Shown here piece after piece: positions 1 through 64,000 of a stretch of DNA of 64,000 nucleotides; position 1 is the stretch's first letter, and every line of letters starts with the position of its first letter. Made by a program: the position numbers and the translations under genes. This DNA comes from Amoebophrya sp. A120 (Eukaryota > Protista > Dinoflagellata): the NCBI GenBank assembly GCA_905178155.1, contig CAJINV010000005.1, forward strand, positions 7,934,515 to 7,998,514, in the 5' to 3' direction. The notes below the pieces were generated by a model, which saw only the letters and a list, made by a program, of their open reading frames with translations, did not search any database and had not been told where the DNA came from.

Positions 1-203
1 TGTGTTGCGTGATTGCCAAAAGCTGGCCACTTTTGATCAAGTTGGGAGGCAGTTTCTCATGCTGGTGAGGCATGATAGAGGTCGCGCAGAATCTGTCATG
101 CTAGATGAGATTGAGATCTGACAGACCTCAGCCTCACGCGTCATAGAAAACCTGCATGACAAGTCTCGCGACCTTCCAGACCCAGACATATCTGCAGTTC
201 ATA
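1..203. mobile_element. Introner family A, partial (right end only)
   Basis: Ends TTCCAGACCCAGACATATCTGCAGTTCATA. Confidence 0.85.
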
Positions 204-3200
204 ATCTTTCCGTCTGTACATGGTTGGGTTAGTAGTGTAGAACAAGTTTCGGAAGGGATCATTCACCGCTAGCGTGCTGGCACAGAGGAGGGATGACCGT
301 TGCTCCTCTTGCAGCTCCGAAGCGGTGGACGATGAAGACTTAGAACTACTCCTGCACCACTGCAGTGGTTGTCTTCTCTTCTCATACTCTTCGACATCGT
401 CCCTCCTCGACACAACATTCGTCCGCTGGTATTCCAGCGCGTTGAGCCAACTGGTGCGGTTGTTATCGCAAAAAGGGTGTTCTCGGAAGGGCGGGGAGTA
501 ATACGCGTGAGGGAAGGATGAACCCTCTTGCTCAACATTATCACCCTCTTGTTCCTCATTCTCACTTGTCTATCCAAGAAAAAAACATTGTAGGTGTAAC
601 TTTTCTGGAGGAAAAGCATTACAAATTTGTGTGGCATGACAGCAAAAACCTGTCACGCGCAGATAGTACGGGAAAACACCCTTTAATGGACCCTGCGATG
701 CATGCCAAGCATGACAGACGCAATCATCTTGCATGTTGCGCGTCACAAATTTACACTAACAAGGTTTTTTTCTTGGATATTGTCAAATCGAAGTACAGTG
801 CCAGAGACATGGGAGGCGGTTCGTTGTGCTGGACGGAGGTAAGTAGTTCGTAATACGGCGGGCCATATCACTTGCAAAAGTGTCTGGGCCTGGAAACTTG
901 TGATGCTGGGTGGCGATGATTGAACATACTCCTGAGTGCGACCAAGCATGACAAATTTTTCGGACACTTCCTCATGCATAGTGCGCATGAGAAACTGCGC
1001 TTTTGCATGACAAAAGGAGGCTCCTTTTCCTGGTCATGCAATACAGATTTTACAGGAATCCAAGCCACGCAATACAGGTTCCACTTTTCCAGACCCAGAC
1101 ATATTTGCAATGCATACGCCGTAGAAAAGTTTATGCCGCAGGTGCACCATGTCCACTCTCGGTCTGTTTATGCGAGCAGTAGATGTTGTAGTTCTTGCGC
1201 CGCTGTTGCTTGTGCTGCTGGTACTGTCGCTTGATGCCACAGAAGAGGTACTAGCAGCACTCTCCTGTTCGTCGTCGTTTTCATCTTCTGCAAGCAGTTC
1301 CATCGCTTCTTTCAACCTGAATTTCACCAGCGATTTCGGCCTCGAAATGATTTCCCAATCATCCTCTAAGAACAGAATGAACTCCGATCTCGTGCTGCGC
1401 ATCGCGCAGGAGGCAAAGGCCTTCCCGGTTCGCATATACGTGGTACGGGAGATCTTGATATGCGTCTCCGGCCACTTGTAATCGTGGATGGGAAGCTGTT
1501 TTAAATTGTACTTTCTCAAAATGTGCTCGCGCCACTTTAGCTCCGGATTGCGTATTCGTCGGGTAAGTAGTTTTGTGCGCCGCCGAACAGGAGGAGGAAG
1601 AGTACCGGAAGAAAGTTCACCACTTTGATGTTGACCATGGTTTTGTTGCCCTTCTTGATCTCCAGCGGCCTCGCCTGAATTCATTTGCTCCTCTCCTGGT
1701 ACTTCTACACCCTCCGCTGTACTTCTAGTACTTTGCGCGTCCTCTTCTACCTTGGGCTGCTGGTGGCTTGTAGTCTCTTCTGCTGGTTCATCATCTTCTT
1801 CGACCTCGACGTCGTATCCAAGAAAAAAACTGTGTTCGTGTAGGTGTCTTGACGTGACAGCATGACAAATCTGTTCTGCATGACAGACAAAGCCTGTCAT
1901 GCGCAGCTAGTAAGTGAAAACACAAATGAAGTACGACTTCATGGTTGGCTAGCATGACAAGTGTAACAGTGTTGCACACTTTGCATCACAGACTTACACT
2001 TACACAGTTTTTCTCTTGCATACCTCGTATTCCTCGTCCACAAACTCATCCGCATCCTCCAGAAACATCAAGTATTTTTCCCGTGCCATGTATCAAATGT
2101 AAAAACGTCTGGGTCTGGAAACTTGTGATGCTAAAAGTGAACGAGAGTTCCACTGCAATACGGAGCCAAGCATGACAAAATTTTTGGGCTCCTATGTGTT
2201 GCGTGTCCCGCATGGCAAACTGCGTGTTTGCATGACAGAAAAGAGGACCGCTTCGTGCCCATGCATCACAGATTCTTGAGTCATGTCAGACAAGCATGAC
2301 AAATCTCAAAATCTTCCAGACCCAGACACTTTTGCATTTGATACCATGTCCAGAAGCCCCATTTCCTTGTACGTCCGCAAGGTGTGCTCGAACGTTCTCG
2401 CCCCGTTCCCGTACACCATGCAGAGGGAGAGGGAGGAGGTGGATTTTTTGTCGCTATTTGCATCATTCATTTCCGCATCAGAAGTTGTTCTTTCGTTTGT
2501 TTCCTCATCAAGATGATCTTCGGCCTGCTGCGTAGTCGTTCCACTTATTTGTTCCGCGTTTATTTCAGGTGTTGCAGCTTCCGCTTCCGACATTATGTAC
2601 TCTTCATACTTCAACTCCTCCCGTTTTGTCAGCGTGTCTTCCCCGTCACCATACAACAGCCTCTGCCACGCGTTCAGTTTCCGGTACATCCGCTTCACCA
2701 TGTTAGTGAACTATCAAATGCAAATATGTCTGGGTCTGGAAGGTAAGAACTTGTGATGCTAACTATGGACGCTAAAAAAAATTGTATTGCATGACCAGCA
2801 AGAGGAGTCTAGTTTGTGCTACGCGGGGAGGACGTTTGTCATGCGGAGAAGGCATCAGAAAGCCCTCTAAAAATCTGCGATGCTACGTCGTGCATTACAG
2901 ACATCCTGGGTCATGCACAATATGCATGACAAGTCTCGGAATCTCCCAGACCCAGACCTTTTTGCATTTGATATGAACCGCGGGACATCGAAAATAAAGG
3001 GCAGAAACTCGTCCTCTTCGGGAAGATTTATTTCTCGTTCTGATTCGTGACCTCCCGTGTCGACGACCTGGGGCTCCCGAGAAGATGAAGATGGCCGCGT
3101 CGAGGATTCGGATGCAGTATCAACCCCGTGTGAAGATGACTGGTGCTCTACTACTTCGCCTGTGGTCTGCTCCATTCTCTGCTCTCCAGATACATCGACC

Positions 3201-4616
3201 TCTGCTGCAGCGGGCACTTGTGATATTACCGCGGAAGTTGTAGATCCTAACATATTATCGCCGTTCTGTTCCAAGACCTCCCCCAACCCGGTGCTGTCGT
3301 CGTAGTTGGCGGTGCTGGAAGTTGTTTGGTCGTGGTGCTCTTCTCCACCTGAAAAAGATTCTTGTTCTCGTCCGCTTTCAACAACACCGTTCTCGGTCGA
3401 AGATGAAGAACCTGCTCTCCTCGTCGCCGCATGACCATACAGCGCGTCCCAAACCTGCCGGCAGTCCAGCTCGGTGGTGTCCAAAGACTCCACATACTCA
3501 ATAACCGCGGGAGCCCACTCTTTCCACAAGACCAGCCAATTCTGCAAATCGACGTAATTCTGCTCTCCTAGGTCGTGGGCCTCTAATGTGATTTTGGGTG
3601 CTAGATAAGGCAGAAACTTCTTTCACCGAGAAGGCAGAACGTCGGTAAAAGTAGAATGTTGACGTTGAGCAACAGCATGACAAGAGCAGTATCCTTTCCT
3701 TGCAAAACCGCATCACAAAACGGAGGTACAACATGATGAAGATGATCAAAGATCATTTTATACCATAAATGCTCCCGACGATGGTCGCCAGATTTAGGGC
3801 CCCCACCGGACAGGACCTCGCGACATCGTCAAACGTGTGTTCGTTGCGAAAATTTTCCACGAACAATTGCTGTGCGTCCACAAAATGGAAGTCCGCGATT
3901 TTTCGCATACTCCGCCAACAGTGGTAGCCCATCGAGTGGACGTAGTTAGGCCAAAAGATGCGGTTCTGGTCGCATTTGCAGAAATTCTCAACCAAAGGGA
4001 GCAGAAGCCGGGCCTTTTCGGGTAGACGTTCATCTTCTTGCGGGAGCTTCTGTTCATCAGTTGCTGCAACTGCTTCTGAATTATGCTGATCTTCTTCTTG
4101 TTGTGCCGGAGTAGTGTGAACATCCTCGTCTGATGTCGTTATTATTTCATCACCTGGAGGTGGTCGTCGTGGTTCTTCCTGCGCCAACGGTGAGGTCGAA
4201 GTAGTTGTGAAGAGGAGATGTAGTTGAAACATCAGGCAGTAAGACGCTGCAGCCAGTCGCCGGAAACGCCGAAAAGATTTTGTTGCGCGGGAGGGCCTAC
4301 TACTTCTGAGGGGAACTACAACTAAATTTCTTCTGCAGTAGTTGTTCCTCCGCAACTGCGTAAAAATTAGTCGATCAGGTTCTGGGGGTGTCGCTTTAAT
4401 TCGTGTTCGCCGTTTATAATTTCGACGTACGGGAAAGAGATTACCTGAACAGCCGAATGGCGAAAGGTGCGACAAGCTGGCAGAATTTCTTGCTGCTGTT
4501 CTTGGTGTCGGCGAATTGTTCGAAAAATAACCATCGCGTTCCTGTGCTGTCTTCCTCTCGACGCGCGAAGAAATTTCTTCTACGCGGACGGGATCTTCTC
4601 CGCTGCTAGTCTGCAT
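1..4616 (-). CDS. Multi-exon gene, putative GT-A-fold glycosyltransferase (3' end runs off window)
   Basis: ORF pieces 3753-4616, 2867-3547, 2306-2701, 1034-1900 and 141-413. Joins across elements at 866 and 571 were checked and are in frame (YGPPYYELL..LTSENEEQ). Motifs SLCMVYGNG and EFILFLEDDWEII (DxD-like after a hydrophobic strand). Start codon and the intron at about 3623-3760 are uncertain. Confidence 0.6.
571..779. mobile_element. Introner family C
   Basis: TIR TATCCAAGAAAAAAA; flanks TTGTC/TTGTC; removal restores frame. Confidence 0.92.
866..1116. mobile_element. Introner family A
   Basis: TIR ..TGCAAA..TGTCTGGG(T/C)CTGGAA; flanks GGCCA/CGCCG (3/5); removal restores frame. Confidence 0.9.
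1815..2022. mobile_element. Introner family C
   Basis: TIR; flanks CGTCG/CCTCG. Confidence 0.9.
2091..2343. mobile_element. Introner family A
   Basis: TIR; flanks CCATG/CCATG. Confidence 0.93.
2712..2973. mobile_element. Introner family A
   Basis: TIR; flanks TGAAC/TGAAC. Confidence 0.93.
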
Positions 4617-5399
4617 TTTCTCTCCGCTCGGGACGTCGAGAGGAGGGGTGTACTACGAAGGTCGAGGTCCTCGTGCAAGATGAAAGAAACGTCGGTCCTC
4701 TGGAGGTCTAGCACTAGCTCTCCTGCAGCATGAAGATGGTCACTACACTGCCGTCCTACCAAAGCAGAACTCGTCGCTGCGCTGCACTTCTTGTGCAGTT
4801 TTCGCGGAAACACGACCGGAAGATATCGGGTTTAGCAAGGTAATGCAGCGGTCGGCGAGAATTCGACCGGTTGTCGTTTGTCGCTTTTCCTCTTCATCCC
4901 TCACCGTGATGATCCGAACCAATGAAGCCGAGGCTCATTCTCAGATCACCTAACCAACAGTCCTGAACTCCAATGTCTTGAGAAGCGACCACGCCGCTTT
5001 TGTTCTAGATCTAGATACATGCGCGAGGACCCCAGGATCTACATAGAACCGTCATAAAGCAAATCGCCCCTGCTTAAATACAGTCCACCGCCAATAAAGA
5101 AACGCACACTGCTCAGCAGGGCTGCAGGGCTACAGAGACATCGGAAAAGGGACATACACACAAGCACGACACTGACACAAGTGAAAGGGACACCATCTCA
5201 GGCCCCGCGAATGCAAGACCCGGCCCGCCGCACCGACGAAACCGGCCACGTCTTTAGGATAATTCGAAAAAGAAAAAGGCCACCGGCACTGTACTAGACG
5301 AAAGCCCCAGAGTGTCTACCGGAGGGGCAACAGATAGGACCCGACAACGCTACTCATTCTGTGGCCTACGGAGCTGAGCGTGGCTATGTGTGACATATT

Positions 5400-6720
5400 A
5401 GCCTGACGAAAGCACGTCTGAGCGCGCACTGCAACCAATCTCCGCTGCAAGTGCATGGGCAGCTGCGCGGGGCGCCGGAAAATAAAAAGACGGCCGCGAG
5501 CAGAGACACGTGTCGAACTGCGTGCGCCGTTGGTTCGCCCGCCGGCCGGCCGGCCCCCGCCCGCCGCGGTACCGGCGTCGGCGGGCTTCCCGCCCGGAAT
5601 TGCCCCGCGACGGACTTATCAACACTGGGCCAACCGGGCCCCGCCCGTCCAGTGGGTATGGGCGCACGCGCGGCATCCGCGCGGGCTGGGTGCGCACGTC
5701 GGTAGGCAGGGGGGCACACCGGCGGCCCGCCAGCCTGTATCGATTGGTTGGGAAAGGGGCCAGGCGCCTAGCAACGCCGGGCCATTTTACCAAAGAACAC
5801 CGCCGCCGCCGGTAGCCCCGGGGCGCGCGCCGCTCGAAGTCCGAGCGGCGCGCGCCGAGCTTCTCGCCAGAACCGGGCAACGACTGCAGCGCGCTGCTGT
5901 AGTAGCAGCGCGCGCCCGGGTCGTTCTGCAAGCGCGGCACTGCCTGGCCGCCGATGCACTCGGACCGACCCGAAGGCGCAAAGAAAAGGCGGACCTGCGC
6001 CCGGCGGCCTTTGCTTGCCCGCGCGCCGTACTTTGCGCGCAGAAGTGCACTCGTCGCATGCTCTCCCCGCCGGCCATCGGAGAACAGGCGCAGCGGCGCG
6101 GCCGCTGTGGGGTTTTTCCGCTGCAAGCTAGCCGTTCGCGTGGGGGGCGCGCAAGCCGCTGGCTACCAGGCCTGCGGTGGGGCGGATAAAAGCCCCCGGC
6201 TTGCTGGCTGCTCCTCCGTCAGCGGCCACCCACGAAGCAGAGCACTGCAACCACGGGCCAAGAGCGTAGGGCCTCGCGGCGCAAATGCCGGCCAAGAGGT
6301 AAGCCCCGGCCCCTTTCCCTTTCCTGCATGCATTGGGCGGGCGCGCGCCAACCATTGGCCCGGCGTGGGGCTGGCGCACGGAATTGCGCGGCGGGCAGGC
6401 CGGGCCAGCGGCCTCCACCGACGGAGTAGCTGCTTTGGACATGTCCAAAAAGCACTTTCCTCCTCTTTCGTTCTGGTGCCTCCTCTTCCCGCCGCCGCGG
6501 TAACTCCAGGTAGAGCCCTGCCGCTCTAGCGAGATGCGCGCGCCAGCCATTGACTGGCCCGGCGTGGGGCTGGCGCACGGAATTGCGCGGCAGGCCGGGC
6601 CAGCGGCCTCCACCGACCGGCCGCGCTCTCGTCGCCCGGCGCTCCTCGCTATTCAGAACTGGCCATCGGCCCGGCGATTCTTGACCATCATCTGCTTCGC
6701 AGCCACGAGCATGAAGAGCG
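5400..6720. repeat. GC-rich intergenic block with an ~82-bp direct repeat (6341-6422 / 6536-6617)
   Basis: Visibly much more GC-rich than its flanks. Repeat GGCCCGGCGTGGGGCTGGCGCACGGAATTGCGCGGC..GGCCTCCACCGAC occurs twice. Overlapping ORFs in all frames look spurious. Confidence 0.6.
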
Positions 6721-7337
6721 ATGGATTAATTAATTAATTAACTCGGAACACAGAGGAGCTGCTTCGTGCCCCCGATCACCACACAAAGCACGTAGCAAGC
6801 CGTCGCCATCAAATTTGAATTGGCGGAACTGTGTTATTCGACAGAAGCCATTCTGATTTCAACTCGATGAAGCGAGCAACCTTTCCTTTCTTCGCAACTT
6901 CTTCATCTCGTCCACATGAGCGTTCTTGTAATGGATTAGTAGTTACATTGTCCTCCTTCCAGAAATCAACTGATCGCCGCCAAGATTCCACGACCTCTGT
7001 CTATTTTTTTACAGAGTTCTTGAATCTTCAGTGTAGTCGGTTTTTTTTTTGCTCTATCTCCTTTGCCCGCCACCATCCACCGCTAATTTTTCCAATGTTG
7101 CTACTTACAGCTCGTCCCTGCTGCGCGCGTCATCTTCCAAACTAACACTTCGCCACCTGAGACCGGCTTCGACGACAACTCTTCATTACTGCGCAGAACT
7201 TCGCGTTTTTTCCGTGAAGTTGTTGTCACAATGGTGGATGAAGAAGTGAAGGCTACGTACAACCTGGCGTCTTGTCGACATCTACAACGCGTCAAATGGT
7301 CAAGGTATACCCCGACTTCCACAAAAACAGGATCATC

Positions 7338-10300
7338 TCACCCGGCGATCATCGCTACTATGTAGAGCAAAAAGGCCCCGCACATTCCCGCTATCACCAT
7401 CTTCAACTTCATATTTCTCCACTGGATGGCCCTGCGCAGGTCGACGGACTGGTGTTTATTTTGGAGGGATGATTGTATGTTGTTATGCAAGAAAAAAACT
7501 GTGTTAGTGTAAATCTGTGATGCACAACTACATGCATCAGAGTTACGCCTGTCATGCCAGACAACCATGAAGTACTTACTCTTTTCACGTGTGTTCCCCC
7601 TTACGAGCCGCGCATGACAGGCTTTCTCTGTCATGTAGAGCAAATTTGTGATGCTGTCAACCAAAGAAAGTTACACTAACACAATTTTGTTCTTGGATAG
7701 TTGTGAGTTGTTGTGTACTATCCACATGTGGCCATGCGGCGCATGACAAAGTTCAGGACAACTCGGTGTACTTCCTTCTGCGTCCACTAGTATGTTGCAT
7801 CTAATCAAAATTCCTATACCTGCTTCAGAAACTGGTCCGCCTGCCTGCTCATGTTGTCTGTCCTCTGCTCCAAATTCTCCAGGTTGTGATGTGTTTCTAA
7901 AATTCTCCGCACATTGTCCTGCATGTTCTCCTTCAACTCTTCTACTTTTCCCTGCATATCCTGAGGAAAACCGTCCCCACTCGTCGCTGTCCAGAGTCAC
8001 TGAAAGACTGGAAACTTAGCAACACAAAGACAAATTCAGTAGAAGTTTTGGGCGTCACACATGACAAGTTGCTGTCTGTTGTGTACTAGCGCAGCTTCGC
8101 AAGGCCAAACGCATCACAAATCCGTCTGCTCATCCCGTTATACAGAATTACAAATTCCAACACACGCATAGAATTGGAATTGCCTCTCTTCATGGGGATC
8201 ATGCGCATTACAAACGTTCCTGCGATTACAAAACTGCATGACAACTATGGGGTCGTCGTGAGGACGTTTTTACATTAGGATACTGCACCTCAAATATACA
8301 GAAAAAAAACTAGGCAAGTGTAAACTTTGTAGGAAGAGCAGCATCACAAATTCGTTTTGCATTACAGGGAAAATCTGTCATGCGCAGCTAGTACGTAGAA
8401 ACACGCATGAAAGTAGCCTGTGAGGCAGATCTAGCATGCCAAGTATAACAGTTTTGCATTTCCTGCATCACAGACTTACACTCACATAGATTTTTTCTTG
8501 CATATCAAAAGTTTTGTCCCGGTCCGCGAGCTGGTAGCGCTTGATGATCTCCTATCCTGAACAAAAACATCCCCACCTCATAACCAAGTATGGTAAATGT
8601 GCAACACAAATGTCCAAGTTTTGGGAGTTGCGCATGACAAGTTTCGATCTCAATTGTAGTGCTGGTTAGCTGCCCTCCGCATGATGAGAGAGCCAGGCTC
8701 TGATCCTGTTTACAGTATTACAGATTCCAAAACACGTCGATTTGCAATGCCTCTCATGGAGATACGCATTACAACTGTTCAGTTCCTGTCAATGTCATTG
8801 CGCATTTGCATGACAACTCCGGGGTGGGGACGTTTTTGTTGAGGATATCTCCCGAACCGGCTTCTTCAGCGGCTTGGTCAGTGAGAGCGAGGATAGATGG
8901 TGCAGGGAATCGCCCTGAGGTAGTTTTTTGTGCGATTTTCATTTCTGCATGAGAAATAATTGCGACATGGCTCCTGCATCCTGATATCCTAGAAGCAGGA
9001 GGCCTACGATCATCTATAAACACCTGCTCGTCGGCGGTGTCCTGGAGGTCCTGAGTTTCGACATCAGAATGATCAAGATCAGAACTCATTGTCATAATCC
9101 CGTATGATCTACAAATCAAACCGCGTGATGTTGAGATAAAAACCGTACTTACTACTATTAAGTAACACATACCTGCGTGACGTGCACCCGTTCCAAAACT
9201 TCGTTTAAGCACGCGTACGCCAGTATCAAATGCAAATATGTCTGGGTCTGGAAGGTTGGAAGACTTGTCATGCACGTTTTGCATGAGCGATGATGCTTGT
9301 GATGCATGCCCTAGCATCACAATTTTTTTCGGGGCTTTTTGATGCCTATTCCGCATAACAAATGCCTCTTCGCATGGCAAAAATTGCACTCCCTTTGCTG
9401 CTCATGCAATACAGTTTTTTTTGGAATCCAAATGCAGCATCACAAGTTGCATTCTTCTAGACCCAGACATATTTGCACTTGATAGCCAGCCGCTCCGGGT
9501 ACCCGGCGTCCCGAATCCCTATTGCGTACAAGCAATGACTATGCATAGCAAATAGGTGTCTGCGTCTGGAAATAAGCCCGAGCTTGTCGTGCTTGTCTGG
9601 CAAGCCTGGAAAATGAAAATCTGTATTTTTGCATGATCGAGAAATATAACAACTGCAGCTTCTCGAAAATGCAAGAAAAATTGTCATGCTTATTTGCGGC
9701 ACGACTTCCAACTCCTGTTGCAATCCTTCACAAGAACTCCGCGTCACAAATTTCCAGACCCAGGGAAAAACCAATTTGCCATGCGTAATGGCTGGAAACC
9801 CCGTTACCCGCCATGACAAACATGTTTCCCTGGCACGGGTACTCGAGAATCACCCGGGTTTTGAACTCCGCATTTGTTATATCCTCAGTAAAAACGTCCC
9901 CACACCAGAGTTGTCATGCGAATGCGCAATGACAGGAACACTTGTAATGCGCAGCTCCATGAGAAGAATTTCCAATCGTGGTGGTAATGCTGTAAACAGG
10001 ATGTGAAAGCGGCTTTCTCATGCGGCTTCTCTCGCCAATCAGCACAACACTGCAGAGGAAAACTTGTCATGCACAGCTTCCAAAGCTTGAAGATTTGTGT
10101 TGCTAGATTCCCAACTTGACCATGCTGGCATGGGGACGTTGTTACAAATGATATGTTATGCCCCGTTGCTGCTGGCAGGACTGGAGAAATTGCCGCTCAA
10201 ACTGTTGCTTTTCTTGGGACGCGATTTTACCTGTGAGGATACAATGAAAGTAGATTGCGATTTATTCTTTGGTCGATTACGTAATGTGTTCGTGCTTGAA

Positions 10301-10810
10301 GTTTTATTTCGCAATACTGAAGTGGTTATATATACAAATCTGCAGTGGTAGACAAAGCAAATTGCACACGAGGCTCCACATCCTGTTCCTGCATTTCCAA
10401 ATGCAAATTCCCATTCGTGCAATAAAAAGTACGGCAAGAAACAAAATCTATACTGTCAACGAAAATTGACGCCAGCAAAGCCCCATCGGTGACGCGGGCT
10501 AGGTATCAAATGCAAATGTGTCCGGGTCTGAAAACTTGTGATGCGAGAATGTGGATGATGGAATAATCAGTTCCGAATGCAACCCAGCATGACCACTTTC
10601 CAGAACGCTTTCTCATAGGAAACCCGCATGGAAAACTGCGTTTTTACATGCACAAAAGAGGCTGCGACTTTTGTTGGTTATAATGCAAGACAGATTTTCT
10701 AAGGTATGAAAAGCTAGCATTACAAGTCTCAACCTCCCAGACCCAGACATATTTGCAATCCGTACCAGGCCCACAAACACTATTCGCTCGTCCACAGAAA
10801 CGATCGCCAT
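7338..10810 (-). CDS. Longin-domain R-SNARE (VAMP7-like synaptobrevin), 11 exons
   Basis: Exons 10765-10810, 10454-10503, 10154-10230, 9788-9879, 9485-9539, 9173-9223, 8848-8914, 8505-8552, 8283-8294, 7820-7956, 7338-7448 join in frame. Longin-like MAIVSVDERIVFVGLARVTDGALLAS..YPERLAYACL; SNARE motif VQGKVEELKENMQDNVRRILETHHNLENLEQRTDNMSRQADQFLKQSVDLRRAIQWRNMKLK; C-terminal TM. GT-AG introns at 7449-7819, 8915-9172 and 10231-10453. Confidence 0.9.
7484..7699. mobile_element. Introner family C inside a GT-AG intron
   Basis: TIR; flanks GTTGT/GTTGT; lies within intron 7449-7819. Confidence 0.9.
7957..8282. mobile_element. Introner family B
   Basis: TIR TATCCTGAG.AAAA.CGTCCCCAC; flanks CTGCA/CTGCA. 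Confidence 0.9.
8295..8504. mobile_element. Introner family C
   Basis: TIR; flanks TCAAA/TCAAA. Confidence 0.9.
8553..8847. mobile_element. Introner family B
   Basis: TIR; flanks TCTCC/TCTCC. Confidence 0.92.
9224..9484. mobile_element. Introner family A
   Basis: TIR; flanks GCCAG/GCCAG. Confidence 0.93.
9540..9787. mobile_element. Introner family A, degenerate
   Basis: Eroded TIR; flanks ATGAC/ATGGC; removal restores frame. Confidence 0.8.
9880..10153. mobile_element. Introner family B
   Basis: TIR; flanks TGTTA/TGTTA. Confidence 0.9.
10504..10764. mobile_element. Introner family A
   Basis: TIR; flanks CTAGG/CCAGG. Confidence 0.9.
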
Positions 10811-12793
10811 TGTCGCAGATGTTGAGATGACACTTGATGTGCGACAAGTTTGTTCCTATCGTCCAAAAAAAATTTCTCGAAGCACCACCGCGGGTCGTAG
10901 TTGCTCTCACTGGTGCTGTGCTACTGGTGCCTCTACTTCATTCCTGTTCTTCCCGAGGAGGTATAGAGCACCTGGTTGATGCTGTTGCCACTTCTCGCGG
11001 TTCACAGTAGCAAGCTTGTTCACCTGGCGAGGATGGCTGTGTCGCTTGTGCTCGCACCGCTCCGGCACTTCTTCGATTTCGGGATTTTATTTCGTTCTCG
11101 ATGGCACTACGACCACACCGTAGTCGCTACGGCAAGTGTCGGCGGTGCAGCTTGCAGTGGAACTACAGCCCTGGTTGTTGACCGCGCGCTCCTCCCAGTA
11201 GCGGCGTGTTGCTGCTGGAGCGAAAGAACGGAGAATTAAAAACACCGCTATTTTTTACGACGGCAAGAAGTTGTCCTCTACTTCGCGGCTGCCTTGGTTC
11301 TCGTCAAGGCATAGGCAAGAAACAAAGATGACGGAAATCAAAAGCCGAAGGAGGAGGTGTCATCAACACCCCAGCTCTAGAAAAACTTCCGCTGAGATAA
11401 ACAAATTTGCACCACCGCTTGGCCTGTTTGTTCTTGCCGTGCTATGATCAATCTTCTTATCCGGCAGGAGCAAGGAAACAAAGCTTTCTACGTGTTCTAT
11501 GTGAAGAATACCCACAAGACCGGCAGAATCGAGGATATTACACCTCCTCCCCGATAATTGGTTCGTGAACGACCGAAGCTGCAATAGCGTTGTCGGGGTA
11601 CTTATGCTTATCTATATCTACACTTGAGTCCTACCGAAATTAATAATAAACCAGGTGGCGCTACATACCAGCAAGAGCGGAAATAACGTTGTGCGTAAAA
11701 CTTGTGGACCTGGTGGGATGATTCATGGTTGAAAAGTCTCGACTGTTGAAATAAATTTTCTCCGGTTCACAACTGATGTACCCAGCTGTGGGGTCTAAAT
11801 ACACGGTGTGTTTGGGTGGAAAAGAGACAGTACTTATAGCAATAGCCGTCGTTATTTTCACAAATGCACGGCACTTCTCAGCAGCAAAAGCATACGGAAA
11901 CAAACACCGAAGATGATAGAGAGTGCTGTTTTATTGAAGTGTTACTTATACTTCCGCGTGTAGGTGGGACAAGGACAACATTTCTTGCACACAACCTTTT
12001 CGACGTGTTCGACTGTTCTAAATCGACAAAGAAGTCGTCGCAAAAGTACTGCAATTTATCATGTACCAATACCAAATCTGCTACACTACACAAACAAGTA
12101 CTACACCCTCACAAGGACGACTCTTGAACACAAAACTTCCACATGTTCCGGCCGCACTGAGGGCCACGTGCACGTCAACTGCTTTTCTTTTTCATCTTTA
12201 CATATACAGCAGCATAATCAACATCTGCCTGGTAGTGCCAGGCCGCTGCGTAAGAACTTTTTTTCTTCAACACTATACCCAATCAGTATCAGACGGAGTG
12301 CGAAAATGCGAAAAAGAAAAAGCGATTGGGTCATATGTTGTTCTGTTCCTCGAAAATTGTTCTCTTGTTCCACTTAGGAGTCCCCAATCCAAAATGTAGT
12401 TGGTTTTGCGGAAAAATGTGTCTGAGGACAAGCGCTTGCTTTTGCAGCGAACACTTATCCTGAAATCAGTATACTTATGAAGAAAATCATGATGCTGTGC
12501 CCAACTGCGGGGTCCTCTATACGAGAAGTTCTCGTCACTAAAGTTGTCGCAGTCGAGCTTCTTCACGAGCATGATCCGTCCAAAACCAAAAATGCTAGCA
12601 AAACAATGAGTTATTTCTCGGGCGGAAACAAAAAGCAAAAGGCGAAAATTTTACAAATTGAAATTCTTTCGTGCCTGTACAACTATAAAAGCAACTACAT
12701 TTATTTCATTTTGTTCGTCCATCAATACGTTCATTGTACACGTCGGTCTTCACTGGTTAGACAACCACGATGGCGGCGTCTTCACTTGTTAGA

Positions 12794-13026
12794 CAAAATT
12801 CCTATACCTGCTTCAGAAACTGGTCCGCCTGCCTGCTCATGTTGTCTGTCCTCTGCTCCAAATTCTCCAGGTTGTGATGCGTTTCTAAAATTCTCCGCAC
12901 ATTGTCCTGCATGTTCTCCTTTAACTCTTCTACTTTTCCCTGCATATCCTGAGTAAAACCGTCCCCACTCGTGGTCCAGAGTCACTGACACACTGGGATG
13001 AACTTAGCAACACAAATTCAGTAGAA
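12794..13026 (-). pseudogene. Duplicated fragment of the VAMP7-like gene (SNARE exon plus one end of the adjacent introner)
   Basis: Near-identical to 7806-8044; flanked by a 32-bp direct repeat at 12747-12778 and 13035-13066. Confidence 0.88.
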
Positions 13027-13373
13027 TACGCCGCTCTTCACTGGTTAGACAACCACGATGGCGGCGGCAATAGTACTAAAGAGCTATGTACATAAACTGA
13101 AATCGTCGCCGCGTCAATCGCCACCGGTTGGCTACAGAAAAAAGAAGAACTTGTTTAGAGTGGTCCTGGTGCTGGTCGATGAAAGAACTACTAAACACCG
13201 GCCGGCCTGGGCGTGGTTTTTTTGTTTCGAGTACAACTTCGCTGTGAGTTAATGGCTCACGACCCTCCGCAGGATGAGCTTCTTCACAACATACCGCGCG
13301 CCACCTCGCCTGGAAAAATGCCCTCATGAGCCGGAAGACGAGCATGAGGTGGCATAGTCCTAGAAGATGTCGA

Positions 13374-16300
13374 TCATGTCGTGGATGGTATAATACCGTG
13401 AAAGCTCCTTCGATCCGCAGGCATCGAGGAAGCAGCCTGCTCCTGCTCCTCCCGCCCTGTCGCAGCATGCGCGGCCCCCTTCGCTGTGGCAGCTGACACC
13501 ATACCGCGCGCCTCCTCGTGGGGAACAAAAATGGGCTCATGACCCAGAAGATCGCCGAACGACTCTGGAGGGTCACTTTCCGCGAAACGGCCTCGCGGGA
13601 CTAGGTACGCCTTTTTGAGGTCGGCAAAGGGGTCCGGAGGGTCCGGCCCACCGAGGCCATCGCCCTCCCAGTCCTCAAGAGGGGGCATAGTCGTCGGTGG
13701 TACATCGCGAAATCTTCGATCCGCAGGAAACAAGGGAGCAGCCCGCCCCCGCTCCTCCTGCCTTCTCGCAGCGTGCGCCTCCTTCGCTTCGTTCGATAAA
13801 GCCCGATCAAAAGCAGACTTCATCCGGATCTGGATGCGAAAGACCTGGAACCACGCGGGAATCCACGCGAGCGTCGGGTCGGTATGGATGTGTCAGAGTT
13901 GAAATCGACAAAGTTGAAATAATTTGTCATGCATAAAATGGATGCCAGTTGGAAGCCAGTTTCCAAGTGGCGCATGACAAATTTCGGCGGTCCCTAAATC
14001 CAGGCTGTCATGCTGTTTAGGCAAAGACGAGTGATTTTCTCATGCTACCTTAGCAGCTCGAGCTGTAACCCCAAACAGGCTTACAATCGGCCCCACTTGC
14101 CTGCTCTGCAACACACGTGCCTCGGGTCATGCATTTTATGCATTACAGATTATTTCAACTTTGACGATTTCAAACCTGACACATCCATAGTCGGTGTTTG
14201 GTGAGTAAAAACGTCCCCGCCTTGTTCATCCCAGTGTTCTTATCATGCAAATCTGCAAGTACCCCAGAACGTCTGTCATGCGGCTCCGCATGACGGGCTC
14301 GGGCATTTTCTAACTATATATAATAAATATCGCGTTTGGTAAGAACTTGTTATGCGCGGGTCAGGGTAAGAGAGTGGATTTGTGATGCGTCTGGACTAGT
14401 ACCTAGGCAGAGAACTTGTCGCCGCGCCCCCAGAGAACTTGTCATGCGCCAGTCCCTAAACTTGTGGATTTGTCTAGCAGATGTATCCCCGTCTCGACTA
14501 TGGGGTCGTGGGGACGTTTTTGCGCATATCAAATGTAAAAATGTCTGGGTCTGGAAGATTGCCAGGTTTGTCATGCACATTTTGAATGACTCCTGATGTC
14601 TGTGATGCATGCCCTAGCATCACAGACTTTGTGAGAGCTTCCTGATGCCTATACCGCATGACAAATGCTCTTTCCGTGTAGCAAGACTTGGACTCTATTT
14701 GCTGCTCATGCAATACAGATGTTTTTAGAATCTACAATCAGCATGAGAAGTTGGATTCTTCCAGACATCCAGGGATTTTTACAGTTGATAGCGCAGGATA
14801 CGGCACGGACTTTTTCCAGGGGGTTGCGTCGGAAAATTTTCCGCCTCCTTGAAGCGGCCAATTCTGTGTCGATTTCTGGTTGCGTTAGAAAAAATATTTT
14901 TTCTCCCTGGTTCTGCGCTTCGCGCTGCGTGTTTCTCCGTGTGTTTTTCTCATCGGGAAAGCAACGAAGCAATCTGGTCGTGCGCGAGGATGCCGCGTCG
15001 ATCTTCTCTGTCATTACGAGTAAAAACTTGTTATCCTCAGCAAATACCGATCTGGGCCTGGAAGCGTAAGATAGACCTGTAGTGTGCCCTTCGAATGAAG
15101 CGAGTACAATTTCTATGCAAATAAAGCGCACGAGCGAGACATAATCTGTTGTGCCCGCCGACCGGTAATTATACCATTTCTCGTGCTTTTTCCGCATTGC
15201 ATAAGTACCCTTCAAAGTGTCGAACCTACCATAACATACATAAAGTCCGTTTCTCATGCACAGATCATGACTTGCATCGCAAGTTTCCAGACAGCTGCAA
15301 CCCAGATTTCGATATTTGCATTTGATACTTTCCCTGCTCCATGGCTCGCTTGTTCGCCTTCAAAAAAACATCTTCGGGGGTGCAAGAGGGATAAGAAACC
15401 GTTGCTCTACTACGAGACGACGGGCTGTTTTCATTCCTCGCCGCAAATCTTGCCAATCGCCTTGAATGTCCACTGTCCTCCGGAGGCGCACATCCCACCG
15501 ACTGCAGCAGAGCCACAGCCTCACGCAGCTTCGAAATACGGAGCCGCCATTTGGTTCGTTTCGCCGAGGAAGACAAGCGAAGACGTGGCGCCCATTTCTG
15601 GCTCCAGCTCTTCCGTATCAGAGTGCACAATTCCCCCGCACCCTCATTTCTTGTCAGACAAAATACCATACTCAAGCCTTGCATCGCTTTTTGGTACTAA
15701 ATCATGCATAACGAGTCCTCGAAGACGAAGCCCAAACCACACTACAATCCGTGCGTGGATTTGTCATGCGACAGCAGCCGCATTTGTGCCATTGGCATTG
15801 CTTGTGGTGCCGTTCATGCTCTACAAATAAGGGGGCGGGTGTGTACTCTCATATTCCGCCACGCGGTGCGGGAAAACCAGCCGCCACGAGATGAACGAGA
15901 GGAGCCGTTGTTTTGCTGGCCCGCTTCTTGAGGCGCATGTTCTGCGGCAAGGGCCGCCGCTTCGTTCGGCAATTCGCCGTTCTCCGCGTTTCCTTCCCTG
16001 AGCAGGTGGTGAAATTTCAGCCGCAAGGTCTTCACCAGGGTTCGGCCATCATCGGAGCAGAGCTCGTTGCGCGGCGGACGACCTGGTACAACCAGCCGCG
16101 AGGAAGACGAGGAGGACTGCTCATCTTCGTACTGTTTTTTGAAATCACCATTCCATACGAGCCACGAATCAAAGGCAAGCAGTGCCTCCGCAGCCTTGTC
16201 GAACTCTGTTTGCACAATCGACTTCGTGTCGTCCGGTTCGCGCCCCCTAATGTCGGGATCCGAGAAGACGCGCAGGTTCCTCTCGACCTGCTGAAGTTGC

Positions 16301-17249
16301 CTGCCGATGGCGTCATCGAATAACACGTCGTACATGTTCTGTGGCTTCTGGGTGAGAAGGTCGGGATCTCTTGGGTCGTGGTCCATATCCTGCAGAAAAA
16401 GGCAGGCAGGTCAGCGTCAGATTTGCATTAGCATTTGTAATATTTGCCAAAATGAATACACAAAAAATTGTGTAGTGCGTATCTAGCATGCAATGTGGAG
16501 GTCGCCAACGACAGACAGATTTTTTTGCGTATTCAATTTTGCATATGCAAATCAGACCTGCCTGTTTTTTTCTCTCTCGGATAGTCCAGGAACCTTGTCC
16601 AAGAATCGTAAACGGCAGGGCATACGCAATCGTGCAATTGCATGATCTCTTTTTCCTTCTTCAGCAAGTTCTCCCGCGCGCTCTGATAGGCCCGGAGATC
16701 ATTCTCGCGCCGTGCAGCTTCCTCCTCTTCTTCTTGTTCCGTGCGTGTTGTCCGAGGACCACCCCGCGCAGCAGGAGTCCCTGCACTAGCTGAAGAGGCT
16801 GCACCTTTTGCAGCCGGGGAGCTACTTCCTTCTCTCCTTTCACTAAACCACCCGCGTATCTTCCTCCAGTGCCGTCGCCCACTATTTTGTTGAACATCAG
16901 CGGGCGGAGGGTCGCGTGCCCTCGGTTCACGTGGAAGTGCTCCTGAAACGAGAGTCACAAAATGATACTTCTCTCCGTCCGGACTGTAGATCCGTTGTTC
17001 CGGGTCCTCGTTGTGCAGCAGATGAACATTAAATACAGTCGCGACTTCAAGCAGAACGGCGGAATACATGGATAGCTTCACCGCCGGCGAGTGCAGCTTG
17101 TGGTTGAAAAATGCAGCCATGACCTGAGAGGAATTCTCCAGGGACAGGAGCAGGAGCATGATCTTCGAAAAGCGGAACAAAACAGCTAACAGATCTCGTC
17201 CGCGACAGGAACATTTCCGGCCGCGGGGAGAAATCTTACACTTCATCAT
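13374..17249 (-). CDS. Multi-exon hypothetical protein with a hydrophobic N-terminal segment
   Basis: ORF pieces 16533-17249, 15814-16386, 15265-15684, part of 14706-15257 and 13374-13823 join in frame after removing seven elements (FLD|HDP, WRK|SWS, QI|DTEL, VRA|DPTLAW). No recognisable domain. Confidence 0.65.
13883..14189. mobile_element. Introner family F
   Basis: Long TIR TATGGATGTGTCAG..TTGAAATCG; flanks GTCGG/GTCGG. Confidence 0.92.
14197..14800. mobile_element. Introner family B carrying a nested family A element in its right TIR
   Basis: Left TTTGGTGAGTAAAAACGTCCCC; right GGGACGTTTTTGCGCA[A element]GCGCAGGATA; flanks CGGTG/CGGCA. Confidence 0.82.
14527..14790. mobile_element. Introner family A nested in family B
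   Basis: TIR; flanks GCGCA/GCGCA. Confidence 0.92.
14874..15046. mobile_element. Highly decayed introner-like intron
   Basis: TIR nearly lost; flanks TCGAT/CCGAT; removal plus 5 nt restores frame. Confidence 0.5.
15114..15327. mobile_element. Introner family A, degenerate
   Basis: Right TIR recognisable; flanks ATTTC/CTTTC. Confidence 0.65.
15616..15853. mobile_element. Introner family I
   Basis: TIR TATCAGAGTGCACA/TGTGTACTCTCATA; flanks TTCCG/TTCCG. Confidence 0.85.
16386..16583. mobile_element. Introner family J (single copy in window)
   Basis: TIR TATCC..AGAAAAA..CAGGCAGGTC; flanks GTCCA/GTCCA; removal restores frame. Confidence 0.85.
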
Positions 17250-19226
17250 GTTCTATTCTGTTCTACTTCCTTACGTCTTTTCTTGATTATTCCAAATTTA
17301 CCAAGTTATCAAAAGCACTTGAATCATACTTACTCGGAGGACGAGATTTTCATTTAGTACAACCGGGTCGTGAAATTAGGTGAGTATATGGTATATGTTT
17401 ATACGTACATTGAAAGCTGGAGTATATAAAGCGAACTCTACTTTGGATGATTTGGATTTTTGCAAATTTAAGAGCTCCTGTAGTTTTAGACTCTTGTTTG
17501 TTCAACTTGTGTTTTATCTCCTTCTTGTGCTGCTCTATTTTCAAATACTACCAAACTATAGGTGTTTGTAGTGCGAAAACTCCTCTACATGCGAAGAGGC
17601 GACGACGACGAGTCCAGATGTGTACCACTTGTGCAGCGTACTCAATCTGCGATTTTTTTTTCGTCATCAATAGCTTAGTGGACTAAATAAAACTGCTCCA
17701 CATCACAAGTGGAAGAACTACGGTCGTTGGCTACACAATCGAAACCATAGTTTTTACTCTCCACGGGGGTTCTTGGTCTACAAACTTATCCCCGACCACG
17801 TCGGCCTCAGAACTTTTCGATACACATACAGACATGATCTATATCTCAGATCGTGTCCTTGGTTCAAATTTTTGATCACTGTTGGATCACGACCGACTGT
17901 AGTTGTTGATCCTCTTCGATGTTGTACAACAGCTTGGCTGCACAAAAGATCTGATCTTCCTATTTCCTCTAATAGAGGATACTTTATCAATCATAGCACC
18001 TGGCTCCGAAAAATCTCATCGCGGCTCCGGCGGATCTGGTGTACTATGTGTGCTCGAACTTTAGAACTTCTTTTTTTTCCAGCCATCTTCCGCGGAATCA
18101 ATATAACCAGTCGTCGTGATCCCACACCTACCGAGCTTCTCTCGTGACAACACGATTTTGCAGATCAGTGGCGAGGTGACAGAAACAGCAACTCTGGTAA
18201 GTAGTACCTAATTTGAATACTGGACTCGAGCTCACGCAACACGAATTCACATAACACGAAAGAGCCTGACCTTGGCCTTGTTCAGAATCAGACCTACTCG
18301 CACAGCAGATAAAAATGATCCTTTCTATGAAAAGATGAGATTGTGTGGGGAAGAACATCAAATGGAGAATAAAAAAGACCCCCAGAACACGACCAACCCA
18401 TCAAGTGCAACTAGATGAACCGCTCTCCGCGACCTGTAGCGATTTTATTCTGCATCAGCACAATTTTTTTTTTTTTTAATACTGTGTAGTTGTTAATATT
18501 TTCGATTCTTTCACACGCCTCGGAGTGCGACATCTTCTTCGCTGTCGAAAGTAAGTACCGTGACAGCGAAGATAAACGTCGAGAAGCGTAAAAAGTACTA
18601 GTTCTACCGCGGTTTCTTGGAGTACAAAGATACAATTGTTTTTCATTGGAGTTTTGGAATTCTTTTTCGTTACTTCTCATGATATATTCAAGGTTTTTTT
18701 TTGAACGAAAAATATTTTTTTTTACTATACGGCAATGAAGTCGTGACACTGACATCATCAAACGACAATTTGCGTCGAGCGAAAGCAAAAAGTCCGAGTT
18801 TTTTTGAAATTATTCATGAAAAATTGCACAAAAAAAAGGCGTGAAGTTCTTCGCCTTCTTCTTGTTTTGATGGGTTCTTTAAACAGGATCCGTGGGTTCT
18901 CGTTCAAGTGCAAATTTTTTATCCCTATTCTGAATTCCATGGAGTTCAACACAGAACTACAAATGCAGAGGACTGCTGAAAAGCTAGACAAAAGTGGTGG
19001 AATTCACATCAAACAAGTGTAAGTACATCAGCAAGATGTTCTTTTAAGAGTAAGTGCTGGTGTCCAAAATTCTTCTATCGTGCTCAACAAATTCTTCATC
19101 TTGATACGATGCCGCCTTGTACACGACTTTGCGACACTTTCTCATGTTGGTTCATCACCACGACCACCACTTGTTCGGCAAACAAAAAATAAGCCTTCTT
19201 CCATTTTATATTTTTCCCCCTACTTA

Positions 19227-20867
19227 CTAGGCTTCGCAAGGAAAGGCATCCGGGTCATTTTCATGTCCTTTCGGGACGCAAAACCCCAATTTTTGGCTGT
19301 AGACGCAGCCCATCTGCGGGCAGGTATCCTTGCTTGGTGTGGGCGGATTGTAGTGCCCCGGATCGCCGCCCCCGTACATGATGTGGCAGATGTCTGTAGC
19401 ATCGTGCTGTCCTTTGTTCATCAGCGACGAAATTTCGGAGCAGCCAATGGTGTATCCTAAGGAAAAATCCCCCCGCCCAATAGCAAAAAGGCACGCCGAA
19501 GAAAATTTGCAATGCTGATTTGCGAACACAAATCATCTCCGTCTTGCAAGAATAAGAAAGCAACGCCACAGGTTCCGCCCCATTAATATGCAGGTGGTTT
19601 CATTTGCAATGCTGTTGTGCCTTTACAGCATGGACGTTCCTCATGCTAATTGCCTAGGCCAAAACCTTTCTACTGTTGCATGATATGGGCCTGCAGTCCT
19701 CTACGGCAACACAAATCTGATTTGTGTACATGTACTATACGCAAATTATGTATCCAGCATCAGAAATTTCGCTTTGATGTGGGGCCCTCGAGCGAGGGGG
19801 GATTTTTCCTTCTGATATCGTGCACAGCGTCACGCAAGCGGGAACGGCCACCGCCGCGAGCTCCGGAACCGCGGCAATCAGGGGAGCCATCCGGGCCGTG
19901 CAAATCGGGCCGGAGTCGAGGCCGACCAGGTAGCAGGGGCTTATCAAGTACAAAAATGTCTGGGTCTGGAAGACTCGGGGCTTGTCATGCACATTTCGCA
20001 TGACCCGTGAGGTCTGTGATGCAGGTCCTAGAATCACAGATAATTCTTTGAGGGCTTCTTGATGCTTATCACGCATGAGAAATGCAGCCCTCTCCGCGTG
20101 CGAAGAACTGGACTCCTCTTGCTGCTCATGCAACACAGATACTTTTAGAATCACCGTAGACAGCATTACATACAAGTTCCACCCTTCCAGACCCAGACAT
20201 ATTTGCATTTCATAGGGCTCGAGAACAGACCAATAATGGGCGGGAGAATCTGGTCGCAAATCGCTTCCGTGATGTTCACATTTGGGCTGCTGGGAGTGGT
20301 AGATGTACCGAGGTGCTGCTTAAAAATATTTTGGTGCTGGTTGTGCCCGAGGAACTTCTTTGTCTATCCTGAGTAAAAACGTCCCCACCCCAGAGTCCTC
20401 ATGCAAATCTGCATGGTAAAAATGCTTCTCATGCGGAGCCCCACGAGAGGGATTTTCTAGTCGTGTTTTGGAATTTGTGATGCTAGAATCACCAGCGCGC
20501 TATGCTAGATCTGTGACGCAGCTTCTGAACTAGCTAAACAGGACTACACTACGAGGACAAACAAACTTGTCATGCCAAACAAACAAAGCTGGCTGATTTG
20601 TCTAGCAGATTTCCCATCTTGACTCTGGTGTCGTGGGGACGTTTTCAATCAGGATAGAGGACGAGAGATCATCTTCTCATGGCGGGCGTCCTCGCTCCCG
20701 ACGACTCCAGCAGGACTTCCAGCGGGAACCAATGCCAGCACCCCTGCAGGTCCACCTCCCGTGATGTTCTCCTGATCCGAGCCAAGGCCCGAGTAGAAAC
20801 AAAACAGCATCATGGAAAATAAACGAGCCCGGGCGAGGAGCTTGCTCGACATCATCATTTTGCTCAT
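19227..20867 (-). CDS. Small cysteine-rich, probably secreted protein (possibly saposin-like)
   Basis: Four exons join: signal-like LFSMMLFCFYSGLG, then ICDQILPPIIGLFSSPCYL..ICTARM..ACVTLCTIGCSEISSLMNKGQHDATDICH..TCPQMGCVYSQKLGFCVP. The fold call rests on Cys spacing only. Confidence 0.7.
19453..19817. mobile_element. Introner family E
   Basis: TIR TATC..AAGGAAAAATCCCCC; flanks TGGTG/TCGTG. Confidence 0.9.
19942..20214. mobile_element. Introner family A
   Basis: TIR; flanks GGGCT/GGGCT. Confidence 0.92.
20365..20656. mobile_element. Introner family B without a matching TSD
   Basis: TIR intact; flanks TTGTC/GAGGA (1/5). Confidence 0.85.
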
Positions 20868-22107
20868 ATTAAAACGACGAGTCACTTGTTGATGTTCTGC
20901 TGAAAAAAGGCGAAATTTGATAGCGTTGGTTTGTGCTCAGTTAATTTTATTTGTTTACCGAAAAAAAGTGTAGGCTGTGTTTCTTGTTCGGCGAGAATTG
21001 TAATTATGGACGACGACGATATAACTCTTGATAGAATTACGCTGTATGCTTTTTACTTGTTTGTTGATACTGTTCGGCTGCGGATTCGTAGAAGTATTCA
21101 AGTGGTTGAAGTTGAAGATGTAGTGGTAGTTAGTGTCTTGTATGTCCCAAAATACATACATACACGATTCAGTATGTCCCAAAATAAGAGCTGATCGTGC
21201 GGTAGTTGTACCTGCTCTCGTCGTCGCGCAGCTAGTACGGGTACGCTGTACTCCAGTACTAGTACTTGCAAAGAGGACAGGAGACAGAAACTTCTACCGC
21301 GATAAAGGAGAAATCACGACCGACTAAAGTGCTTGTTTAATATTCACGATCGATGAACGTAGTAGTTGACGTTCCTTTACTTATTTCTCTGCATGGTCAT
21401 AGCACTTGATGCTTCTCACAAATTTGAAGATCTTCACTAGGGACTCCGTAGTACTAGGATCTTTTTTATCTGTGGTCCTCGTCCTCGGGGAACTTGTTTT
21501 CTTACCACGTGGATCATATTACAGCTGGGGGAGTGACATAGGAGAGCTTGCAGAAGAACCTCGAATTATTCAAGCCCGTGCAGATGTCGTGGGCCGTCCA
21601 ATTCTCCTGCTCCACTTCAACATCTAAAACAGGAGCCCCCTCGGGGAAAGCAGGAACAACAACAACTGCGAGGCTTCGACAAAAAAATTATCTTTTTGTG
21701 CTTTTACAATGAATGAGCCTTCTGTAGCTTATTTTTCCTTGGCGCCGTGTTGTTGCAACTAAGTATCTTATTTGATGTGCGTAAGGTCGTGAATGCTGCA
21801 GCTTCTGGGAAATTTGTTGCTCTGTGAAACTGTCTTATTATATTGCCGCATTCATTGTCGTGCTGTGCCTGCCCGAGGAAGTGACTTTGTTCTCAAGATG
21901 TTGAAATTGGTCGTGCTGCAATCTACTTGTTCCCACTACAACTACCCGCAGGATTTGTCATAAATATTGCACTGTCGTTGATGTCACATGTCGTCGATAG
22001 AATAAAAAGTTATTTCCTATTATGCGCAATAAAACCCTTGTTCGTGGTCAAACGGTTACGGTTCTTGTGTCATGCGCAAAATAAGAACTACCCATGGTAA
22101 AAAAGCA

Positions 22108-22645
22108 TCACATATCCATCATCGCATCGTCGTCCTCTGCTCCTCGGATGTAAAGCACGTTGTTGCACCGGATCAACATCTGTGATAAAAAGTGGTTTCC
22201 GTTATTTATTCGTATTTGGCATGGCAAATTCTCGATCAAGGTATAGGAACTTGTCATGCAAACCACACACAATGGCCGATTTTTGTCATGCAAGAATAAC
22301 TTCACAAACAACAGTGTACCTCGCCAATCTTGTCCTTGAAGACCCCGTTTATGTACTCTTCTGACTCGTACAGATGCAGGTTCATGTAGGCGTCGGTTGA
22401 CCTCAACATGCCCTGGTACTCCATTCCCCACTTCAGCTTGACAATCACCTGATTTATTTATGCATAACATGATAGTTTGTCATGCAATGTTGTGCATGGC
22501 CAATAATCTTTGCATTCGACACTTCTGCAATACAAATTCCTTTCCAGAGCACGCTGAGGTGCTGTAAATAAATCCAGTCGTGTAGTACCTTTTTGCCACA
22601 GAGCTCGTTCAGGAATGGCTTGGGGTTCTCTGGGACGCCCGACAT
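22108..22645 (-). CDS. SNRPF: Small nuclear ribonucleoprotein F (SmF)
   Basis: Exons 22589-22645, 22320-22448 and 22108-22179 give [75 protein letters not shown], matching SmF signatures [14 protein letters not shown] and [10 protein letters not shown]. Two GT-AG introns of 140 nt each. Confidence 0.97.
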
Positions 22646-23753
22646 GTTGATGTGTGTTTGGCGAGAGGAACTTAGGGTCTAACAATATTGAAAGTGAAAG
22701 TTGTCAAAACAAGAAATCGCTTTTATTTCCGGGATAAAAACTATATTTGTTTCGCACGAAAAAATAAAAAAAACAAATCAAATCAAACTCTTCGCGTAGA
22801 ACAGAATTAGACCTGGGTAGGAAAATTATAAATGGACTGTGGTCACACAATGATGTTGAATAGCATTTGCAGCTTTATGCGCCGGGATCGAGAATTGATT
22901 CTTTCACGGTCGTCGAAAACGCACCAGATGCAGAACAAATACAAATACAAAAGAATCCTCTTGGCGATTCAAAATTTTATCTTTTTTTCCAAAAGAAAAA
23001 CTCATCAAGATCGTCGTTTCATTTGAAGGACAAAAGATCGCGGCAAGATGTTGAACGGGAGTGTTCTACTTTTCGTACGTTCTCCTTCTCTTTCATTTTT
23101 GTTCCATGATCGGTTGTAAGGTCGAGCTTGTTGATAGATTCTTGTTCAGAGAAAAACTTTATCGAAGCAACTATAGTACGCCGATGACGACCATGCCGAA
23201 CAACTAGTTGTAGAACGCTATTGCGCCAAGAATGAAAAAAGAAAAACTACGTCTAAACTAGGATGAACCTCGCAGGAACAGATCTGAATGGACCACAGTT
23301 GATGAAACACCGTTTTTTGAAAACTGTGTGTCTTGTGTCGTCCCGTGAGAGGACTCTGGTATCAAAGTGGTCCTCCTCACGAGGGTTTTGCTTATGATCG
23401 TGATGTAATTCTTCTTTGATCATGTACAAAAGGTCAAAACTTGGTAGGACTTCTTATAAGCACTTCAGTGCCTTGTTTGTTCCCTCTTCATGCGCGAATA
23501 AATTCAACGAGCTGGTGGCACAATAGTTATTAGCTGTGGTACTTTTGTGGTTCTTTTGCAAGGACAGAAATTTCTTCGAACCGCACTTCGAGTAATAGAA
23601 GCATAAAAACTTGATGTTGTGCCTGTGCTTCCGGCGTTGGATTCAATTTGAATAAAAACAAGACGATAATCTTGCTCGACATGACCTGAGGCACGCGGCT
23701 CCACACGACACCCATGACCGTTCGCAGAGCGAATTAATAACTTAAGTCGTCTT

Positions 23754-26700
23754 CTAGTCATCATCCCTAATTTTGGTGGCGTATGAAAAGGAAAAATACC
23801 CCCTCCCCGTATCAAAACGAAGCTTCTCACGCTCGATTCCCGTACACAGATCCGATTTGTCTTGCAATAGAGGACTGCAGGCACATGCCAAGCCTGAGCC
23901 GACAAGCTTTGCCGTGGGCGACTAGCATGGCAACCGTCTATGCTGCAAGCCCAACAACATCACAAACCGCCTGCATAATGCGGCGGGGTCTCTGGCTCTG
24001 CCTTCGGGCAAGACAGACGGGATTTGTGGTCACAAATCTGCATCACAAATTTTCAAACGGATGCGTTTTCGATATCGGAAGGGGGGGATGTTTCCTTGCA
24101 ATATGGCCGCGATCCTCTTCGCAGTCTTTTCCTTCGCTCGGAAAAGCCCGATTTGATAGGTCTTGATGTTCTCTTTTCGCTGTTCGTGGCCTTTCAGGTA
24201 TGGATTGCAACTATGACTGGGTCTGGAAGAGTGTAAACTTGTCATGCGGGTTTTCCATGGCCCGTGAGGTCTGGAATGCGAGATGACCTAGCATCACAGA
24301 TTCTGTGAGGTCTCTGCCATACCTATCCTGGATGAGAAACTCCCTCCCAACTAGGTCGAAAGTGGATAGCTTTTGGCACTCATGTTCGTTCGTTCGTTGT
24401 GGATCGGCTCTGCCGACCGGGTAACCCAACGCCTTGCATACAAATGACCGACTTAGGCGAACCCCGTTGCGGGCATACAAATCGGCCGTACGGAAGGGCC
24501 CTAAGCGCTACACACATGTTGCAACACAGATTTTTACAAGATTCGGATTTAGCATGACAAGTTGCAATCTTCCAGACCCCGACATACTTGCAATGCATAT
24601 CAGGATGTGCGCCACGACGTCCATCACCTTCGAGGTCATCATGATGACTAAATTCAAATCCACATCTATCCAGGAAAAAAACTGTGTAAGTGTAACTTTG
24701 TAGGAAGAGCAGCATTACAAATGCGTGTTGCATTACAGAGAGAACCTGTCATGCGCACTTTGTACGTGAAAACACGCATCAAAGTGGCCTATGACGCACA
24801 TTCAGCATGACAATCGTAACAGTTTTGCATTTTCTGCATTACAGATTTACACTCACATAGATTTTTTCTTGGATAACGTCCACCGACTGGATTTCGTAGA
24901 ACAACGCGTCCAGCGCCTCGAGGATCATGTGCAAAAGCATCGCACTCGTGGGATTTTCATTTTGAAATTAAATTGCACTATTGTGCATGACAAACTTGCT
25001 TTTTCAAACGTAGTGCAGCATGACAAGTTGTTCCACCTGCCAACCGAATTTCAATTTCAATTTGTAATGCAATAATTACTACCACCACGATACAATAAGA
25101 ACTCTTGCAATGCATATCGAGGATCATGTTACAGTGAATTTCAATCACGGTGGTGACCTGTTCCAGTGTCACGATCGCCTTCTGCAGCACCAGAATGTCC
25201 TGCGCAGTGGCCGAGTGGCGGATTTTCTTGAGGCAGTAGCAGAACAATTCCAAATCCACCTCCGCATCCTCGTCCGTTTCGTCGATCAACAGCGCATTTA
25301 TGCGTTGCAATTATCATATCTGATTCTGGAAGATTGCACGAGTCTGTCATGCGGAGCAACTCCCTTGCTCGTGAACAACTCTGTAGTGCATGTTGCGGAA
25401 ATTGGAAAATAAATGGCGACGCTTCTTTGTATAAATGAAAAGACGCGACTTCGCATGCGCGACACGACTTCTTTGTATAAATGAATAAGACTACTCAGCG
25501 ATTTTTTGTTATGCTCCACTACCTGTACCTAGTAGTACTGGCGTCAGACCTAGTAGTACTGGCGTCAGTTTATTAGTATAGTTACTCACACACAATAGCA
25601 TGACAACTTCCCAGACGCAGATCGATTAGTTAGCATTTGATAGCCTTCACCTCCTTTACGTTCCCAGCTGTGTAATTCAGCTCCTTTATCCTGTGTAAAA
25701 ACGTCCTCACACCAGAGTTGTCATGCAAATGTGCAATGACAGGAACATCTGTAATGCCCAGCTCCATGAGAAGCATTTCCATTCGTGTTGTGGAATCTGT
25801 AATGCTGTAAACAGAATCCGAAAGTGGCTTTCTCATGCGGCTTCTCTTGCCAATCAGCACTACACTGCAGAGGGAAACTTGTCGTGCACAGCTCCCAAAA
25901 CTTGGAGATTTGTGTTGCTAGATTCCCAACTTGACTATGGGGTGGGGACGTTTTTACTCAGAATATCCTTCAACTTGGCGCGGAATCTCGCGCCGATTCG
26001 GGACTTTCCGTTGACCACCGACCAGAAATCCGGGAAGTAAATCATTTGTAAAAACGTCCCAGAGTTGTAATGCAAATCTGCATGCTGAAAATGTTTCTCA
26101 TGCGGAGACCCACGAGAAGCAGTTCCTGTTGGTGTTTTGCAATTTGTGATGCTAAAATCAGCATGATTCGCTAGATCAGTGTTGCTGCTGCACTAGCTAA
26201 GCATCGGACTACCTTGCGATCATCCCCTCAAATGAATTTGTCATGCGCAACGGCCAAAGCTTGGTGATTTGTGTAGCAGATTTCACATAATAACTCTGGG
26301 GCGGGGACGTTTTTGCTCACGATAAAGTAAAACACTCTCCCATCGTCCGAGAGCGTTTGGAAAAGCGCCTTGAGCTCCTCAAACGCGCGTTTTTGTGCGG
26401 CGTCTCGAAGCCCTTCCTGCTCGGATTCGTATTCCTTCGCGATCACGAACACATTCTCCACGATGACGGCAACCACCAGGTTCATGACGATAAAGATACT
26501 GGTACTGAAGTAGAAAAAGATGAAGTATTTGAACCACCAATATCCCACGAAAAAACTGTTTCACTGTGGTGATTTTGCAAAATCTGCATCACAAGTTTGT
26601 TAGTACGCATGACACTGAAAACCTGTCATGCGGGGTTCCTAAGGGAAAACACAGCTAGAAATCCATTGTCGTGCATGTGTAGCATGACACACACTTCTGC

Positions 26701-29700
26701 GATCCATTTTCTGCATCACAAGTTCACAGTGAATAAACAGTTTTTTCTTGCGATAACCAAACCTTCATCTCCAGCGGCCGCACCACTTCGTCCCAAGAGT
26801 CTAGCGTCGTCACTTGGAACAGCGTGAACATGGACTTCCATGAATTGCAAAAGCATCGTACTAGTATAAATTGCATTACAAATTCTCTTAGCATGAAAAA
26901 TTGAATTTGTCATGCTGTTTTGCCTTGGAAAGGAAATTTGTAATGCATAACTGCAATTAGTAAGAGTACGATACTTTTGCACAGGATAACTTCATCGTGG
27001 TGCCAAAATATTTCTGTGCGAGCGGATCGTTCTCGAAGCTGTATTGAGAGGAAAAATCCCCCCTCCCCATATCAAAACGGAAATCTGTGATGCAGATTTG
27101 TTGTCACAAATCAGCTTTGTCATGCTACACGGAAAATAAGATGCGGACTGTAGTGCTGGGTGGCGTGGGGGAGCCTTGCATCTTCAGCATGATAGGAGGC
27201 AGCTGAGAGTGGGAAACAGCATGGCAAATTGCCTGCAAACGAGACCACGACTGCGGCTCTTGGCCTTCTAGCATGACAAGTCGATTTGGTGCCTCAAATC
27301 CTGCATCACAGATTTCCATTTCGATATGGGCAGGGGGGATTTTTCCGTTTGATAAGCTGCGGCCGATGAACTGCGTCGCGGTGACGCCGAACAGAAAGAG
27401 CATGTATCGCAAGGAAAAATCCCCCCTCCCCATATTGAAGAGGTGAGGCTTCGAGAATTTGTGTTGCTGATTTGAGGTCACAAATCACGTTTGTGTTGCA
27501 AGAAGACAAAGGCAGCAGCTTCCGTCCCATTATGGAGGCGGTTTGTCATGCTGTTGAGCCAACATCACGGACGCTTCTCATGCTAAGCGCCAAAGTCAAA
27601 GCCTCTCTACTCAGGCTTGATATGGGTTTGCAGTCCTCTCCAGCAAGACAAATGCGATTTGTGTACTCAAATACAGCAACACAAATTTCGCTTTCGATAT
27701 GGGGAGGGGGGATTTTTCCTCTCAATAGCATGAACCCGATCACCATCAGGGACCAAAACAGCGGAGACACGGAGTGGATCATTCCCGTAACCAGAAACCA
27801 CATCTCCCGGTTATGCCCTGCTCAGGTGTTTTTACAATCTCAAACGCTACAATAGAAGAATATCTGTGATGCAAGAGGTGCACTATCTAGCCAACTCTCA
27901 TAGGATTGCGCATGACAAGTTCTTCCGGAGTCCCAAACCGCAAAGCAATTATCTGGCGAAATTTGTAGTGCAGAAAGTGGAATGCTGTCCGAGTCTGCCA
28001 TGCTCATCATGCAATAGCAAATCCAGATTCTATGGTAACCGATTTGAGATGGCAACCGATTTGAACAGGTCATACCGGTAAAACGGATCCAGTCGGACGG
28101 CCAGCACCAGGCGGTAAAGATATCCTGAGTAAAAACGTACCCACACCAAAGTCAAGATGGGGACTTTGCAACACAAACCTAGGAGTTTTGGGAGTCACAC
28201 ATGACAAGTTTCAGTCCGTAAGGTAGTGCAAGTTAGCAAGGAAAGCCGCAGCACAAATCGATCTCCTGATCCTGTTTACAGCACTACAAGTTCCCAAACA
28301 CGATTGAAAATGCCTGTCATGGGGTTGCGCATCACAAATGTTCCTGTCATGGCAAATCTGCATGACAACTCTGGTGTGGGTACGTTTTTACTCAGGATAA
28401 AAGACGGATGATACGCATCAAGGTGAACTTCCGGATCTCCTTCACGTCAATGCCCGCGGGAGCCAGCTATGAAAAGCAAAAGTGTCTGGGTCTGGAACAA
28501 AGCAACTTGTCATGCTAAATCCGAATCATGGAAAAATCTGTGTTGCGTGAGTACCAAAAGCTGGTGTCCACTTTTTCTTTTGAGCCAATCGAGAGGCGGT
28601 TTCTCATGCAGGATCGGCATGATAGAACTCTCACAGAATCTGCCATGCTATGTCTTACATACCAGACCTGATGGGTAATGGAAAACCTGCATGACAAGTC
28701 TGGCACTCTTCCAGACCCAGACACATTTGCAGTTGATACCAGCACCCAGGTAACCAACACACCGGTGAAAAAGACCAGAATGGCGTCGGTGAAGTTGGTA
28801 TGGATTGCAAATATGTCTGGGTCTGGAAGAATGGAACTTGTAATGCTGTCTGCGGATTCTAAAAATATCTGTGTTGCATGAGCAGCAAGAAGAGTCAGTT
28901 CTTGGCACCCGGAGAGGGCATTTCTCATGTGTGTTTAGAATCAAGAAGCTCTCAAAAAATCTGTGATGCTAGCACCAGCATCACAGATCTGCTCACGGGT
29001 CATGCAAAATGTGCACGTCAAGCCCCGACTCTTCCAGACCCAGATGACATTTTTGCAGTTGATAGTTGGTCCAGGATTCGAACATCCAGCCCCAGCCGTA
29101 CGCCCGTATTCTTGCCATCAGCTCGAGGAGGAAGGTCAACGTGAACAGATTCTCGCAGACCCAGAGCAGTATCGCTACCGGCCCCGTTTCGTCCTTCGTG
29201 ATCGCTTGAAACACGATGGTGAAACAGTTCAACATGATCAGCAATCCCATCCAGATATCCCACTGTGGGTGTTGAACCAGCTGGAGAGACCATGGGTAAG
29301 GGTGCACGTCGTCCGGAAAATCTTCTAGCCGCATGCGCTCGTACTTCCACAGGTTGTCGTCGCGTTTCTTCTATGCACTGCAAAAGTATCGTACTCGTAT
29401 AAATGCATGACAAATTCCCTCAGCATGAGAAATAAAATTTGTAATGCAGATTTACCTTAAGAAAAAGATTTGTAATGCCTGATTGCAATACGAGTAAGAT
29501 ACTTTTGCACAGGATATCTTCATGAACGCCTCGAAGGGGTACTTCCACCAGAGTTTACCTTCGTTTTTATGTCGCAACTTGATGTGGTCATGCAGGCAGG
29601 TATATGTTAAACTTAAATTTCAATTTGAGGAAGAATATATCAATGTGAGTAGAACAAGAACCGCTAGACAAAAAAATCTACACTCCAGAATCGTGTATGT

Positions 29701-32363
29701 ATAGTTAGTTTCTCTAAGTTATCAACTGCAAAAATGTCTGGGTCTGGAAGGATGCAAACTTGTGATGCGTGTTGCGGATCATACAAAAATCTGTGTTGCG
29801 TGACTTGCAAAAGGTCCCCATTTCTAGCCATGCCGAGAGGGCGTTTCTCATGCAGAATAGGCATCACCAAGGGGCTGCAGAACCTGTGATGCAAGGCCCT
29901 GCGTTCCAGACTTGGTGGAACTTGGAAAGACTGCATGACAAATCTCGGGATTTTCCAGACCCAGACATATTTGCATTTGATATAATTACCTTTCATGCGC
30001 TGATTCCGGTCTCTTCTTTATCCTGGGTAAAAATGTCCCCCACGAGGACCCCAGCGTCATCTTCAGGATGGCGACTTTGCTACTTACACAAATGCAATAA
30101 ATCAAGATCAACAAGTTTTGCTTGTAGTTATTTCGCATGACAAAATTCTTGAACTGGTAGTGTCCTCAGGTGGTAGAAGTGCAGACGCATCCAAAATCGA
30201 ACCTCATTCCAGCATCACCAACTACTTCCAGATAGGATCAGAAAATGGAAGTCATGGGGCTCGCTGCGCATGAGATGAAACATTTACATTTTACAGCACA
30301 TGCCACTTTGCATAACAAGTCGCGGGATGGGTTCAGGTTGGGGACGTTTTTCCAAATGATATTCTCCTCTTTTGCATCAAATGCAAAAATGCCCGGGTCT
30401 GGAAGAGTGCATTTTACATGACCCATGACGTCTGTAATGCATGACCTAGCATCCCAGATTTTTAGACCACTTCCTGATGCCTATTTCGCATGAGAAATGC
30501 CCTTTCCATGTAGCACAAACTGAACCCCTCTTGCTGGTCATGCAATACAGATTTTTTTTAGATGCAGAGACAGCATCACACGTTGTAACCTCCCAGCCCC
30601 AGACATATTTGCAATGCATATTTTGCACTTCGGTTTCGTGAATGTCTCCCTCTTCCGGAAACACTTCGCCCGTATGGGTGTGTCAGGATCGAAATCGACA
30701 AAATCAAAAAAGTTGTGATGCATAAAATGTAGAGCATTGAAGGCCTGTATTGGGGAGCAGGCAAATGAGGCCGATTGTAAGCCTGTTTAGGGGTATACGA
30801 TGTGCCGCCAGAGTAGCATGACAGGAGCAGTCTTCTTTGCCCAAACAGCATGACAGACTGGATGTGGGTGCTCCCGAAATTTGTCATGCGCCACTTGGAA
30901 ACTGAGGGTCCAACTGACATCGATTTTGTGCATCACAAATTTTTCGACTTTGTCAATTTCGATTCTGACACTCCCATAGCCCGGATCGTCAAAGTACGTC
31001 GCCATTGCGAGCTGCGCCATTGCTTTCTGGGTCAGTGTCCTTTCCGCCATTCTGCGTTCGTATCCGGCTTGGGGAGACTCCCCGGCCCGGTAGGCCTGTA
31101 CCATTCTCCCCCTTTTATCAAAGTGAAAAATCTACCCTCCCCATCTCAAAATGGAAATCTGTGATGCGGGATTCGTGTACACAAATCGGCTTTGTCTTGC
31201 GGTAGAGGACTGCAGGCAGGTGCACAGTCTGAGTAGGGGCGTTTTGGTGTTGTAGGCGCCCAGCAAGGCAGGCATATCCTGTGTAGGCGAAACAGCATTT
31301 CAAATTGCCTGCTGCACAGCGCAGCGGAGTCTCTGGAGTTGCCTTCGTGCAATAAGACGCGACTTGTGGTCACATCAAATCAGCATCACAAATTTTCAGG
31401 AGTATGATCCCTTTTCAGTATGGGGAGGGGGGATTTTTGCATTACAATACCTTTCGTCATAGCTCCACGCGTTCCCATGCTCGTCAAACGTGACCGCCTG
31501 CCCGAGCTCGTCGTACTGGAAGAATATCCTGAGCAAAAACGTCCCCACACCAGAGTCAGGATGGGGATTTTGCAACACAAGCCTAGGAGTTTCGGGAGTC
31601 ACGCATGACAAATTGCACTCCGTAGTGTAGTGCAGGTTAGCAAGTGCAGCCGCATCACAGATTCATCTGCTCATCCTGTTCACAGCATCAAAAATTCCAA
31701 AACACGACTGGAAAGGGCTCTCATGGGGATGCGCATTACAAGTCTTCCTGTCTTTGCAAATCTGCATTACAACTCTGGCGTGGGGACGTTTTTACTCAGG
31801 ATAAAGAACCTACCATCTTCATCGTAAAACCCGTCTTCGAGGTCTGACGGAACGTCGCTTTCCTCTTTTATGACCCGCTCAAACGATACAGTCTCAATTT
31901 CAAACGTGGCATTGCATGATGAGCATGACAAACCTGCACAGCGTTCCACTTTTTGCAATACAAATTTCGCCAGATTTTAGTGCGGTTTGGGACCACTCCA
32001 GAACTTGTCATGCGCAATCCTATGAGAGTTGGCTAGGTCATGCACTTCTTGCATCACAGATTTCGTCCAGCTTCTCTGGTATACGTTTGAGACTGTAACA
32101 CCTGAGCAGGTGATATCTTCTTCCATCATTTTCTTTCTTTTTTCCTCCTCCTTCCGCAACCGTGCTTCCTCCTCCGCCCGCTGCCGTGCCTCGAGCTCCA
32201 GCCGCATCCGCTTCCTCCGCTCCTCGAAGGACTCGAACTCGTCCTCCACCACATCCCCGGCGTACGTGGCGCTCGCATCCTTCAGCTCGAGCTCCTTCTT
32301 CTCTGCACCCAACGCGATCACCTCTCTCGCGGTGGAAGCCGTGTTTTGCGTCGACGACTGCAT
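23754..32363 (-). CDS. Single-domain (6TM) voltage-gated Na+/Ca2+-type cation channel
   Basis: About 24 exons. S1 WDIWMGLLIMLNCFTI, S2 ENLFTLTFLLELMARI, S3 NFTDAILVF, S4 IRKFTLMRIIRLYRLVLAVR, S5 FWSLMVIGFMLFLFGVTATQFIG, pore SMFTLFQVTTLDSWDEVVRPL, S6 FIVMNLVVAVIVENV, possible degenerate EF-hand-like C-terminus. Confidence 0.9.
23782..24103. mobile_element. Introner family E
   Basis: TIR; flanks TGGCG/TGGCC. Confidence 0.88.
24199..24599. mobile_element. Introner family A with an internal ~128-bp insertion
   Basis: TIR; flanks TCAGG/TCAGG; insert 24387-24514. Confidence 0.9.
24667..24875. mobile_element. Introner family C
   Basis: TIR; flanks ACATC/ACGTC. Confidence 0.9.
24923..25116. mobile_element. 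Introner family D, degenerate
   Basis: Left end GATCATGTGCAAAAG; flanks TCGAG/TCGAG. Confidence 0.75.
25312..25642. mobile_element. Introner family A, strongly degenerate
   Basis: Remnant TCTGGAAG and TTCCCAGACGCAG..TTTGATA ends; internal short tandem duplications; left boundary uncertain and the 5-nt rule does not fit here. Confidence 0.5.
25687..25965. mobile_element. Introner family B
   Basis: TIR; flanks TCCTT/TCCTT. Confidence 0.92.
26040..26324. mobile_element. Introner family B
   Basis: TIR (left end AAT); flanks AAGTA/AAGTA. Confidence 0.87.
26541..26755. mobile_element. Introner family C (variant)
   Basis: TIR TATC.CA.GAAAAAACTGTTT; flanks ACCAA/ACCAA. Confidence 0.9.
26839..26988. 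mobile_element. Introner family D
   Basis: TIR ..TGCAAAAG.ATCGTACT; flanks ACTTC/ACTTC. Confidence 0.9.
27042..27354. mobile_element. Introner family E
   Basis: TIR; flanks AGCTG/AGCTG. Confidence 0.92.
27405..27727. mobile_element. Introner family E
   Basis: TIR; flanks GCATG/GCATG. Confidence 0.92.
27812..28074. mobile_element. Introner family G
   Basis: TIR TATGCCCTGCTCA/TGAACAGGTCATA; flanks CCGGT/CCGGT. Confidence 0.88.
28121..28399. mobile_element. Introner family B
   Basis: TIR TATCCTGAGTAAAAACGTACCCACACCA; flanks AAAGA/AAAGA. Confidence 0.94.
28468..28738. mobile_element. Introner family A
   Basis: TIR; flanks CCAGC/CCAGC. Confidence 0.92.
28799..29064. mobile_element. Introner family A
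   Basis: TIR; flanks GTTGG/GTTGG. Confidence 0.92.
29372..29516. mobile_element. Introner family D
   Basis: TIR; flanks TCTTC/TCTTC. Confidence 0.92.
29720..29982. mobile_element. Introner family A inside a probable GT-AG intron
   Basis: TIR; flanks TAAGT/TAATT; GT donor at 29989. Confidence 0.9.
30019..30361. mobile_element. Introner family B, diverged
   Basis: TIR; flanks TTCTT/TTCTC. Confidence 0.8.
30375..30620. mobile_element. Introner family A
   Basis: TIR (left end CAT); flanks TTTTG/TTTTG. Confidence 0.9.
30673..30978. mobile_element. Introner family F
   Basis: TIR TATGGG.GTGTCAG; flanks GCCCG/GCCCG; opposite orientation to the 13883 copy. Confidence 0.92.
31116..31449. mobile_element. 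Introner family E
   Basis: TIR; flanks CCTTT/CCTTT. Confidence 0.9.
31525..31803. mobile_element. Introner family B
   Basis: TIR; flanks AAGAA/AAGAA. Confidence 0.94.
31869..32115. mobile_element. Introner family G
   Basis: TIR TATGACCCGCTCA/TGAGCAGGTGATA; flanks TCTTT/TCTTC. Confidence 0.88.
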
Positions 32364-32502
32364 AGTAGTGTATAACGACCCGCTCAGGAGTTACAATCTC
32401 AAAAGTATCATTTTTATCAAGCGCACCTCCCTAAATATCTGCTCCTGCAGAAGACTACAGACCAACACCTGCTCCTCTTCAAATTCTCCGCAGCAGAGTG
32501 GT

Positions 32503-33737
32503 CGTTTTCGCATCCCAAACACCACGTTGCTCTCCTACCTGGTCACAAAACTTGGAAGGCCAGGTAAGAGAGTGCCGGCGTGTTTGGGCCAACTTTTTTT
32601 GGGCCGAAGGGGCCTTTTTTCCTTCCAAGCGCCACGCTATGCTCTTACCTGGTGCCAAAACTTGGCAGGCCAGGGAAGAGAGTGCCGTGGTGCTTGGGCC
32701 AACTTTTTTTGGGCCGAGCGATGCGGTCTTTTTTCCTTCCAATCGCAAGGCTATGCTCTTGCCGGGCCTCAAAGTCTGGAGGCCCAGGTAAGAGCACAGC
32801 ATGGCGCTTGTGCTTCAAGAGTGTCTCTTTCATCTGGCCACCTCCTCAGGCCAGGACGTTTTCGCATCCCAAACACCACACTGCTCTCTTATCTGGCCCA
32901 AAAATTTGCCAGGCCAGGTGAGAGAGTGCCGCGATGTTTGGGCCAACTTTTTTTCGGCTGACGCGGCCTTTTTTCCTTCCAAGCGCCATGCTATGCTCTT
33001 ACCTGGCCTCAAAGTCGAGAGGCCCAGGTAAGAGCACGGCGTGCTGCTTGTACTTCAAGATCACCCCCCCTTATCTGGCCACTTTCTCGGGCCAGAACAT
33101 TTCCGCATCAGAAACACCACGCTCCCCCATCATCGATCTGGCCACTTTCTCGGGCCAGGAGAATTTCGCATCACAAGCGCACCACTGTGACAGTGCCTGG
33201 CCTTAAAACCTGGCAGCCGCGGCAAAAGAATGCCGTGGCGCCTGTGCCAACTTTTGCGGGCCAGAGCCCCCAGGCGCCAGGGTATGCTCTTACTTGGTCC
33301 GAGAGTCTAGGCCCAACTAAAAGCATAGCGCGGCGCTTGCGCTGCAAGATTACCCCCTTCACCTGGCCACTTTTTCGGGCTAGGGCAGGCACCTTGTGGC
33401 CACTTCTCATCGGCCCGGGAAATTTTGGTCAGAATTGTTNNNNNNNNNNNNNNNNNNNNNNNNNNNNNNNNNNNNNNNNNNNNNNNNNNNNNNNNNNNNN
33501 NNNNNNNNNNNNNNNNNNNNNNNNNNNNNNNNNNNNNNNNNNNNNNNNNNNNNNNGCAATCTTTTTCCCAGGCGCCAGGGTATGCTCTTACTTGGTCCGA
33601 GAGTCTAGGCCCAACTAAAAGCATAGCGCGGCGCTTGCGCTGCAAGATTACCCCCTTCACCTGGCCACTTTTTCGGGCTAGGGCAGGCACCTTGTGGCCA
33701 CTTCTCATCGGCCCGGGAAATTTTGGTCAGAATTGTT
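32503..33737. repeat. Compound diverged tandem repeat array containing an assembly gap
   Basis: Recurrent subunits TTTCGCATCCCAAACACCAC, GCTATGCTCTTACCTGG and TTGGGCCAACTTTTTT; N gap 33440-33555. Confidence 0.8.
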
Positions 33738-33918
33738 TTCATTTTTCGCCCAGCTTGCGACTTCGGTGACTGTTTTTATTCTCCGTTCGATCGCGTGCTG
33801 CAGAACTGCAGACGCTTTTTCGGAAAACAGAAGCCATCTATTTCAAATCTATGTGGAATCTATTCCGAATCTATATGGCTGTCGAAGTCTCCCATTGCCA
33901 ACTACAGACCGACACTTG

Positions 33919-34400
33919 GAATATAGTAACAGGGAGCCTCGACGTGACCGGGGGGGTCACATCCGTCCGTCCGGCCGGACGGACGGCACGTGACCGGGGG
34001 TAGTCCGGCCTCGCGGCGAGTTCGGCGCTGAATGCCGCAGCAACTTTGGCCCTCGGTAGCTAGAAGCCCCCGGCCGCGTCACCGACGGCGGACCAGGGGC
34101 AAGAGTCGTGCCTTTTTCCGCGAAAGACCGAACTCATGACCTTTTTTTTTTAGTTGGGCGCCCGAGCTAGCTAACAGCCCCCGGCCGCGTGACCGGGGGC
34201 GGAGCGTGACGAAGAGAGGCAGTTCTTCAGTGAAGGACCGAGCTCATGACCTTTTTTTTTTTTTAGTTGCCCGGGCGCGCGGTCCACCGCGGCCACCACC
34301 TCCTAGCGCCACGACCGACCCCCGGTCACGTGCCGTCCGTCCGGCCGGCCGGACGGACGTGACCCCCCCGGTCGCGTCTAGATTCCTTGTTACCTTATTC
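33919..34400. mobile_element. GC-rich MITE-like element with ~80-bp imperfect TIRs (not an introner)
   Basis: Left GAATATAGTAACAGGGAG..GTGACCGGGGGGGTCACATCCGTCCG.. matches the reverse complement of 34318-34400; possible TTG duplication. Confidence 0.65.
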
Positions 34401-34599
34401 TTGCTCCTCTTCAAATTCTCCGCAGCAGCGTGGTCGTGTTTGTGCTCACGCGAGCAGAGGTTACTTGGGTAAGGCCCGCAGCCTCTGTGACACTTTTAAT
34501 CGCGCGGCACATTCTTTGTTTTAAGCCTTCGAATGCCTAATCTAGGAAATCGCGTTTATAAGGTTTAAGCATTCGAGCGCCTAATCTAAGAAATCGCAC

Positions 34600-34880
34600 T
34601 TTAAGCATTCGAGCGCTTAAACTCACGGAAACGCAGATTGCAATTTGCTCTAGCAAATTTCAAATTTGTCCACACAGCTTCAAAGAGAACCAGTCAATTA
34701 GCCATTCGAATGCTTAAAGTGACTGCTTATTTTCAAGCAGTTAAGCATTCGAATGGCTAAACTGATTGTTTGTCTGTGAAGCTGCGTGAGCAAGTTTGAA
34801 TTTGCCCAGAGCAAATTTCAAATTTGCTCACGCAGATTGCAATCTGCGTTTCCGTGAATTTAAGCGCTCGAATGCCTAAA
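34600..34880. repeat. ~280-bp imperfect AT-rich palindrome
   Basis: Arms TTTAAGCATTCGAGCGCTTAAACTCACGGAAACGCAGATTGCAAT and ATTGCAATCTGCGTTTCCGTGAATTTAAGCGCTCGAATGCCTAAA; centre ACTGCTTATTTTCAAGCAGT. Confidence 0.85.
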
Positions 34881-35221
34881 CGCTATATCTACCCCGAGCG
34901 CGAGTGCTGTTGATGTTGCTCGAGAGACAAAGAGCTTTCGCACCATGGGAAACAAAAGCTCCGCCGGTGCAAGAGCGCAGAGCCTGCCAAAGCGTCCCGC
35001 GGCGCTTTTGTCAAGTGCCCGCCCCGCGCAAAACCGCCGTGGGCGTCGTGATCCCTCCAGATCGCGGCGCCTGGGGCAATTTGCCCCATTGGGCCCCCTG
35101 CGGGCTTCGGTGCACAATGCTGAAGCGCGGCGCAAGCCATTGGGCCCCCCTGAGGGCAGGAACACCTGCTCCTCTTCAAATTCTCCGCAGCAGCGTGGTC
35201 GTGTTTGTGCTCACGCGAGCA

Positions 35222-35483
35222 TATCAAGTGTAAAAATGTCTGGGTCTGGAAGAATGCGAACTTGTCATGCAGATTTTACATGGCCCGTGACGTCTGTGAT
35301 GTATTCCCTGGCATCACAGATTTTCTGAGTGCTTCTTGATGCCTATTCCGCATGACAAATGGCCTCCCCGCGTAGCAGAAACTGGGCTCCTCTTGCTGGT
35401 CATGCAATACAGATTTTTCTAGAATCCAAAATTAGCATGACAAACTTGCATTCTTCCAGACCCAGACATTTTTACATTTGATA
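35222..35483. mobile_element. Introner family A, apparently intergenic, with near-perfect TIRs
   Basis: Flanks GAGCA/GAGCA; paralogous empty site at 34402-34460. Confidence 0.95.
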
Positions 35484-36290
35484 GAGCAGAGGACGCTGCA
35501 TTCTTTTCTTTCTGTGCGGTCCTGCCTCTTCGAAAAGAGCACGAGGGTGGATAATCATTCAACATTGACTATAATTCCCTCACTGAAATAAATCAGATAA
35601 AGTAAAACTGAAAAAACTCTTACCCTCACAGAAACTCCTCTCTTCTTCAAAGTCTTGGTCTTCTTACAACCGCACTCTCGATGAAAACCATTTCCTGCTC
35701 TACTCCTCGATCTATCAAGAATTTCAATTTTTATTTACACTCTACTATTATAATTATCCGGACGCCACATGATCTCCGCTCGTTGTAGCACAACTTTCTT
35801 CTTCTTTATTTTGCACGGCGCCACCTGCAGTATTGTGGCACCAGCAGTTGGAGCTTCTAGCAGCTGCCTACTTCTTCCCCGTACGTCTTGCTGCTGTTTC
35901 CTGGCTTTTTCTGAGGAGCTGCTGTAGATGAACAGTTGTTTTAGTACGTGCTCCTCAAAGTAGAACAGCGTTCCTTGCCGGATGCGAATAAAATCCGCAG
36001 GAACTCCACGCATCTAGCAAGGAGGAGCCTGTGTGTCCCTTACAGGGGCGGGCGTCATCAAGCACGCCGACAATCTTGATTCCTTGTTCCTGATGGCAGC
36101 ATTAATTCGCTTTTCGCTTTATATTAAGCGTCGTGTCAATTTTACCAAGGTTTTTCGATATGAAGCAGCTTCTGCTGGACTTCACATCGTGCATCCTGCC
36201 CTCTAGCGGATGCCACTGCCTGGCTACCAGGAGCCTTAATAATAATATCATACAAAATTTCTTATATTAGGTTTATTAGTGTCTGGCGCC

Positions 36291-37166
36291 AGCCAAGGGA
36301 GTACAGCGCAACTTTCCAAGGGAGTCAAGGGAGTAAGTTAAAAAAGCAGTCGCGCGTGCCAATGCGATCGGCATAATTATAGCAAAAATTCTTCGCGGCG
36401 CGCGCTGCGCGCGCGCGGCTCGACATCTGTGCGCACATCACAAAAATTTTTCGGGCCGCGCGCTGCGCGCGCGCGGCGAGGCACGTGCAGCATGTAGGAC
36501 ATGCGCCCACGTGTGGGAATGTTGCGACGCATCAATGCGAAGCATCAATGCGAAGCATCAATGCGAAGCATCAGTGCGAAGCATCAATGCGAAGCAGGCT
36601 AGAAAGATATGCCACGCGTGTGAGCTTCAAACTTACGGCGCGTTCTGACGGCCACTGCAACTCTTTCCCGATTGGAGAAAGTCGAAGTGGCCGCTTCAAC
36701 ATTTCCACTGCGTTCGTGTTCTCTGTTCGGCATGACGTTGAATCTGGTCACGCAGAACCTCGCGCGAAAGATCTCGACAAGCAAACTGCTGAAGTGGCTG
36801 CCTCAACTTCCCCTGGACAGCGGAAACTTGACATGGCCACGGCAACAGTTTACGCGTTCCTTCGGCTCCACGCTCTATGTTGCCAGGCAGAGGCCCGGCC
36901 GCCCCGGCGACTTCTGTTGACGGGGGCGACTCTAGAAGCCCTCACCTTCTTCAAGAGGCCAGGGCCTTCGTCAGCGAGCTAATGCCTAAACGCGGCCAAA
37001 CCGCGGGCCGCAGCGGGGGGGGGGGGGCAGCAGGGCCCAAACCGGTGCCCGGTAAGTGCGCCCATAGCATGCATTTTTGCGATGATTTTAGGGGAGGCAA
37101 TTTGTGCAAGTTTTATCTTCCTCCCTTGGCTCCCTTGACTCCCTTCGAAGTTTCACTCCCTTGCCT
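36291..37166. mobile_element. Putative foldback/MITE-like element with AAGGGAG-repeat termini
   Basis: Left AGCCAAGGGAGT..CCAAGGGAGTCAAGGGAG; right CTCCCTTGGCTCCCTTGACTCCCTT..ACTCCCTTGCCT; no TSD seen. Confidence 0.5.
36529..36596. repeat. 13-bp tandem repeat (GCATCAATGCGAA)x5
   Basis: Directly visible; one unit has a substitution. Confidence 0.92.
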
Positions 37167-38081
37167 ATAAAATACTCTATATATATTGTGAGCGAATAGA
37201 TACCCCTGCGAGGGGGTCACTTGTGCTTTAGCCTGTTGTTTTCGGTTCAACTGTTGCTCTCTAGGTTGTTTAGCTGTTGTTTTTGTACACAACGTCCGAC
37301 CGACGGACTGTGTAAGAACGGCCGCAACCACTTTGCGACTCAGCGAGACAGCATAAGGCTTAGGAGTTCTCTTCAGGCCTAAGTTGTCGCGTTCTTATGT
37401 TTTGGCATCTTCAGCTTCTTGTTGTAGTTGATGCCGCTCACAAAAAAGAAAGATCTCAATTTCATCATCATCATTTATCCTGCACTAGGGGGGGGGGGCG
37501 TGCGGAGGTTTGGGTTCGAATTCGTTCACGGAGGTTCGAATTTCATAAAAATATCCAGCACAGCACGGACGGCTGGGTCATGTAGTGCCTGGACCGAGTA
37601 TCAGCGGGTAAGAATACTTGTTAAGAAGTGCGTCAGCTTGTACATCATAGTAAGTAGTACATGATCTACATACTCGCACAGCCTGCGCGTTTCTCGTCTT
37701 ACTCGTTCCCAGTGAGTACTCCAAATCTTGATTTGTTTTTCTATAGTTTTCAACGATCGTTTGAAAACTTTTCAAATTTGTTCGAAAATAAAGTGTATGT
37801 CTTATACTGATTCTTAGTGTGGTCTACCGCGTAACGAGTGTAATCGGTCGTGTGTGGGGGAGTTCCCTCTCTTTTTAAAAGAGCACGCACACGACTTCTT
37901 CAGGATCAGGTGTTGTCAGCTAGTACATACTCATACTGTAACTCGAGTTCTCCTTTTTCCTCCTACTACTACTTCGTTCGTGTGTATAATTCTATAGATC
38001 ACTCTTTACCCTCTACCTTCTCTTCTTACGTCAAGAGTTCTTGCGTGATCTCGTCCTGGCGAAACAAATCTACCTTCGCTT

Positions 38082-39819
38082 TTAAGAAACAATTGGCAGT
38101 CGGCTTTGCTCGTCAATAAGAATCTGCACCTGCGCTGGCGGAGAGGACGTAGGAGAAGCTGGAGCCGCCCGCCCTTGCGTAGCGGCAGGACACTGCCTCT
38201 GCAGTTGTTGTACCTCCAATGATGTGAGCTTCTTTGGCAGAGCCAAGCTGTGCCTTTGATTCCACTTGCGCGCCGGTCCTTTGCCCGGCAATGGGCCCGA
38301 CTTAAAAATCTGCATGATCTCGTTTTTCACCAGCTCGGTGAGTTTTTGGCTCCAAAAGTCGATAGTCCACCCGTTTTCAACACCGTCGAGACCACGAATG
38401 CCCTGCTTTTCCAGCCAAACCAAATAAGCTTTCCAAAGCTCTTCCTTCTGGCTTGCACACAGATGCTGTGAGAGGTTAAATTTGCGGTGCGCCTTGTGTA
38501 GCGCATCCGCGACCGCGCGGCTGGGCTGAAACCTATCAAATGCAAATATGTCTGGGTCTGGAAGAACCATGCTGCTTTTGCATGACGCAGAAGGTCTGGC
38601 ATGGAAGCTCTAGCAGCAAAGGTTTCGAGAAGCTTCCGCAATGCCGAATCCGCATGACAAAAGCCCCATTTTCGTGACAGAATGTGGGCAGCTTTTGCTG
38701 GCTATGCGTGAGAGATTTTTATGTGTTGTGAAATGCGCATCACAAGTTGGCATTCTTCCAGACCCAGACTACATAGTTGCAATGCATAAAACCAATACTT
38801 TGCCCACTCTTGCGCAGCATCCAGGTCCATGGACGCATTGATGCTCTCCCTCTGAGGGTCATCGCGCATATCGATGGGCATATCGATGTCCTTCATTTTC
38901 TCCCAGATTTGTTCGTAGTTTACCCCAAACCGGGCTTGGTCAGGATTTCCCCGCACCGCATCCACAAAGGCTTGCTGGCCTGGCTTCCCAAAAAATTTCT
39001 TGGAAGACGCCCCGGGCGTGAGCTTGAGCGCACCATACCGGTACCGAAAAATCACCCGGTTTACTTATCCAGTGTAAACACAAACATCCGCACCCAATGT
39101 TTATTGGCATGCAAATCTGCATGCCTAAATTGTTTCTCACGCGCGACTCCAACGTGAGTGGCATTTTTTGCTAGTGCTGTTTCGAAATCATTTAGCGCCG
39201 CGCTACTTACAATCAGGGTCAGCTGAAGATCCATTTCGTTTTGTGATGCTGCTGCACTAGTAGCTAAACACGGCTTCTACACAAGAAACCCAAGGTGCGT
39301 GTCATGCGCTACAGCCAAAACTTCTCGGTTCGTGTCGCAATGAATCTGCCATCTTCTTGACTTTGGGGTGGGAACGTTTTTCCTCAGGGTATCACTGCCG
39401 CCCTGTACAATCCTGCTGCCGCTGCCTCTGCTCTACGACCGCGTACTAACGCCCTCTTCCCGTCCGCGCCACCCAGCAGCGACCCCGACAGGAAAAACGC
39501 ACACAAATACAGATATCAACGGCAAATATCAATGGATGTCTGGAAACTTGTCATGCGGGTTGGACAGTGATGAGGGCGCCGGCCTCGATGGACAGCGAAG
39601 CATGAGAAGTTTTCGAGTCGCTAGTACTATGTGTTGCCCATTCTGCATCGCAAGGCGCGGTCTTTCTGCATGACAGCAAAGAAACTGGGGCGTTCGGGTA
39701 CTTAAAAAAACGCACATGACAGACTTGAGACTTCTCATGCTGACCGAGCGAACATGACAAACCTGGCATACTTCCAGACCCAGATCTTCGATATTTGCAA
39801 TGCATAACCCGACCAGCAT
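38082..39819 (-). CDS. Hypothetical secreted protein, 4 exons
   Basis: In-frame joins across elements at 39514, 39066 and 38534. Signal-like MLVxYLCAFFLSGSLLGGADG, then ORFs 38702-39055 and 38082-38570. No known domain. Confidence 0.7.
38534..38788. mobile_element. Introner family A
   Basis: TIR; flanks AAACC/AAACC. Confidence 0.92.
39066..39391. mobile_element. Introner family B, diverged
   Basis: Eroded TIR; flanks TTACT/TCACT. Confidence 0.8.
39514..39806. mobile_element. Introner family A, diverged
   Basis: Eroded TIR; flanks ACAGA/ACCCG (2/5); removal plus 5 nt restores frame. Confidence 0.75.
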
Positions 39820-40063
39820 CACAATAGTTGTGCTGCGCGGCCAGGGAGAGCAGCAGTGTGGCAAAAACCGATCATGATCCTTGTACGAAAAGATAATTAT
39901 TCCTCTGACTGTGGAGTTATACAAGGAGTCGGTAAAAAAATAAACTGAGTACTATGCTAGAAGAACAACCCAGGCGAATTTTTCATCAAAAAGGAGCGAC
40001 GGCACAATTAGAGGTGTTTCGGGACAATTCCTATACTATACGAAAAGAGCAGCGTGAATTATC

Positions 40064-41022
40064 AGGGGAGGGGGAGGGGGGGGGACCCCCGGGGTCCGGG
40101 GGAGGGGAGGGGGAGGGGGGGGGACCCCCGGGTCCGGGGGGTTCCCCGGGGTCCGGGGGGGGTGCCCGGGGTCGCGGGGGCCGGGGAGAACCCCGCCTCC
40201 CGAAGGGAAGACCCCGCGTCCCTTTCTCGAGGAAGGGGGACCCGAGCCCGGGTCGGGGATCCAAAACCCCTCCTCCTCCTGTGGAACACGGATTTTGCAT
40301 CGGCAGCCTCCGCCTGTGAAACAGTACGCCGCACTTAGCCTTTTTATTTTACCGCAAAGCGCCTGGGAACTCCAGGTTAGAAGTCATCTTTCTACCGGGA
40401 CTCTCCCGTGCCCTTTAGGCACAAACCCCACGGAATCCCAGCAATGCCGCCTGATTCCTGCTTCCGCACCGGTGGGACCGCCTTTTATCGCATTTCCCCC
40501 CGTTTTCGCCTGCTTTTATAGCGTTTTTCTCTGTTTCCATCTCCTTGCCCCTCTGCGCCCTTNGAATTCTACTACCAGCTTCCTCCTCTGCAGCAGTACG
40601 CCGTAGACGGCATACCAGAAATCCCCTGGAAACCTCCTCATGTCCGGAGAATTCCTTCTCCCGTTCGGAACAAACCCAACGAATTCTCCTCAATGTTTCT
40701 GCTTCCGCTTTTCTCTCTACCTCTCTGCCCTGGCATGCCCGTCTTTTTTCGCATTTCCCCCCGTTTCCCCCCTGCTGCTCACCCCTCTTTAAAGCGTTTT
40801 CCCCTGTTTCCACCTCTTTGCCCCTCTTCTCCCTTTCCTTTTCGCCCTTTGCTGCTGTCTCTCCTTCGCTTTGGCACCGCCTTCCCGGCTCCCCCCCTCC
40901 TTCGACCTTGCTGCCCTTCCCCCCCCCTCTTTCCGGCTCCCACCCTCTTTTCTGCGTCCCCCCTCCCCCGCTCGCTCCCTTCCCCTTTCCCTCCTTTCCC
41001 ACTCCCCTCCTTCCCCTGCTCT
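40064..41022. repeat. G-run block, diverged ~270-bp duplication and long polypyrimidine tract
   Basis: GGGGAGGGGGAGGGGGGGGACCCCCGGG twice at 40064-40140; similar units at ~40303-40560 and ~40575-40830; C/T-rich to 41022. Confidence 0.7.
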
Positions 41023-41590
41023 AGAGTCTGTGGCCTTTGCTACAGCAAGCGGCACGGCTGCGATCGTGTACAAATACTGCGGTCACACGGATAACAGCTA
41101 GTAAATAGTACAAGAATAGTATCACGACGACTTCGCTTTTCTCGAGCACAGCTTCGACATTGGTCAGAATGGTGTCTGATGACCCACCCGAGAATAATTT
41201 TCTCGTCGATCAACAGAAAATAAATACCGACAAAGCAATAGTGGACAGCGTGAGGCAGAGAACAAAGAGCAATACAATATGGATGCTTTATCCGATGTAA
41301 ACGCAGGTCATCTCTGTTGAACATTTTTTTTTTCTAAGCGGATTTCTCAAGCACTGGACGCTCGACCCAAGGCCGGCCCTGGCAGAATCTGGCTTCATTT
41401 CCAAATCTCTATTCTTTTCCATAAAAAAAAAATAAGGCAAATGACATTGATTTTGGACTCGTTTCTTGTTTCTCACAACTAATCATAATCATGATGCTCC
41501 ACTTGATATTCCTGTACTACCTCCGAATCAAGCCGATACTTATGATCACCTCTGTCATCACAAGAAAATCAATTGCCTAAAGTTCATTTA

Positions 41591-41837
41591 TATGGATTGT
41601 AAAAGTGTCTGGGTCTGGAAACTTGTAATGCAAGTGAATGATAGACGCACTGCAATACGCAGCTATGCATGACAATAATTTGGCTGCCATGTCTTACGTA
41701 TTCCGCATGGCAAGCTGCCTTTTTGCATGACAGGTAAGAGGACTTTTTCGTGCCTATGCAACACAGATTCTCGAGTCATGACAGACAAGCATGACAAACT
41801 TGCATTCTTCCAGACCCAGACATTTTTACATTTGATA
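41591..41837. mobile_element. Introner family A outside any recognised CDS
   Basis: TIR; flanks ATTTA/ATTTC. Confidence 0.9.
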
Positions 41838-43826
41838 ATTTCCAACAGCTCACAATTGTTGGTCTCCGACGCGCCCTCCAACAGCCTCGAGCATGATAAG
41901 CAGGGGACAACTATCGTAGCTTGATCTGTCGCATCTGCGATTTTTCTTCACCACACGCAGAGGTTCCTCCGCCTTACAACAACTCTATCGTGCTCGAGAA
42001 CGGAACCACGCAAAGCCGACTAGAAAAGAAAATTGAAATCAATCATTCAATTTTTTGTGCCCGGCTGCGCCCGTGGCCGATCACCATATGCGGACCACGT
42101 CCCAAATATTTCTTGCCGATGATTCTGTGTGCAGGTACTAAAAAAAGTTGTTGTGATTCTCTGTGATAAAATTATAGCACCTGAAAATCTTTTTCACGAC
42201 AGCTGTGCGCTGTAAAGCTTTTGTAAATGTTCGTATAAAAAAAGAGAAATAAAATTGAAGCCAATGATATGGCAAAAAAGTTCGCGGAAGAAAAATATTT
42301 GTACTTTTTTGATCGAAGTTATGCCGTCGACCAAAAAATGCTTTAGAGAGAGAAACTGATTGCTAGCTCGTGGAAAAAAGTACTTCTTCTAGAGAAGTCA
42401 GTTTAAAAATGTGCTGGGCGATTTTTAATATTGACAACAGTAAGGTCGTTCTTGTTCCTGTGCACGGGAAATCGAAATAAGAAGCAAATAAAAATCAAAT
42501 GAAACTCTAAACCTGAAAACCTCTAAACCAAAAACAAGTTCGCGAATTATTGTAAAAGCGCAGTTTCCTTTGTGATGCATATGTTTTTGCACTGGTCCTT
42601 GAACGCTGTTCAGCTCAATGCTTCCGCCTTGGAAACATTTTGCCCTCGCATTAAATCATAGTGAGAAACTGAAACAATCAGAAGGCGATGAAATGGTAGG
42701 CTTTACCTAGTAGGCCTGTTGCTGAGAAAAAGCAAGCAGGTTTTTAAGAAGGCACTTCTGCGCAGTTGTGGTACTTCCATAGATCATCGGAGTGGAAAAT
42801 GAAAAACCACATTTTTCCGAATTCATAGGAGTGGTGGATTAGTAGTTCTAGTTCTCGGCTAGGAAAAACGGCAGCGGGACAGGGTAAAATTTTCAATTGC
42901 ATCTAGCAAACTAAAACCCAACATTTATTTTCGGGAAGTCGGACACTGTGCGTGCTATAATCCGTACATCTTCAAAATCGTGTATGGAATAAACTCATAT
43001 ACTGTACTACTTATCCCGATATTTTTGGTACTACTACACCCTGTCGCAGCTGCTGTGCAGGTGCGGGTGGCATGGAAACTATATTCAAGTTCATTTGTGG
43101 TCCACGTTGAAAATGTTATGAAATTCCAAAAGTGCTGGAGTGAACTGAACCTTTCCAGTCGAAGCTTCTCCTGGCGACATGATGTTGAAAGGGTGTCATA
43201 CATTTAGAAGTACTAGCATGTAAAAACAGCACTCCTTGACGCTGTCGTTGGTGGATGAAATCTTTGCATTGAACATGAGAAAGTAGTTCTTGCCGAAAAT
43301 AAAAACGATGGATGCTAAAACATTAAAAAAAGGATGTTGAATCATATTCACGGGTAGTTTTTAGCCAGAGCCTCCCTTTACATTTCGTGGTAGAGAAGTA
43401 CTGTATCAAGCATTAATTTTTTTGCAACATCCACCTATCCAAACTGCTGAGCGAAGCGCGAAGGTTATAATAGCTTTGCGAGTCAACTCTGCTGATGCAG
43501 TTTTCTGCTCATGTTCTCTTGATAATAAATCGTAGTACCGGATGTTGAAGGCTCTTCTTGAAGTGTCCGATTATCAACGCGTCGATCTATAGAAAAATAG
43601 AATTCTTATTCTATCTGTTTGTCGTGTTTGGATTCTTCATCTACTGCGTAGGAGAAATAAACAAAAATTGAAACGGTCGTGTCTGTAAATTTTAGATTTG
43701 ACAAGACCATCAGGCTAGTTGTTTTAATAGCCTTAGGCTCTGCAATGGTGATGAAAGAATATCTATCAAAGTTCTTGGAAACAGAAAGTTTCTATGCCCT
43801 GAATCGATGTTGTAGCATCCCGAAAT

Positions 43827-46800
43827 TTACTTCGCCTCGATCCGGATTTCGTCATGGACGTGCTTGTATGCATTGCAAATATCCACGGATCATGTCTGGA
43901 AAGATGCGAGCTTGTGATGCGCATTTCACATCACACAAAAATCTGTCATGCATGGAAGCCAACACTTGCACAAATTCAGGCCACTGAAAGAAGGGCTTAT
44001 TTGTCATGCGGATTACAACGCATTAAGACATCTACTCACTTGTTCTCGAAACCTGTGAAGATGCTTATGCTAGGGCGTCGTGCATGGTAGACCTTGTGGG
44101 TCATGATGCCAAAGCTGCATGATCACAAACCTTTGCATTCTTCCAGGTCGTGTCCAGACATTATATTTATGCATTTGATAGCTTACCCGAGTCCCGCACG
44201 TCCCACAGGTCACCGGCCAAGCCAAGGTAGTAATCCCACACAGCTGTTTTGACAATTTTTTCGTGTGGTAGTTTCGTACTTATCTTTCGCACCACGACTC
44301 TGAGGACGCACGACTTTGAATTTCATCTGTTCCGAAATGAACCACTGCATCAGATAATTCACCAGACAACAAATCTTGTTTATCCCTGTCGTAGTACTAC
44401 ACATTGACCAGTACTAGATCTTTGCATTCAATACCGTTCTACCACAACAACTTGTGGGCGACGGGCACCCGTTTTGCAAAAATCACGAGATCAACATCTT
44501 CTTTATCATGACGTCGATTTCAATGAAGTACTACTAGACGATGAAAATGAAACATCATATTAAATAAAAATGTATTCTACTCTACCGGCGACGTTTTGCG
44601 ACACCTTCTCGCGGTACTTTTTCTATCCTGAGCAAAAACGTCCCCACTCCAGAGTCAAGATGGGGATTTCGCAACACAAACGTGGAAGTTTTTGGAGTCA
44701 CGCCTGACAAGTTAAAGTCCGTAGAGTAGTGCAAGTTAGCAAGGACAGCCGCATTACAAATCCACCGGCTGATCCAGTTTACAGCATTACAAATTCCAAA
44801 ACACGCCTGGAAATTCCCATCATGGGGATGCGCATGACAAATGTTTTTGTCATTGCAAATCTGCATGACACCTCTGGGGTGGCGAAGGTTTTACAGAGGA
44901 TATTTTCATGTTCATGTTCACGTCCTGCATGCCCTGCATGAACCCCACCAAGTCCTTGGACGAGTGCCAGCTGCACAGGGTTATCAAATGCAAAAATGTC
45001 TGGGTCTGGAAGATTGCCAGGTTTGTCATGCATTTTTCCCATGAGGCCTGATGCCTGTAATGCATGTTCTAGCAACACAGATTTTTAGAGGGCTTCCTAA
45101 TGCCTGTTCCGCATGAGAAATACCCTCTCCGCGTAACACAAACTGGAGTCCTGTTGCTGGTCATGCAATACAGATTTTTTTGGAATCCAAAGACAGCATT
45201 ACAAGTTGCAATCTTCCAGACCCAGACATTTTTGCAATCCATATGGGTCATCAGTTCCTCATGAGACTCGGGATCCATCGTTCGGCCCATCGGGTGTCCC
45301 ATCATTTCCGCAGTGGTCGCGTCGAAGGAGACCTTCTCGTACGGGTGCGCCGTGTCTTTGTTCTGCACCAGAAACGGCTGGACCCAGGGCCCGGTTTCCT
45401 GGCACACCGCGGACTTCCCGCGGTTGTAGAGGAGATACGCGACCTGGAATAATTAGAAGATTTGTCTTGCAAAAATACTATCAGGCAATAGGTTTGCATT
45501 GCGCAAATACTATCAGGCAATAGGTTTGCATTGCAAAAATGCAAACTATCATGAGTTGTGATCGTTGCCAGAACTTTAACTTTTGTCTTGTTGTTGAACA
45601 ATTATAGTACCTCGTAGCAGACCGCGTTCTCGTTGAACTTCGTCAACTTATACTCTTTGAAATCCACCTCATCGTCATTCACGATATCTCCCAGACTGAA
45701 CCCCACAACTACCGCCGGACACAGCTTCTATCAGAGTGAAACGCCCCGCGTCCCCATATCAAAAGCGGAAGTTTGTGATGCGATTTGTGGTCACCTATCG
45801 ACTTGTACTATTGCTAGAAGGCCAACAAGAAACGCAGTCGCGGCCTCGTTTGCAGGCAATTTGTGCTGCTGTTTCCCCCTTCCACCTGCCTCCTGTGAAG
45901 CTGAAAACGCAAGGCTTTAATATTCCCACGCCGCCCAGCACTACAGTGTCTACATCTTTCCCTTCTAGCATGACAAAATGATTTGTGTACACAAATCCCG
46001 CATCACAGACTTCAATTTTGATTTCATTGATACATTTTGACAATCACAGGGAAGGGGGATTTCATTGTGATAGCTTCGGGAAGTTCTTCATCTCCTCAGA
46101 CCACCGGTCGCCGAGAGTTTTCTTCTTGAGTTATCAACTGTAAAAATGTCTGGGTCTGGAAGAATCCAACAAAACTTGTCATGCTGATTTTGGATGCTAA
46201 AAAAAAATTGTATTGCATGAGCAGCAAAGAGAGTCCAAGTTTTGCTACACGGAAAGCGCATTTGTCATGCGGTATAGGCATCAGGAAGCCCTCACAAAAT
46301 CTGTGATGCTAGGGCATGCATCACAGACATCAGGAGTCATGCAAAATGTGCATGACAAACCTGGCAATCTTCCAGACCCAGACATTTTTACATTTGATAT
46401 GAGTTTCACAAACACCACGTCCCCCAGCATGAAGGGTATCAAATGCAAAAATGTCTGGGTCTGGAAGAATGCAACTTGTAATGCGTATTTCAGAACACAG
46501 AAAAGCCTCTCATGCTTACGTAGCAAAAGCTCCAACTTTTTGTCAGCAAAATAGGTGACTTGTCATGCGGATTCGGCATTGCGGAAGGTTCTCGAAACCT
46601 GTGATGCTAGAGCTTCCATGCCAGACCTTCTGTGTCATGCAAAAACAGCATGACTCTTCCAGACCCAGACATTTTTACATTTGATAAAGGGCATCTTCGC
46701 CCGGTTCTTTTTGAGGAAGTCAAAAGTGCACTCCCCGCAGTAGTACGGCGCGGTCTCTTTCAACGGCTCTATTACAATGAAAAATGCCTCCACCCCACAC

Positions 46801-49800
46801 TTGGCAGCATTTGTATTGCATACCTTTCCAATACAAACATTTCCCGTCTTGCATATCTCAGCATCACAAATTTTCCATGCTGAATAGCTGATATTTGTGT
46901 TGCCAAGGGGACCAACAGCAGCCGGGCCTGTTATGCACAAGGCACCTTGCGCACCTAGATTCTGCATCAGAAAGGCTCGCAATCCTTTCATGCAAGACAA
47001 AAAGCTTTCATTTGGAAACTTTGCATGAGAAACTTTTGCAAATTCAGGGGTGGGGGCATTCTTCATTGTAATAGGCCCGGATGCATGTCCAAGGCTCCGG
47101 AACGCGACCTGGCACATGTCCTTGAAGATCTGCAACTGTTCCCTGTTCGCAGCACTCTCCTCCCGGTCAAAGTGGCAGTACTCGGTAATCTTTTCGAGTG
47201 ACTGCGAAAAGCCCATTTGCAACAACGACTTCCGCATGCAGCCGGCGTGGATGGCTTTTCCGCCCTTTATGGATTGCAGAAGCATCGTACTAGTATAAAT
47301 TGCATTACAAATTAGCCCAGCATTAGAAATTGAATTTGTAATGCTGAATTACATTGACAAAGAGATTTGTAATGCATAAATGCAATTACTACGAGTACGA
47401 TACTTTTGCACAGGATACACTTCTTGTTGTCGCAAATCATCAGCGGGTTCTTGTCGTACCCAAAGGTGAAGTTGCAGCACGAGCACAAGAAACGCTTGTC
47501 GTACATCAGCTGTTGGACCTGTTCCGGATATCCTGAGCAAAAACGTCCCCACCCCATAGCTGTCATGCAATTCTGCATGCTCAACATGTCTCTCATGTGG
47601 AGCCCCATGCGAAGCATTGTCTAGTTGTGTTCTGGAATTTGTGATGCTCGAACCAGCATGATGGACTACATCTGTGATGCTGCTGAACTAGCTAAACAGC
47701 ATTACGCTACGAGCCCAAATTTCTCATGCGCAACAGCCAAAGTTTGTTGATTTGTCTAGCAGATTTCCCATCTTGACTATGGGGTGGAGGCTTTTTTACT
47801 CAAGATACCGGAGTCAAGTTGTTTTGCTGTTGGTTATTCAAGGCCGTGTTGTTTTTCGACGCCATCTTCATTTTCATCTTCATTTTCGACGCTATCAAAT
47901 GCAAGTATGCCTGGGTCTGGAAACTTGTGATGCATGTCAGTGGACAGAAAGCGCACTGTAAAGCACCGCCAAGCATGACAGATTTTCTCGCGATTCTGTG
48001 TTGCGTATTCCGCATGAGAAACATCGTTTTTGCATGACAGACAAGAGGAGGTCTTCCGATGGCCCTACGCAATACAGAGTTCAGAGTCATGCCAAACTAG
48101 CATGAGAAGTCTCGAAATCTTCCAGACCCAGACATATTTGAAATGCATAGACGCAGTAGCAGTCGCATTCTCCATGGCCTCCTTTTCTTCCAGCAACGCC
48201 AAGACGTCTTTCGTGGTATCGTAGTACCGGGCCATCTATCATGTGCAAAAGTTGTATCGTACTCGTACTATTTGATGCAAATATGCATGATAAATCCTTA
48301 TCCTAAGGTAAAACAGCATTACAAATTGCAAATTTGTCATGCTAGGAAAATTTGTATTGCTATTCCTGCTAGTACGATGCTTTTGCACTGCATACCATCT
48401 TGCGGTCCGGCTCCCCCTGCTCCTGCGCGGTGTTGCAATCCGCGTCCTTCGCGGCAACATCAACCCGATGCGTCGTTATCACGAGAAAAAAGTCAAAGTG
48501 TTACAGTTACACATTGGATTGCAAGCTCAGCATGACAGACAACCTCTGTCATGCCCGAAATGCTTCCGAGCTTCATTTCATTCGTGTTTTCCCTTATGGT
48601 CTGCGCATTGCAAGTTTTCCCTCTCATGCAGAGGAAATTTGTGTTGCTGAATTTCCAACAAATGATGTGTAACTGTAAGACTTTTTTCGTGGGATAGTCG
48701 TGGTTTCCTCGATAGTAGTCGTGGTCAACAGCGTCTTCTTTTCCGATGATTTTTTGCAGCTTTTACTCGTCGTCGTCCCGTTCGGGCTCGCGGACGGTGT
48801 GCAGTCTTCGCGGCTGCCTTCAATGATCGGACTCAGCTTCTTGTCCATGGACTCGTTCAACATGGACGGAACCCCGTTGTCGAGAAACTGCGGTTCCAGC
48901 TGGTCAACACCAGCACTGGGCGTGGTAACACTATTTGCAGCACCTGCACCGGGTGGAGCCTTGAAAAGCACCTTGTTTTTCTTCTTGTTCGTCTTCGCCA
49001 GCGTTAGGCGTTCTTGCAGAGAGTGTTATGACAGTGCACCTCTCCCCCTCCTCCTTCTTTGTATGACATGAACGGCAATACAAGCGTCAGCAAGAGTGCC
49101 GGTTTTGCATGACAACTTTACACTGGAGTGTAGTAGTGCTAGTTGGGCTACCAGGAGAACTTGTCATGCACACAATGCCAGCATAAGGCAGCGACTGGAT
49201 TCGGGGTTTTGCATGACAAAGGAGGGGGAGATGGAGTCGTGCGCTGTCATAAATCTGCAGAGAGGTTCAACACGTTTTCCTCATCTTTGTCGATATGCAG
49301 TGCAAATATGTCTGGGTCTGGAAGAGTCGGGGCTTGTCATGCACATTTTGCATGACCCCTGAGGTCTGTGATGCAGCTGGTGCTATGATCACAGATAATT
49401 TTTTGAGAGCTTCTTGATGCTAATTACGCATGACAAATGCCCTCTCCGCGTGCCAAGAGCTGACTCCTCGTCTTGCTGCTCATGCAATACACATGTTTTT
49501 GGAATCCAAATGCAGCATCACAAGTTACATCCTTCCAGACCCAGACACTTTTGCACTTGATAGTCGACCCCGTCAAACAGTCCCATCTCGGAGTCCGGCA
49601 TCAGCGAAATCTGCACCGCACCACCGGTATCCTGTGCAAAAAGTTATTGTACTCGTAGTGATTGCATTTATGCATCACAAATCCCTTTCTTAAGCTGAAA
49701 CCGCATGACAAAGTCCATTTGCAATGCTGAGCTAATTTGTATTGCAAAACCACGAGTACGATAGTACTTTTGCAATTCATAACCAGCGTTACCCTTAGCC

Positions 49801-52800
49801 TGGACCAACGGAGCCGCTGCTGGTGCGGGGGTGGTATGATTCGGGCTCCCAACGATCCGGTTTTTGTTGTTCGGGCCAGACTTGGATTCCGCCATACTGA
49901 TGGAGGACCGCTTCTGTTTTTTCGAGGGGTGATGGGCTTTTTCATCCGATGAAGTTTTGGTTTTCATCTCCTCTTCATTGTCCGAATGATCGAGATTCAA
50001 CACGGCGTTCTTGTCGTTCATTTTGCCCTTCTTCGCACCACCATTGTTCAGCGTGGCCAGAACTGGGGTCTTGTCAGCATTCTTTTCCACCTCTTCTTCA
50101 TCGGATGACTCCGCTACGTTAATCTTCTTGTTCCGCTTGAGCTTCTTGAATGCTTTGTTATTCAACGGTTTTTGCGGTGACTTTCTCGGGATCGAATTCG
50201 TAGCAAAAACTACCGGTGGGGAAGTGATGATTTTTGTTTGTTTATTAGCACCACCTTCCGTGGTCGGAGAGACGGAGAGGTTTTCACAGGGTTTCGTTCC
50301 CACGTCGTTCCCCGGCGGCGGGACAGAGCACAGTTCGTCACCCACTTGTTCTTCCAGAGCAGCGCCGTTATTCGGCTGATCTTTAGTGCCATCGGACGTT
50401 GTGGTCGCAAAAGGGGAACTAGTACCCGCAGCCGACTGTTCTTTTTGTTCTGCAGCAAGAACATCGGCGTGGTCTTTCATTTCCTCATCCTCGTCGTCAT
50501 GGACCACGTTTTTGTTATTCTTCCCTCCTTTCTTCCCCCGTCCCTTGGTACCTTTCGCTTTCGCCTGCGCAGCGGGTTTTTTCTTCTCTCCCGATTTCGC
50601 CGTGGCACCTTTGGACGCAGTGGCTTTCTTCATTTTGCCCTTGTTTTTACCAGAGGTAGAAGTGGTCGGCTCACCATCTGGTTGCTGATCATTCTCATTG
50701 TTGTTTTCCACTTCTTGTACTACTGCCCCACCAAGAGCAGAAGAAGTGCCCACAGTTGTTGTACTAGTACCCACGATAATTTCCTCCCCAACTACCGGCG
50801 TCGCGGCGCTGCTAGCCGGCTCGACATCGTACTGCTTCTTTTCGTCCACCGGAGACGCGAAGCGAACGTGTTTTTTGTCGTGTTTCTTCTTGTCGTTTTC
50901 AGCATCATGATGATCATTTTTCGCAGCAACAGCAGCTTCATCGGTTTCTTTTTTATCAACTTGTTTCAACGACGAGTGGTCATCTGCACTTTTCAACGAA
51001 GTCGGGTTGATGTTCTTTTGCAACTCTACTTCCGCGACGGGAGCGACTTCAATTTTGTTCAGTTGTTCTGCTACGATTCCAGCTGAAAGAACTCCACCCA
51101 GGTGGACTGCAGCAGCTGCTGCCGCCGGTTCCTGTTGAAAAGCGTCGGTCATCTCTACATCTTCATGTCCGACGTCATTCGCGGCATTGCTGTTGTTTTG
51201 TTCCTTGTTTTGTAGTTCTAGCGCCAATTTCTGCTCAAGGGCACTGTCCTTCAACACCTGTTGACTCAAACCATCAGCACTCGGAGTGTTGAACACCGGC
51301 GTGCAGTTGTGGTCCTCCTGTTCTGCTCCTTGCTGGACATTTTTACTACCAGTACCAGCGTGAACCCCCAAAGCCACCACCTGCGAGGCTATGTTGAACC
51401 CGCTCACGTGCTCCACGCCCTGCCCCACGCTGTTCTGCGTTTTTTCCAAATCCTATCCTGAGTAAAAACGTACCCACGCCAGAGTTGTAATGCAGATTTG
51501 CAAAGGCAGGAAGACTTGTAATGCGCATCCCCATGAGAGCCATTTTCAGTCGCGTTTTGGAATTTGTGATGCTGTGAACAGGATGAGCAGATGAATCTGT
51601 GATGCGGCTGCACTTGCTAACCTGCACTACACTGCATAGTGCCACTTGTCATGCGTGACTCACAAAACTCCTACGTTTGTGTTGCAAAATCCTCATCCTG
51701 ACTCTGGTGTGGGTACGTTTTTACTCAGGATAAATCCACCTCCAACGTCATGGGCGGAACCGAGGACGAGCGGTTACTGTATGCATTGCAAATATGTCTG
51801 GCTCGTACAGGATGCAAACTTGTGATGCGCATTTGACAACACACAAAAATCTCTCATGTAGAAGGAGCAAAAGATGCCCGCTTCCTGTCACCAAAATTGG
51901 GATTAGGATTAGGCAATGTGAACGATAATTCTCGAAATCTGCGATGCTAGGGCTTCCATGACAGACCTGCTGCGTCATGCAAAAGCAGCATGACAAAAAT
52001 CTGCACTCTTCCAGACCCAGACATATTTGCGTTTGATATGCTGCTATCGATCATCATTCCGCCAGAGGAAGCATTGGCGGAGGAAATTTCCGATCCCTGA
52101 ATCAACGACTCCGCACTGCCCGGGGGGTTGAACGACGATTCCGGTTGAGAAACAACGAGACCGGGGTAGTTGTTGTTACCAGAAGCTGGTGCACCCGCAG
52201 CAGCCCCCAACCCCGCTAAACCGGAAGACGCCTGCGACAGAGAGGAGGCAGACGCGAACAGGGAGTTACTGTTTGTAGCACCCGTTTTGTTGTTATTCCT
52301 CGCCCCCCCGCCCAGAGAACTTCCCGACCCCAACAACCGTCGCCCCGCTTTCGGCGGCAACATCGGTTTTTTCTCGCTGCGGTTGGAGCAACTGTCCGAT
52401 GCAACGGAGGACGCAGTTCCACCTCCAAACGGGTTATTTTTCGACTTTTTCGACCCCACCAGCCGGCTGCTCGCTTTTCCGAAGGATTGGAAGGACAACG
52501 CCCCGTGGATGGAACTGTTTTTTCCGATGGAGGAGACTTCCGCAGAGAGAGAGGACAGCGGGGTCATGGAACCTCCAACTTGTTCCTGCTTGTTCGCACC
52601 TATCAAATACAAACATGTCTGGGTCTGGGAGATTGTCATGCTAGTCTGGCAGGACTCTGAACTCTGTATTGCGTGGCCGCGAAGATGAGCTCCTCTGGTC
52701 TGTCATGCAAAAATGCAGTTTCTCACGCGGAGTACGCAACTCAGAACCACGGAAAAACTTGTCATGCTGGGTAGCGCAATAGTACAATGTGCTTTCTATT

Positions 52801-55800
52801 CCCTCTGTTGCATCACAAGTTTCATCCAGACCCAGACATATTTGCAGTCCATAGCACCATCACTGCCTCCCGATTGATGTTCTTCCGACAGTTTCTTCGC
52901 CTGTTCCTCGATCTGTTTCTTAAATTCCTCGTTGTTCCGAAACGACGCACTCATTTCGTCCGCCAGTTTCGCAATCATCGGCGAGCCCTGCGGAGACCCC
53001 TCAATCATCGCAGACTGCTCCAAAGCGTAGGATTCGTCCAACTTGCTAAGCGCAGCCGGGTCCAGTTTCATGATAGAGGGGGCCGGAGACTGGTCGACGA
53101 CGCAACCGTCAACATTATTTTCTTGCAGCGAACTGAGGTTTTCATCGTTGTCGTTCCCTTTATCCCCCTGCTTCGAAAGAACGCTGAAATTGTTGCTGGA
53201 CTGTTGGCTGTTTTGACCCGAGAGGAGAACATCACAGCGTTCCGCATCATTCAGGGACTGCTGCTGCTGGTCGACGACCGAATTGGAATTTTCCTGCTTG
53301 TTGTCAACAAAATTATCCGAAGAACCCAAACTTCCGCGCACTTGTTCCGAATCCCGCTTCTGTTTCTTTGCAGCTTTTTCCGGGCGGAGTAGTTCGGTGA
53401 AACCGGAAACATTGTGGGAGGAAATGGTGTCGTCCATATCTTCCTCGGACTCCCGTTCAATCCGTTCGTTACTGATATTGACGTTCATGTTGATGTTGAC
53501 GTGGTCCTCGCGGTGGTTCAAATTGTTTTTCTGCTCGACGAGCGCCGCGGAGGGGGCGAAGTGGAGTTGGACTTCATCTACTACCTCCGTGGTCTTCTTC
53601 AGTGAGTGTTCTTCCAGGACATGCTCTTCATTCTTCAACGCCGCGACCAATGGGACAGAATCGGCAGGAGCAGATTTCTCGTCGATCTTTTGACGTTCCT
53701 CATCGTCCTTCGCCTGTAGTAGTTCGGAGGCAATTTGTTGATTTTGGTTCTGTTTCATCTTGACGTCGTTTTCATCTTCTTTCAACATGTCCACATCCTG
53801 GTCGTCCGCCACGACAGCTGGAGCATTCGGAACTACTTGCAGCTGCTCTTGCTCAACATCGACATCGACATCATCCGGGGTACTTTTATCATTTTCGTCT
53901 CCCTTCTTTTCCAAAACCACGTCGACGGCTTTGATATTACCCTCTACTTCGGACGAAATCTTCGCGGAGGATTGTTCTTGATCATGATCTTCCCCTTCGT
54001 CTACCTTCTCGCCAACCGCAGCAACATCCTTCATCTCCACGTCCTGGTCGAACTCCAGGGAGTTCTCGACGACGGGCTTGGGTTCATCACCAGAGCAGCC
54101 TTCGACATGATCTCCCTGCACGACGCCCACCGCTGCGGGGGAAGAAGTCTTGTTTTCTTCTTCGTCCTTTTTCATCATGTCGGTCGGCTGGTCCGGGTGG
54201 TCCTGTTCCCGTTCTTCTTGTTCCACCTCCATCGCGTCCTCAGAAGAAGTACCCTCCGCCTTCTTCTCCACCGGCGCCTCCAACGACTTTTCCATATGAA
54301 CCGCAAAAGGAAAAGCATCGCACTCGTACAAATGCATTACAAATTTCCTCAGCATGAAAAATAAAATTTGTAATGCGGATTTGCCTTAAAAACAAGATTT
54401 GTAATGCATGACTGCAATACGAGTACGATACTTTTGCACAGGATATTCCAACAAGCTGTGCAATTCCAGCACCGAATGATCGTCCGAGCTGTCAAGAGCA
54501 GCTTGCTGCTGCTGCTCCACCACATCGGATGAGCAATCATTGTTGTTGTCCGGTTTATTTTTCGACTTCGACTCCTCTTGCTGTTCTGACAGGTCTTGTT
54601 TTTCGGACAAAGCAGCACTTTCATGCTGTAGGGAATCACCGCTTTGTTCTTTCAGGTTGCGACTCTCGTCCATCACCTGTAGGTTGTTGCTCATCATGCT
54701 TTCCGGCTGCTGGTGCACCATGCTCTGGCTCGTCCCAACTGCAACATCGTTAACGTCGCTCACCTCGGACTGCAAGAACATCAGCGCGTTGTGATCCTCA
54801 GACTGCTCGGATTGCAGCAGGATTTCGGAGCCGAGGGCAAACGAGTTGTTGTCGCTCCCAGCAAGAACTTGTTGTTCTCCAAACTGCGCAGAGCTCGCGT
54901 TACTGCCGTCGAGCAGGGAAGGAGCCACCGGTTGGGAAGGAAAGGGGTTGTGGACTTGGTATTGTTGATCAACATCGGCATTATTTGTACCTCCATTCTC
55001 CATCTCCTCTTCTTGTTCCGGCACAACAACGCCATTAGAATCGTCCGAGTGCTTAAACTTCAAAATCTTCCGGGCCGGCACCCCCTGGTTCCGTTTGTAC
55101 ACGTCCATCTGGGGGAGCATGGACTTCGATTTGTTCGATTGTTGCGAGAGGAAGTTGTCACTGTTTGCGGATCCATTTCCGGACGAAAAATTCGAGTTCT
55201 GGCTTTCCACGTACATCTCCTGCAGGTACTTTTTCACCTTTCGGGAGTCGTATCCTATGGAAAAACATCCCCATTCCATAGCTGTCGTGCAGATCTGCAT
55301 GCTCAAAATGTTTGTCATGCGGAGCCCCATGAGAAACATTTTCTAGTCGTGTTTTGGCTTTTGTAATGCTCCAATCAGCATAGTAATGCTTCTGAACGAG
55401 CTAAACCGGATTCCACTAGGAGATCAAACTTGTCATGCGCAACAGCCACAGCTGGCTGATTTGTGTAGCAGATTTCTCATCTTGACTATAGGGTGGGGAT
55501 GTTTTTACGTAGGATAAATCGACCGTCGTTTTCATGTTCTGCTGCTCAAAGGGCAAAAAAGGAAAAGAACTGTTCACCTGCGAATTGTTGCCAGCACTGT
55601 GCGGACCGCCAGAGGACGCCTGAGAGGACAAAAGCGCCTGCGAAGAGGTGGATCCGAGCTGCAATTGCTGCGAGTTATTTTGTTGCTCCGATAATTGTAT
55701 GAACTGCAAAAGTATCGTACTCGTAGAAATGCATTACAAATTGACTTAGCATTACAAATTGAATTTGTAATGCGGATTTGCCTTGAAGCAAATATTTGTA

Positions 55801-58800
55801 ATGCATAAACGCAATTAGTACGAGTACGATACTTTTGCACATGATAAATTGTTGCGACGAGATGAAGAAGTTGTTCGAAACTTGACTCATCGGGAACGCT
55901 TAACTTATCAGGAGGAAAAAGGTCCCCACCCCAGCTTGTTATGCAAATCTGCATGCCAAAAAAGTTTCTCACGCGAAGCCCCATGAGAAACATTTTCTAG
56001 TCGTGTTGTGGAGTTTTCGCGTCTATAACCAGCGCGATATGCTAGATCTGTGATGCTGCTGCGCAGTACCTCAACAGGATTACACTACGAGGACAGACTT
56101 GTCATGCGAAACAACCAAGGCTGGTTGATTTGTCTAGCAGATTTTCCATCTTGACTCTGGTGTGGAGACGTTTTTACTCGGGTTATGACTCGACTGCGTT
56201 TCTTGCTGGAGGTGCTCGGGAAACTCCACTCCAGGCTTGTATTTCTCCATCAGTTCAGCTTCCTTCGCTTTGAACGTCTTCGCTAACCCTAGCACCTCGT
56301 CCAAGTTGGCGAAGGGAAACAGCTTATCCTGTGCAAAAGTATCGCACTCGTATTGCGATCATGCATTACAATTTTTTTTCTGAAAGCAAATCCCCATTAC
56401 AAATTTAATTTCTCATGCTGAGGAAATTTGTAATGCATTTATACGAATACGATACTTTTGCAATTCATAGAGCTTCTTCGATTTTGCCCGTTTGGCGCCC
56501 TCCGAAACGACTTTCTCTTGCAGGTACCTGAAGTATAGTTTTTGGAAAACGAAAACTTAACTTGTCATGCCGACCACTGGAACGCATGGCAGGTAACTAC
56601 TCTACTAGACTACCTTCGCGAATGCAATTGCAATTCAATATGCGTTACAGCAACATCGAAAGACAAACGAAGCCGCCATTTTTCTATACCATTCCCGAAA
56701 CGCGTAGTACTTGGTGCAGGTGTGGTACCACAACTGCTCGCATTTCCGATCCGAAAACAGGGCCGTAAATTCTTCCTGACTGCAATTCGCCTGGGTCCAC
56801 GGGGCGGTTGTGATGCCGGCCTTCTATGCATTGCAAATATGTCTGAGTCTGGAACGAATAATGCAAGATTTCTTATGCTCGGCAAGCATGAGACTCTGAA
56901 GCTTGCCATGCTCGTCACCCAAAAATATCACGCTTCCGTCATGCAAGAGCGCGCTTTGTCATGCAAAATAGACAACACGTAGCACGACCTCAGAAACTTG
57001 TCATGCTGCACAGTCAGTTGTGTCGCTAACCAGCATCACAAGTTTCCAGATGACCCAGTAGAGGACCTATTTGCATTTGATACCTTCTCCAACCAGTCAA
57101 ATTTCATGTCGAAATCGCGGTCCCAGTCTATCGCAAGAAAAAATAAGTGTTACAGTTACACATTGTCATGCAAGACTGGCAACAGAGACAACCTTTCTCA
57201 TGCAGGAAATGCTTCGGAGTCTCGTTTCCTTCCTGTTTTGTTTCCCTTATGATCTTCGCATTACAAGTTTTTTCTGCCACACAGAGAAAATTTGTGATGC
57301 AGAAACTCCAACAAAATTGTAAGTGTAAGTAACACTTTTTTCTCGTGATACAGTAGAACGGGCGATTAATGTTGCGTTTCAAGGGCGCGCCTGTAATTTG
57401 AATTTCTGATGTGTTGACAATAATTTTGCAAGACAATAAATCATCTATGCACGTCCCCACCTCTAGCATCTCTAAGTGCATCATTTGCAAGGCAAATCAG
57501 TCATTGAAATTTATCCAAATTCTAGTACCGCCAAACCCCGCGTCCTCCTCCAATTCTTGACTCATGGCGGGAAAGCAAATTTGCGCGACGCTGGCGTCGA
57601 TGTAGTTTTCCCAGGAGGGAAGAGTTGCCCAGGCGTTTCCCATTTCCTCTATGCATTGCAAATATGTGTGGACACGCCTGGAAGATAAAACTTGTGATGC
57701 TGCTTAGTTTGTGAATTGTGGGAAGATAGACCACACTGCAAGACGCAGCCACGCACGACAACGACAAGTTATTCCTGGGCCCTCCTGTCCGTCATGTTTC
57801 GCTTCCCGCATGGCAAACTGCGCTTTTGCATGACAGGCAAGAAGAGGCTCGTGATTTTTTTTCTGCTCACGCATTACAGCTTCAAGATCAAGAGTCATGT
57901 GAGACAAGCATGACAGACTTGCACTCTACTTCCAGATGCCCCAGACATCATATTCACAGTGGGTATCCTCAAACACGGTGGTATCCAGATCGTTCTGCAT
58001 GCACTGGAAAAAGTCGGCCATTGTGTTCTTGTCGCAAAAGGACAAAGTTTTCAGCTTCGCGAGCAACTCCCCGGTGAGGCGCCCCTTCTCAAACTGCTCT
58101 TCCAGGAACTGGAGGGCGAAGCTGTAGTAGTTTTGACAGGGTTCATTAGGTCGTGGTTATGCATGACAAACTGCATTACCCGAGCGGAACACGCATCACA
58201 GTATTAAATTTCAAGCAGTACAAGTAAATGAAAATAGCAAAAATACTATACTTCTTGAAGCACAGGCACTCCATAAACGCAACCGACTTCTTATCTCGCT
58301 GTCCCTCCTTCGGCATCTGCGGGTACAGTTGCTTCTCCAGAAAGTCCTCGTCGAGCTCCGACTCCGTCTCCAACATGCTCTTGCTAGTATAGAAGAGTAG
58401 AAAAAGCAGTTGAAAATGTTTTGTCATATGCATGAAATCAACCCATGTAAAAATCAACGATCTCTATTTTGATTTCAACCTGACATCACAGTTCTTTCTA
58501 CGGCACAGAGCAGCAACTTGCGCCGGGAATCAATCGAGAAAAAACAAAGTTATACGATTATGCGTGCAACCTGCACAGTCGCAAAGTTTCGTAACTGTGC
58601 GTGATGGCTGTAAATGATGTAACACTTTCATTACGTCTTTTCTTTTATCTAGCCCCGCTAAATTATAAAACCTTTTCGCAACATCTTTCAAAATATTCAC
58701 AATCATGCAACAACTTTTTCTTCCATTCATACAGCATCACAGCGGTCAAATCTCCATTCGTCGCGATGTCCTCGTTCACCTCGCGCTTCAAAATTCCCCA

Positions 58801-58962
58801 CGGCGCGCTTAGGAACCAGAACTTCTTCTTCCAGTCGATGTTGGCGACGTCGAATTTTTCATCGATGTACTTCTGTTTCTCTGCATCCGTGTGCGGCTCC
58901 TTGTTGGCGGTCCCGGGGACCGCGGTCGTCCGGGGGTCACCGGGGTGTAAGACTTCCGACAT
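43827..58962 (-). CDS. Very large multi-exon protein with low-complexity centre and C-terminal PHD finger plus PWWP-like domain (putative chromatin reader)
   Basis: Long exons ~49782-51453, 52854-54294 and 54446-55250. PHD-type CSCC..LMICDNKKCGKAIHAGC..YYCGEC. PWWP-like LGDVVFVKL..FPKLCPAVVV..YEVAYLL..CSW..DLVGF. The 3' end (43827 versus ~44560) and single-gene continuity were not fully verified. Confidence 0.65.
43867..44180. mobile_element. Introner family A, diverged
   Basis: Eroded TIR; flanks GCTTG/GCTTA. Confidence 0.8.
44624..44902. mobile_element. Introner family B
   Basis: TIR; flanks TTTTC/TTTTC. Confidence 0.92.
44982..45243. mobile_element. Introner family A
   Basis: TIR; flanks AGGGT/TGGGT. 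Confidence 0.92.
45729..46072. mobile_element. Introner family E
   Basis: TIR; flanks GCTTC/GCTTC. Confidence 0.87.
46132..46399. mobile_element. Introner family A
   Basis: TIR; flanks TGAGT/TGAGT. Confidence 0.93.
46437..46686. mobile_element. Introner family A
   Basis: TIR; flanks AAGGG/AAGGG. Confidence 0.93.
46770..47073. mobile_element. Introner family K (single copy in window)
   Basis: TIR TATTACAATGAA.AATGCC; flanks GGCTC/GGCCC. Confidence 0.87.
47268..47417. mobile_element. Introner family D
   Basis: TIR; flanks CCCTT/CACTT. Confidence 0.9.
47529..47807. mobile_element. Introner family B
   Basis: TIR; flanks CCGGA/CCGGA. Confidence 0.92.
47893..48149. mobile_element. Introner family A
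   Basis: TIR; flanks GACGC/GACGC. Confidence 0.92.
48237..48394. mobile_element. Introner family D
   Basis: TIR; flanks CCATC/CCATC. Confidence 0.9.
48477..48696. mobile_element. Introner family H
   Basis: TIR TATCACGAGAAAAAAGTC..TTACAGTTACAC; flanks GTCGT/GTCGT. Confidence 0.9.
49027..49251. mobile_element. Introner family I
   Basis: TIR TATGACAG.GCAC..TCTCCCCCTCC; flanks AGTGT/AATCT (3/5); removal plus 5 nt restores frame (SAD|SLQ). Confidence 0.8.
49294..49562. mobile_element. Introner family A
   Basis: TIR; flanks GTCGA/GTCGA. Confidence 0.93.
49628..49781. mobile_element. Introner family D
   Basis: TIR; flanks ACCGG/ACCAG. Confidence 0.88.
51454..51732. mobile_element. Introner family B
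   Basis: TIR; flanks AATCC/AATCC; close reverse-complement copy of 31525-31803. Confidence 0.94.
51780..52038. mobile_element. Introner family A
   Basis: TIR; flanks TACTG/TGCTG. Confidence 0.9.
52601..52853. mobile_element. Introner family A
   Basis: TIR; flanks GCACC/GCACC. Confidence 0.92.
54295..54445. mobile_element. Introner family D
   Basis: TIR; flanks TTCCA/TTCCA. Confidence 0.9.
55251..55516. mobile_element. Introner family B
   Basis: TIR; flanks AGTCG/AATCG. Confidence 0.9.
55698..55846. mobile_element. Introner family D
   Basis: TIR; flanks AATTG/AATTG. Confidence 0.92.
55906..56185. mobile_element. Introner family B
   Basis: TIR (right end GTTA); flanks TAACT/TGACT. Confidence 0.87.
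56325..56469. mobile_element. Introner family D
   Basis: TIR; flanks CAGCT/GAGCT. Confidence 0.9.
56825..57082. mobile_element. Introner family A, diverged
   Basis: TIR; flanks CCTTC/CCTTC. Confidence 0.87.
57129..57350. mobile_element. Introner family H
   Basis: TIR; flanks CAGTC/CAGTA. Confidence 0.88.
57650..57965. mobile_element. Introner family A, diverged
   Basis: Eroded TIR; flanks TCCTC/TCCTC. Confidence 0.82.
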
Positions 58963-59945
58963 GGAGGTTTTGATGCGAACTTGGCTGTTCAATCGGGGAA
59001 GATTGAACGGCGAAATTCACGACTTTCGAAGATATATTCCGAGCGGAAATTACTTCGTGTAGTTTTTCTTCTTTGATTTCGTCGTTTTCTCCCACAACGA
59101 GCTAATAAAGATGTTTTGGGATTGGAGTTTTTTCTAGATGGGACGCAGATTGTTCGCTAGTACTTTTCTCAAACTGAGTCGAGAAAAGCGCGAAGTCTTT
59201 TAAATTCCTGGTGAGACGGTCGTGTTTGTTTGATTGAGATTTCAATGACGTATTACCTGTGTCACTTTTGCTCAATTTGCCACATTTGCCCTTGAAGAAA
59301 CGAAGGAACAACTACACTTCAAGCTGGAAGCCAAGAAAAAATCATCTCTCTTTTGCACTCGGTGGACCAACAGTTTTTGTTTTGTTTACGGAGAAACCGG
59401 AGGTAGGATTACTTAAACCCGTTTGGCTAGGACTCAAGACACTCGTGCCGTTTTGAACCGTCGCTCAGAAGATCAAAGAACAAACAGAACCGAAGCACAG
59501 TAGTTGTCCTGCTACTGCAGGAAGGAGAACAAAAAACGCACTTTGATACGCACAAAAAATCGGCCCGATATTATTATCAGTCGGTAGCTTTCTTCGAAAT
59601 AGGTACTTCTCAGCGAAAAATTTCAAGGTGAGACTACGGGTGCTGTGTCTGTGAAAAATCTCGGCTGTACTACTAGCAGTCCAAATGCCTTCTTAAAGTC
59701 CGCCGTACGAGCACATTCTCAACATTTTGTTTCGCTTTTGAAAAAATGCTGTGGTCTTGAAAATGAGGAGCATCAGCATGCATGCTCGCCTTCGATTGCC
59801 TAGAGGAAGACCAGAAAGTTGTGTTTAACAATCTCTAGTACTATGGCTCGGCTGCTGCTGTTAGTTACAGGGTTCAAAAGCACAGCGTTGTTCTACAAAC
59901 TGGGGGAAAAAAGAAATTCCACTTCTCTTATCACCCTATCAGTAC

Positions 59946-62900
59946 TCAGTCCGCCTGCTTTCCTCCATTTTTCGACACCGCCCGGCTGTGGTCCCGCTTA
60001 TTGTTGTTCCCCTCCATAATATCCTCGTCTTCTTTGTCAAGACCTACTTCTTTCCGCCCGCCTCCAGTAGAATCCTTCGATTTCTCATTTGATTTTTCCG
60101 ATTCATTCGTATCAACTGCAAAAATGTCTGGGTCTGGAAGAATCGAACTCGTAATGCTGTCTGCGGATTCTATAAAATATCTGTGTTGCCTGAGCAGCAT
60201 GAGGAGTCAGTCTTGGGCACGCGGAGAAGGCATTTCTCGTGCGTAATTAGCATCAATCAAGAAGCTCCACTCAAAAAACCTGTTGTGCTAGCACCAGCAT
60301 CACAGACCTCAGTGGTGATGCGAAATGTGCATGACAAGCCCCGACTCTTCCAGACCCAGACACATTTGCAATGGATAATTCGGGCTGGCGACCAAATCTC
60401 CAAGCGCATCGTCCTCGCCAAATTGCTCTGCCATCAGCCGGTTCAAACGCTCCTCTTCGTCATCCTCGTCGGCCTGGATTAGAATTGTGAAGCAAATTAT
60501 GCATGAGCATGTGCATGACAGAGTCCGAAGTAAAATTTAGAAATGTTTCTCATGCATAGCTCGCTACGCTAGTCTCATCTGTGATCCGCGAGAAAATGAA
60601 AATGGAAATGCAAATGCAGCTGGTGCAAACGCAAAGCAATAAACTCTATACCTCCATTTCCTTCATCTCCCGCAGTTCTTCAAATCCTTTCGCATCGTAT
60701 CCTTTGACTTTCCAGAGAAACTCCAAGAAATCCTTGCTCCAATCTTCCTTCACCTCGTCCTGTTCGTCGCCCTCCTCGACATACGGTAGTTGATAATTGC
60801 TCATCGCGTTGTTGACGAACCGGTCCTCAAAAGACTTCTTGTCCCGCTCCACCAAGGTTTCAAACATGTACTCCTGCGTGAACAACCTCTTCAGCTGCCA
60901 CATAAACACTGTATCGTACTTGTTCATGTACTCTTCTTCCAAACCGCTCTCTCCCGTCTCGTCCATTTTCAAAATTTCCGTGAACTGCTCAATCGACTTC
61001 AATTCGTGCGTCTTCCGCTTGTAATCCAGAAAATGCTTCGACCGCTTCTGCACCCGCTTGTTCTGCTTCTGCTTCTTCAATTTCCTCTTCCGCTTCTTCT
61101 CTTTCTTCAACTCCTGCAGCGATCTCCGGTGCTTTTCGCGGAAGGCAGTAACCGTCGTGACTTCGTCGATGATCATTTTCTATCAACTGCAAATATCCCT
61201 GGATGTCTGGGAAGTTGCGAGATTTGTCATCCTAGTCTGGCATGACTCTGAACTCTGTGTTGCGTCACCGCAAAGAGCTTCTTTCGCCTGTCATGCAAAA
61301 ACGCAGTTTCTCATGCGGCGTACGCAACGTAGAACCGTGGAAAAACTTGTCATGCTTGGCAGCGCATTACAGTGTGTTTTCACTATTCCCGTCCTTGCAT
61401 CACAAGATTCCAGACCCAGACATTTTTGCATTTGATATCTTCCCGGTGCCGTTCTGCGAGTCGTTGCTGAACCGCTTATTTGATGTCGTGTGGTCCTCAT
61501 TCCCCGAAGAAACGCCGGAGTGGCCGTTCATCAAGGTGCTACTTCCCCCTCCATGATGTCCATTCACCATGGGCTGCGGATCCGTCTCCCCTCCCTCATC
61601 CTCGCTGGAGCTCAGACTGTCCGAATCTTCACTATCACCGAAGCTGTACTCCCCGACAGAGCTGTCTAGGTCGCTCAAGCTGCTCTTATAACTCGCTCAG
61701 GTGGTACAATCACAGAGGCTGAATTAGACTTGTCTTCCATAGTGAGCATGACAGACTCGCAGAGCATTCGACTTTCTGCAATACAAATTTTGCCAGATCG
61801 TAGCGCGGTTTGGGACAACTCCGGTACTTGTCATGCGTAATTTTATGCCAGTTGGCTAGATAGTGCACTTCTTGCATCACAGATTTCCATATTCTAGTGT
61901 AACGTTTGAGATTGTATTAACACTTGGGCGGGTCATAGCTGTCCAAATCTTCATCTTCCGAGTTTTCGGAAGACCGGAGGGGATTGTTGTTTCTGATGAA
62001 ATCGTTGTTCATTTGTTCCTCGTCCATATTAACATGGTTCTCACCGTCGTCGTCGTCGTCATCCCCCGCCGAGCTGCTCATGGCCTCCAGCATATTGTTG
62101 TGGTGGTCCATTTGATCATTTTGAAGATTACTATGCGGGCCCAATAAGTTGTTTGTCCCTTTAATATTTTTCCGTTTCTCTGTGCTGCCCCCGATGTTGA
62201 AGCCGGCATCTATCCTGAGTAAAAACGTCCCCACACCAGAGGCAAGATGGGGATTTCGCAACACAAACCTAGAAGCTTTGGGAGTCACGCATGACAAGTT
62301 GCACTCCGTAGTGCAGTGCAGGATAGCAAGCGCAGCCGCATCACAGATTCATCTGCTTATCCTGTTCATAGCATCACAAATTCCACAACACGTTTGGAAA
62401 TGTTTACCATAGGTATGCGCATCACAAATGTCCTTGCCATTGCAAATCTGCATGACAACTCTGGGGTGGGGACGTTTTTCCTCAGGATAGCCTCGTCCAG
62501 CTCGTCATCCGAGTCCGATAATTCAGAAATTTCGTCGGTGTTATCGCAAGAAAAAATTGTTTCACTGTAAACCTGTGATGCATAAAAATGGAACACAGAA
62601 ATATTTGTCTTGCTACACATGCAAGAAAGTGGATTTTTAGCTGTGTTTTCCCTTCGGAAGCTTGCATGGCAAATTGGATCTGTCATGTAGAGCAAACCTG
62701 TGATGCAAAACCTGCAAAATCCTTACAGTGAAACGCTTTTTTCGTACGATAGGTGTCGACGTCGCTGTACTCTGAAAAGGTGTCCTGCTCTTTCTTGTCT
62801 GTCGCACCGCCTCCTGCTCCGGGGGAGAGATGACCGAGTGCAGCAGCAGCATTTGCAGCTCCTGAGGATCCTGGTCCACCTCCAGCTGCTACAAGTTGTG

Positions 62901-64000
62901 AAAATGCAACACCGGAGTCCTGAAACGTTTTCACCATCAGCCCGGTTGCCGTGTTTTGCACTAAGCCCGTAGTTGTATGATCCGCGGCTGCTGCGTTGGT
63001 CGCTTGCTATGCACTGCAAATATGTCAGGGTCTGGACGATTGCCAGGTTTGTCATGCATATTTTGCATGGCCCATGATACCTGTCACGCATGGCCTAGCA
63101 TCACAGATTTTTGGAGGGCTCCCTGTTGCCTATTCCGCATGAGAAATGCCCTCTTCACGTGAGACAAACGCGACCCCTGCTCTTGCTAGTCATGCACGAC
63201 AGATTTTTTTGGAATTCAAAGACAGCATCACAAGTTGTGACCTTCCAGACCCAGACTACGTATTTGCATTTGATACTTGCTCCGCTGGTTTGAATCCGTT
63301 TTCCACCAGCCACTTGTCGTGCGACTGTTTCCAGGAGTCGAGACTCTGGATGAGCTGCGGCTTGCTGGGATCGGCGTCCAACTCTTTGACTAACTCTTCC
63401 CCGACTTCATCCTGCCACTTGCTGTAGAAATCAAGCTTCTTCTTCTTCTTTTTCGTGGGTACTAAGGAAGCTGTAATTTTTTGCCCAGCAGCAGCTTTGG
63501 AGGTCGTGGCAGCTTTATCTGCTGCTGTTCCGTCGGCCGTGGTCGTGACAGAAGATTTATTTATTTTCCCCGCCACCACCGAAAGCGCGACCTCTTCTTC
63601 CGCTTCCAGTTTCGGAAACAATTTTTTGTCACACACCGCGCCCATTACCGGGTCGCAGGTGCTGCCCCGCTTCCAACTGGTCAAAAATAACTCCGTGTTG
63701 AAATCTTTCAGCACCAGTACTCGCGCGAAGTTGGGGTCCACCGTGGACATAATGGCAACGCACTTTCGCTTCAGCTCCACGATTCCCTGTGAGACCTTTG
63801 TATCAAATGCAAAAGCATCGTACTCGTAGTAATCGCAGTCATGCACCATTACAAATTTTTTTCTTAACAAGGTCAATCCCCATGACAAATTTCATTTCTC
63901 ATGCTGAGGAAATTTGTCATGCATTTATACGAACACGATACTTTTGCAGTTCATACTTTGCCTGCTTGGACGATTTCTGGCCCATATTCGTGGGAAAATT
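59946..64000 (-). CDS. Multi-exon hypothetical protein with acidic and basic low-complexity tracts (5' end off window)
   Basis: ORF pieces 63256-63888, 62683-62961, 61917-62297, 61400-61678, 60646-61176 and 59946-60200 separated by seven elements and one GT-AG intron (~60474-60651). No recognisable domain. Confidence 0.7.
60110..60377. mobile_element. Introner family A
   Basis: TIR; flanks ATTCG/ATTCG. Confidence 0.93.
61181..61437. mobile_element. Introner family A
   Basis: TIR; flanks TTTTC/TCTTC. Confidence 0.88.
61687..61937. mobile_element. Introner family G
   Basis: TIR TATAACTCGCTCAGGTG/CACTTGGGCGGGTCATA; flanks GCTCT/GCTGT. Confidence 0.87.
62211..62489. mobile_element. Introner family B
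   Basis: TIR; flanks GCATC/GCCTC. Confidence 0.93.
62542..62751. mobile_element. Introner family C (variant)
   Basis: TIR; flanks GGTGT/GGTGT; opposite orientation to the 26541 copy. Confidence 0.9.
63008..63275. mobile_element. Introner family A
   Basis: TIR; flanks CTTGC/CTTGC. Confidence 0.92.
63801..63955. mobile_element. Introner family D
   Basis: TIR; flanks CTTTG/CTTTG. Confidence 0.9.

What the first reader, a model, noticed from the sequence alone, without database searches (positions are those of the whole stretch)
1..63955. About 85 TAT...ATA MITE-like elements in 10+ families act as non-GT-AG introns under one shared rule
Seen: the families have different TIRs and characteristic sizes (D ~145-160, C/H ~210-220, A ~245-275, B mode 279, F ~306, E ~315-365 bp). 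Almost all share TAT...ATA termini and a 5-bp TSD of free sequence. Removing the element plus 5 nt restores conserved proteins (VAMP7-like, channel, PHD) at nearly all junctions checked. Established (from memory): inverted-repeat introner elements were reported in Amoebophrya, so the class is not new, but to my knowledge the splicing and mobilising machinery is unresolved. Inference: one transposase type and one splicing rule serve all families. TAY..RTA termini recall IS3EU transposons, although I recall a 6-bp TSD for those.
Basis: partly seen in the sequence, partly recalled or inferred. Interest (0 to 1): 0.85.

Follow-up and report, generated by a model that had tools for sequence, protein, structure and literature searches.

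The report
Transposon introns cut at fixed offset
A third of this stretch of a marine parasite's genome is made of about 85 small transposon-like hairpins, already described in Amoebophrya, that are cut out of the RNA together with 5 extra letters, likely at one fixed offset from the hairpin and likely by a loosened spliceosome, which would make a still unsolved splicing mechanism directly testable.

Summary
The window holds 81 complete TAT..ATA elements plus 4 decayed or partial ones, with a 5-bp target duplication (TSD). They match the introner elements of Amoebophrya A120 (PMC7789003); one spliced gene model equals a protein named A120, 684 of 684 residues.

An mRNA-derived contig skips element+5 nt at 14 of 15 listed joints; the other is GT-AG. 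A DNA run keeps the elements.

Added here: TSD mismatches leave one cut common to all 14 joints, 1 nt before TAT and 4 nt after ATA. A prediction written beforehand held at one more junction. The intron thus reads N-U-A-U, in register with this genome's GUA donors. The first U is altered in 1 oriented element against 10 for its mirror position.

This favours a relaxed major spliceosome over a separate nuclease, but the machine is untested. A branch A at -7 fits 10 of 10 canonical introns in the window but only 4 of 27 predicted elsewhere. No transposase was found; IS3EU membership fails on TSD length.

The parts
1..203 (.). Right part of a family A element cut by the window edge
   Evidence: blastn to catalogue; strong end score
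571..2973 (-). Five element introns (571-779, 866-1116, 1815-2022, 2091-2343, 2712-2973) in a minus-strand gene (about 144-4616)
   Evidence: 757-aa frame after removal; P0004 identical over 603 of 603 residues across four of them; at 571-779 P0004 skips 258 nt instead, but three distant homologues continue in the element+5 frame
866..1116 (-). Informative element: TSD copies differ at transcript positions 1 and 5; a cut at -1 gives Pro, a cut at 0 gives Ala
   Evidence: prediction noted; Pro in P0004 and in homologues P0006, P0007, P0008, Gln in P0009, P0010, Ala in none shown
7484..10764 (-). Eight elements in and beside a VAMP7-like gene; 7-nt micro-exon between 7957-8282 and 8295-8504
   Evidence: Synaptobrevin PF00957 E 2.9e-09 on exon 7817-7951
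12945..13026 (.). Half of a family B element inside a 92% copy of the VAMP7-like exon
13883..16583 (-). Five elements; 14527-14790 (family A) sits inside the terminal repeat of a decayed family B element (about 14197-14800)
19453..20656 (-). Three elements in a small gene; 20365-20656 has no recognisable TSD (1 of 5)
23782..32115 (-). 22 catalogued elements plus decayed 25299-25642 in an ion-channel gene; 29720-29982 lies inside a GT-AG intron (29559-29989); 8-nt micro-exon at 30363-30370
   Evidence: model with 22 element introns and one GT-AG intron equals P0001, 684 of 684; orthologues P0002, P0003 align across the junctions; Ion_trans PF00520
35222..35483 (.). Family A element outside any confident coding frame
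38534..39806 (-). Three elements in a 326-aa frame
41591..41837 (.). Family A element outside any confident coding frame
43867..44180 (-). Element intron; the loose end of an RNA contig at 44181 continues with the sequence left of the TSD
   Evidence: table 7, read against the flanks
44624..57965 (-). 25 element introns of one long gene (open frame of 2,468 aa) covered by RNA contig X1 record 1
   Evidence: 14 joints listed as element+5, two more from piece ends; the model reproduces the contig length 7,576 and 17 of 17 piece boundaries
44982..45243 (-). Informative element: RNA keeps the downstream copy's fifth TSD letter, so the cut is at -1 or further upstream
   Evidence: joint 44977-45245, 4 letters fit either side; DNA contig 45221-45862 without differences
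47268..47417 (-). Informative element: cut at 0 or -1
   Evidence: joint 47262-47418, 1 letter fits either side
49027..49251 (-). Element with only 3 of 5 TSD letters alike, still removed as element+5; cut at 0 or -1
   Evidence: joint 49021-49252
60110..63955 (-). Seven elements of a further gene
   Evidence: 634-aa frame with six junctions; RNA piece ends at 60104, 61174, 63276, 63795
3583..60651 (-). Ten GT-AG introns in the same genes: 3583-3763, 22180-22319, 29559-29989, 44244-44585, 45444-45610, 56528-56689, 57391-57528, 58122-58251, 58384-58732, 60474-60651; all start GTA and have A at -7
   Evidence: the first is printed one base off; one search has it right

Best explanation
These are non-coding, transposon-like elements that sit in the genomic DNA and are removed from the mRNA together with five target-duplication letters, likely at one fixed offset (1 nt before TAT, 4 nt after ATA) and likely by a major spliceosome that no longer needs G at +1 or AG at the end. 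Shown: insertion anatomy, retention in DNA, exact removal in RNA, both orientations, several families. Inferred: the terminal repeats pair into a hairpin that defines the intron; the 5' end is read as N-U-A-U in the register of the GUA donors; the 3' cut is measured from the hairpin end rather than guided by the repeat. Because the removed length equals element plus TSD, any insertion is silent. Inferred and untested: one cut-and-paste transposase type (integrase-like or hAT-like) mobilised all families through shared ends and a shared subterminal motif.
For: RNA removal: 14 of 15 listed joints are element+5 (9 more not shown); the full model matches the 7,576-nt contig. DNA retention: 8 listed DNA contigs run from exon into element ends without differences. 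Offset: allowed cuts of the 14 joints intersect only at -1; lower limit also from piece ends at 51780, 55251, 61181; upper limit also from 866-1116. Spliceosome-like reading: 10 of 10 supported GT-AG introns start GTA; in loci, AT-rich predicted introns with GTA donors end in CAG 21 of 29 times against 11 of 32 for other donors (p 0.005); first T altered 0 times at the 5' end and 10 times at the 3' end in 364 oriented elements, 1 vs 10 with a dropped counter-example added (p 0.012). Ruler, not repeat: 49027-49251 is spliced exactly with 3 of 5 TSD letters. Intron definition: micro-exons of 7 and 8 nt; median folding z -6.2, 70 of 81 below -3. Nearly all spliceosome proteins and U2, U4, U5, U6 are reported in A120 (PMC7789003).
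Against: No single junction fixes the cut from both sides; -1 holds only if the rule is uniform, and the upper limit rests on one RNA joint and one protein junction. All RNA joints come from one contig of one run. Only 10 of 364 elements are GT-AG in this register, +1 shows no G excess (103 of 364) and the last two letters are free, which no textbook spliceosome tolerates. U1 was not found in A120. G-U against A-C mismatches in the arms, 219 vs 180 (p 0.057) and 168 vs 140 (p 0.12), give no clear sign of selection on RNA pairing. The branch-A idea did not replicate: 4 of 27 and 21 of 71 predicted GT-AG introns in loci, at background; two elements in L004 have G at -7. L004:1359-1507 has C at +2, and element+5 removal gives a stop in one of three frames, the reading frame there being uncertain. 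No transposase was found.
Confidence: 0.6

Rival explanations
1. A separate, spliceosome-independent pathway (structure-measuring endonuclease plus RNA ligase) cuts the hairpin at the same fixed offset, as proposed for Euglena nonconventional introns.
For: Free +1 and free last four letters; orientation-blind splicing; strong hairpins; a longer 3' than 5' overhang as in the Euglena code N3CDG..CHGN5-6|R (PMC12501133); U1 not found in A120.
Against: End changes follow sequence, not pairing: +2 U is kept while its partner varies, and +4 U changes to C, breaking the pair, more often than -7 A changes. The N-U-A-U start coincides with the GUA donor. The Euglena signature is absent.
Confidence: 0.3
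2. The cut floats within the 5-bp repeat (repeat-guided), with no fixed offset; -1 is only an intersection of different cuts.
For: Most joints are ambiguous by 3-6 letters; PMC7789003 (Fig. 3 and S23 legends) calls the splice position variable, 1-5 nt from the repeat.
Against: Seven informative junctions are all compatible with -1 and none excludes it; an element with 3 of 5 TSD letters is still removed exactly. The published variability is what aligner ambiguity in a direct repeat would give (inference).
Confidence: 0.2
3. The elements are excised from DNA (like TA-bounded ciliate IESs) or are alleles absent from the expressed copy.
For: TA-bounded ends; X1 is labelled RNA only by a guess.
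Against: The X1 contig also lacks GT-AG introns, so it is mRNA-derived; DNA run X6 keeps exon-element junctions and a GT-AG intron; none of the 15 listed joints (2,968 not shown) is an element+5 skip.
Confidence: 0.03
4. Families were spread by several unrelated transposases or by an RNA route, and look alike only because splicing filters for TAT..ATA and a 5-bp TSD.
For: Interiors of most families are unalignable; PMC7789003 found no transposase in A120; PMC12130899 assigns A120 introners to several classes; the shared motif also occurs in GT-AG introns (5 of 7).
Against: All families share position-specific ends and an inverted subterminal layout of one motif; a 5-bp duplication of free sequence is a staggered-cut signature (established knowledge).
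Confidence: 0.25

Closest known systems
Amoebophrya A120 introner elements (Farhat et al. 2021, PMC7789003)
   Same: TAT start, seven looser letters, A run; inverted repeats; 3-5-nt direct repeats (5 bp in Fig. S19 legend); non-GT-AG; MITE comparison; same host proteins (P0001, P0004 named A120)
   Different: Nothing in kind. Not seen in the text read: one uniform 5-bp TSD, a fixed -1/+4 cut, the end asymmetry, the shared subterminal motif. The paper calls the border variable or unknown; its figures could not be seen.
A120 family 38 (Gozashti et al. 2025, PMC12130899)
   Same: 5-bp TSD, TA/TA termini, TIR DNA element
   Different: About 808 bp with ORFs resembling LTR-element proteins, labelled Ginger in the supplement; the window's elements are 145-401 bp and non-coding; relation not tested.
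IS3EU / GingerRoot DNA transposons (PMC10045372, PMC6839031, PMC12730594)
   Same: TA..TA (TAY..RTA) ends, TIRs
   Different: TSD usually 6 bp, here 5; no transposase linked; not known as introns in the passages read.
hAT5 (named in PMC12730594)
   Same: 5-bp TSD; subterminal repeats are typical of hAT (recalled)
   Different: No hAT transposase found; hAT5 termini not compared.
Euglena nonconventional introns (PMC12501133, PMC11282704)
   Same: MITE-like, hairpin joins the ends, free boundary letters, spacers of set length
   Different: Signature CDG..CHG with 3 and 5-6 spacer letters and a purine after the 3' cut; here UAU..AUA with 1 and 4; circles reported there, unknown here.
Fritillaria non-canonical introns (PMC13326754, PMC11282704)
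   Same: Transposon-derived non-GT-AG introns beside canonical ones; the precedent for a relaxed major spliceosome
   Different: There preferred ends remain (AG-AC, AG-AT) and U1 is present; here the first and last letters are free.

Membership tests
Amoebophrya A120 introner elements | IR starts TAT, seven looser letters, at least three A | tested here: met
   position tables; family consensus ends, (small families F and G lack the A run)
Amoebophrya A120 introner elements | 3-5-nt direct repeat at the borders | tested here: met
   5 bp
Amoebophrya A120 introner elements | removed from RNA at non-GT-AG borders | tested here: met
Amoebophrya A120 introner elements | repeated families without internal transposase | tested here: met
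   lengths 112-457 bp; no Pfam hit in 13 ORFs of three longer copies
Amoebophrya A120 introner elements | host genes of that organism | tested here: met
   P0001 684 of 684; P0004 603 of 603
IS3EU/GingerRoot | TA..TA termini | tested here: met
   definition from PMC10045372
IS3EU/GingerRoot | 6-bp TSD | tested here: not met
   identity 0.29 at length 6, 0.91 at length 5
IS3EU/GingerRoot | autonomous partner with integrase-like DDE transposase | tested here: inconclusive
   no hit in 88 of 106 long ORFs from about 0.55 Mb; no whole genome held
hAT5 | 5-bp TSD | tested here: met
   definition from PMC12730594
hAT5 | hAT transposase partner | tested here: inconclusive
   none; small sample
Major (U2) spliceosomal intron | GT/GC at +1,+2 | tested here: not met
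   +2 U nearly fixed, +1 free: A 112, G 103, C 75, T 74 of 364
Major (U2) spliceosomal intron | AG at the 3' end | tested here: not met
   34 of 364
Major (U2) spliceosomal intron | branch adenosine and lariat | not testable with these tools
   sequence hint only: A at -7 in 10 of 10 window GT-AG introns, 4 of 27 predicted in loci
Major (U2) spliceosomal intron | dependence on snRNPs | not testable with these tools
   needs experiment
Euglena nonconventional intron | N3CDG..CHGN5-6|R code | tested here: not met
   against PMC12501133
Euglena nonconventional intron | hairpin joining the ends | tested here: met
   predicted only: terminal pair probability 0.66-0.74
Euglena nonconventional intron | excised as full-length circle | not testable with these tools
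   contigs cannot show it
Ciliate-type IES (DNA excision) | absent from the expressed DNA | tested here: not met
   DNA contigs keep the junctions

The most novel reading that the evidence does not exclude
Amoebophrya runs a splicing route that ignores GT-AG altogether: it recognises a transposon-end hairpin, cuts 1 nt before and 4 nt after it, and so erases exactly one 5-bp target duplication for any family in either orientation. The machine is either a U1-less spliceosome that branches at the A of the terminal AUA and counts to the 3' cut, or an undescribed nuclease-ligase convergent with Euglena. It would serve tens of thousands of introns and license unlimited transposon insertion into exons.
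Probability: 0.45. Interest if true: 0.85.

Novelty: already known. Interest (0 to 1): 0.52.

Why it matters
The elements are published, but how more than 60% of this organism's introns are removed is an open question (PMC7789003). A fixed offset turns 'no clear splicing signature' into a precise rule: intron = N + UAU...AUA + NNNN. That predicts where a lariat branch or a circle junction must lie, tells which snRNA contacts (+2 U, +3 A, +4 U) to test, lets gene models be corrected (one annotated junction here seems misplaced), and explains why insertions into exons are tolerated at about 1.3 per kb. TSD mismatches offer a cheap genome-wide test with existing RNA-seq.

Tried and rejected
Raw RNA run X10 had no exon cover (145 reads, on family A ends only): uninformative. 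Laying DNA run X6 beside RNA swamped the joint table. Two homologue searches were sent in a wrong frame and found nothing. Pfam on 12 long exons gave no hit. No whole genome and no searchable records behind the loci were held, so the search for an autonomous element was limited to fetched DNA: three longer family A copies with TSDs (481, 631, 834 bp) carry no coding hit, and 88 long ORFs held no transposase; this covers about 0.5% of a genome and is weak. Rfam found nothing in the window. TSD base bias (G at position 4, p 0.045; C depletion at position 5, p 0.013; 20 tests) is not convincing. Strand-biased words inside elements: none beyond multiple testing. A first gene parse with free donors was too noisy for a consensus. 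Branch A at -7 as a rule shared with canonical introns: not replicated in loci. GT-AG sliding as an explanation: only 20 such placements among 364 elements. Earlier findings of this scan: none returned.
Full report
Observation. End-agnostic and TAY..RTA scans and blastn gave 80 complete elements; RNA added 49027-49251. With two decayed and two partial copies the count is 85. Shuffles give 0 to 0.4 comparable pairs. The direct repeat is 5 bp and no other length. Nine multi-copy families and 13 singletons appear at one threshold; each larger family occurs in both orientations to the gene without significant bias. The genes that carry elements all read on the minus strand.

Identity. The channel exon 29065-29367 matched P0001 at 100%, named Amoebophrya sp. 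A120 by its source. A model with 22 element introns and one GT-AG intron equals P0001 at 684 of 684 residues, and orthologues P0002 and P0003 align across the junctions only for +5. Farhat et al. 2021 (PMC7789003; read: abstract, sections 10-12, passages of discussion and methods, supplement legends; figures not seen) describe these elements: IRs starting TAT, 3-5-nt repeats, 29,850 copies in A120, U1 not found, no transposase in A120, splice position called variable or unknown. Gozashti et al. 2025 (PMC12130899; passages and supplement 8 parts 15-17 of 33; files 13-14 not searched) list one 808-bp A120 family with '5-bp TSD, TA/TA termini', labelled Ginger. The class is therefore known.

RNA versus DNA. 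Run X1 (contigs, RNA by guess) holds a 7,576-nt record. Of 15 listed joints (9 not shown) 14 skip exactly element+5 and one is GT-AG; two more follow from piece ends. A model with 25 element introns and six GT-AG introns reproduces the record length and all 17 piece boundaries, 10 directly and 7 within the repeat overlap, with an open frame of 2,468 aa. Run X6 gives flat exon depth and contigs that run from exon into element ends and through a GT-AG intron. The elements are introns, not DNA deletions.

The cut. Where the two TSD copies differ, the RNA tells which copy is kept. At 47268-47417 and 49027-49251 the cut is at 0 or -1 relative to TAT; at 44982-45243 it is at -1 or further upstream; the 14 ranges share only -1. 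Piece ends at 51780, 55251 and 61181 agree with the lower limit. For 866-1116 I noted beforehand that -1 gives Pro and 0 gives Ala. The annotated protein P0004 and three homologues have Pro, two have Gln; P0004 is an annotation of the same genome, so only the homologues are independent. The intron is thus N + UAU...AUA + four letters, if the rule is uniform; no one junction proves it alone. One annotated junction (571-779) departs from the rule, but homologues follow the element+5 frame.

Larger sample. A pattern scan of metagenome contigs returned loci L001-L164 (about 0.55 Mb without overlaps) with the same families, best matches up to 96%. A detector blind to the first three letters found 327 strong elements, 633 of 654 ends being TAT. 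I oriented 283 of them by a coding model (64 of 81 right per single junction in the window, 130 of 138 neighbours agree), after dropping two false boundaries and those with weak scores. With the window's 81: the first T is altered 0 times at the 5' end and 10 times at the 3' end; the third letter 9 and 2 times; the second 2 and 3 times. Adding the dropped cases L004:1359-1507 and L032:13360-13560 gives 1 vs 10 (p 0.012) and 10 vs 2 (p 0.039). Loci alone give 0 vs 6 and 4 vs 2. Position +1 and the last four letters are free; 10 of 364 are GT-AG in this register. Elements fold strongly, yet wobble pairs exceed A-C mismatches only slightly.

Canonical introns. Ten supported GT-AG introns in the window all start GTA, five of them GTAT, and all have A at -7, the place of the first A of the element's AUA; internal AG controls have 34 of 96. 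I had named -7 before looking. In loci, predicted and unverified GT-AG introns show A at -7 in only 4 of 27 best and 21 of 71 cases, at background. The branch idea is unresolved; the GTA donor is supported.

Mobilisation. A motif GCAT(G/C/T)ACA occurs in 355 of 364 elements at 12.5 per kb against 0.58 per kb in the rest of the window, inverted near both ends, although most family interiors do not align. It also occurs in 5 of 7 GT-AG introns checked with a slightly wider pattern and is rare in coding DNA (0.14 per kb), so it may be a transposase site, a general non-coding mark, or a trace of old elements. No transposase appeared in 101 ORFs. IS3EU/GingerRoot share TA..TA but make 6-bp TSDs (PMC10045372, PMC6839031, PMC12730594; passages); hAT5 shares the 5-bp TSD. 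Neither is shown.

Mechanism. My estimates: intron status 0.97; fixed -1/+4 offset 0.8; relaxed major spliceosome 0.6 against 0.3 for a separate nuclease-ligase; one transposase type 0.65. Precedents are Fritillaria for a loosened spliceosome (PMC13326754, abstract and first part of discussion; PMC11282704, passages) and Euglena for a hairpin code with unknown machinery (PMC12501133, abstract and discussion). Another Amoebophrya has U1 and mostly GT-AG introns (PMC12005148, passages).

Novelty. Searches and the passages of PMC9860276 and PMC11453091 showed no statement of a fixed offset. Figures 3, S19 and S23 of PMC7789003, the unread rest of the 2025 supplement and the dinoflagellate introner preprint 10.1101/2020.10.14.339549 (listing only) could contain it. 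Verdict: known elements, with a likely new and testable splicing rule; interest 0.52.

Noticed in passing
window 14197-14800: A family A element (14527-14790) is inserted in the terminal repeat of a decayed family B element; if the outer one is still an intron the two must be removed in order.
   Followed up: partly
window 29559-29989: Element 29720-29982 lies inside a GT-AG intron, 7 nt after the donor.
   Followed up: partly
window 12794-13026: 92% copy of 7806-8044 (VAMP7-like exon plus half an element): a gene fragment duplication.
   Followed up: partly
window 22111-22448: Sm/LSM-domain gene (PF01423, E 2.9e-11; SmF-like by recall), a spliceosome part, with a GT-AG intron and no catalogued element.
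   Followed up: partly
window 8283-8294 and 30362-30374: Micro-exons of 7 and 8 nt between neighbouring elements; many exons between elements are 30-90 nt.
   Followed up: partly
window 571-779: The public protein P0004 skips 258 nt here and stops early; homologues follow the element+5 frame, so the annotation seems misplaced or shows a minor isoform.
   Followed up: yes
window 20365-20656: Family B element with intact ends but no TSD (1 of 5); removal of element+5 keeps the frame open.
   Followed up: partly
L004:1359-1507: The only oriented element with C at intron +2 has G at +1, i.e. a GC donor; the reading frame across it is uncertain.
   Followed up: partly
L017, L034, L053 (predicted introns): Predicted GT-AG introns that begin like an element end preceded by G and carry the internal motif: possible hybrids or decayed elements; unverified.
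   Followed up: partly
L030:632-1465, L062:571-1051, L063:3862-4492: Family A elements of 834, 481 and 631 bp with perfect TSDs that carry unrelated inserts, without Pfam hits.
   Followed up: partly
window 5400-6700, 32400-33800, 40000-41100: GC-rich or repeated stretches between genes; 32436-33769 holds tandem-like copies around the N gap (33440-33555), and 33933-34394 resembles L037:44-172.
   Followed up: no
window 45195-45233 and 46366-46400: Raw RNA run X10 has reads on family A ends joined to other flanks but none on exons: perhaps a related strain sharing the family.
   Followed up: no
L019:635-4090: Two long exons with C-5 DNA methylase domains.
   Followed up: no

Follow-up and report, generated by a model that had tools for sequence, protein, structure and literature searches.

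A paired octamer in the introners and some canonical introns of Amoebophrya sp. A120

The octamer TGT[CGA]ATGC, here called the box, is genuinely enriched in the 64-kb stretch of Amoebophrya sp. A120 DNA analysed here (the window), and the unit in which it recurs is a direct pair of boxes 31–33 bp apart, that is, three helical turns. A preliminary description of this DNA had pointed out the octamer and missed the pair. Both in the window and in 557 kb of a related assembly, this direct pair is common to about 12 families between which no further homology was detected.

The box and its paired arrangement

The window contains 261 copies of the box, 126 on the plus and 135 on the minus strand, where Markov models of order 1–3 lead one to expect 8–16. 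The best form of the box is TTGTCATGCA with C, G or A at position 4. As had been described, this position is variable and both orientations occur; C, G, A and T are found there 129, 82, 50 and 9 times in the window (n = 270), and counts of 871/468/320/25 rank the bases C>G>A>>T. The great majority of the window boxes (240/261) lie inside 81 TIR elements (571..63955) of 145–401 bp, mostly with TAT-N7-AAA tips and a 5-bp TSD, and 79 of these 81 hand-curated elements have at least one box. The density is 11.2 boxes per kb in the elements versus 0.43 per kb elsewhere in the window and 0.08 per kb in coding DNA, so that the reported rarity of the motif in exons and intergenic DNA holds. Beyond the elements the box is enriched 7.5-fold in intron-like gaps, 2.3-fold in far-intergenic DNA and 1.4-fold in coding DNA.

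Same-strand boxes are spaced by 31–33 bp in 41 cases in the window, against 6 pairs below 31 bp, and in 212 cases in the 557 kb of the related assembly. The pair pattern gave 38 matches versus 0.00 across 100 shuffles. Among the 13 family alignments, this spacing ranks first or joint first in 12 and second in one; outside the elements, 20 of 125 boxes have a perfect partner at 31–33 bp (controls 0–2). The number, order and orientation of the boxes vary among the families, as does their orientation relative to the TIR tip, while the pair spacing is kept. Within families the length of the spacer was kept no better than that of control intervals (outside 31–33: 225/838 versus 173/702). The phasing of about 10.5 bp that had been put forward as a check did not appear: the spacing analysis revealed no general periodicity of this kind, and 31–33 bp is the sole dominant same-strand spacing. 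In viral contigs at least 120 scattered single matches to the pair pattern, mostly with the 33-bp spacing, were taken as background.

The F1 element at 46132..46399, which had served as the example in the preliminary description, carries the direct pairs 46177/46209 and 46318/46350 (both 32 bp). All box sites cited there read as given, the one at 46209, TGTATTGC, being a one-mismatch variant that the motif as stated does not cover. Pairs are likewise found in the F2 element at 24667..24875 (24805/24836, 31 bp), the F4 element at 27042..27354 (27086/27118 and 27271/27303, 32 bp) and the F6 element at 30673..30978 (30816/30848, 32 bp).

The elements match the published introners of the Amoebophrya A120 type, as the tips, the direct repeat and the non-GT-AG removal from RNA were all found. 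Inverted-repeat tips of TAT, seven nucleotides and AAA are present in nearly all elements, the small families F6 and F7 deviating. The TSD matches at 5/5 positions in 270 of 357 elements, where inclusion needed 4/5 or a strong TIR. The F1 element at 60110..60377 is missing from the ortholog L182, the one locus on which the orthologous comparison rests; because the empty site carries the 5-bp target once, this element is a recent insertion and its TSD is shown directly. Elements also insert into canonical introns, and the one at 29720 sits within such an intron (context score −12).

The TIRs of the families had been called unrelated. They are not entirely so, as nearly all of them have the TAT-N7-AAA tip in common, together with a TSD of 5 bp. 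When boxes and tips were masked, a profile test detected no cross-family homology except between two F4 sub-families, with a self-recovery of only 20/38 to 26/40 for the three largest families, so that deep homology could be missed. Within this limited power, the families do not align as descendants of one ancestor. That the TIR tip itself might be a variant box was not borne out, as tip positions 4–8 vary freely and the tips of F2, F3 and F4 are unlike the box.

Splicing of the elements and boxes in GT-AG introns

The elements are spliced out in RNA contigs. All 19 displayed joints remove the element plus 5 nt with non-GT-AG ends; the F1 element at 46132..46399, for example, leaves the RNA together with one TSD copy (273 nt). 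A single register, N-TAT...ATA-NNNN, which the TIR tips define, accommodates the cut in each of the 19 joints. The F8 element at 49027..49251 (a 32-bp pair, one of its boxes with one mismatch) is informative on this register, its TSD having decayed. Each of the 19 elements with RNA support carries one or more perfect boxes, and 3 of them are without an intact pair. The 149-bp F5 element at 55698..55846, with the pair 55766/55797 (31 bp), is spliced; so is an F1-like element at 57650..57965, which has four perfect boxes without an intact 31–33 bp pair and thus speaks against the pair being obligatory. F3 elements are spliced in either orientation: all four perfect boxes of the element at 44624..44902 read GCATNACA on the plus strand, three boxes of the oppositely oriented element at 47529..47807 read TGTNATGC on the plus strand, and both elements are spliced from the same transcript.

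Excision at the DNA level (programmed DNA elimination, IES-like) was rejected, since among the runs compared joined forms were seen only in RNA-like ones. For the six joints checked, the DNA-like runs X1 and X2 gave no joined form, in contigs that drop rare variants. The raw RNA runs X11 and X12 yielded 145 and 11 reads, almost solely on element ends, and were uninformative about splicing. A hairpin-loop reading of the box was also discarded: flank pairing at −1/+9 and −2/+10 was below that of the shuffles and no covariation was found. Mirror boxes of F1 have complementary bases at position 4 in 35 of 127 cases.

The octamer had further been reported from canonical introns. The cited non-TIR sites do fall in GT-AG introns, but only a minority of such introns carries the box, namely 3 of the 7 RNA-supported ones in the window and 26 of 147 predicted ones without family matches (121, or 82%, are without it). 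On the minus strand, the RNA-supported, single-copy and TIR-less intron at 58122..58251 contains the perfect pair 58161/58193 (32 bp) and has no family homology after box masking. Also on this strand, the predicted intron 2 of the SmF gene (22180..22319) contains the perfect pair 22252/22284 (32 bp), and intron 1 of the gene (22449..22588) has a box at 22478 and a weak family match after masking (E 0.03) and is possibly, judging from this match, a relic of an element. A predicted minus-strand intron at 3601..3763 has two boxes 35 bp apart (3675, 3710). The RNA-supported minus-strand intron at 60474..60651, with a box at 60513, is common to the ortholog L182, and the sequence surrounding the box is identical in both assemblies. 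RNA-supported GT-AG introns without a perfect box are found at 58384..58732 (minus strand) and at 44244-44585, 45444-45610 and 57391-57528; all four are counter-examples to a universal intron signal.

In the 147 GT-AG introns, most of which are predictions by a predictor that recovered 7/7 RNA-supported introns, 36 perfect boxes were counted versus 4.9±2.2 in shuffles. These introns are enriched 7-fold in perfect boxes; one-mismatch boxes are not enriched (96 versus 86±9). GCATGACA is the top 8-mer of these introns (28 versus 1.2), and 6 of the 9 same-strand box spacings in them are 32–33 bp. Element-like flanks surround 3 of 34 intronic boxes; relics more than about 40% diverged may be among the rest. 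Intronic boxes are distributed 22 versus 20 by strand, and their distances to the splice sites are scattered, none being fixed.

The suggestion that the octamer could be the recognition signal of a non-canonical splicing system is not supported in its strict sense: the boxes are at no fixed distance from the splice sites, the TIR tips determine the register, F3 elements of either orientation are spliced, 3 of the 19 spliced elements are without an intact pair, and 4 of the 7 RNA-supported GT-AG introns have no perfect box. The box, being neither strand-specific nor fixed in position nor universal, is not an obligatory splice signal.

Rate of change and possible roles of the box

On the family trees, evaluated by parsimony, box bases underwent 2.6–15 times fewer changes on the internal branches of 7/7 families than did the remaining internal columns, and they changed about half as much as their neighbours on terminal branches; the motif thus does not decay at its neighbours' rate. 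The invariant positions T1, T6 and G7 show 8–15 times more change on terminal than on internal branches, the other columns about twice as much, which places the strongest constraint on the amplifying lineages. Position 4 changes like other columns, with 5 of its 83 changes leading to T. Private box changes on terminal branches amount to 3.3–4.9% in six families and 7.9% in F4. As this is near the age implied by the 5% TSD mismatch, host constraint on a single box is at most partial. Comparing copies with a decayed TSD with the others (74 versus 268), the TIR core has aged by +0.023 to +0.026 and the boxes by +0.001 (bootstrap P 0.007; 0.018 without CpG columns). Set against other internal columns, the ageing of the box differs significantly in F1 (P 0.007) and neither over all families (0.18) nor outside F1 (0.77). 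Exonic (282) and non-exonic (36) insertions showed no difference in box decay (P 0.19). The earlier proposal of a selected code that a protein reads is supported: none of the three outcomes named beforehand as refuting it was observed, since the motif changes more slowly than its neighbours, canonical introns are enriched in it and, within the limited power of the profile test, no alignment joins the families to a single ancestor.

We considered several explanations for these observations. Shared ancestry from one ancestral element, or an artefact of composition, is largely refuted and appears highly improbable to us; the common tip grammar and the modest self-recovery of the profiles, which deep homology could escape, would suit it, but families other than the sister sub-families gave no cross-family match, shuffles yield no pairs, the spacing persists while the boxes differ in number, order and orientation, and descent alone cannot produce slower change than in the neighbours. 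An RNA-level recognition signal of U1-less splicing, read on the pre-mRNA or on the element hairpin, we hold to be very doubtful. The intron-biased enrichment, the perfect box in every RNA-supported element and the fact that U1 snRNA was undetected in A25 or A120 (PMC7789003) are in its favour; however, with 3–5 copies to start from, an element should keep one box in any case, and the strand balance, the splicing of F3 both ways, the lack of fixed distances and pairing covariation, the tip-set register and the GT-AG introns without a perfect box all speak against it.

A role confined to mobilisation deserves more weight, although we still consider it unlikely. The box would then be a subterminal transposase-binding site common to all families, and its copies in GT-AG introns would be neutral relics unused by the host. 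This agrees with the constraint on amplifying lineages, with common tips and a 5-bp TSD suggesting a single mobilising enzyme, with the similar box decay of exonic and non-exonic insertions and with the entry of elements into canonical introns, and there is a precedent in the Lemi1 proteins, which bind Emigrant subterminal repeats cooperatively (PMC1636448). Yet neutral relics predict many more one-mismatch than perfect boxes, and only the perfect ones are enriched; moreover, perfect pairs occur in TIR-less introns without other homology, intron-like DNA is more enriched than intergenic DNA, TIR cores age with the TSD while boxes do not, and box orientation relative to the tip is family-dependent. 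Less probable again is a chromatin signal of gene bodies, whereby the box would provide the V-A-T-G context of adenine methylation or a site that positions nucleosomes or DVNP. It would then show up in introns only for the reason that exons are unable to carry it, and carrier elements would escape silencing. The order at position 4 parallels the SATS > VATB > TAT preference of AMT1-type 6mA (PMC12695648), CATG is 4.5-fold over-represented in the elements (2.8-fold with the boxes masked), and orientation independence with a three-turn spacing would suit a mark at the DNA level, but a 4-mer preference does not account for a word with seven further fixed bases and a single exact spacing, and the 10.5-bp periodicity is absent.

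The explanation that we tentatively prefer, while placing it somewhat short of probable, is that the box pairs are a site on double-stranded DNA, usable in either orientation, for one putative paired-binding protein, with a function in mobilisation and an intron role kept by the host. Recognition as DNA rather than RNA is indicated because there is no strand bias, F3 is spliced both ways, covariation is absent and mirror boxes of F1 pair at position 4 in a minority of cases. The putative protein would bind two boxes cooperatively on one face of the helix, three turns apart, and the same protein, or a transposase of shared specificity, may gather the element ends into a mobilisation complex. 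A shared binding site for mobilisation would account for the convergence of about 12 unrelated families on the box. In the host, the pair might mark intronic DNA in an auxiliary way, at the level of the DNA, and aid transcription or co-transcriptional splicing without defining splice sites; the TIR hairpin would fix these sites, and N-TAT may mimic the GTA(T/C) donor of the canonical introns of this genome. A further-reaching proposal, to which we give rather little credence, is that this eukaryote, in which U1 snRNA is undetected, marks its introns on the DNA: a host or domesticated-transposase protein on paired boxes three helical turns apart would recruit or license co-transcriptional splicing, and TIR elements acquiring pairs would become tolerated introns in either orientation. 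Such marking would explain why unrelated families converged and why old GT-AG introns were fitted with optimal copies.

Relation to known systems

The introners of A120 have been described with inverted-repeat tips of TAT, seven variable nucleotides and AAA, short direct repeats, non-canonical ends and a length of about 240 nt (Farhat et al. 2021, PMC7789003). Our family lengths of about 150, 210, 260, 280, 305 and 320 match entries among 19 of the 58 A120 rows in Dataset file 8 of Gozashti et al. 2025, which classes those families mostly as TIR DNA of unknown superfamily (PMC12130899). In this A120 introner literature, namely sections 11 and 12, passages and the text supplement of PMC7789003 and passages of PMC12130899, we found no description of a shared internal motif or of a 31–33 bp pairing; 12 of the 14 supplements of PMC12130899 gave no match to the 8-mer. 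Points of difference from the published descriptions are the TSD, fixed at 5 bp by the empty site, and the derivation of a single splice register.

Two questions are posed in PMC7789003: by what means A25 and A120, where U1 is undetected, splice introns of which more than 60% are non-canonical, and what mobilises the A120 introners, for which no transposase was found there. In our own search, none of the 96 ORFs scanned, out of 398 with 170 aa or more, matched a transposase family; no long autonomous element between TIRs was found, with only two candidates of 631 and 834 bp, and TIR-based patterns had no match in viral contigs and prokaryotic genomes. The pair offers a handle on these questions, a 40-bp bipartite DNA bait for pull-down that is common to all families, and the single splice register linked to the TIR tips is a second one. 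A true host role would mean that introns carry a DNA-encoded mark which co-evolves with transposons; should the role in mobilisation alone be true, many non-homologous MITE families would have converged on one binding geometry.

AMT1-type 6mA in VATB/SATS context is found in the linker DNA of transcribed genes (PMC12695648). On a comparison of sequence preference only, the V-A-T-G core of the box shares its preference order, with T before AT excluded, and its association with gene bodies; the box, however, is an 8–10 bp word in spaced pairs and the methylation context a 4-mer preference. A likeness of the box to paired-domain sites was also considered, and the literature gave no backing for it.

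The nonconventional introns of euglenids (Nomura et al. 2025, PMC12501133) are likewise in the majority non-GT-AG and are cut at a fixed distance from complementary terminal motifs, with the signature N3CDG...CHGN5-6 in place of the N-TAT...ATA-NNNN found here. The euglenid signature is terminal, whereas the box is internal, orientation-independent and untied to the splice sites.

Comparable to the box are the subterminal repeats to which transposases bind in MITEs and TIR transposons. These, too, are short internal repeats, several per element, and conserved in mobile lineages; they are bound cooperatively, as the box pair would be. The subterminal repeats of hAT and CACTA transposons are a further comparison. 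Such repeats are known from Emigrant/Lemi1 (PMC1636448) and from the IR/DR of Sleeping Beauty (PMC5224488). The subterminal repeats of known transposons are tied to one family, whereas the box and its one spacing are common to about 12 non-homologous families, and unlike those repeats the box is spread across the whole element and intact in TIR-less host introns.

The box and its spaced pair

The octamer TGT[CGA]ATGC or its reverse complement, here called the box, occurs 126 times on the plus strand and 135 times on the minus strand of the window, whereas Markov models of order 1-3 built from this sequence predict 8-16 copies. All sites cited in the preliminary description were found in the sequence, and the recurrence it had reported is confirmed and sharpened, with 261 copies in total. 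The variable base at position 4 is C in 129, G in 82, A in 50 and T in 9 cases. Among the 81 introner elements with terminal inverted repeats (TIRs), which were curated by hand, 79 carry at least one box; 240 of the 261 boxes lie inside elements, and box density is 11.2/kb within and 0.43/kb outside them.

Boxes on the same strand are preferentially spaced by 31 bp (19 pairs), 32 bp (14) or 33 bp (8), with only 6 pairs below 31 bp; in the related assembly JACKZZ01 the three spacings occur 102, 72 and 38 times. Three turns of B-DNA measure 31.5 bp. The pair pattern has 38 matches versus none in 100 shuffles. In 357 elements identified de novo, 65-100% of the copies in every multi-copy family have a pair when one mismatch is allowed (shuffles below 2%). 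Of 13 family alignments, 12 have 31-33 bp as their most frequent spacing, alone or tied, and one has it in second place. Number, order and orientation of the boxes vary between families. The suggested phasing of about 10.5 bp did not appear, there being no peaks at 10, 21 or 42 bp common across families, and within families spacer length is kept no better than control intervals.

The box changes more slowly than neighbouring element positions. On the internal branches of family trees its seven fixed bases show 2.6-15 times fewer changes than the other internal columns (7/7 families), and on terminal branches about half the change in six families; position 4 changes at the rate of other columns, seldom to T. 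Strong constraint on amplified lineages, relaxed at the tree tips, is what a cis-element used in mobilisation would be expected to show. Mismatches between the 5-bp target site duplications (TSDs) at 87 of 1735 sites imply a post-insertion decay of 2.5-5%; since the terminal box rate is close to this, an individual box has partial protection at best after insertion. Where the TSD has decayed (74 copies vs 268), the TIR core has aged and the boxes have not (bootstrap P 0.007; 0.018 without CpG columns). In this test the box differs significantly from other internal columns in family F1 only, whose copies were partly ascertained via the TIR-plus-box pattern; the TIR contrast is kept in copies outside that pattern (P 0.035). 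No difference was seen between 282 exonic and 36 non-exonic copies.

The observed/expected CpG ratio is 0.62 in elements, 0.96 in introns and 1.07 in other DNA. This depletion, confined to the elements, suggests methylation-linked decay; a C-5 DNA methylase gene is present in L140, a locus of the related assembly.

Splicing and mobility of the elements

Nearly all elements begin with TAT-N7-AAA from either end and lie between direct repeats of 5 bp, features that, with the family lengths, point to Amoebophrya A120 as the source. RNA-like contigs omit the elements: 19 element joints are found among those listed (15 of 88 plus 15 of 107), and in all 19 the removed piece is the element and precisely 5 nt more. 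At five joints the two TSD copies match only in part, which narrows the cut position, and a single register fits 19/19 joints (44618-57966): the removed piece starts one base ahead of the TAT tip and ends four bases past the far tip. The intron thus comprises one TSD base, the element and four TSD bases, and the exon is restored exactly. Consequently, the element donor would read N-TAT, resembling the GTA(T/C) donors of local GT-AG introns. In the DNA-like runs X1 and X2 only the unspliced form was found.

The TIR-plus-box pattern yielded 156 loci (557 kb unique) from JACKZZ01. In an orthologous locus, L182 (990-2100; about 94% identity), element 60110-60377 is absent and its 5-bp target is present once; two F1 insertions there are without counterpart in the window. 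Because of these insertion differences the elements are recently mobile. No transposase was detected among the 96 ORFs scanned of 398 long ORFs, and the TIRs had no match in the viral and prokaryotic collections searched.

F1 and F5 have tip variants at positions 4-9 in common, and the two ends of one element are usually unlike, which suggests free exchange, or no need for pairing, at these positions. Some elements are nested in apparent GT-AG introns: F1 element 29720-29982 lies in about 29590-29990, within a few bases of the apparent donor, and F2 element 7484-7699 in 7449-7819. A segment of about 180 bp is present in two near-identical copies (about 7808-7990 and 12795-12990), one of them interrupted by an F3 element. 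The minus-strand gene at 23700-32200 is very dense in elements, and its exons resemble by eye an ion-channel protein. The GC-rich repeat region 32440-35220, with tandem units, an N gap and two large inverted repeats (33919-34400 and 34600-34880), is unrelated to the introners and nearly free of boxes. X11, a raw RNA run with the same species label, matches the window only in F1 element ends (45195-45233 and 46366-46400), and has a box adjoining the TIR; this suggests that the run comes from a more distant strain which also carries the family.

Boxes in GT-AG introns

Three of the seven RNA-supported GT-AG introns contain a perfect box and four contain none. Perfect pairs are present in the RNA-supported intron 58122-58251 and in intron 22180-22319, one of two GT-AG introns of the minus-strand gene for SmF (Sm protein F; 22100-22645). 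A motif-blind predictor recovered all seven RNA-supported introns and gave 188 candidates; 153 scored at least 12, and removal of 6 with family hits left 147. These contain 36 perfect boxes versus 4.9±2.2 expected and 96 one-mismatch boxes versus 86±9. Their top 8-mer is GCATGACA, 29 of the 36 boxes have C at position 4, and six of nine same-strand spacings are 32-33 bp. The presence of the motif in canonical introns, as first proposed, holds as an enrichment, but it concerns a minority of them (26/147 predicted, 3/7 RNA-supported).

Enrichment is 7.5-fold in intron-like gaps, 2.8-fold at gap edges, 2.3-fold in far-intergenic and 1.4-fold in coding DNA. Outside elements, a perfect partner lies 31-33 bp away for 20 of 125 boxes (controls 0-2), a few of these 20 being in small or decayed elements. 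The pair-bearing introns showed no family homology once boxes were masked and no convincing TIR; element-like flanks occur at 3 of 34 intronic boxes, the remainder being near the shuffled level. In GT-AG intron 45444-45610 a segment of about 32 bp is duplicated in tandem (about 45475-45538), which puts two degenerate boxes at a 32-bp spacing; new pairs may arise in this way.

Possible function and relation to known systems

Our tentative explanation, held at somewhat under even odds, is that one sequence-specific protein would bind both boxes on one helical face. Amplification of the elements would depend on this protein, the host would retain the box in some of its introns, where it would serve transcription or co-transcriptional splicing as an auxiliary mark, and the TIR hairpin would set the cut position. 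That the box is a site for the transposase only, its intron copies being relics, is unlikely: neutral relics would give mostly damaged boxes, yet it is perfect boxes that are in excess in the predicted introns, and one-mismatch boxes are near expectation. The intact boxes in GT-AG introns are therefore kept or re-made, which makes the case for a host role.

A gene-body chromatin or 6mA mark, which we regard as rather improbable, was considered because the position-4 order C>G>A>>T parallels the preference SATS > VATB > TAT in the consulted part of PMC12695648. A splice signal at the RNA level is more doubtful still. Intronic boxes show no strand bias (22 vs 20), their distances to splice sites are scattered, F3 (all boxes in the same direction) is spliced in both orientations within one transcript, the box flanks show no hairpin covariation, position 4 of F1 mirror boxes is complementary in 35 of 127 copies, and 3 of 19 spliced elements are without an intact pair. 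These observations argue for a double-stranded DNA site rather than an obligatory RNA splice signal. The reading given in the preliminary description finds partial support: we retain a selected site of protein-binding type, given its slow change and intron enrichment, and drop a recognition signal of non-canonical splicing in the strict sense. Shared ancestry or artefact appears very improbable. With boxes and tips masked, the profiles match no other family, bar the two F4 sub-families, and the families do not align to one ancestor; self-recovery of 20/38 to 26/40 in the three largest families leaves room for deep homology.

We found no account of the box or its spacing in the literature compared, which also took in parts of PMC12787238, PMC12501133, PMC1636448 and PMC5224488; the figure logos of PMC7789003, files 13-14 of PMC12130899, the supplements on bioRxiv and papers behind subscriptions lie beyond this scope and may mention it. 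A term search of PMC12166617 gave no matches, and the accessible portion of bioRxiv 2020.10.14.339549 does not mention Amoebophrya. The three-turn pair common to families appears to be undescribed, as do the splice register and the persistence of the pair in canonical introns. The elements themselves are already known. Non-canonical introns are, according to the section of PMC12005148 used, confined to A25 and A120. The window elements are like the A120 introner elements in the part of Farhat et al. (PMC7789003) compared, and their family lengths agree with Gozashti et al. (PMC12130899) for 19 of the 58 A120 rows of file 8.
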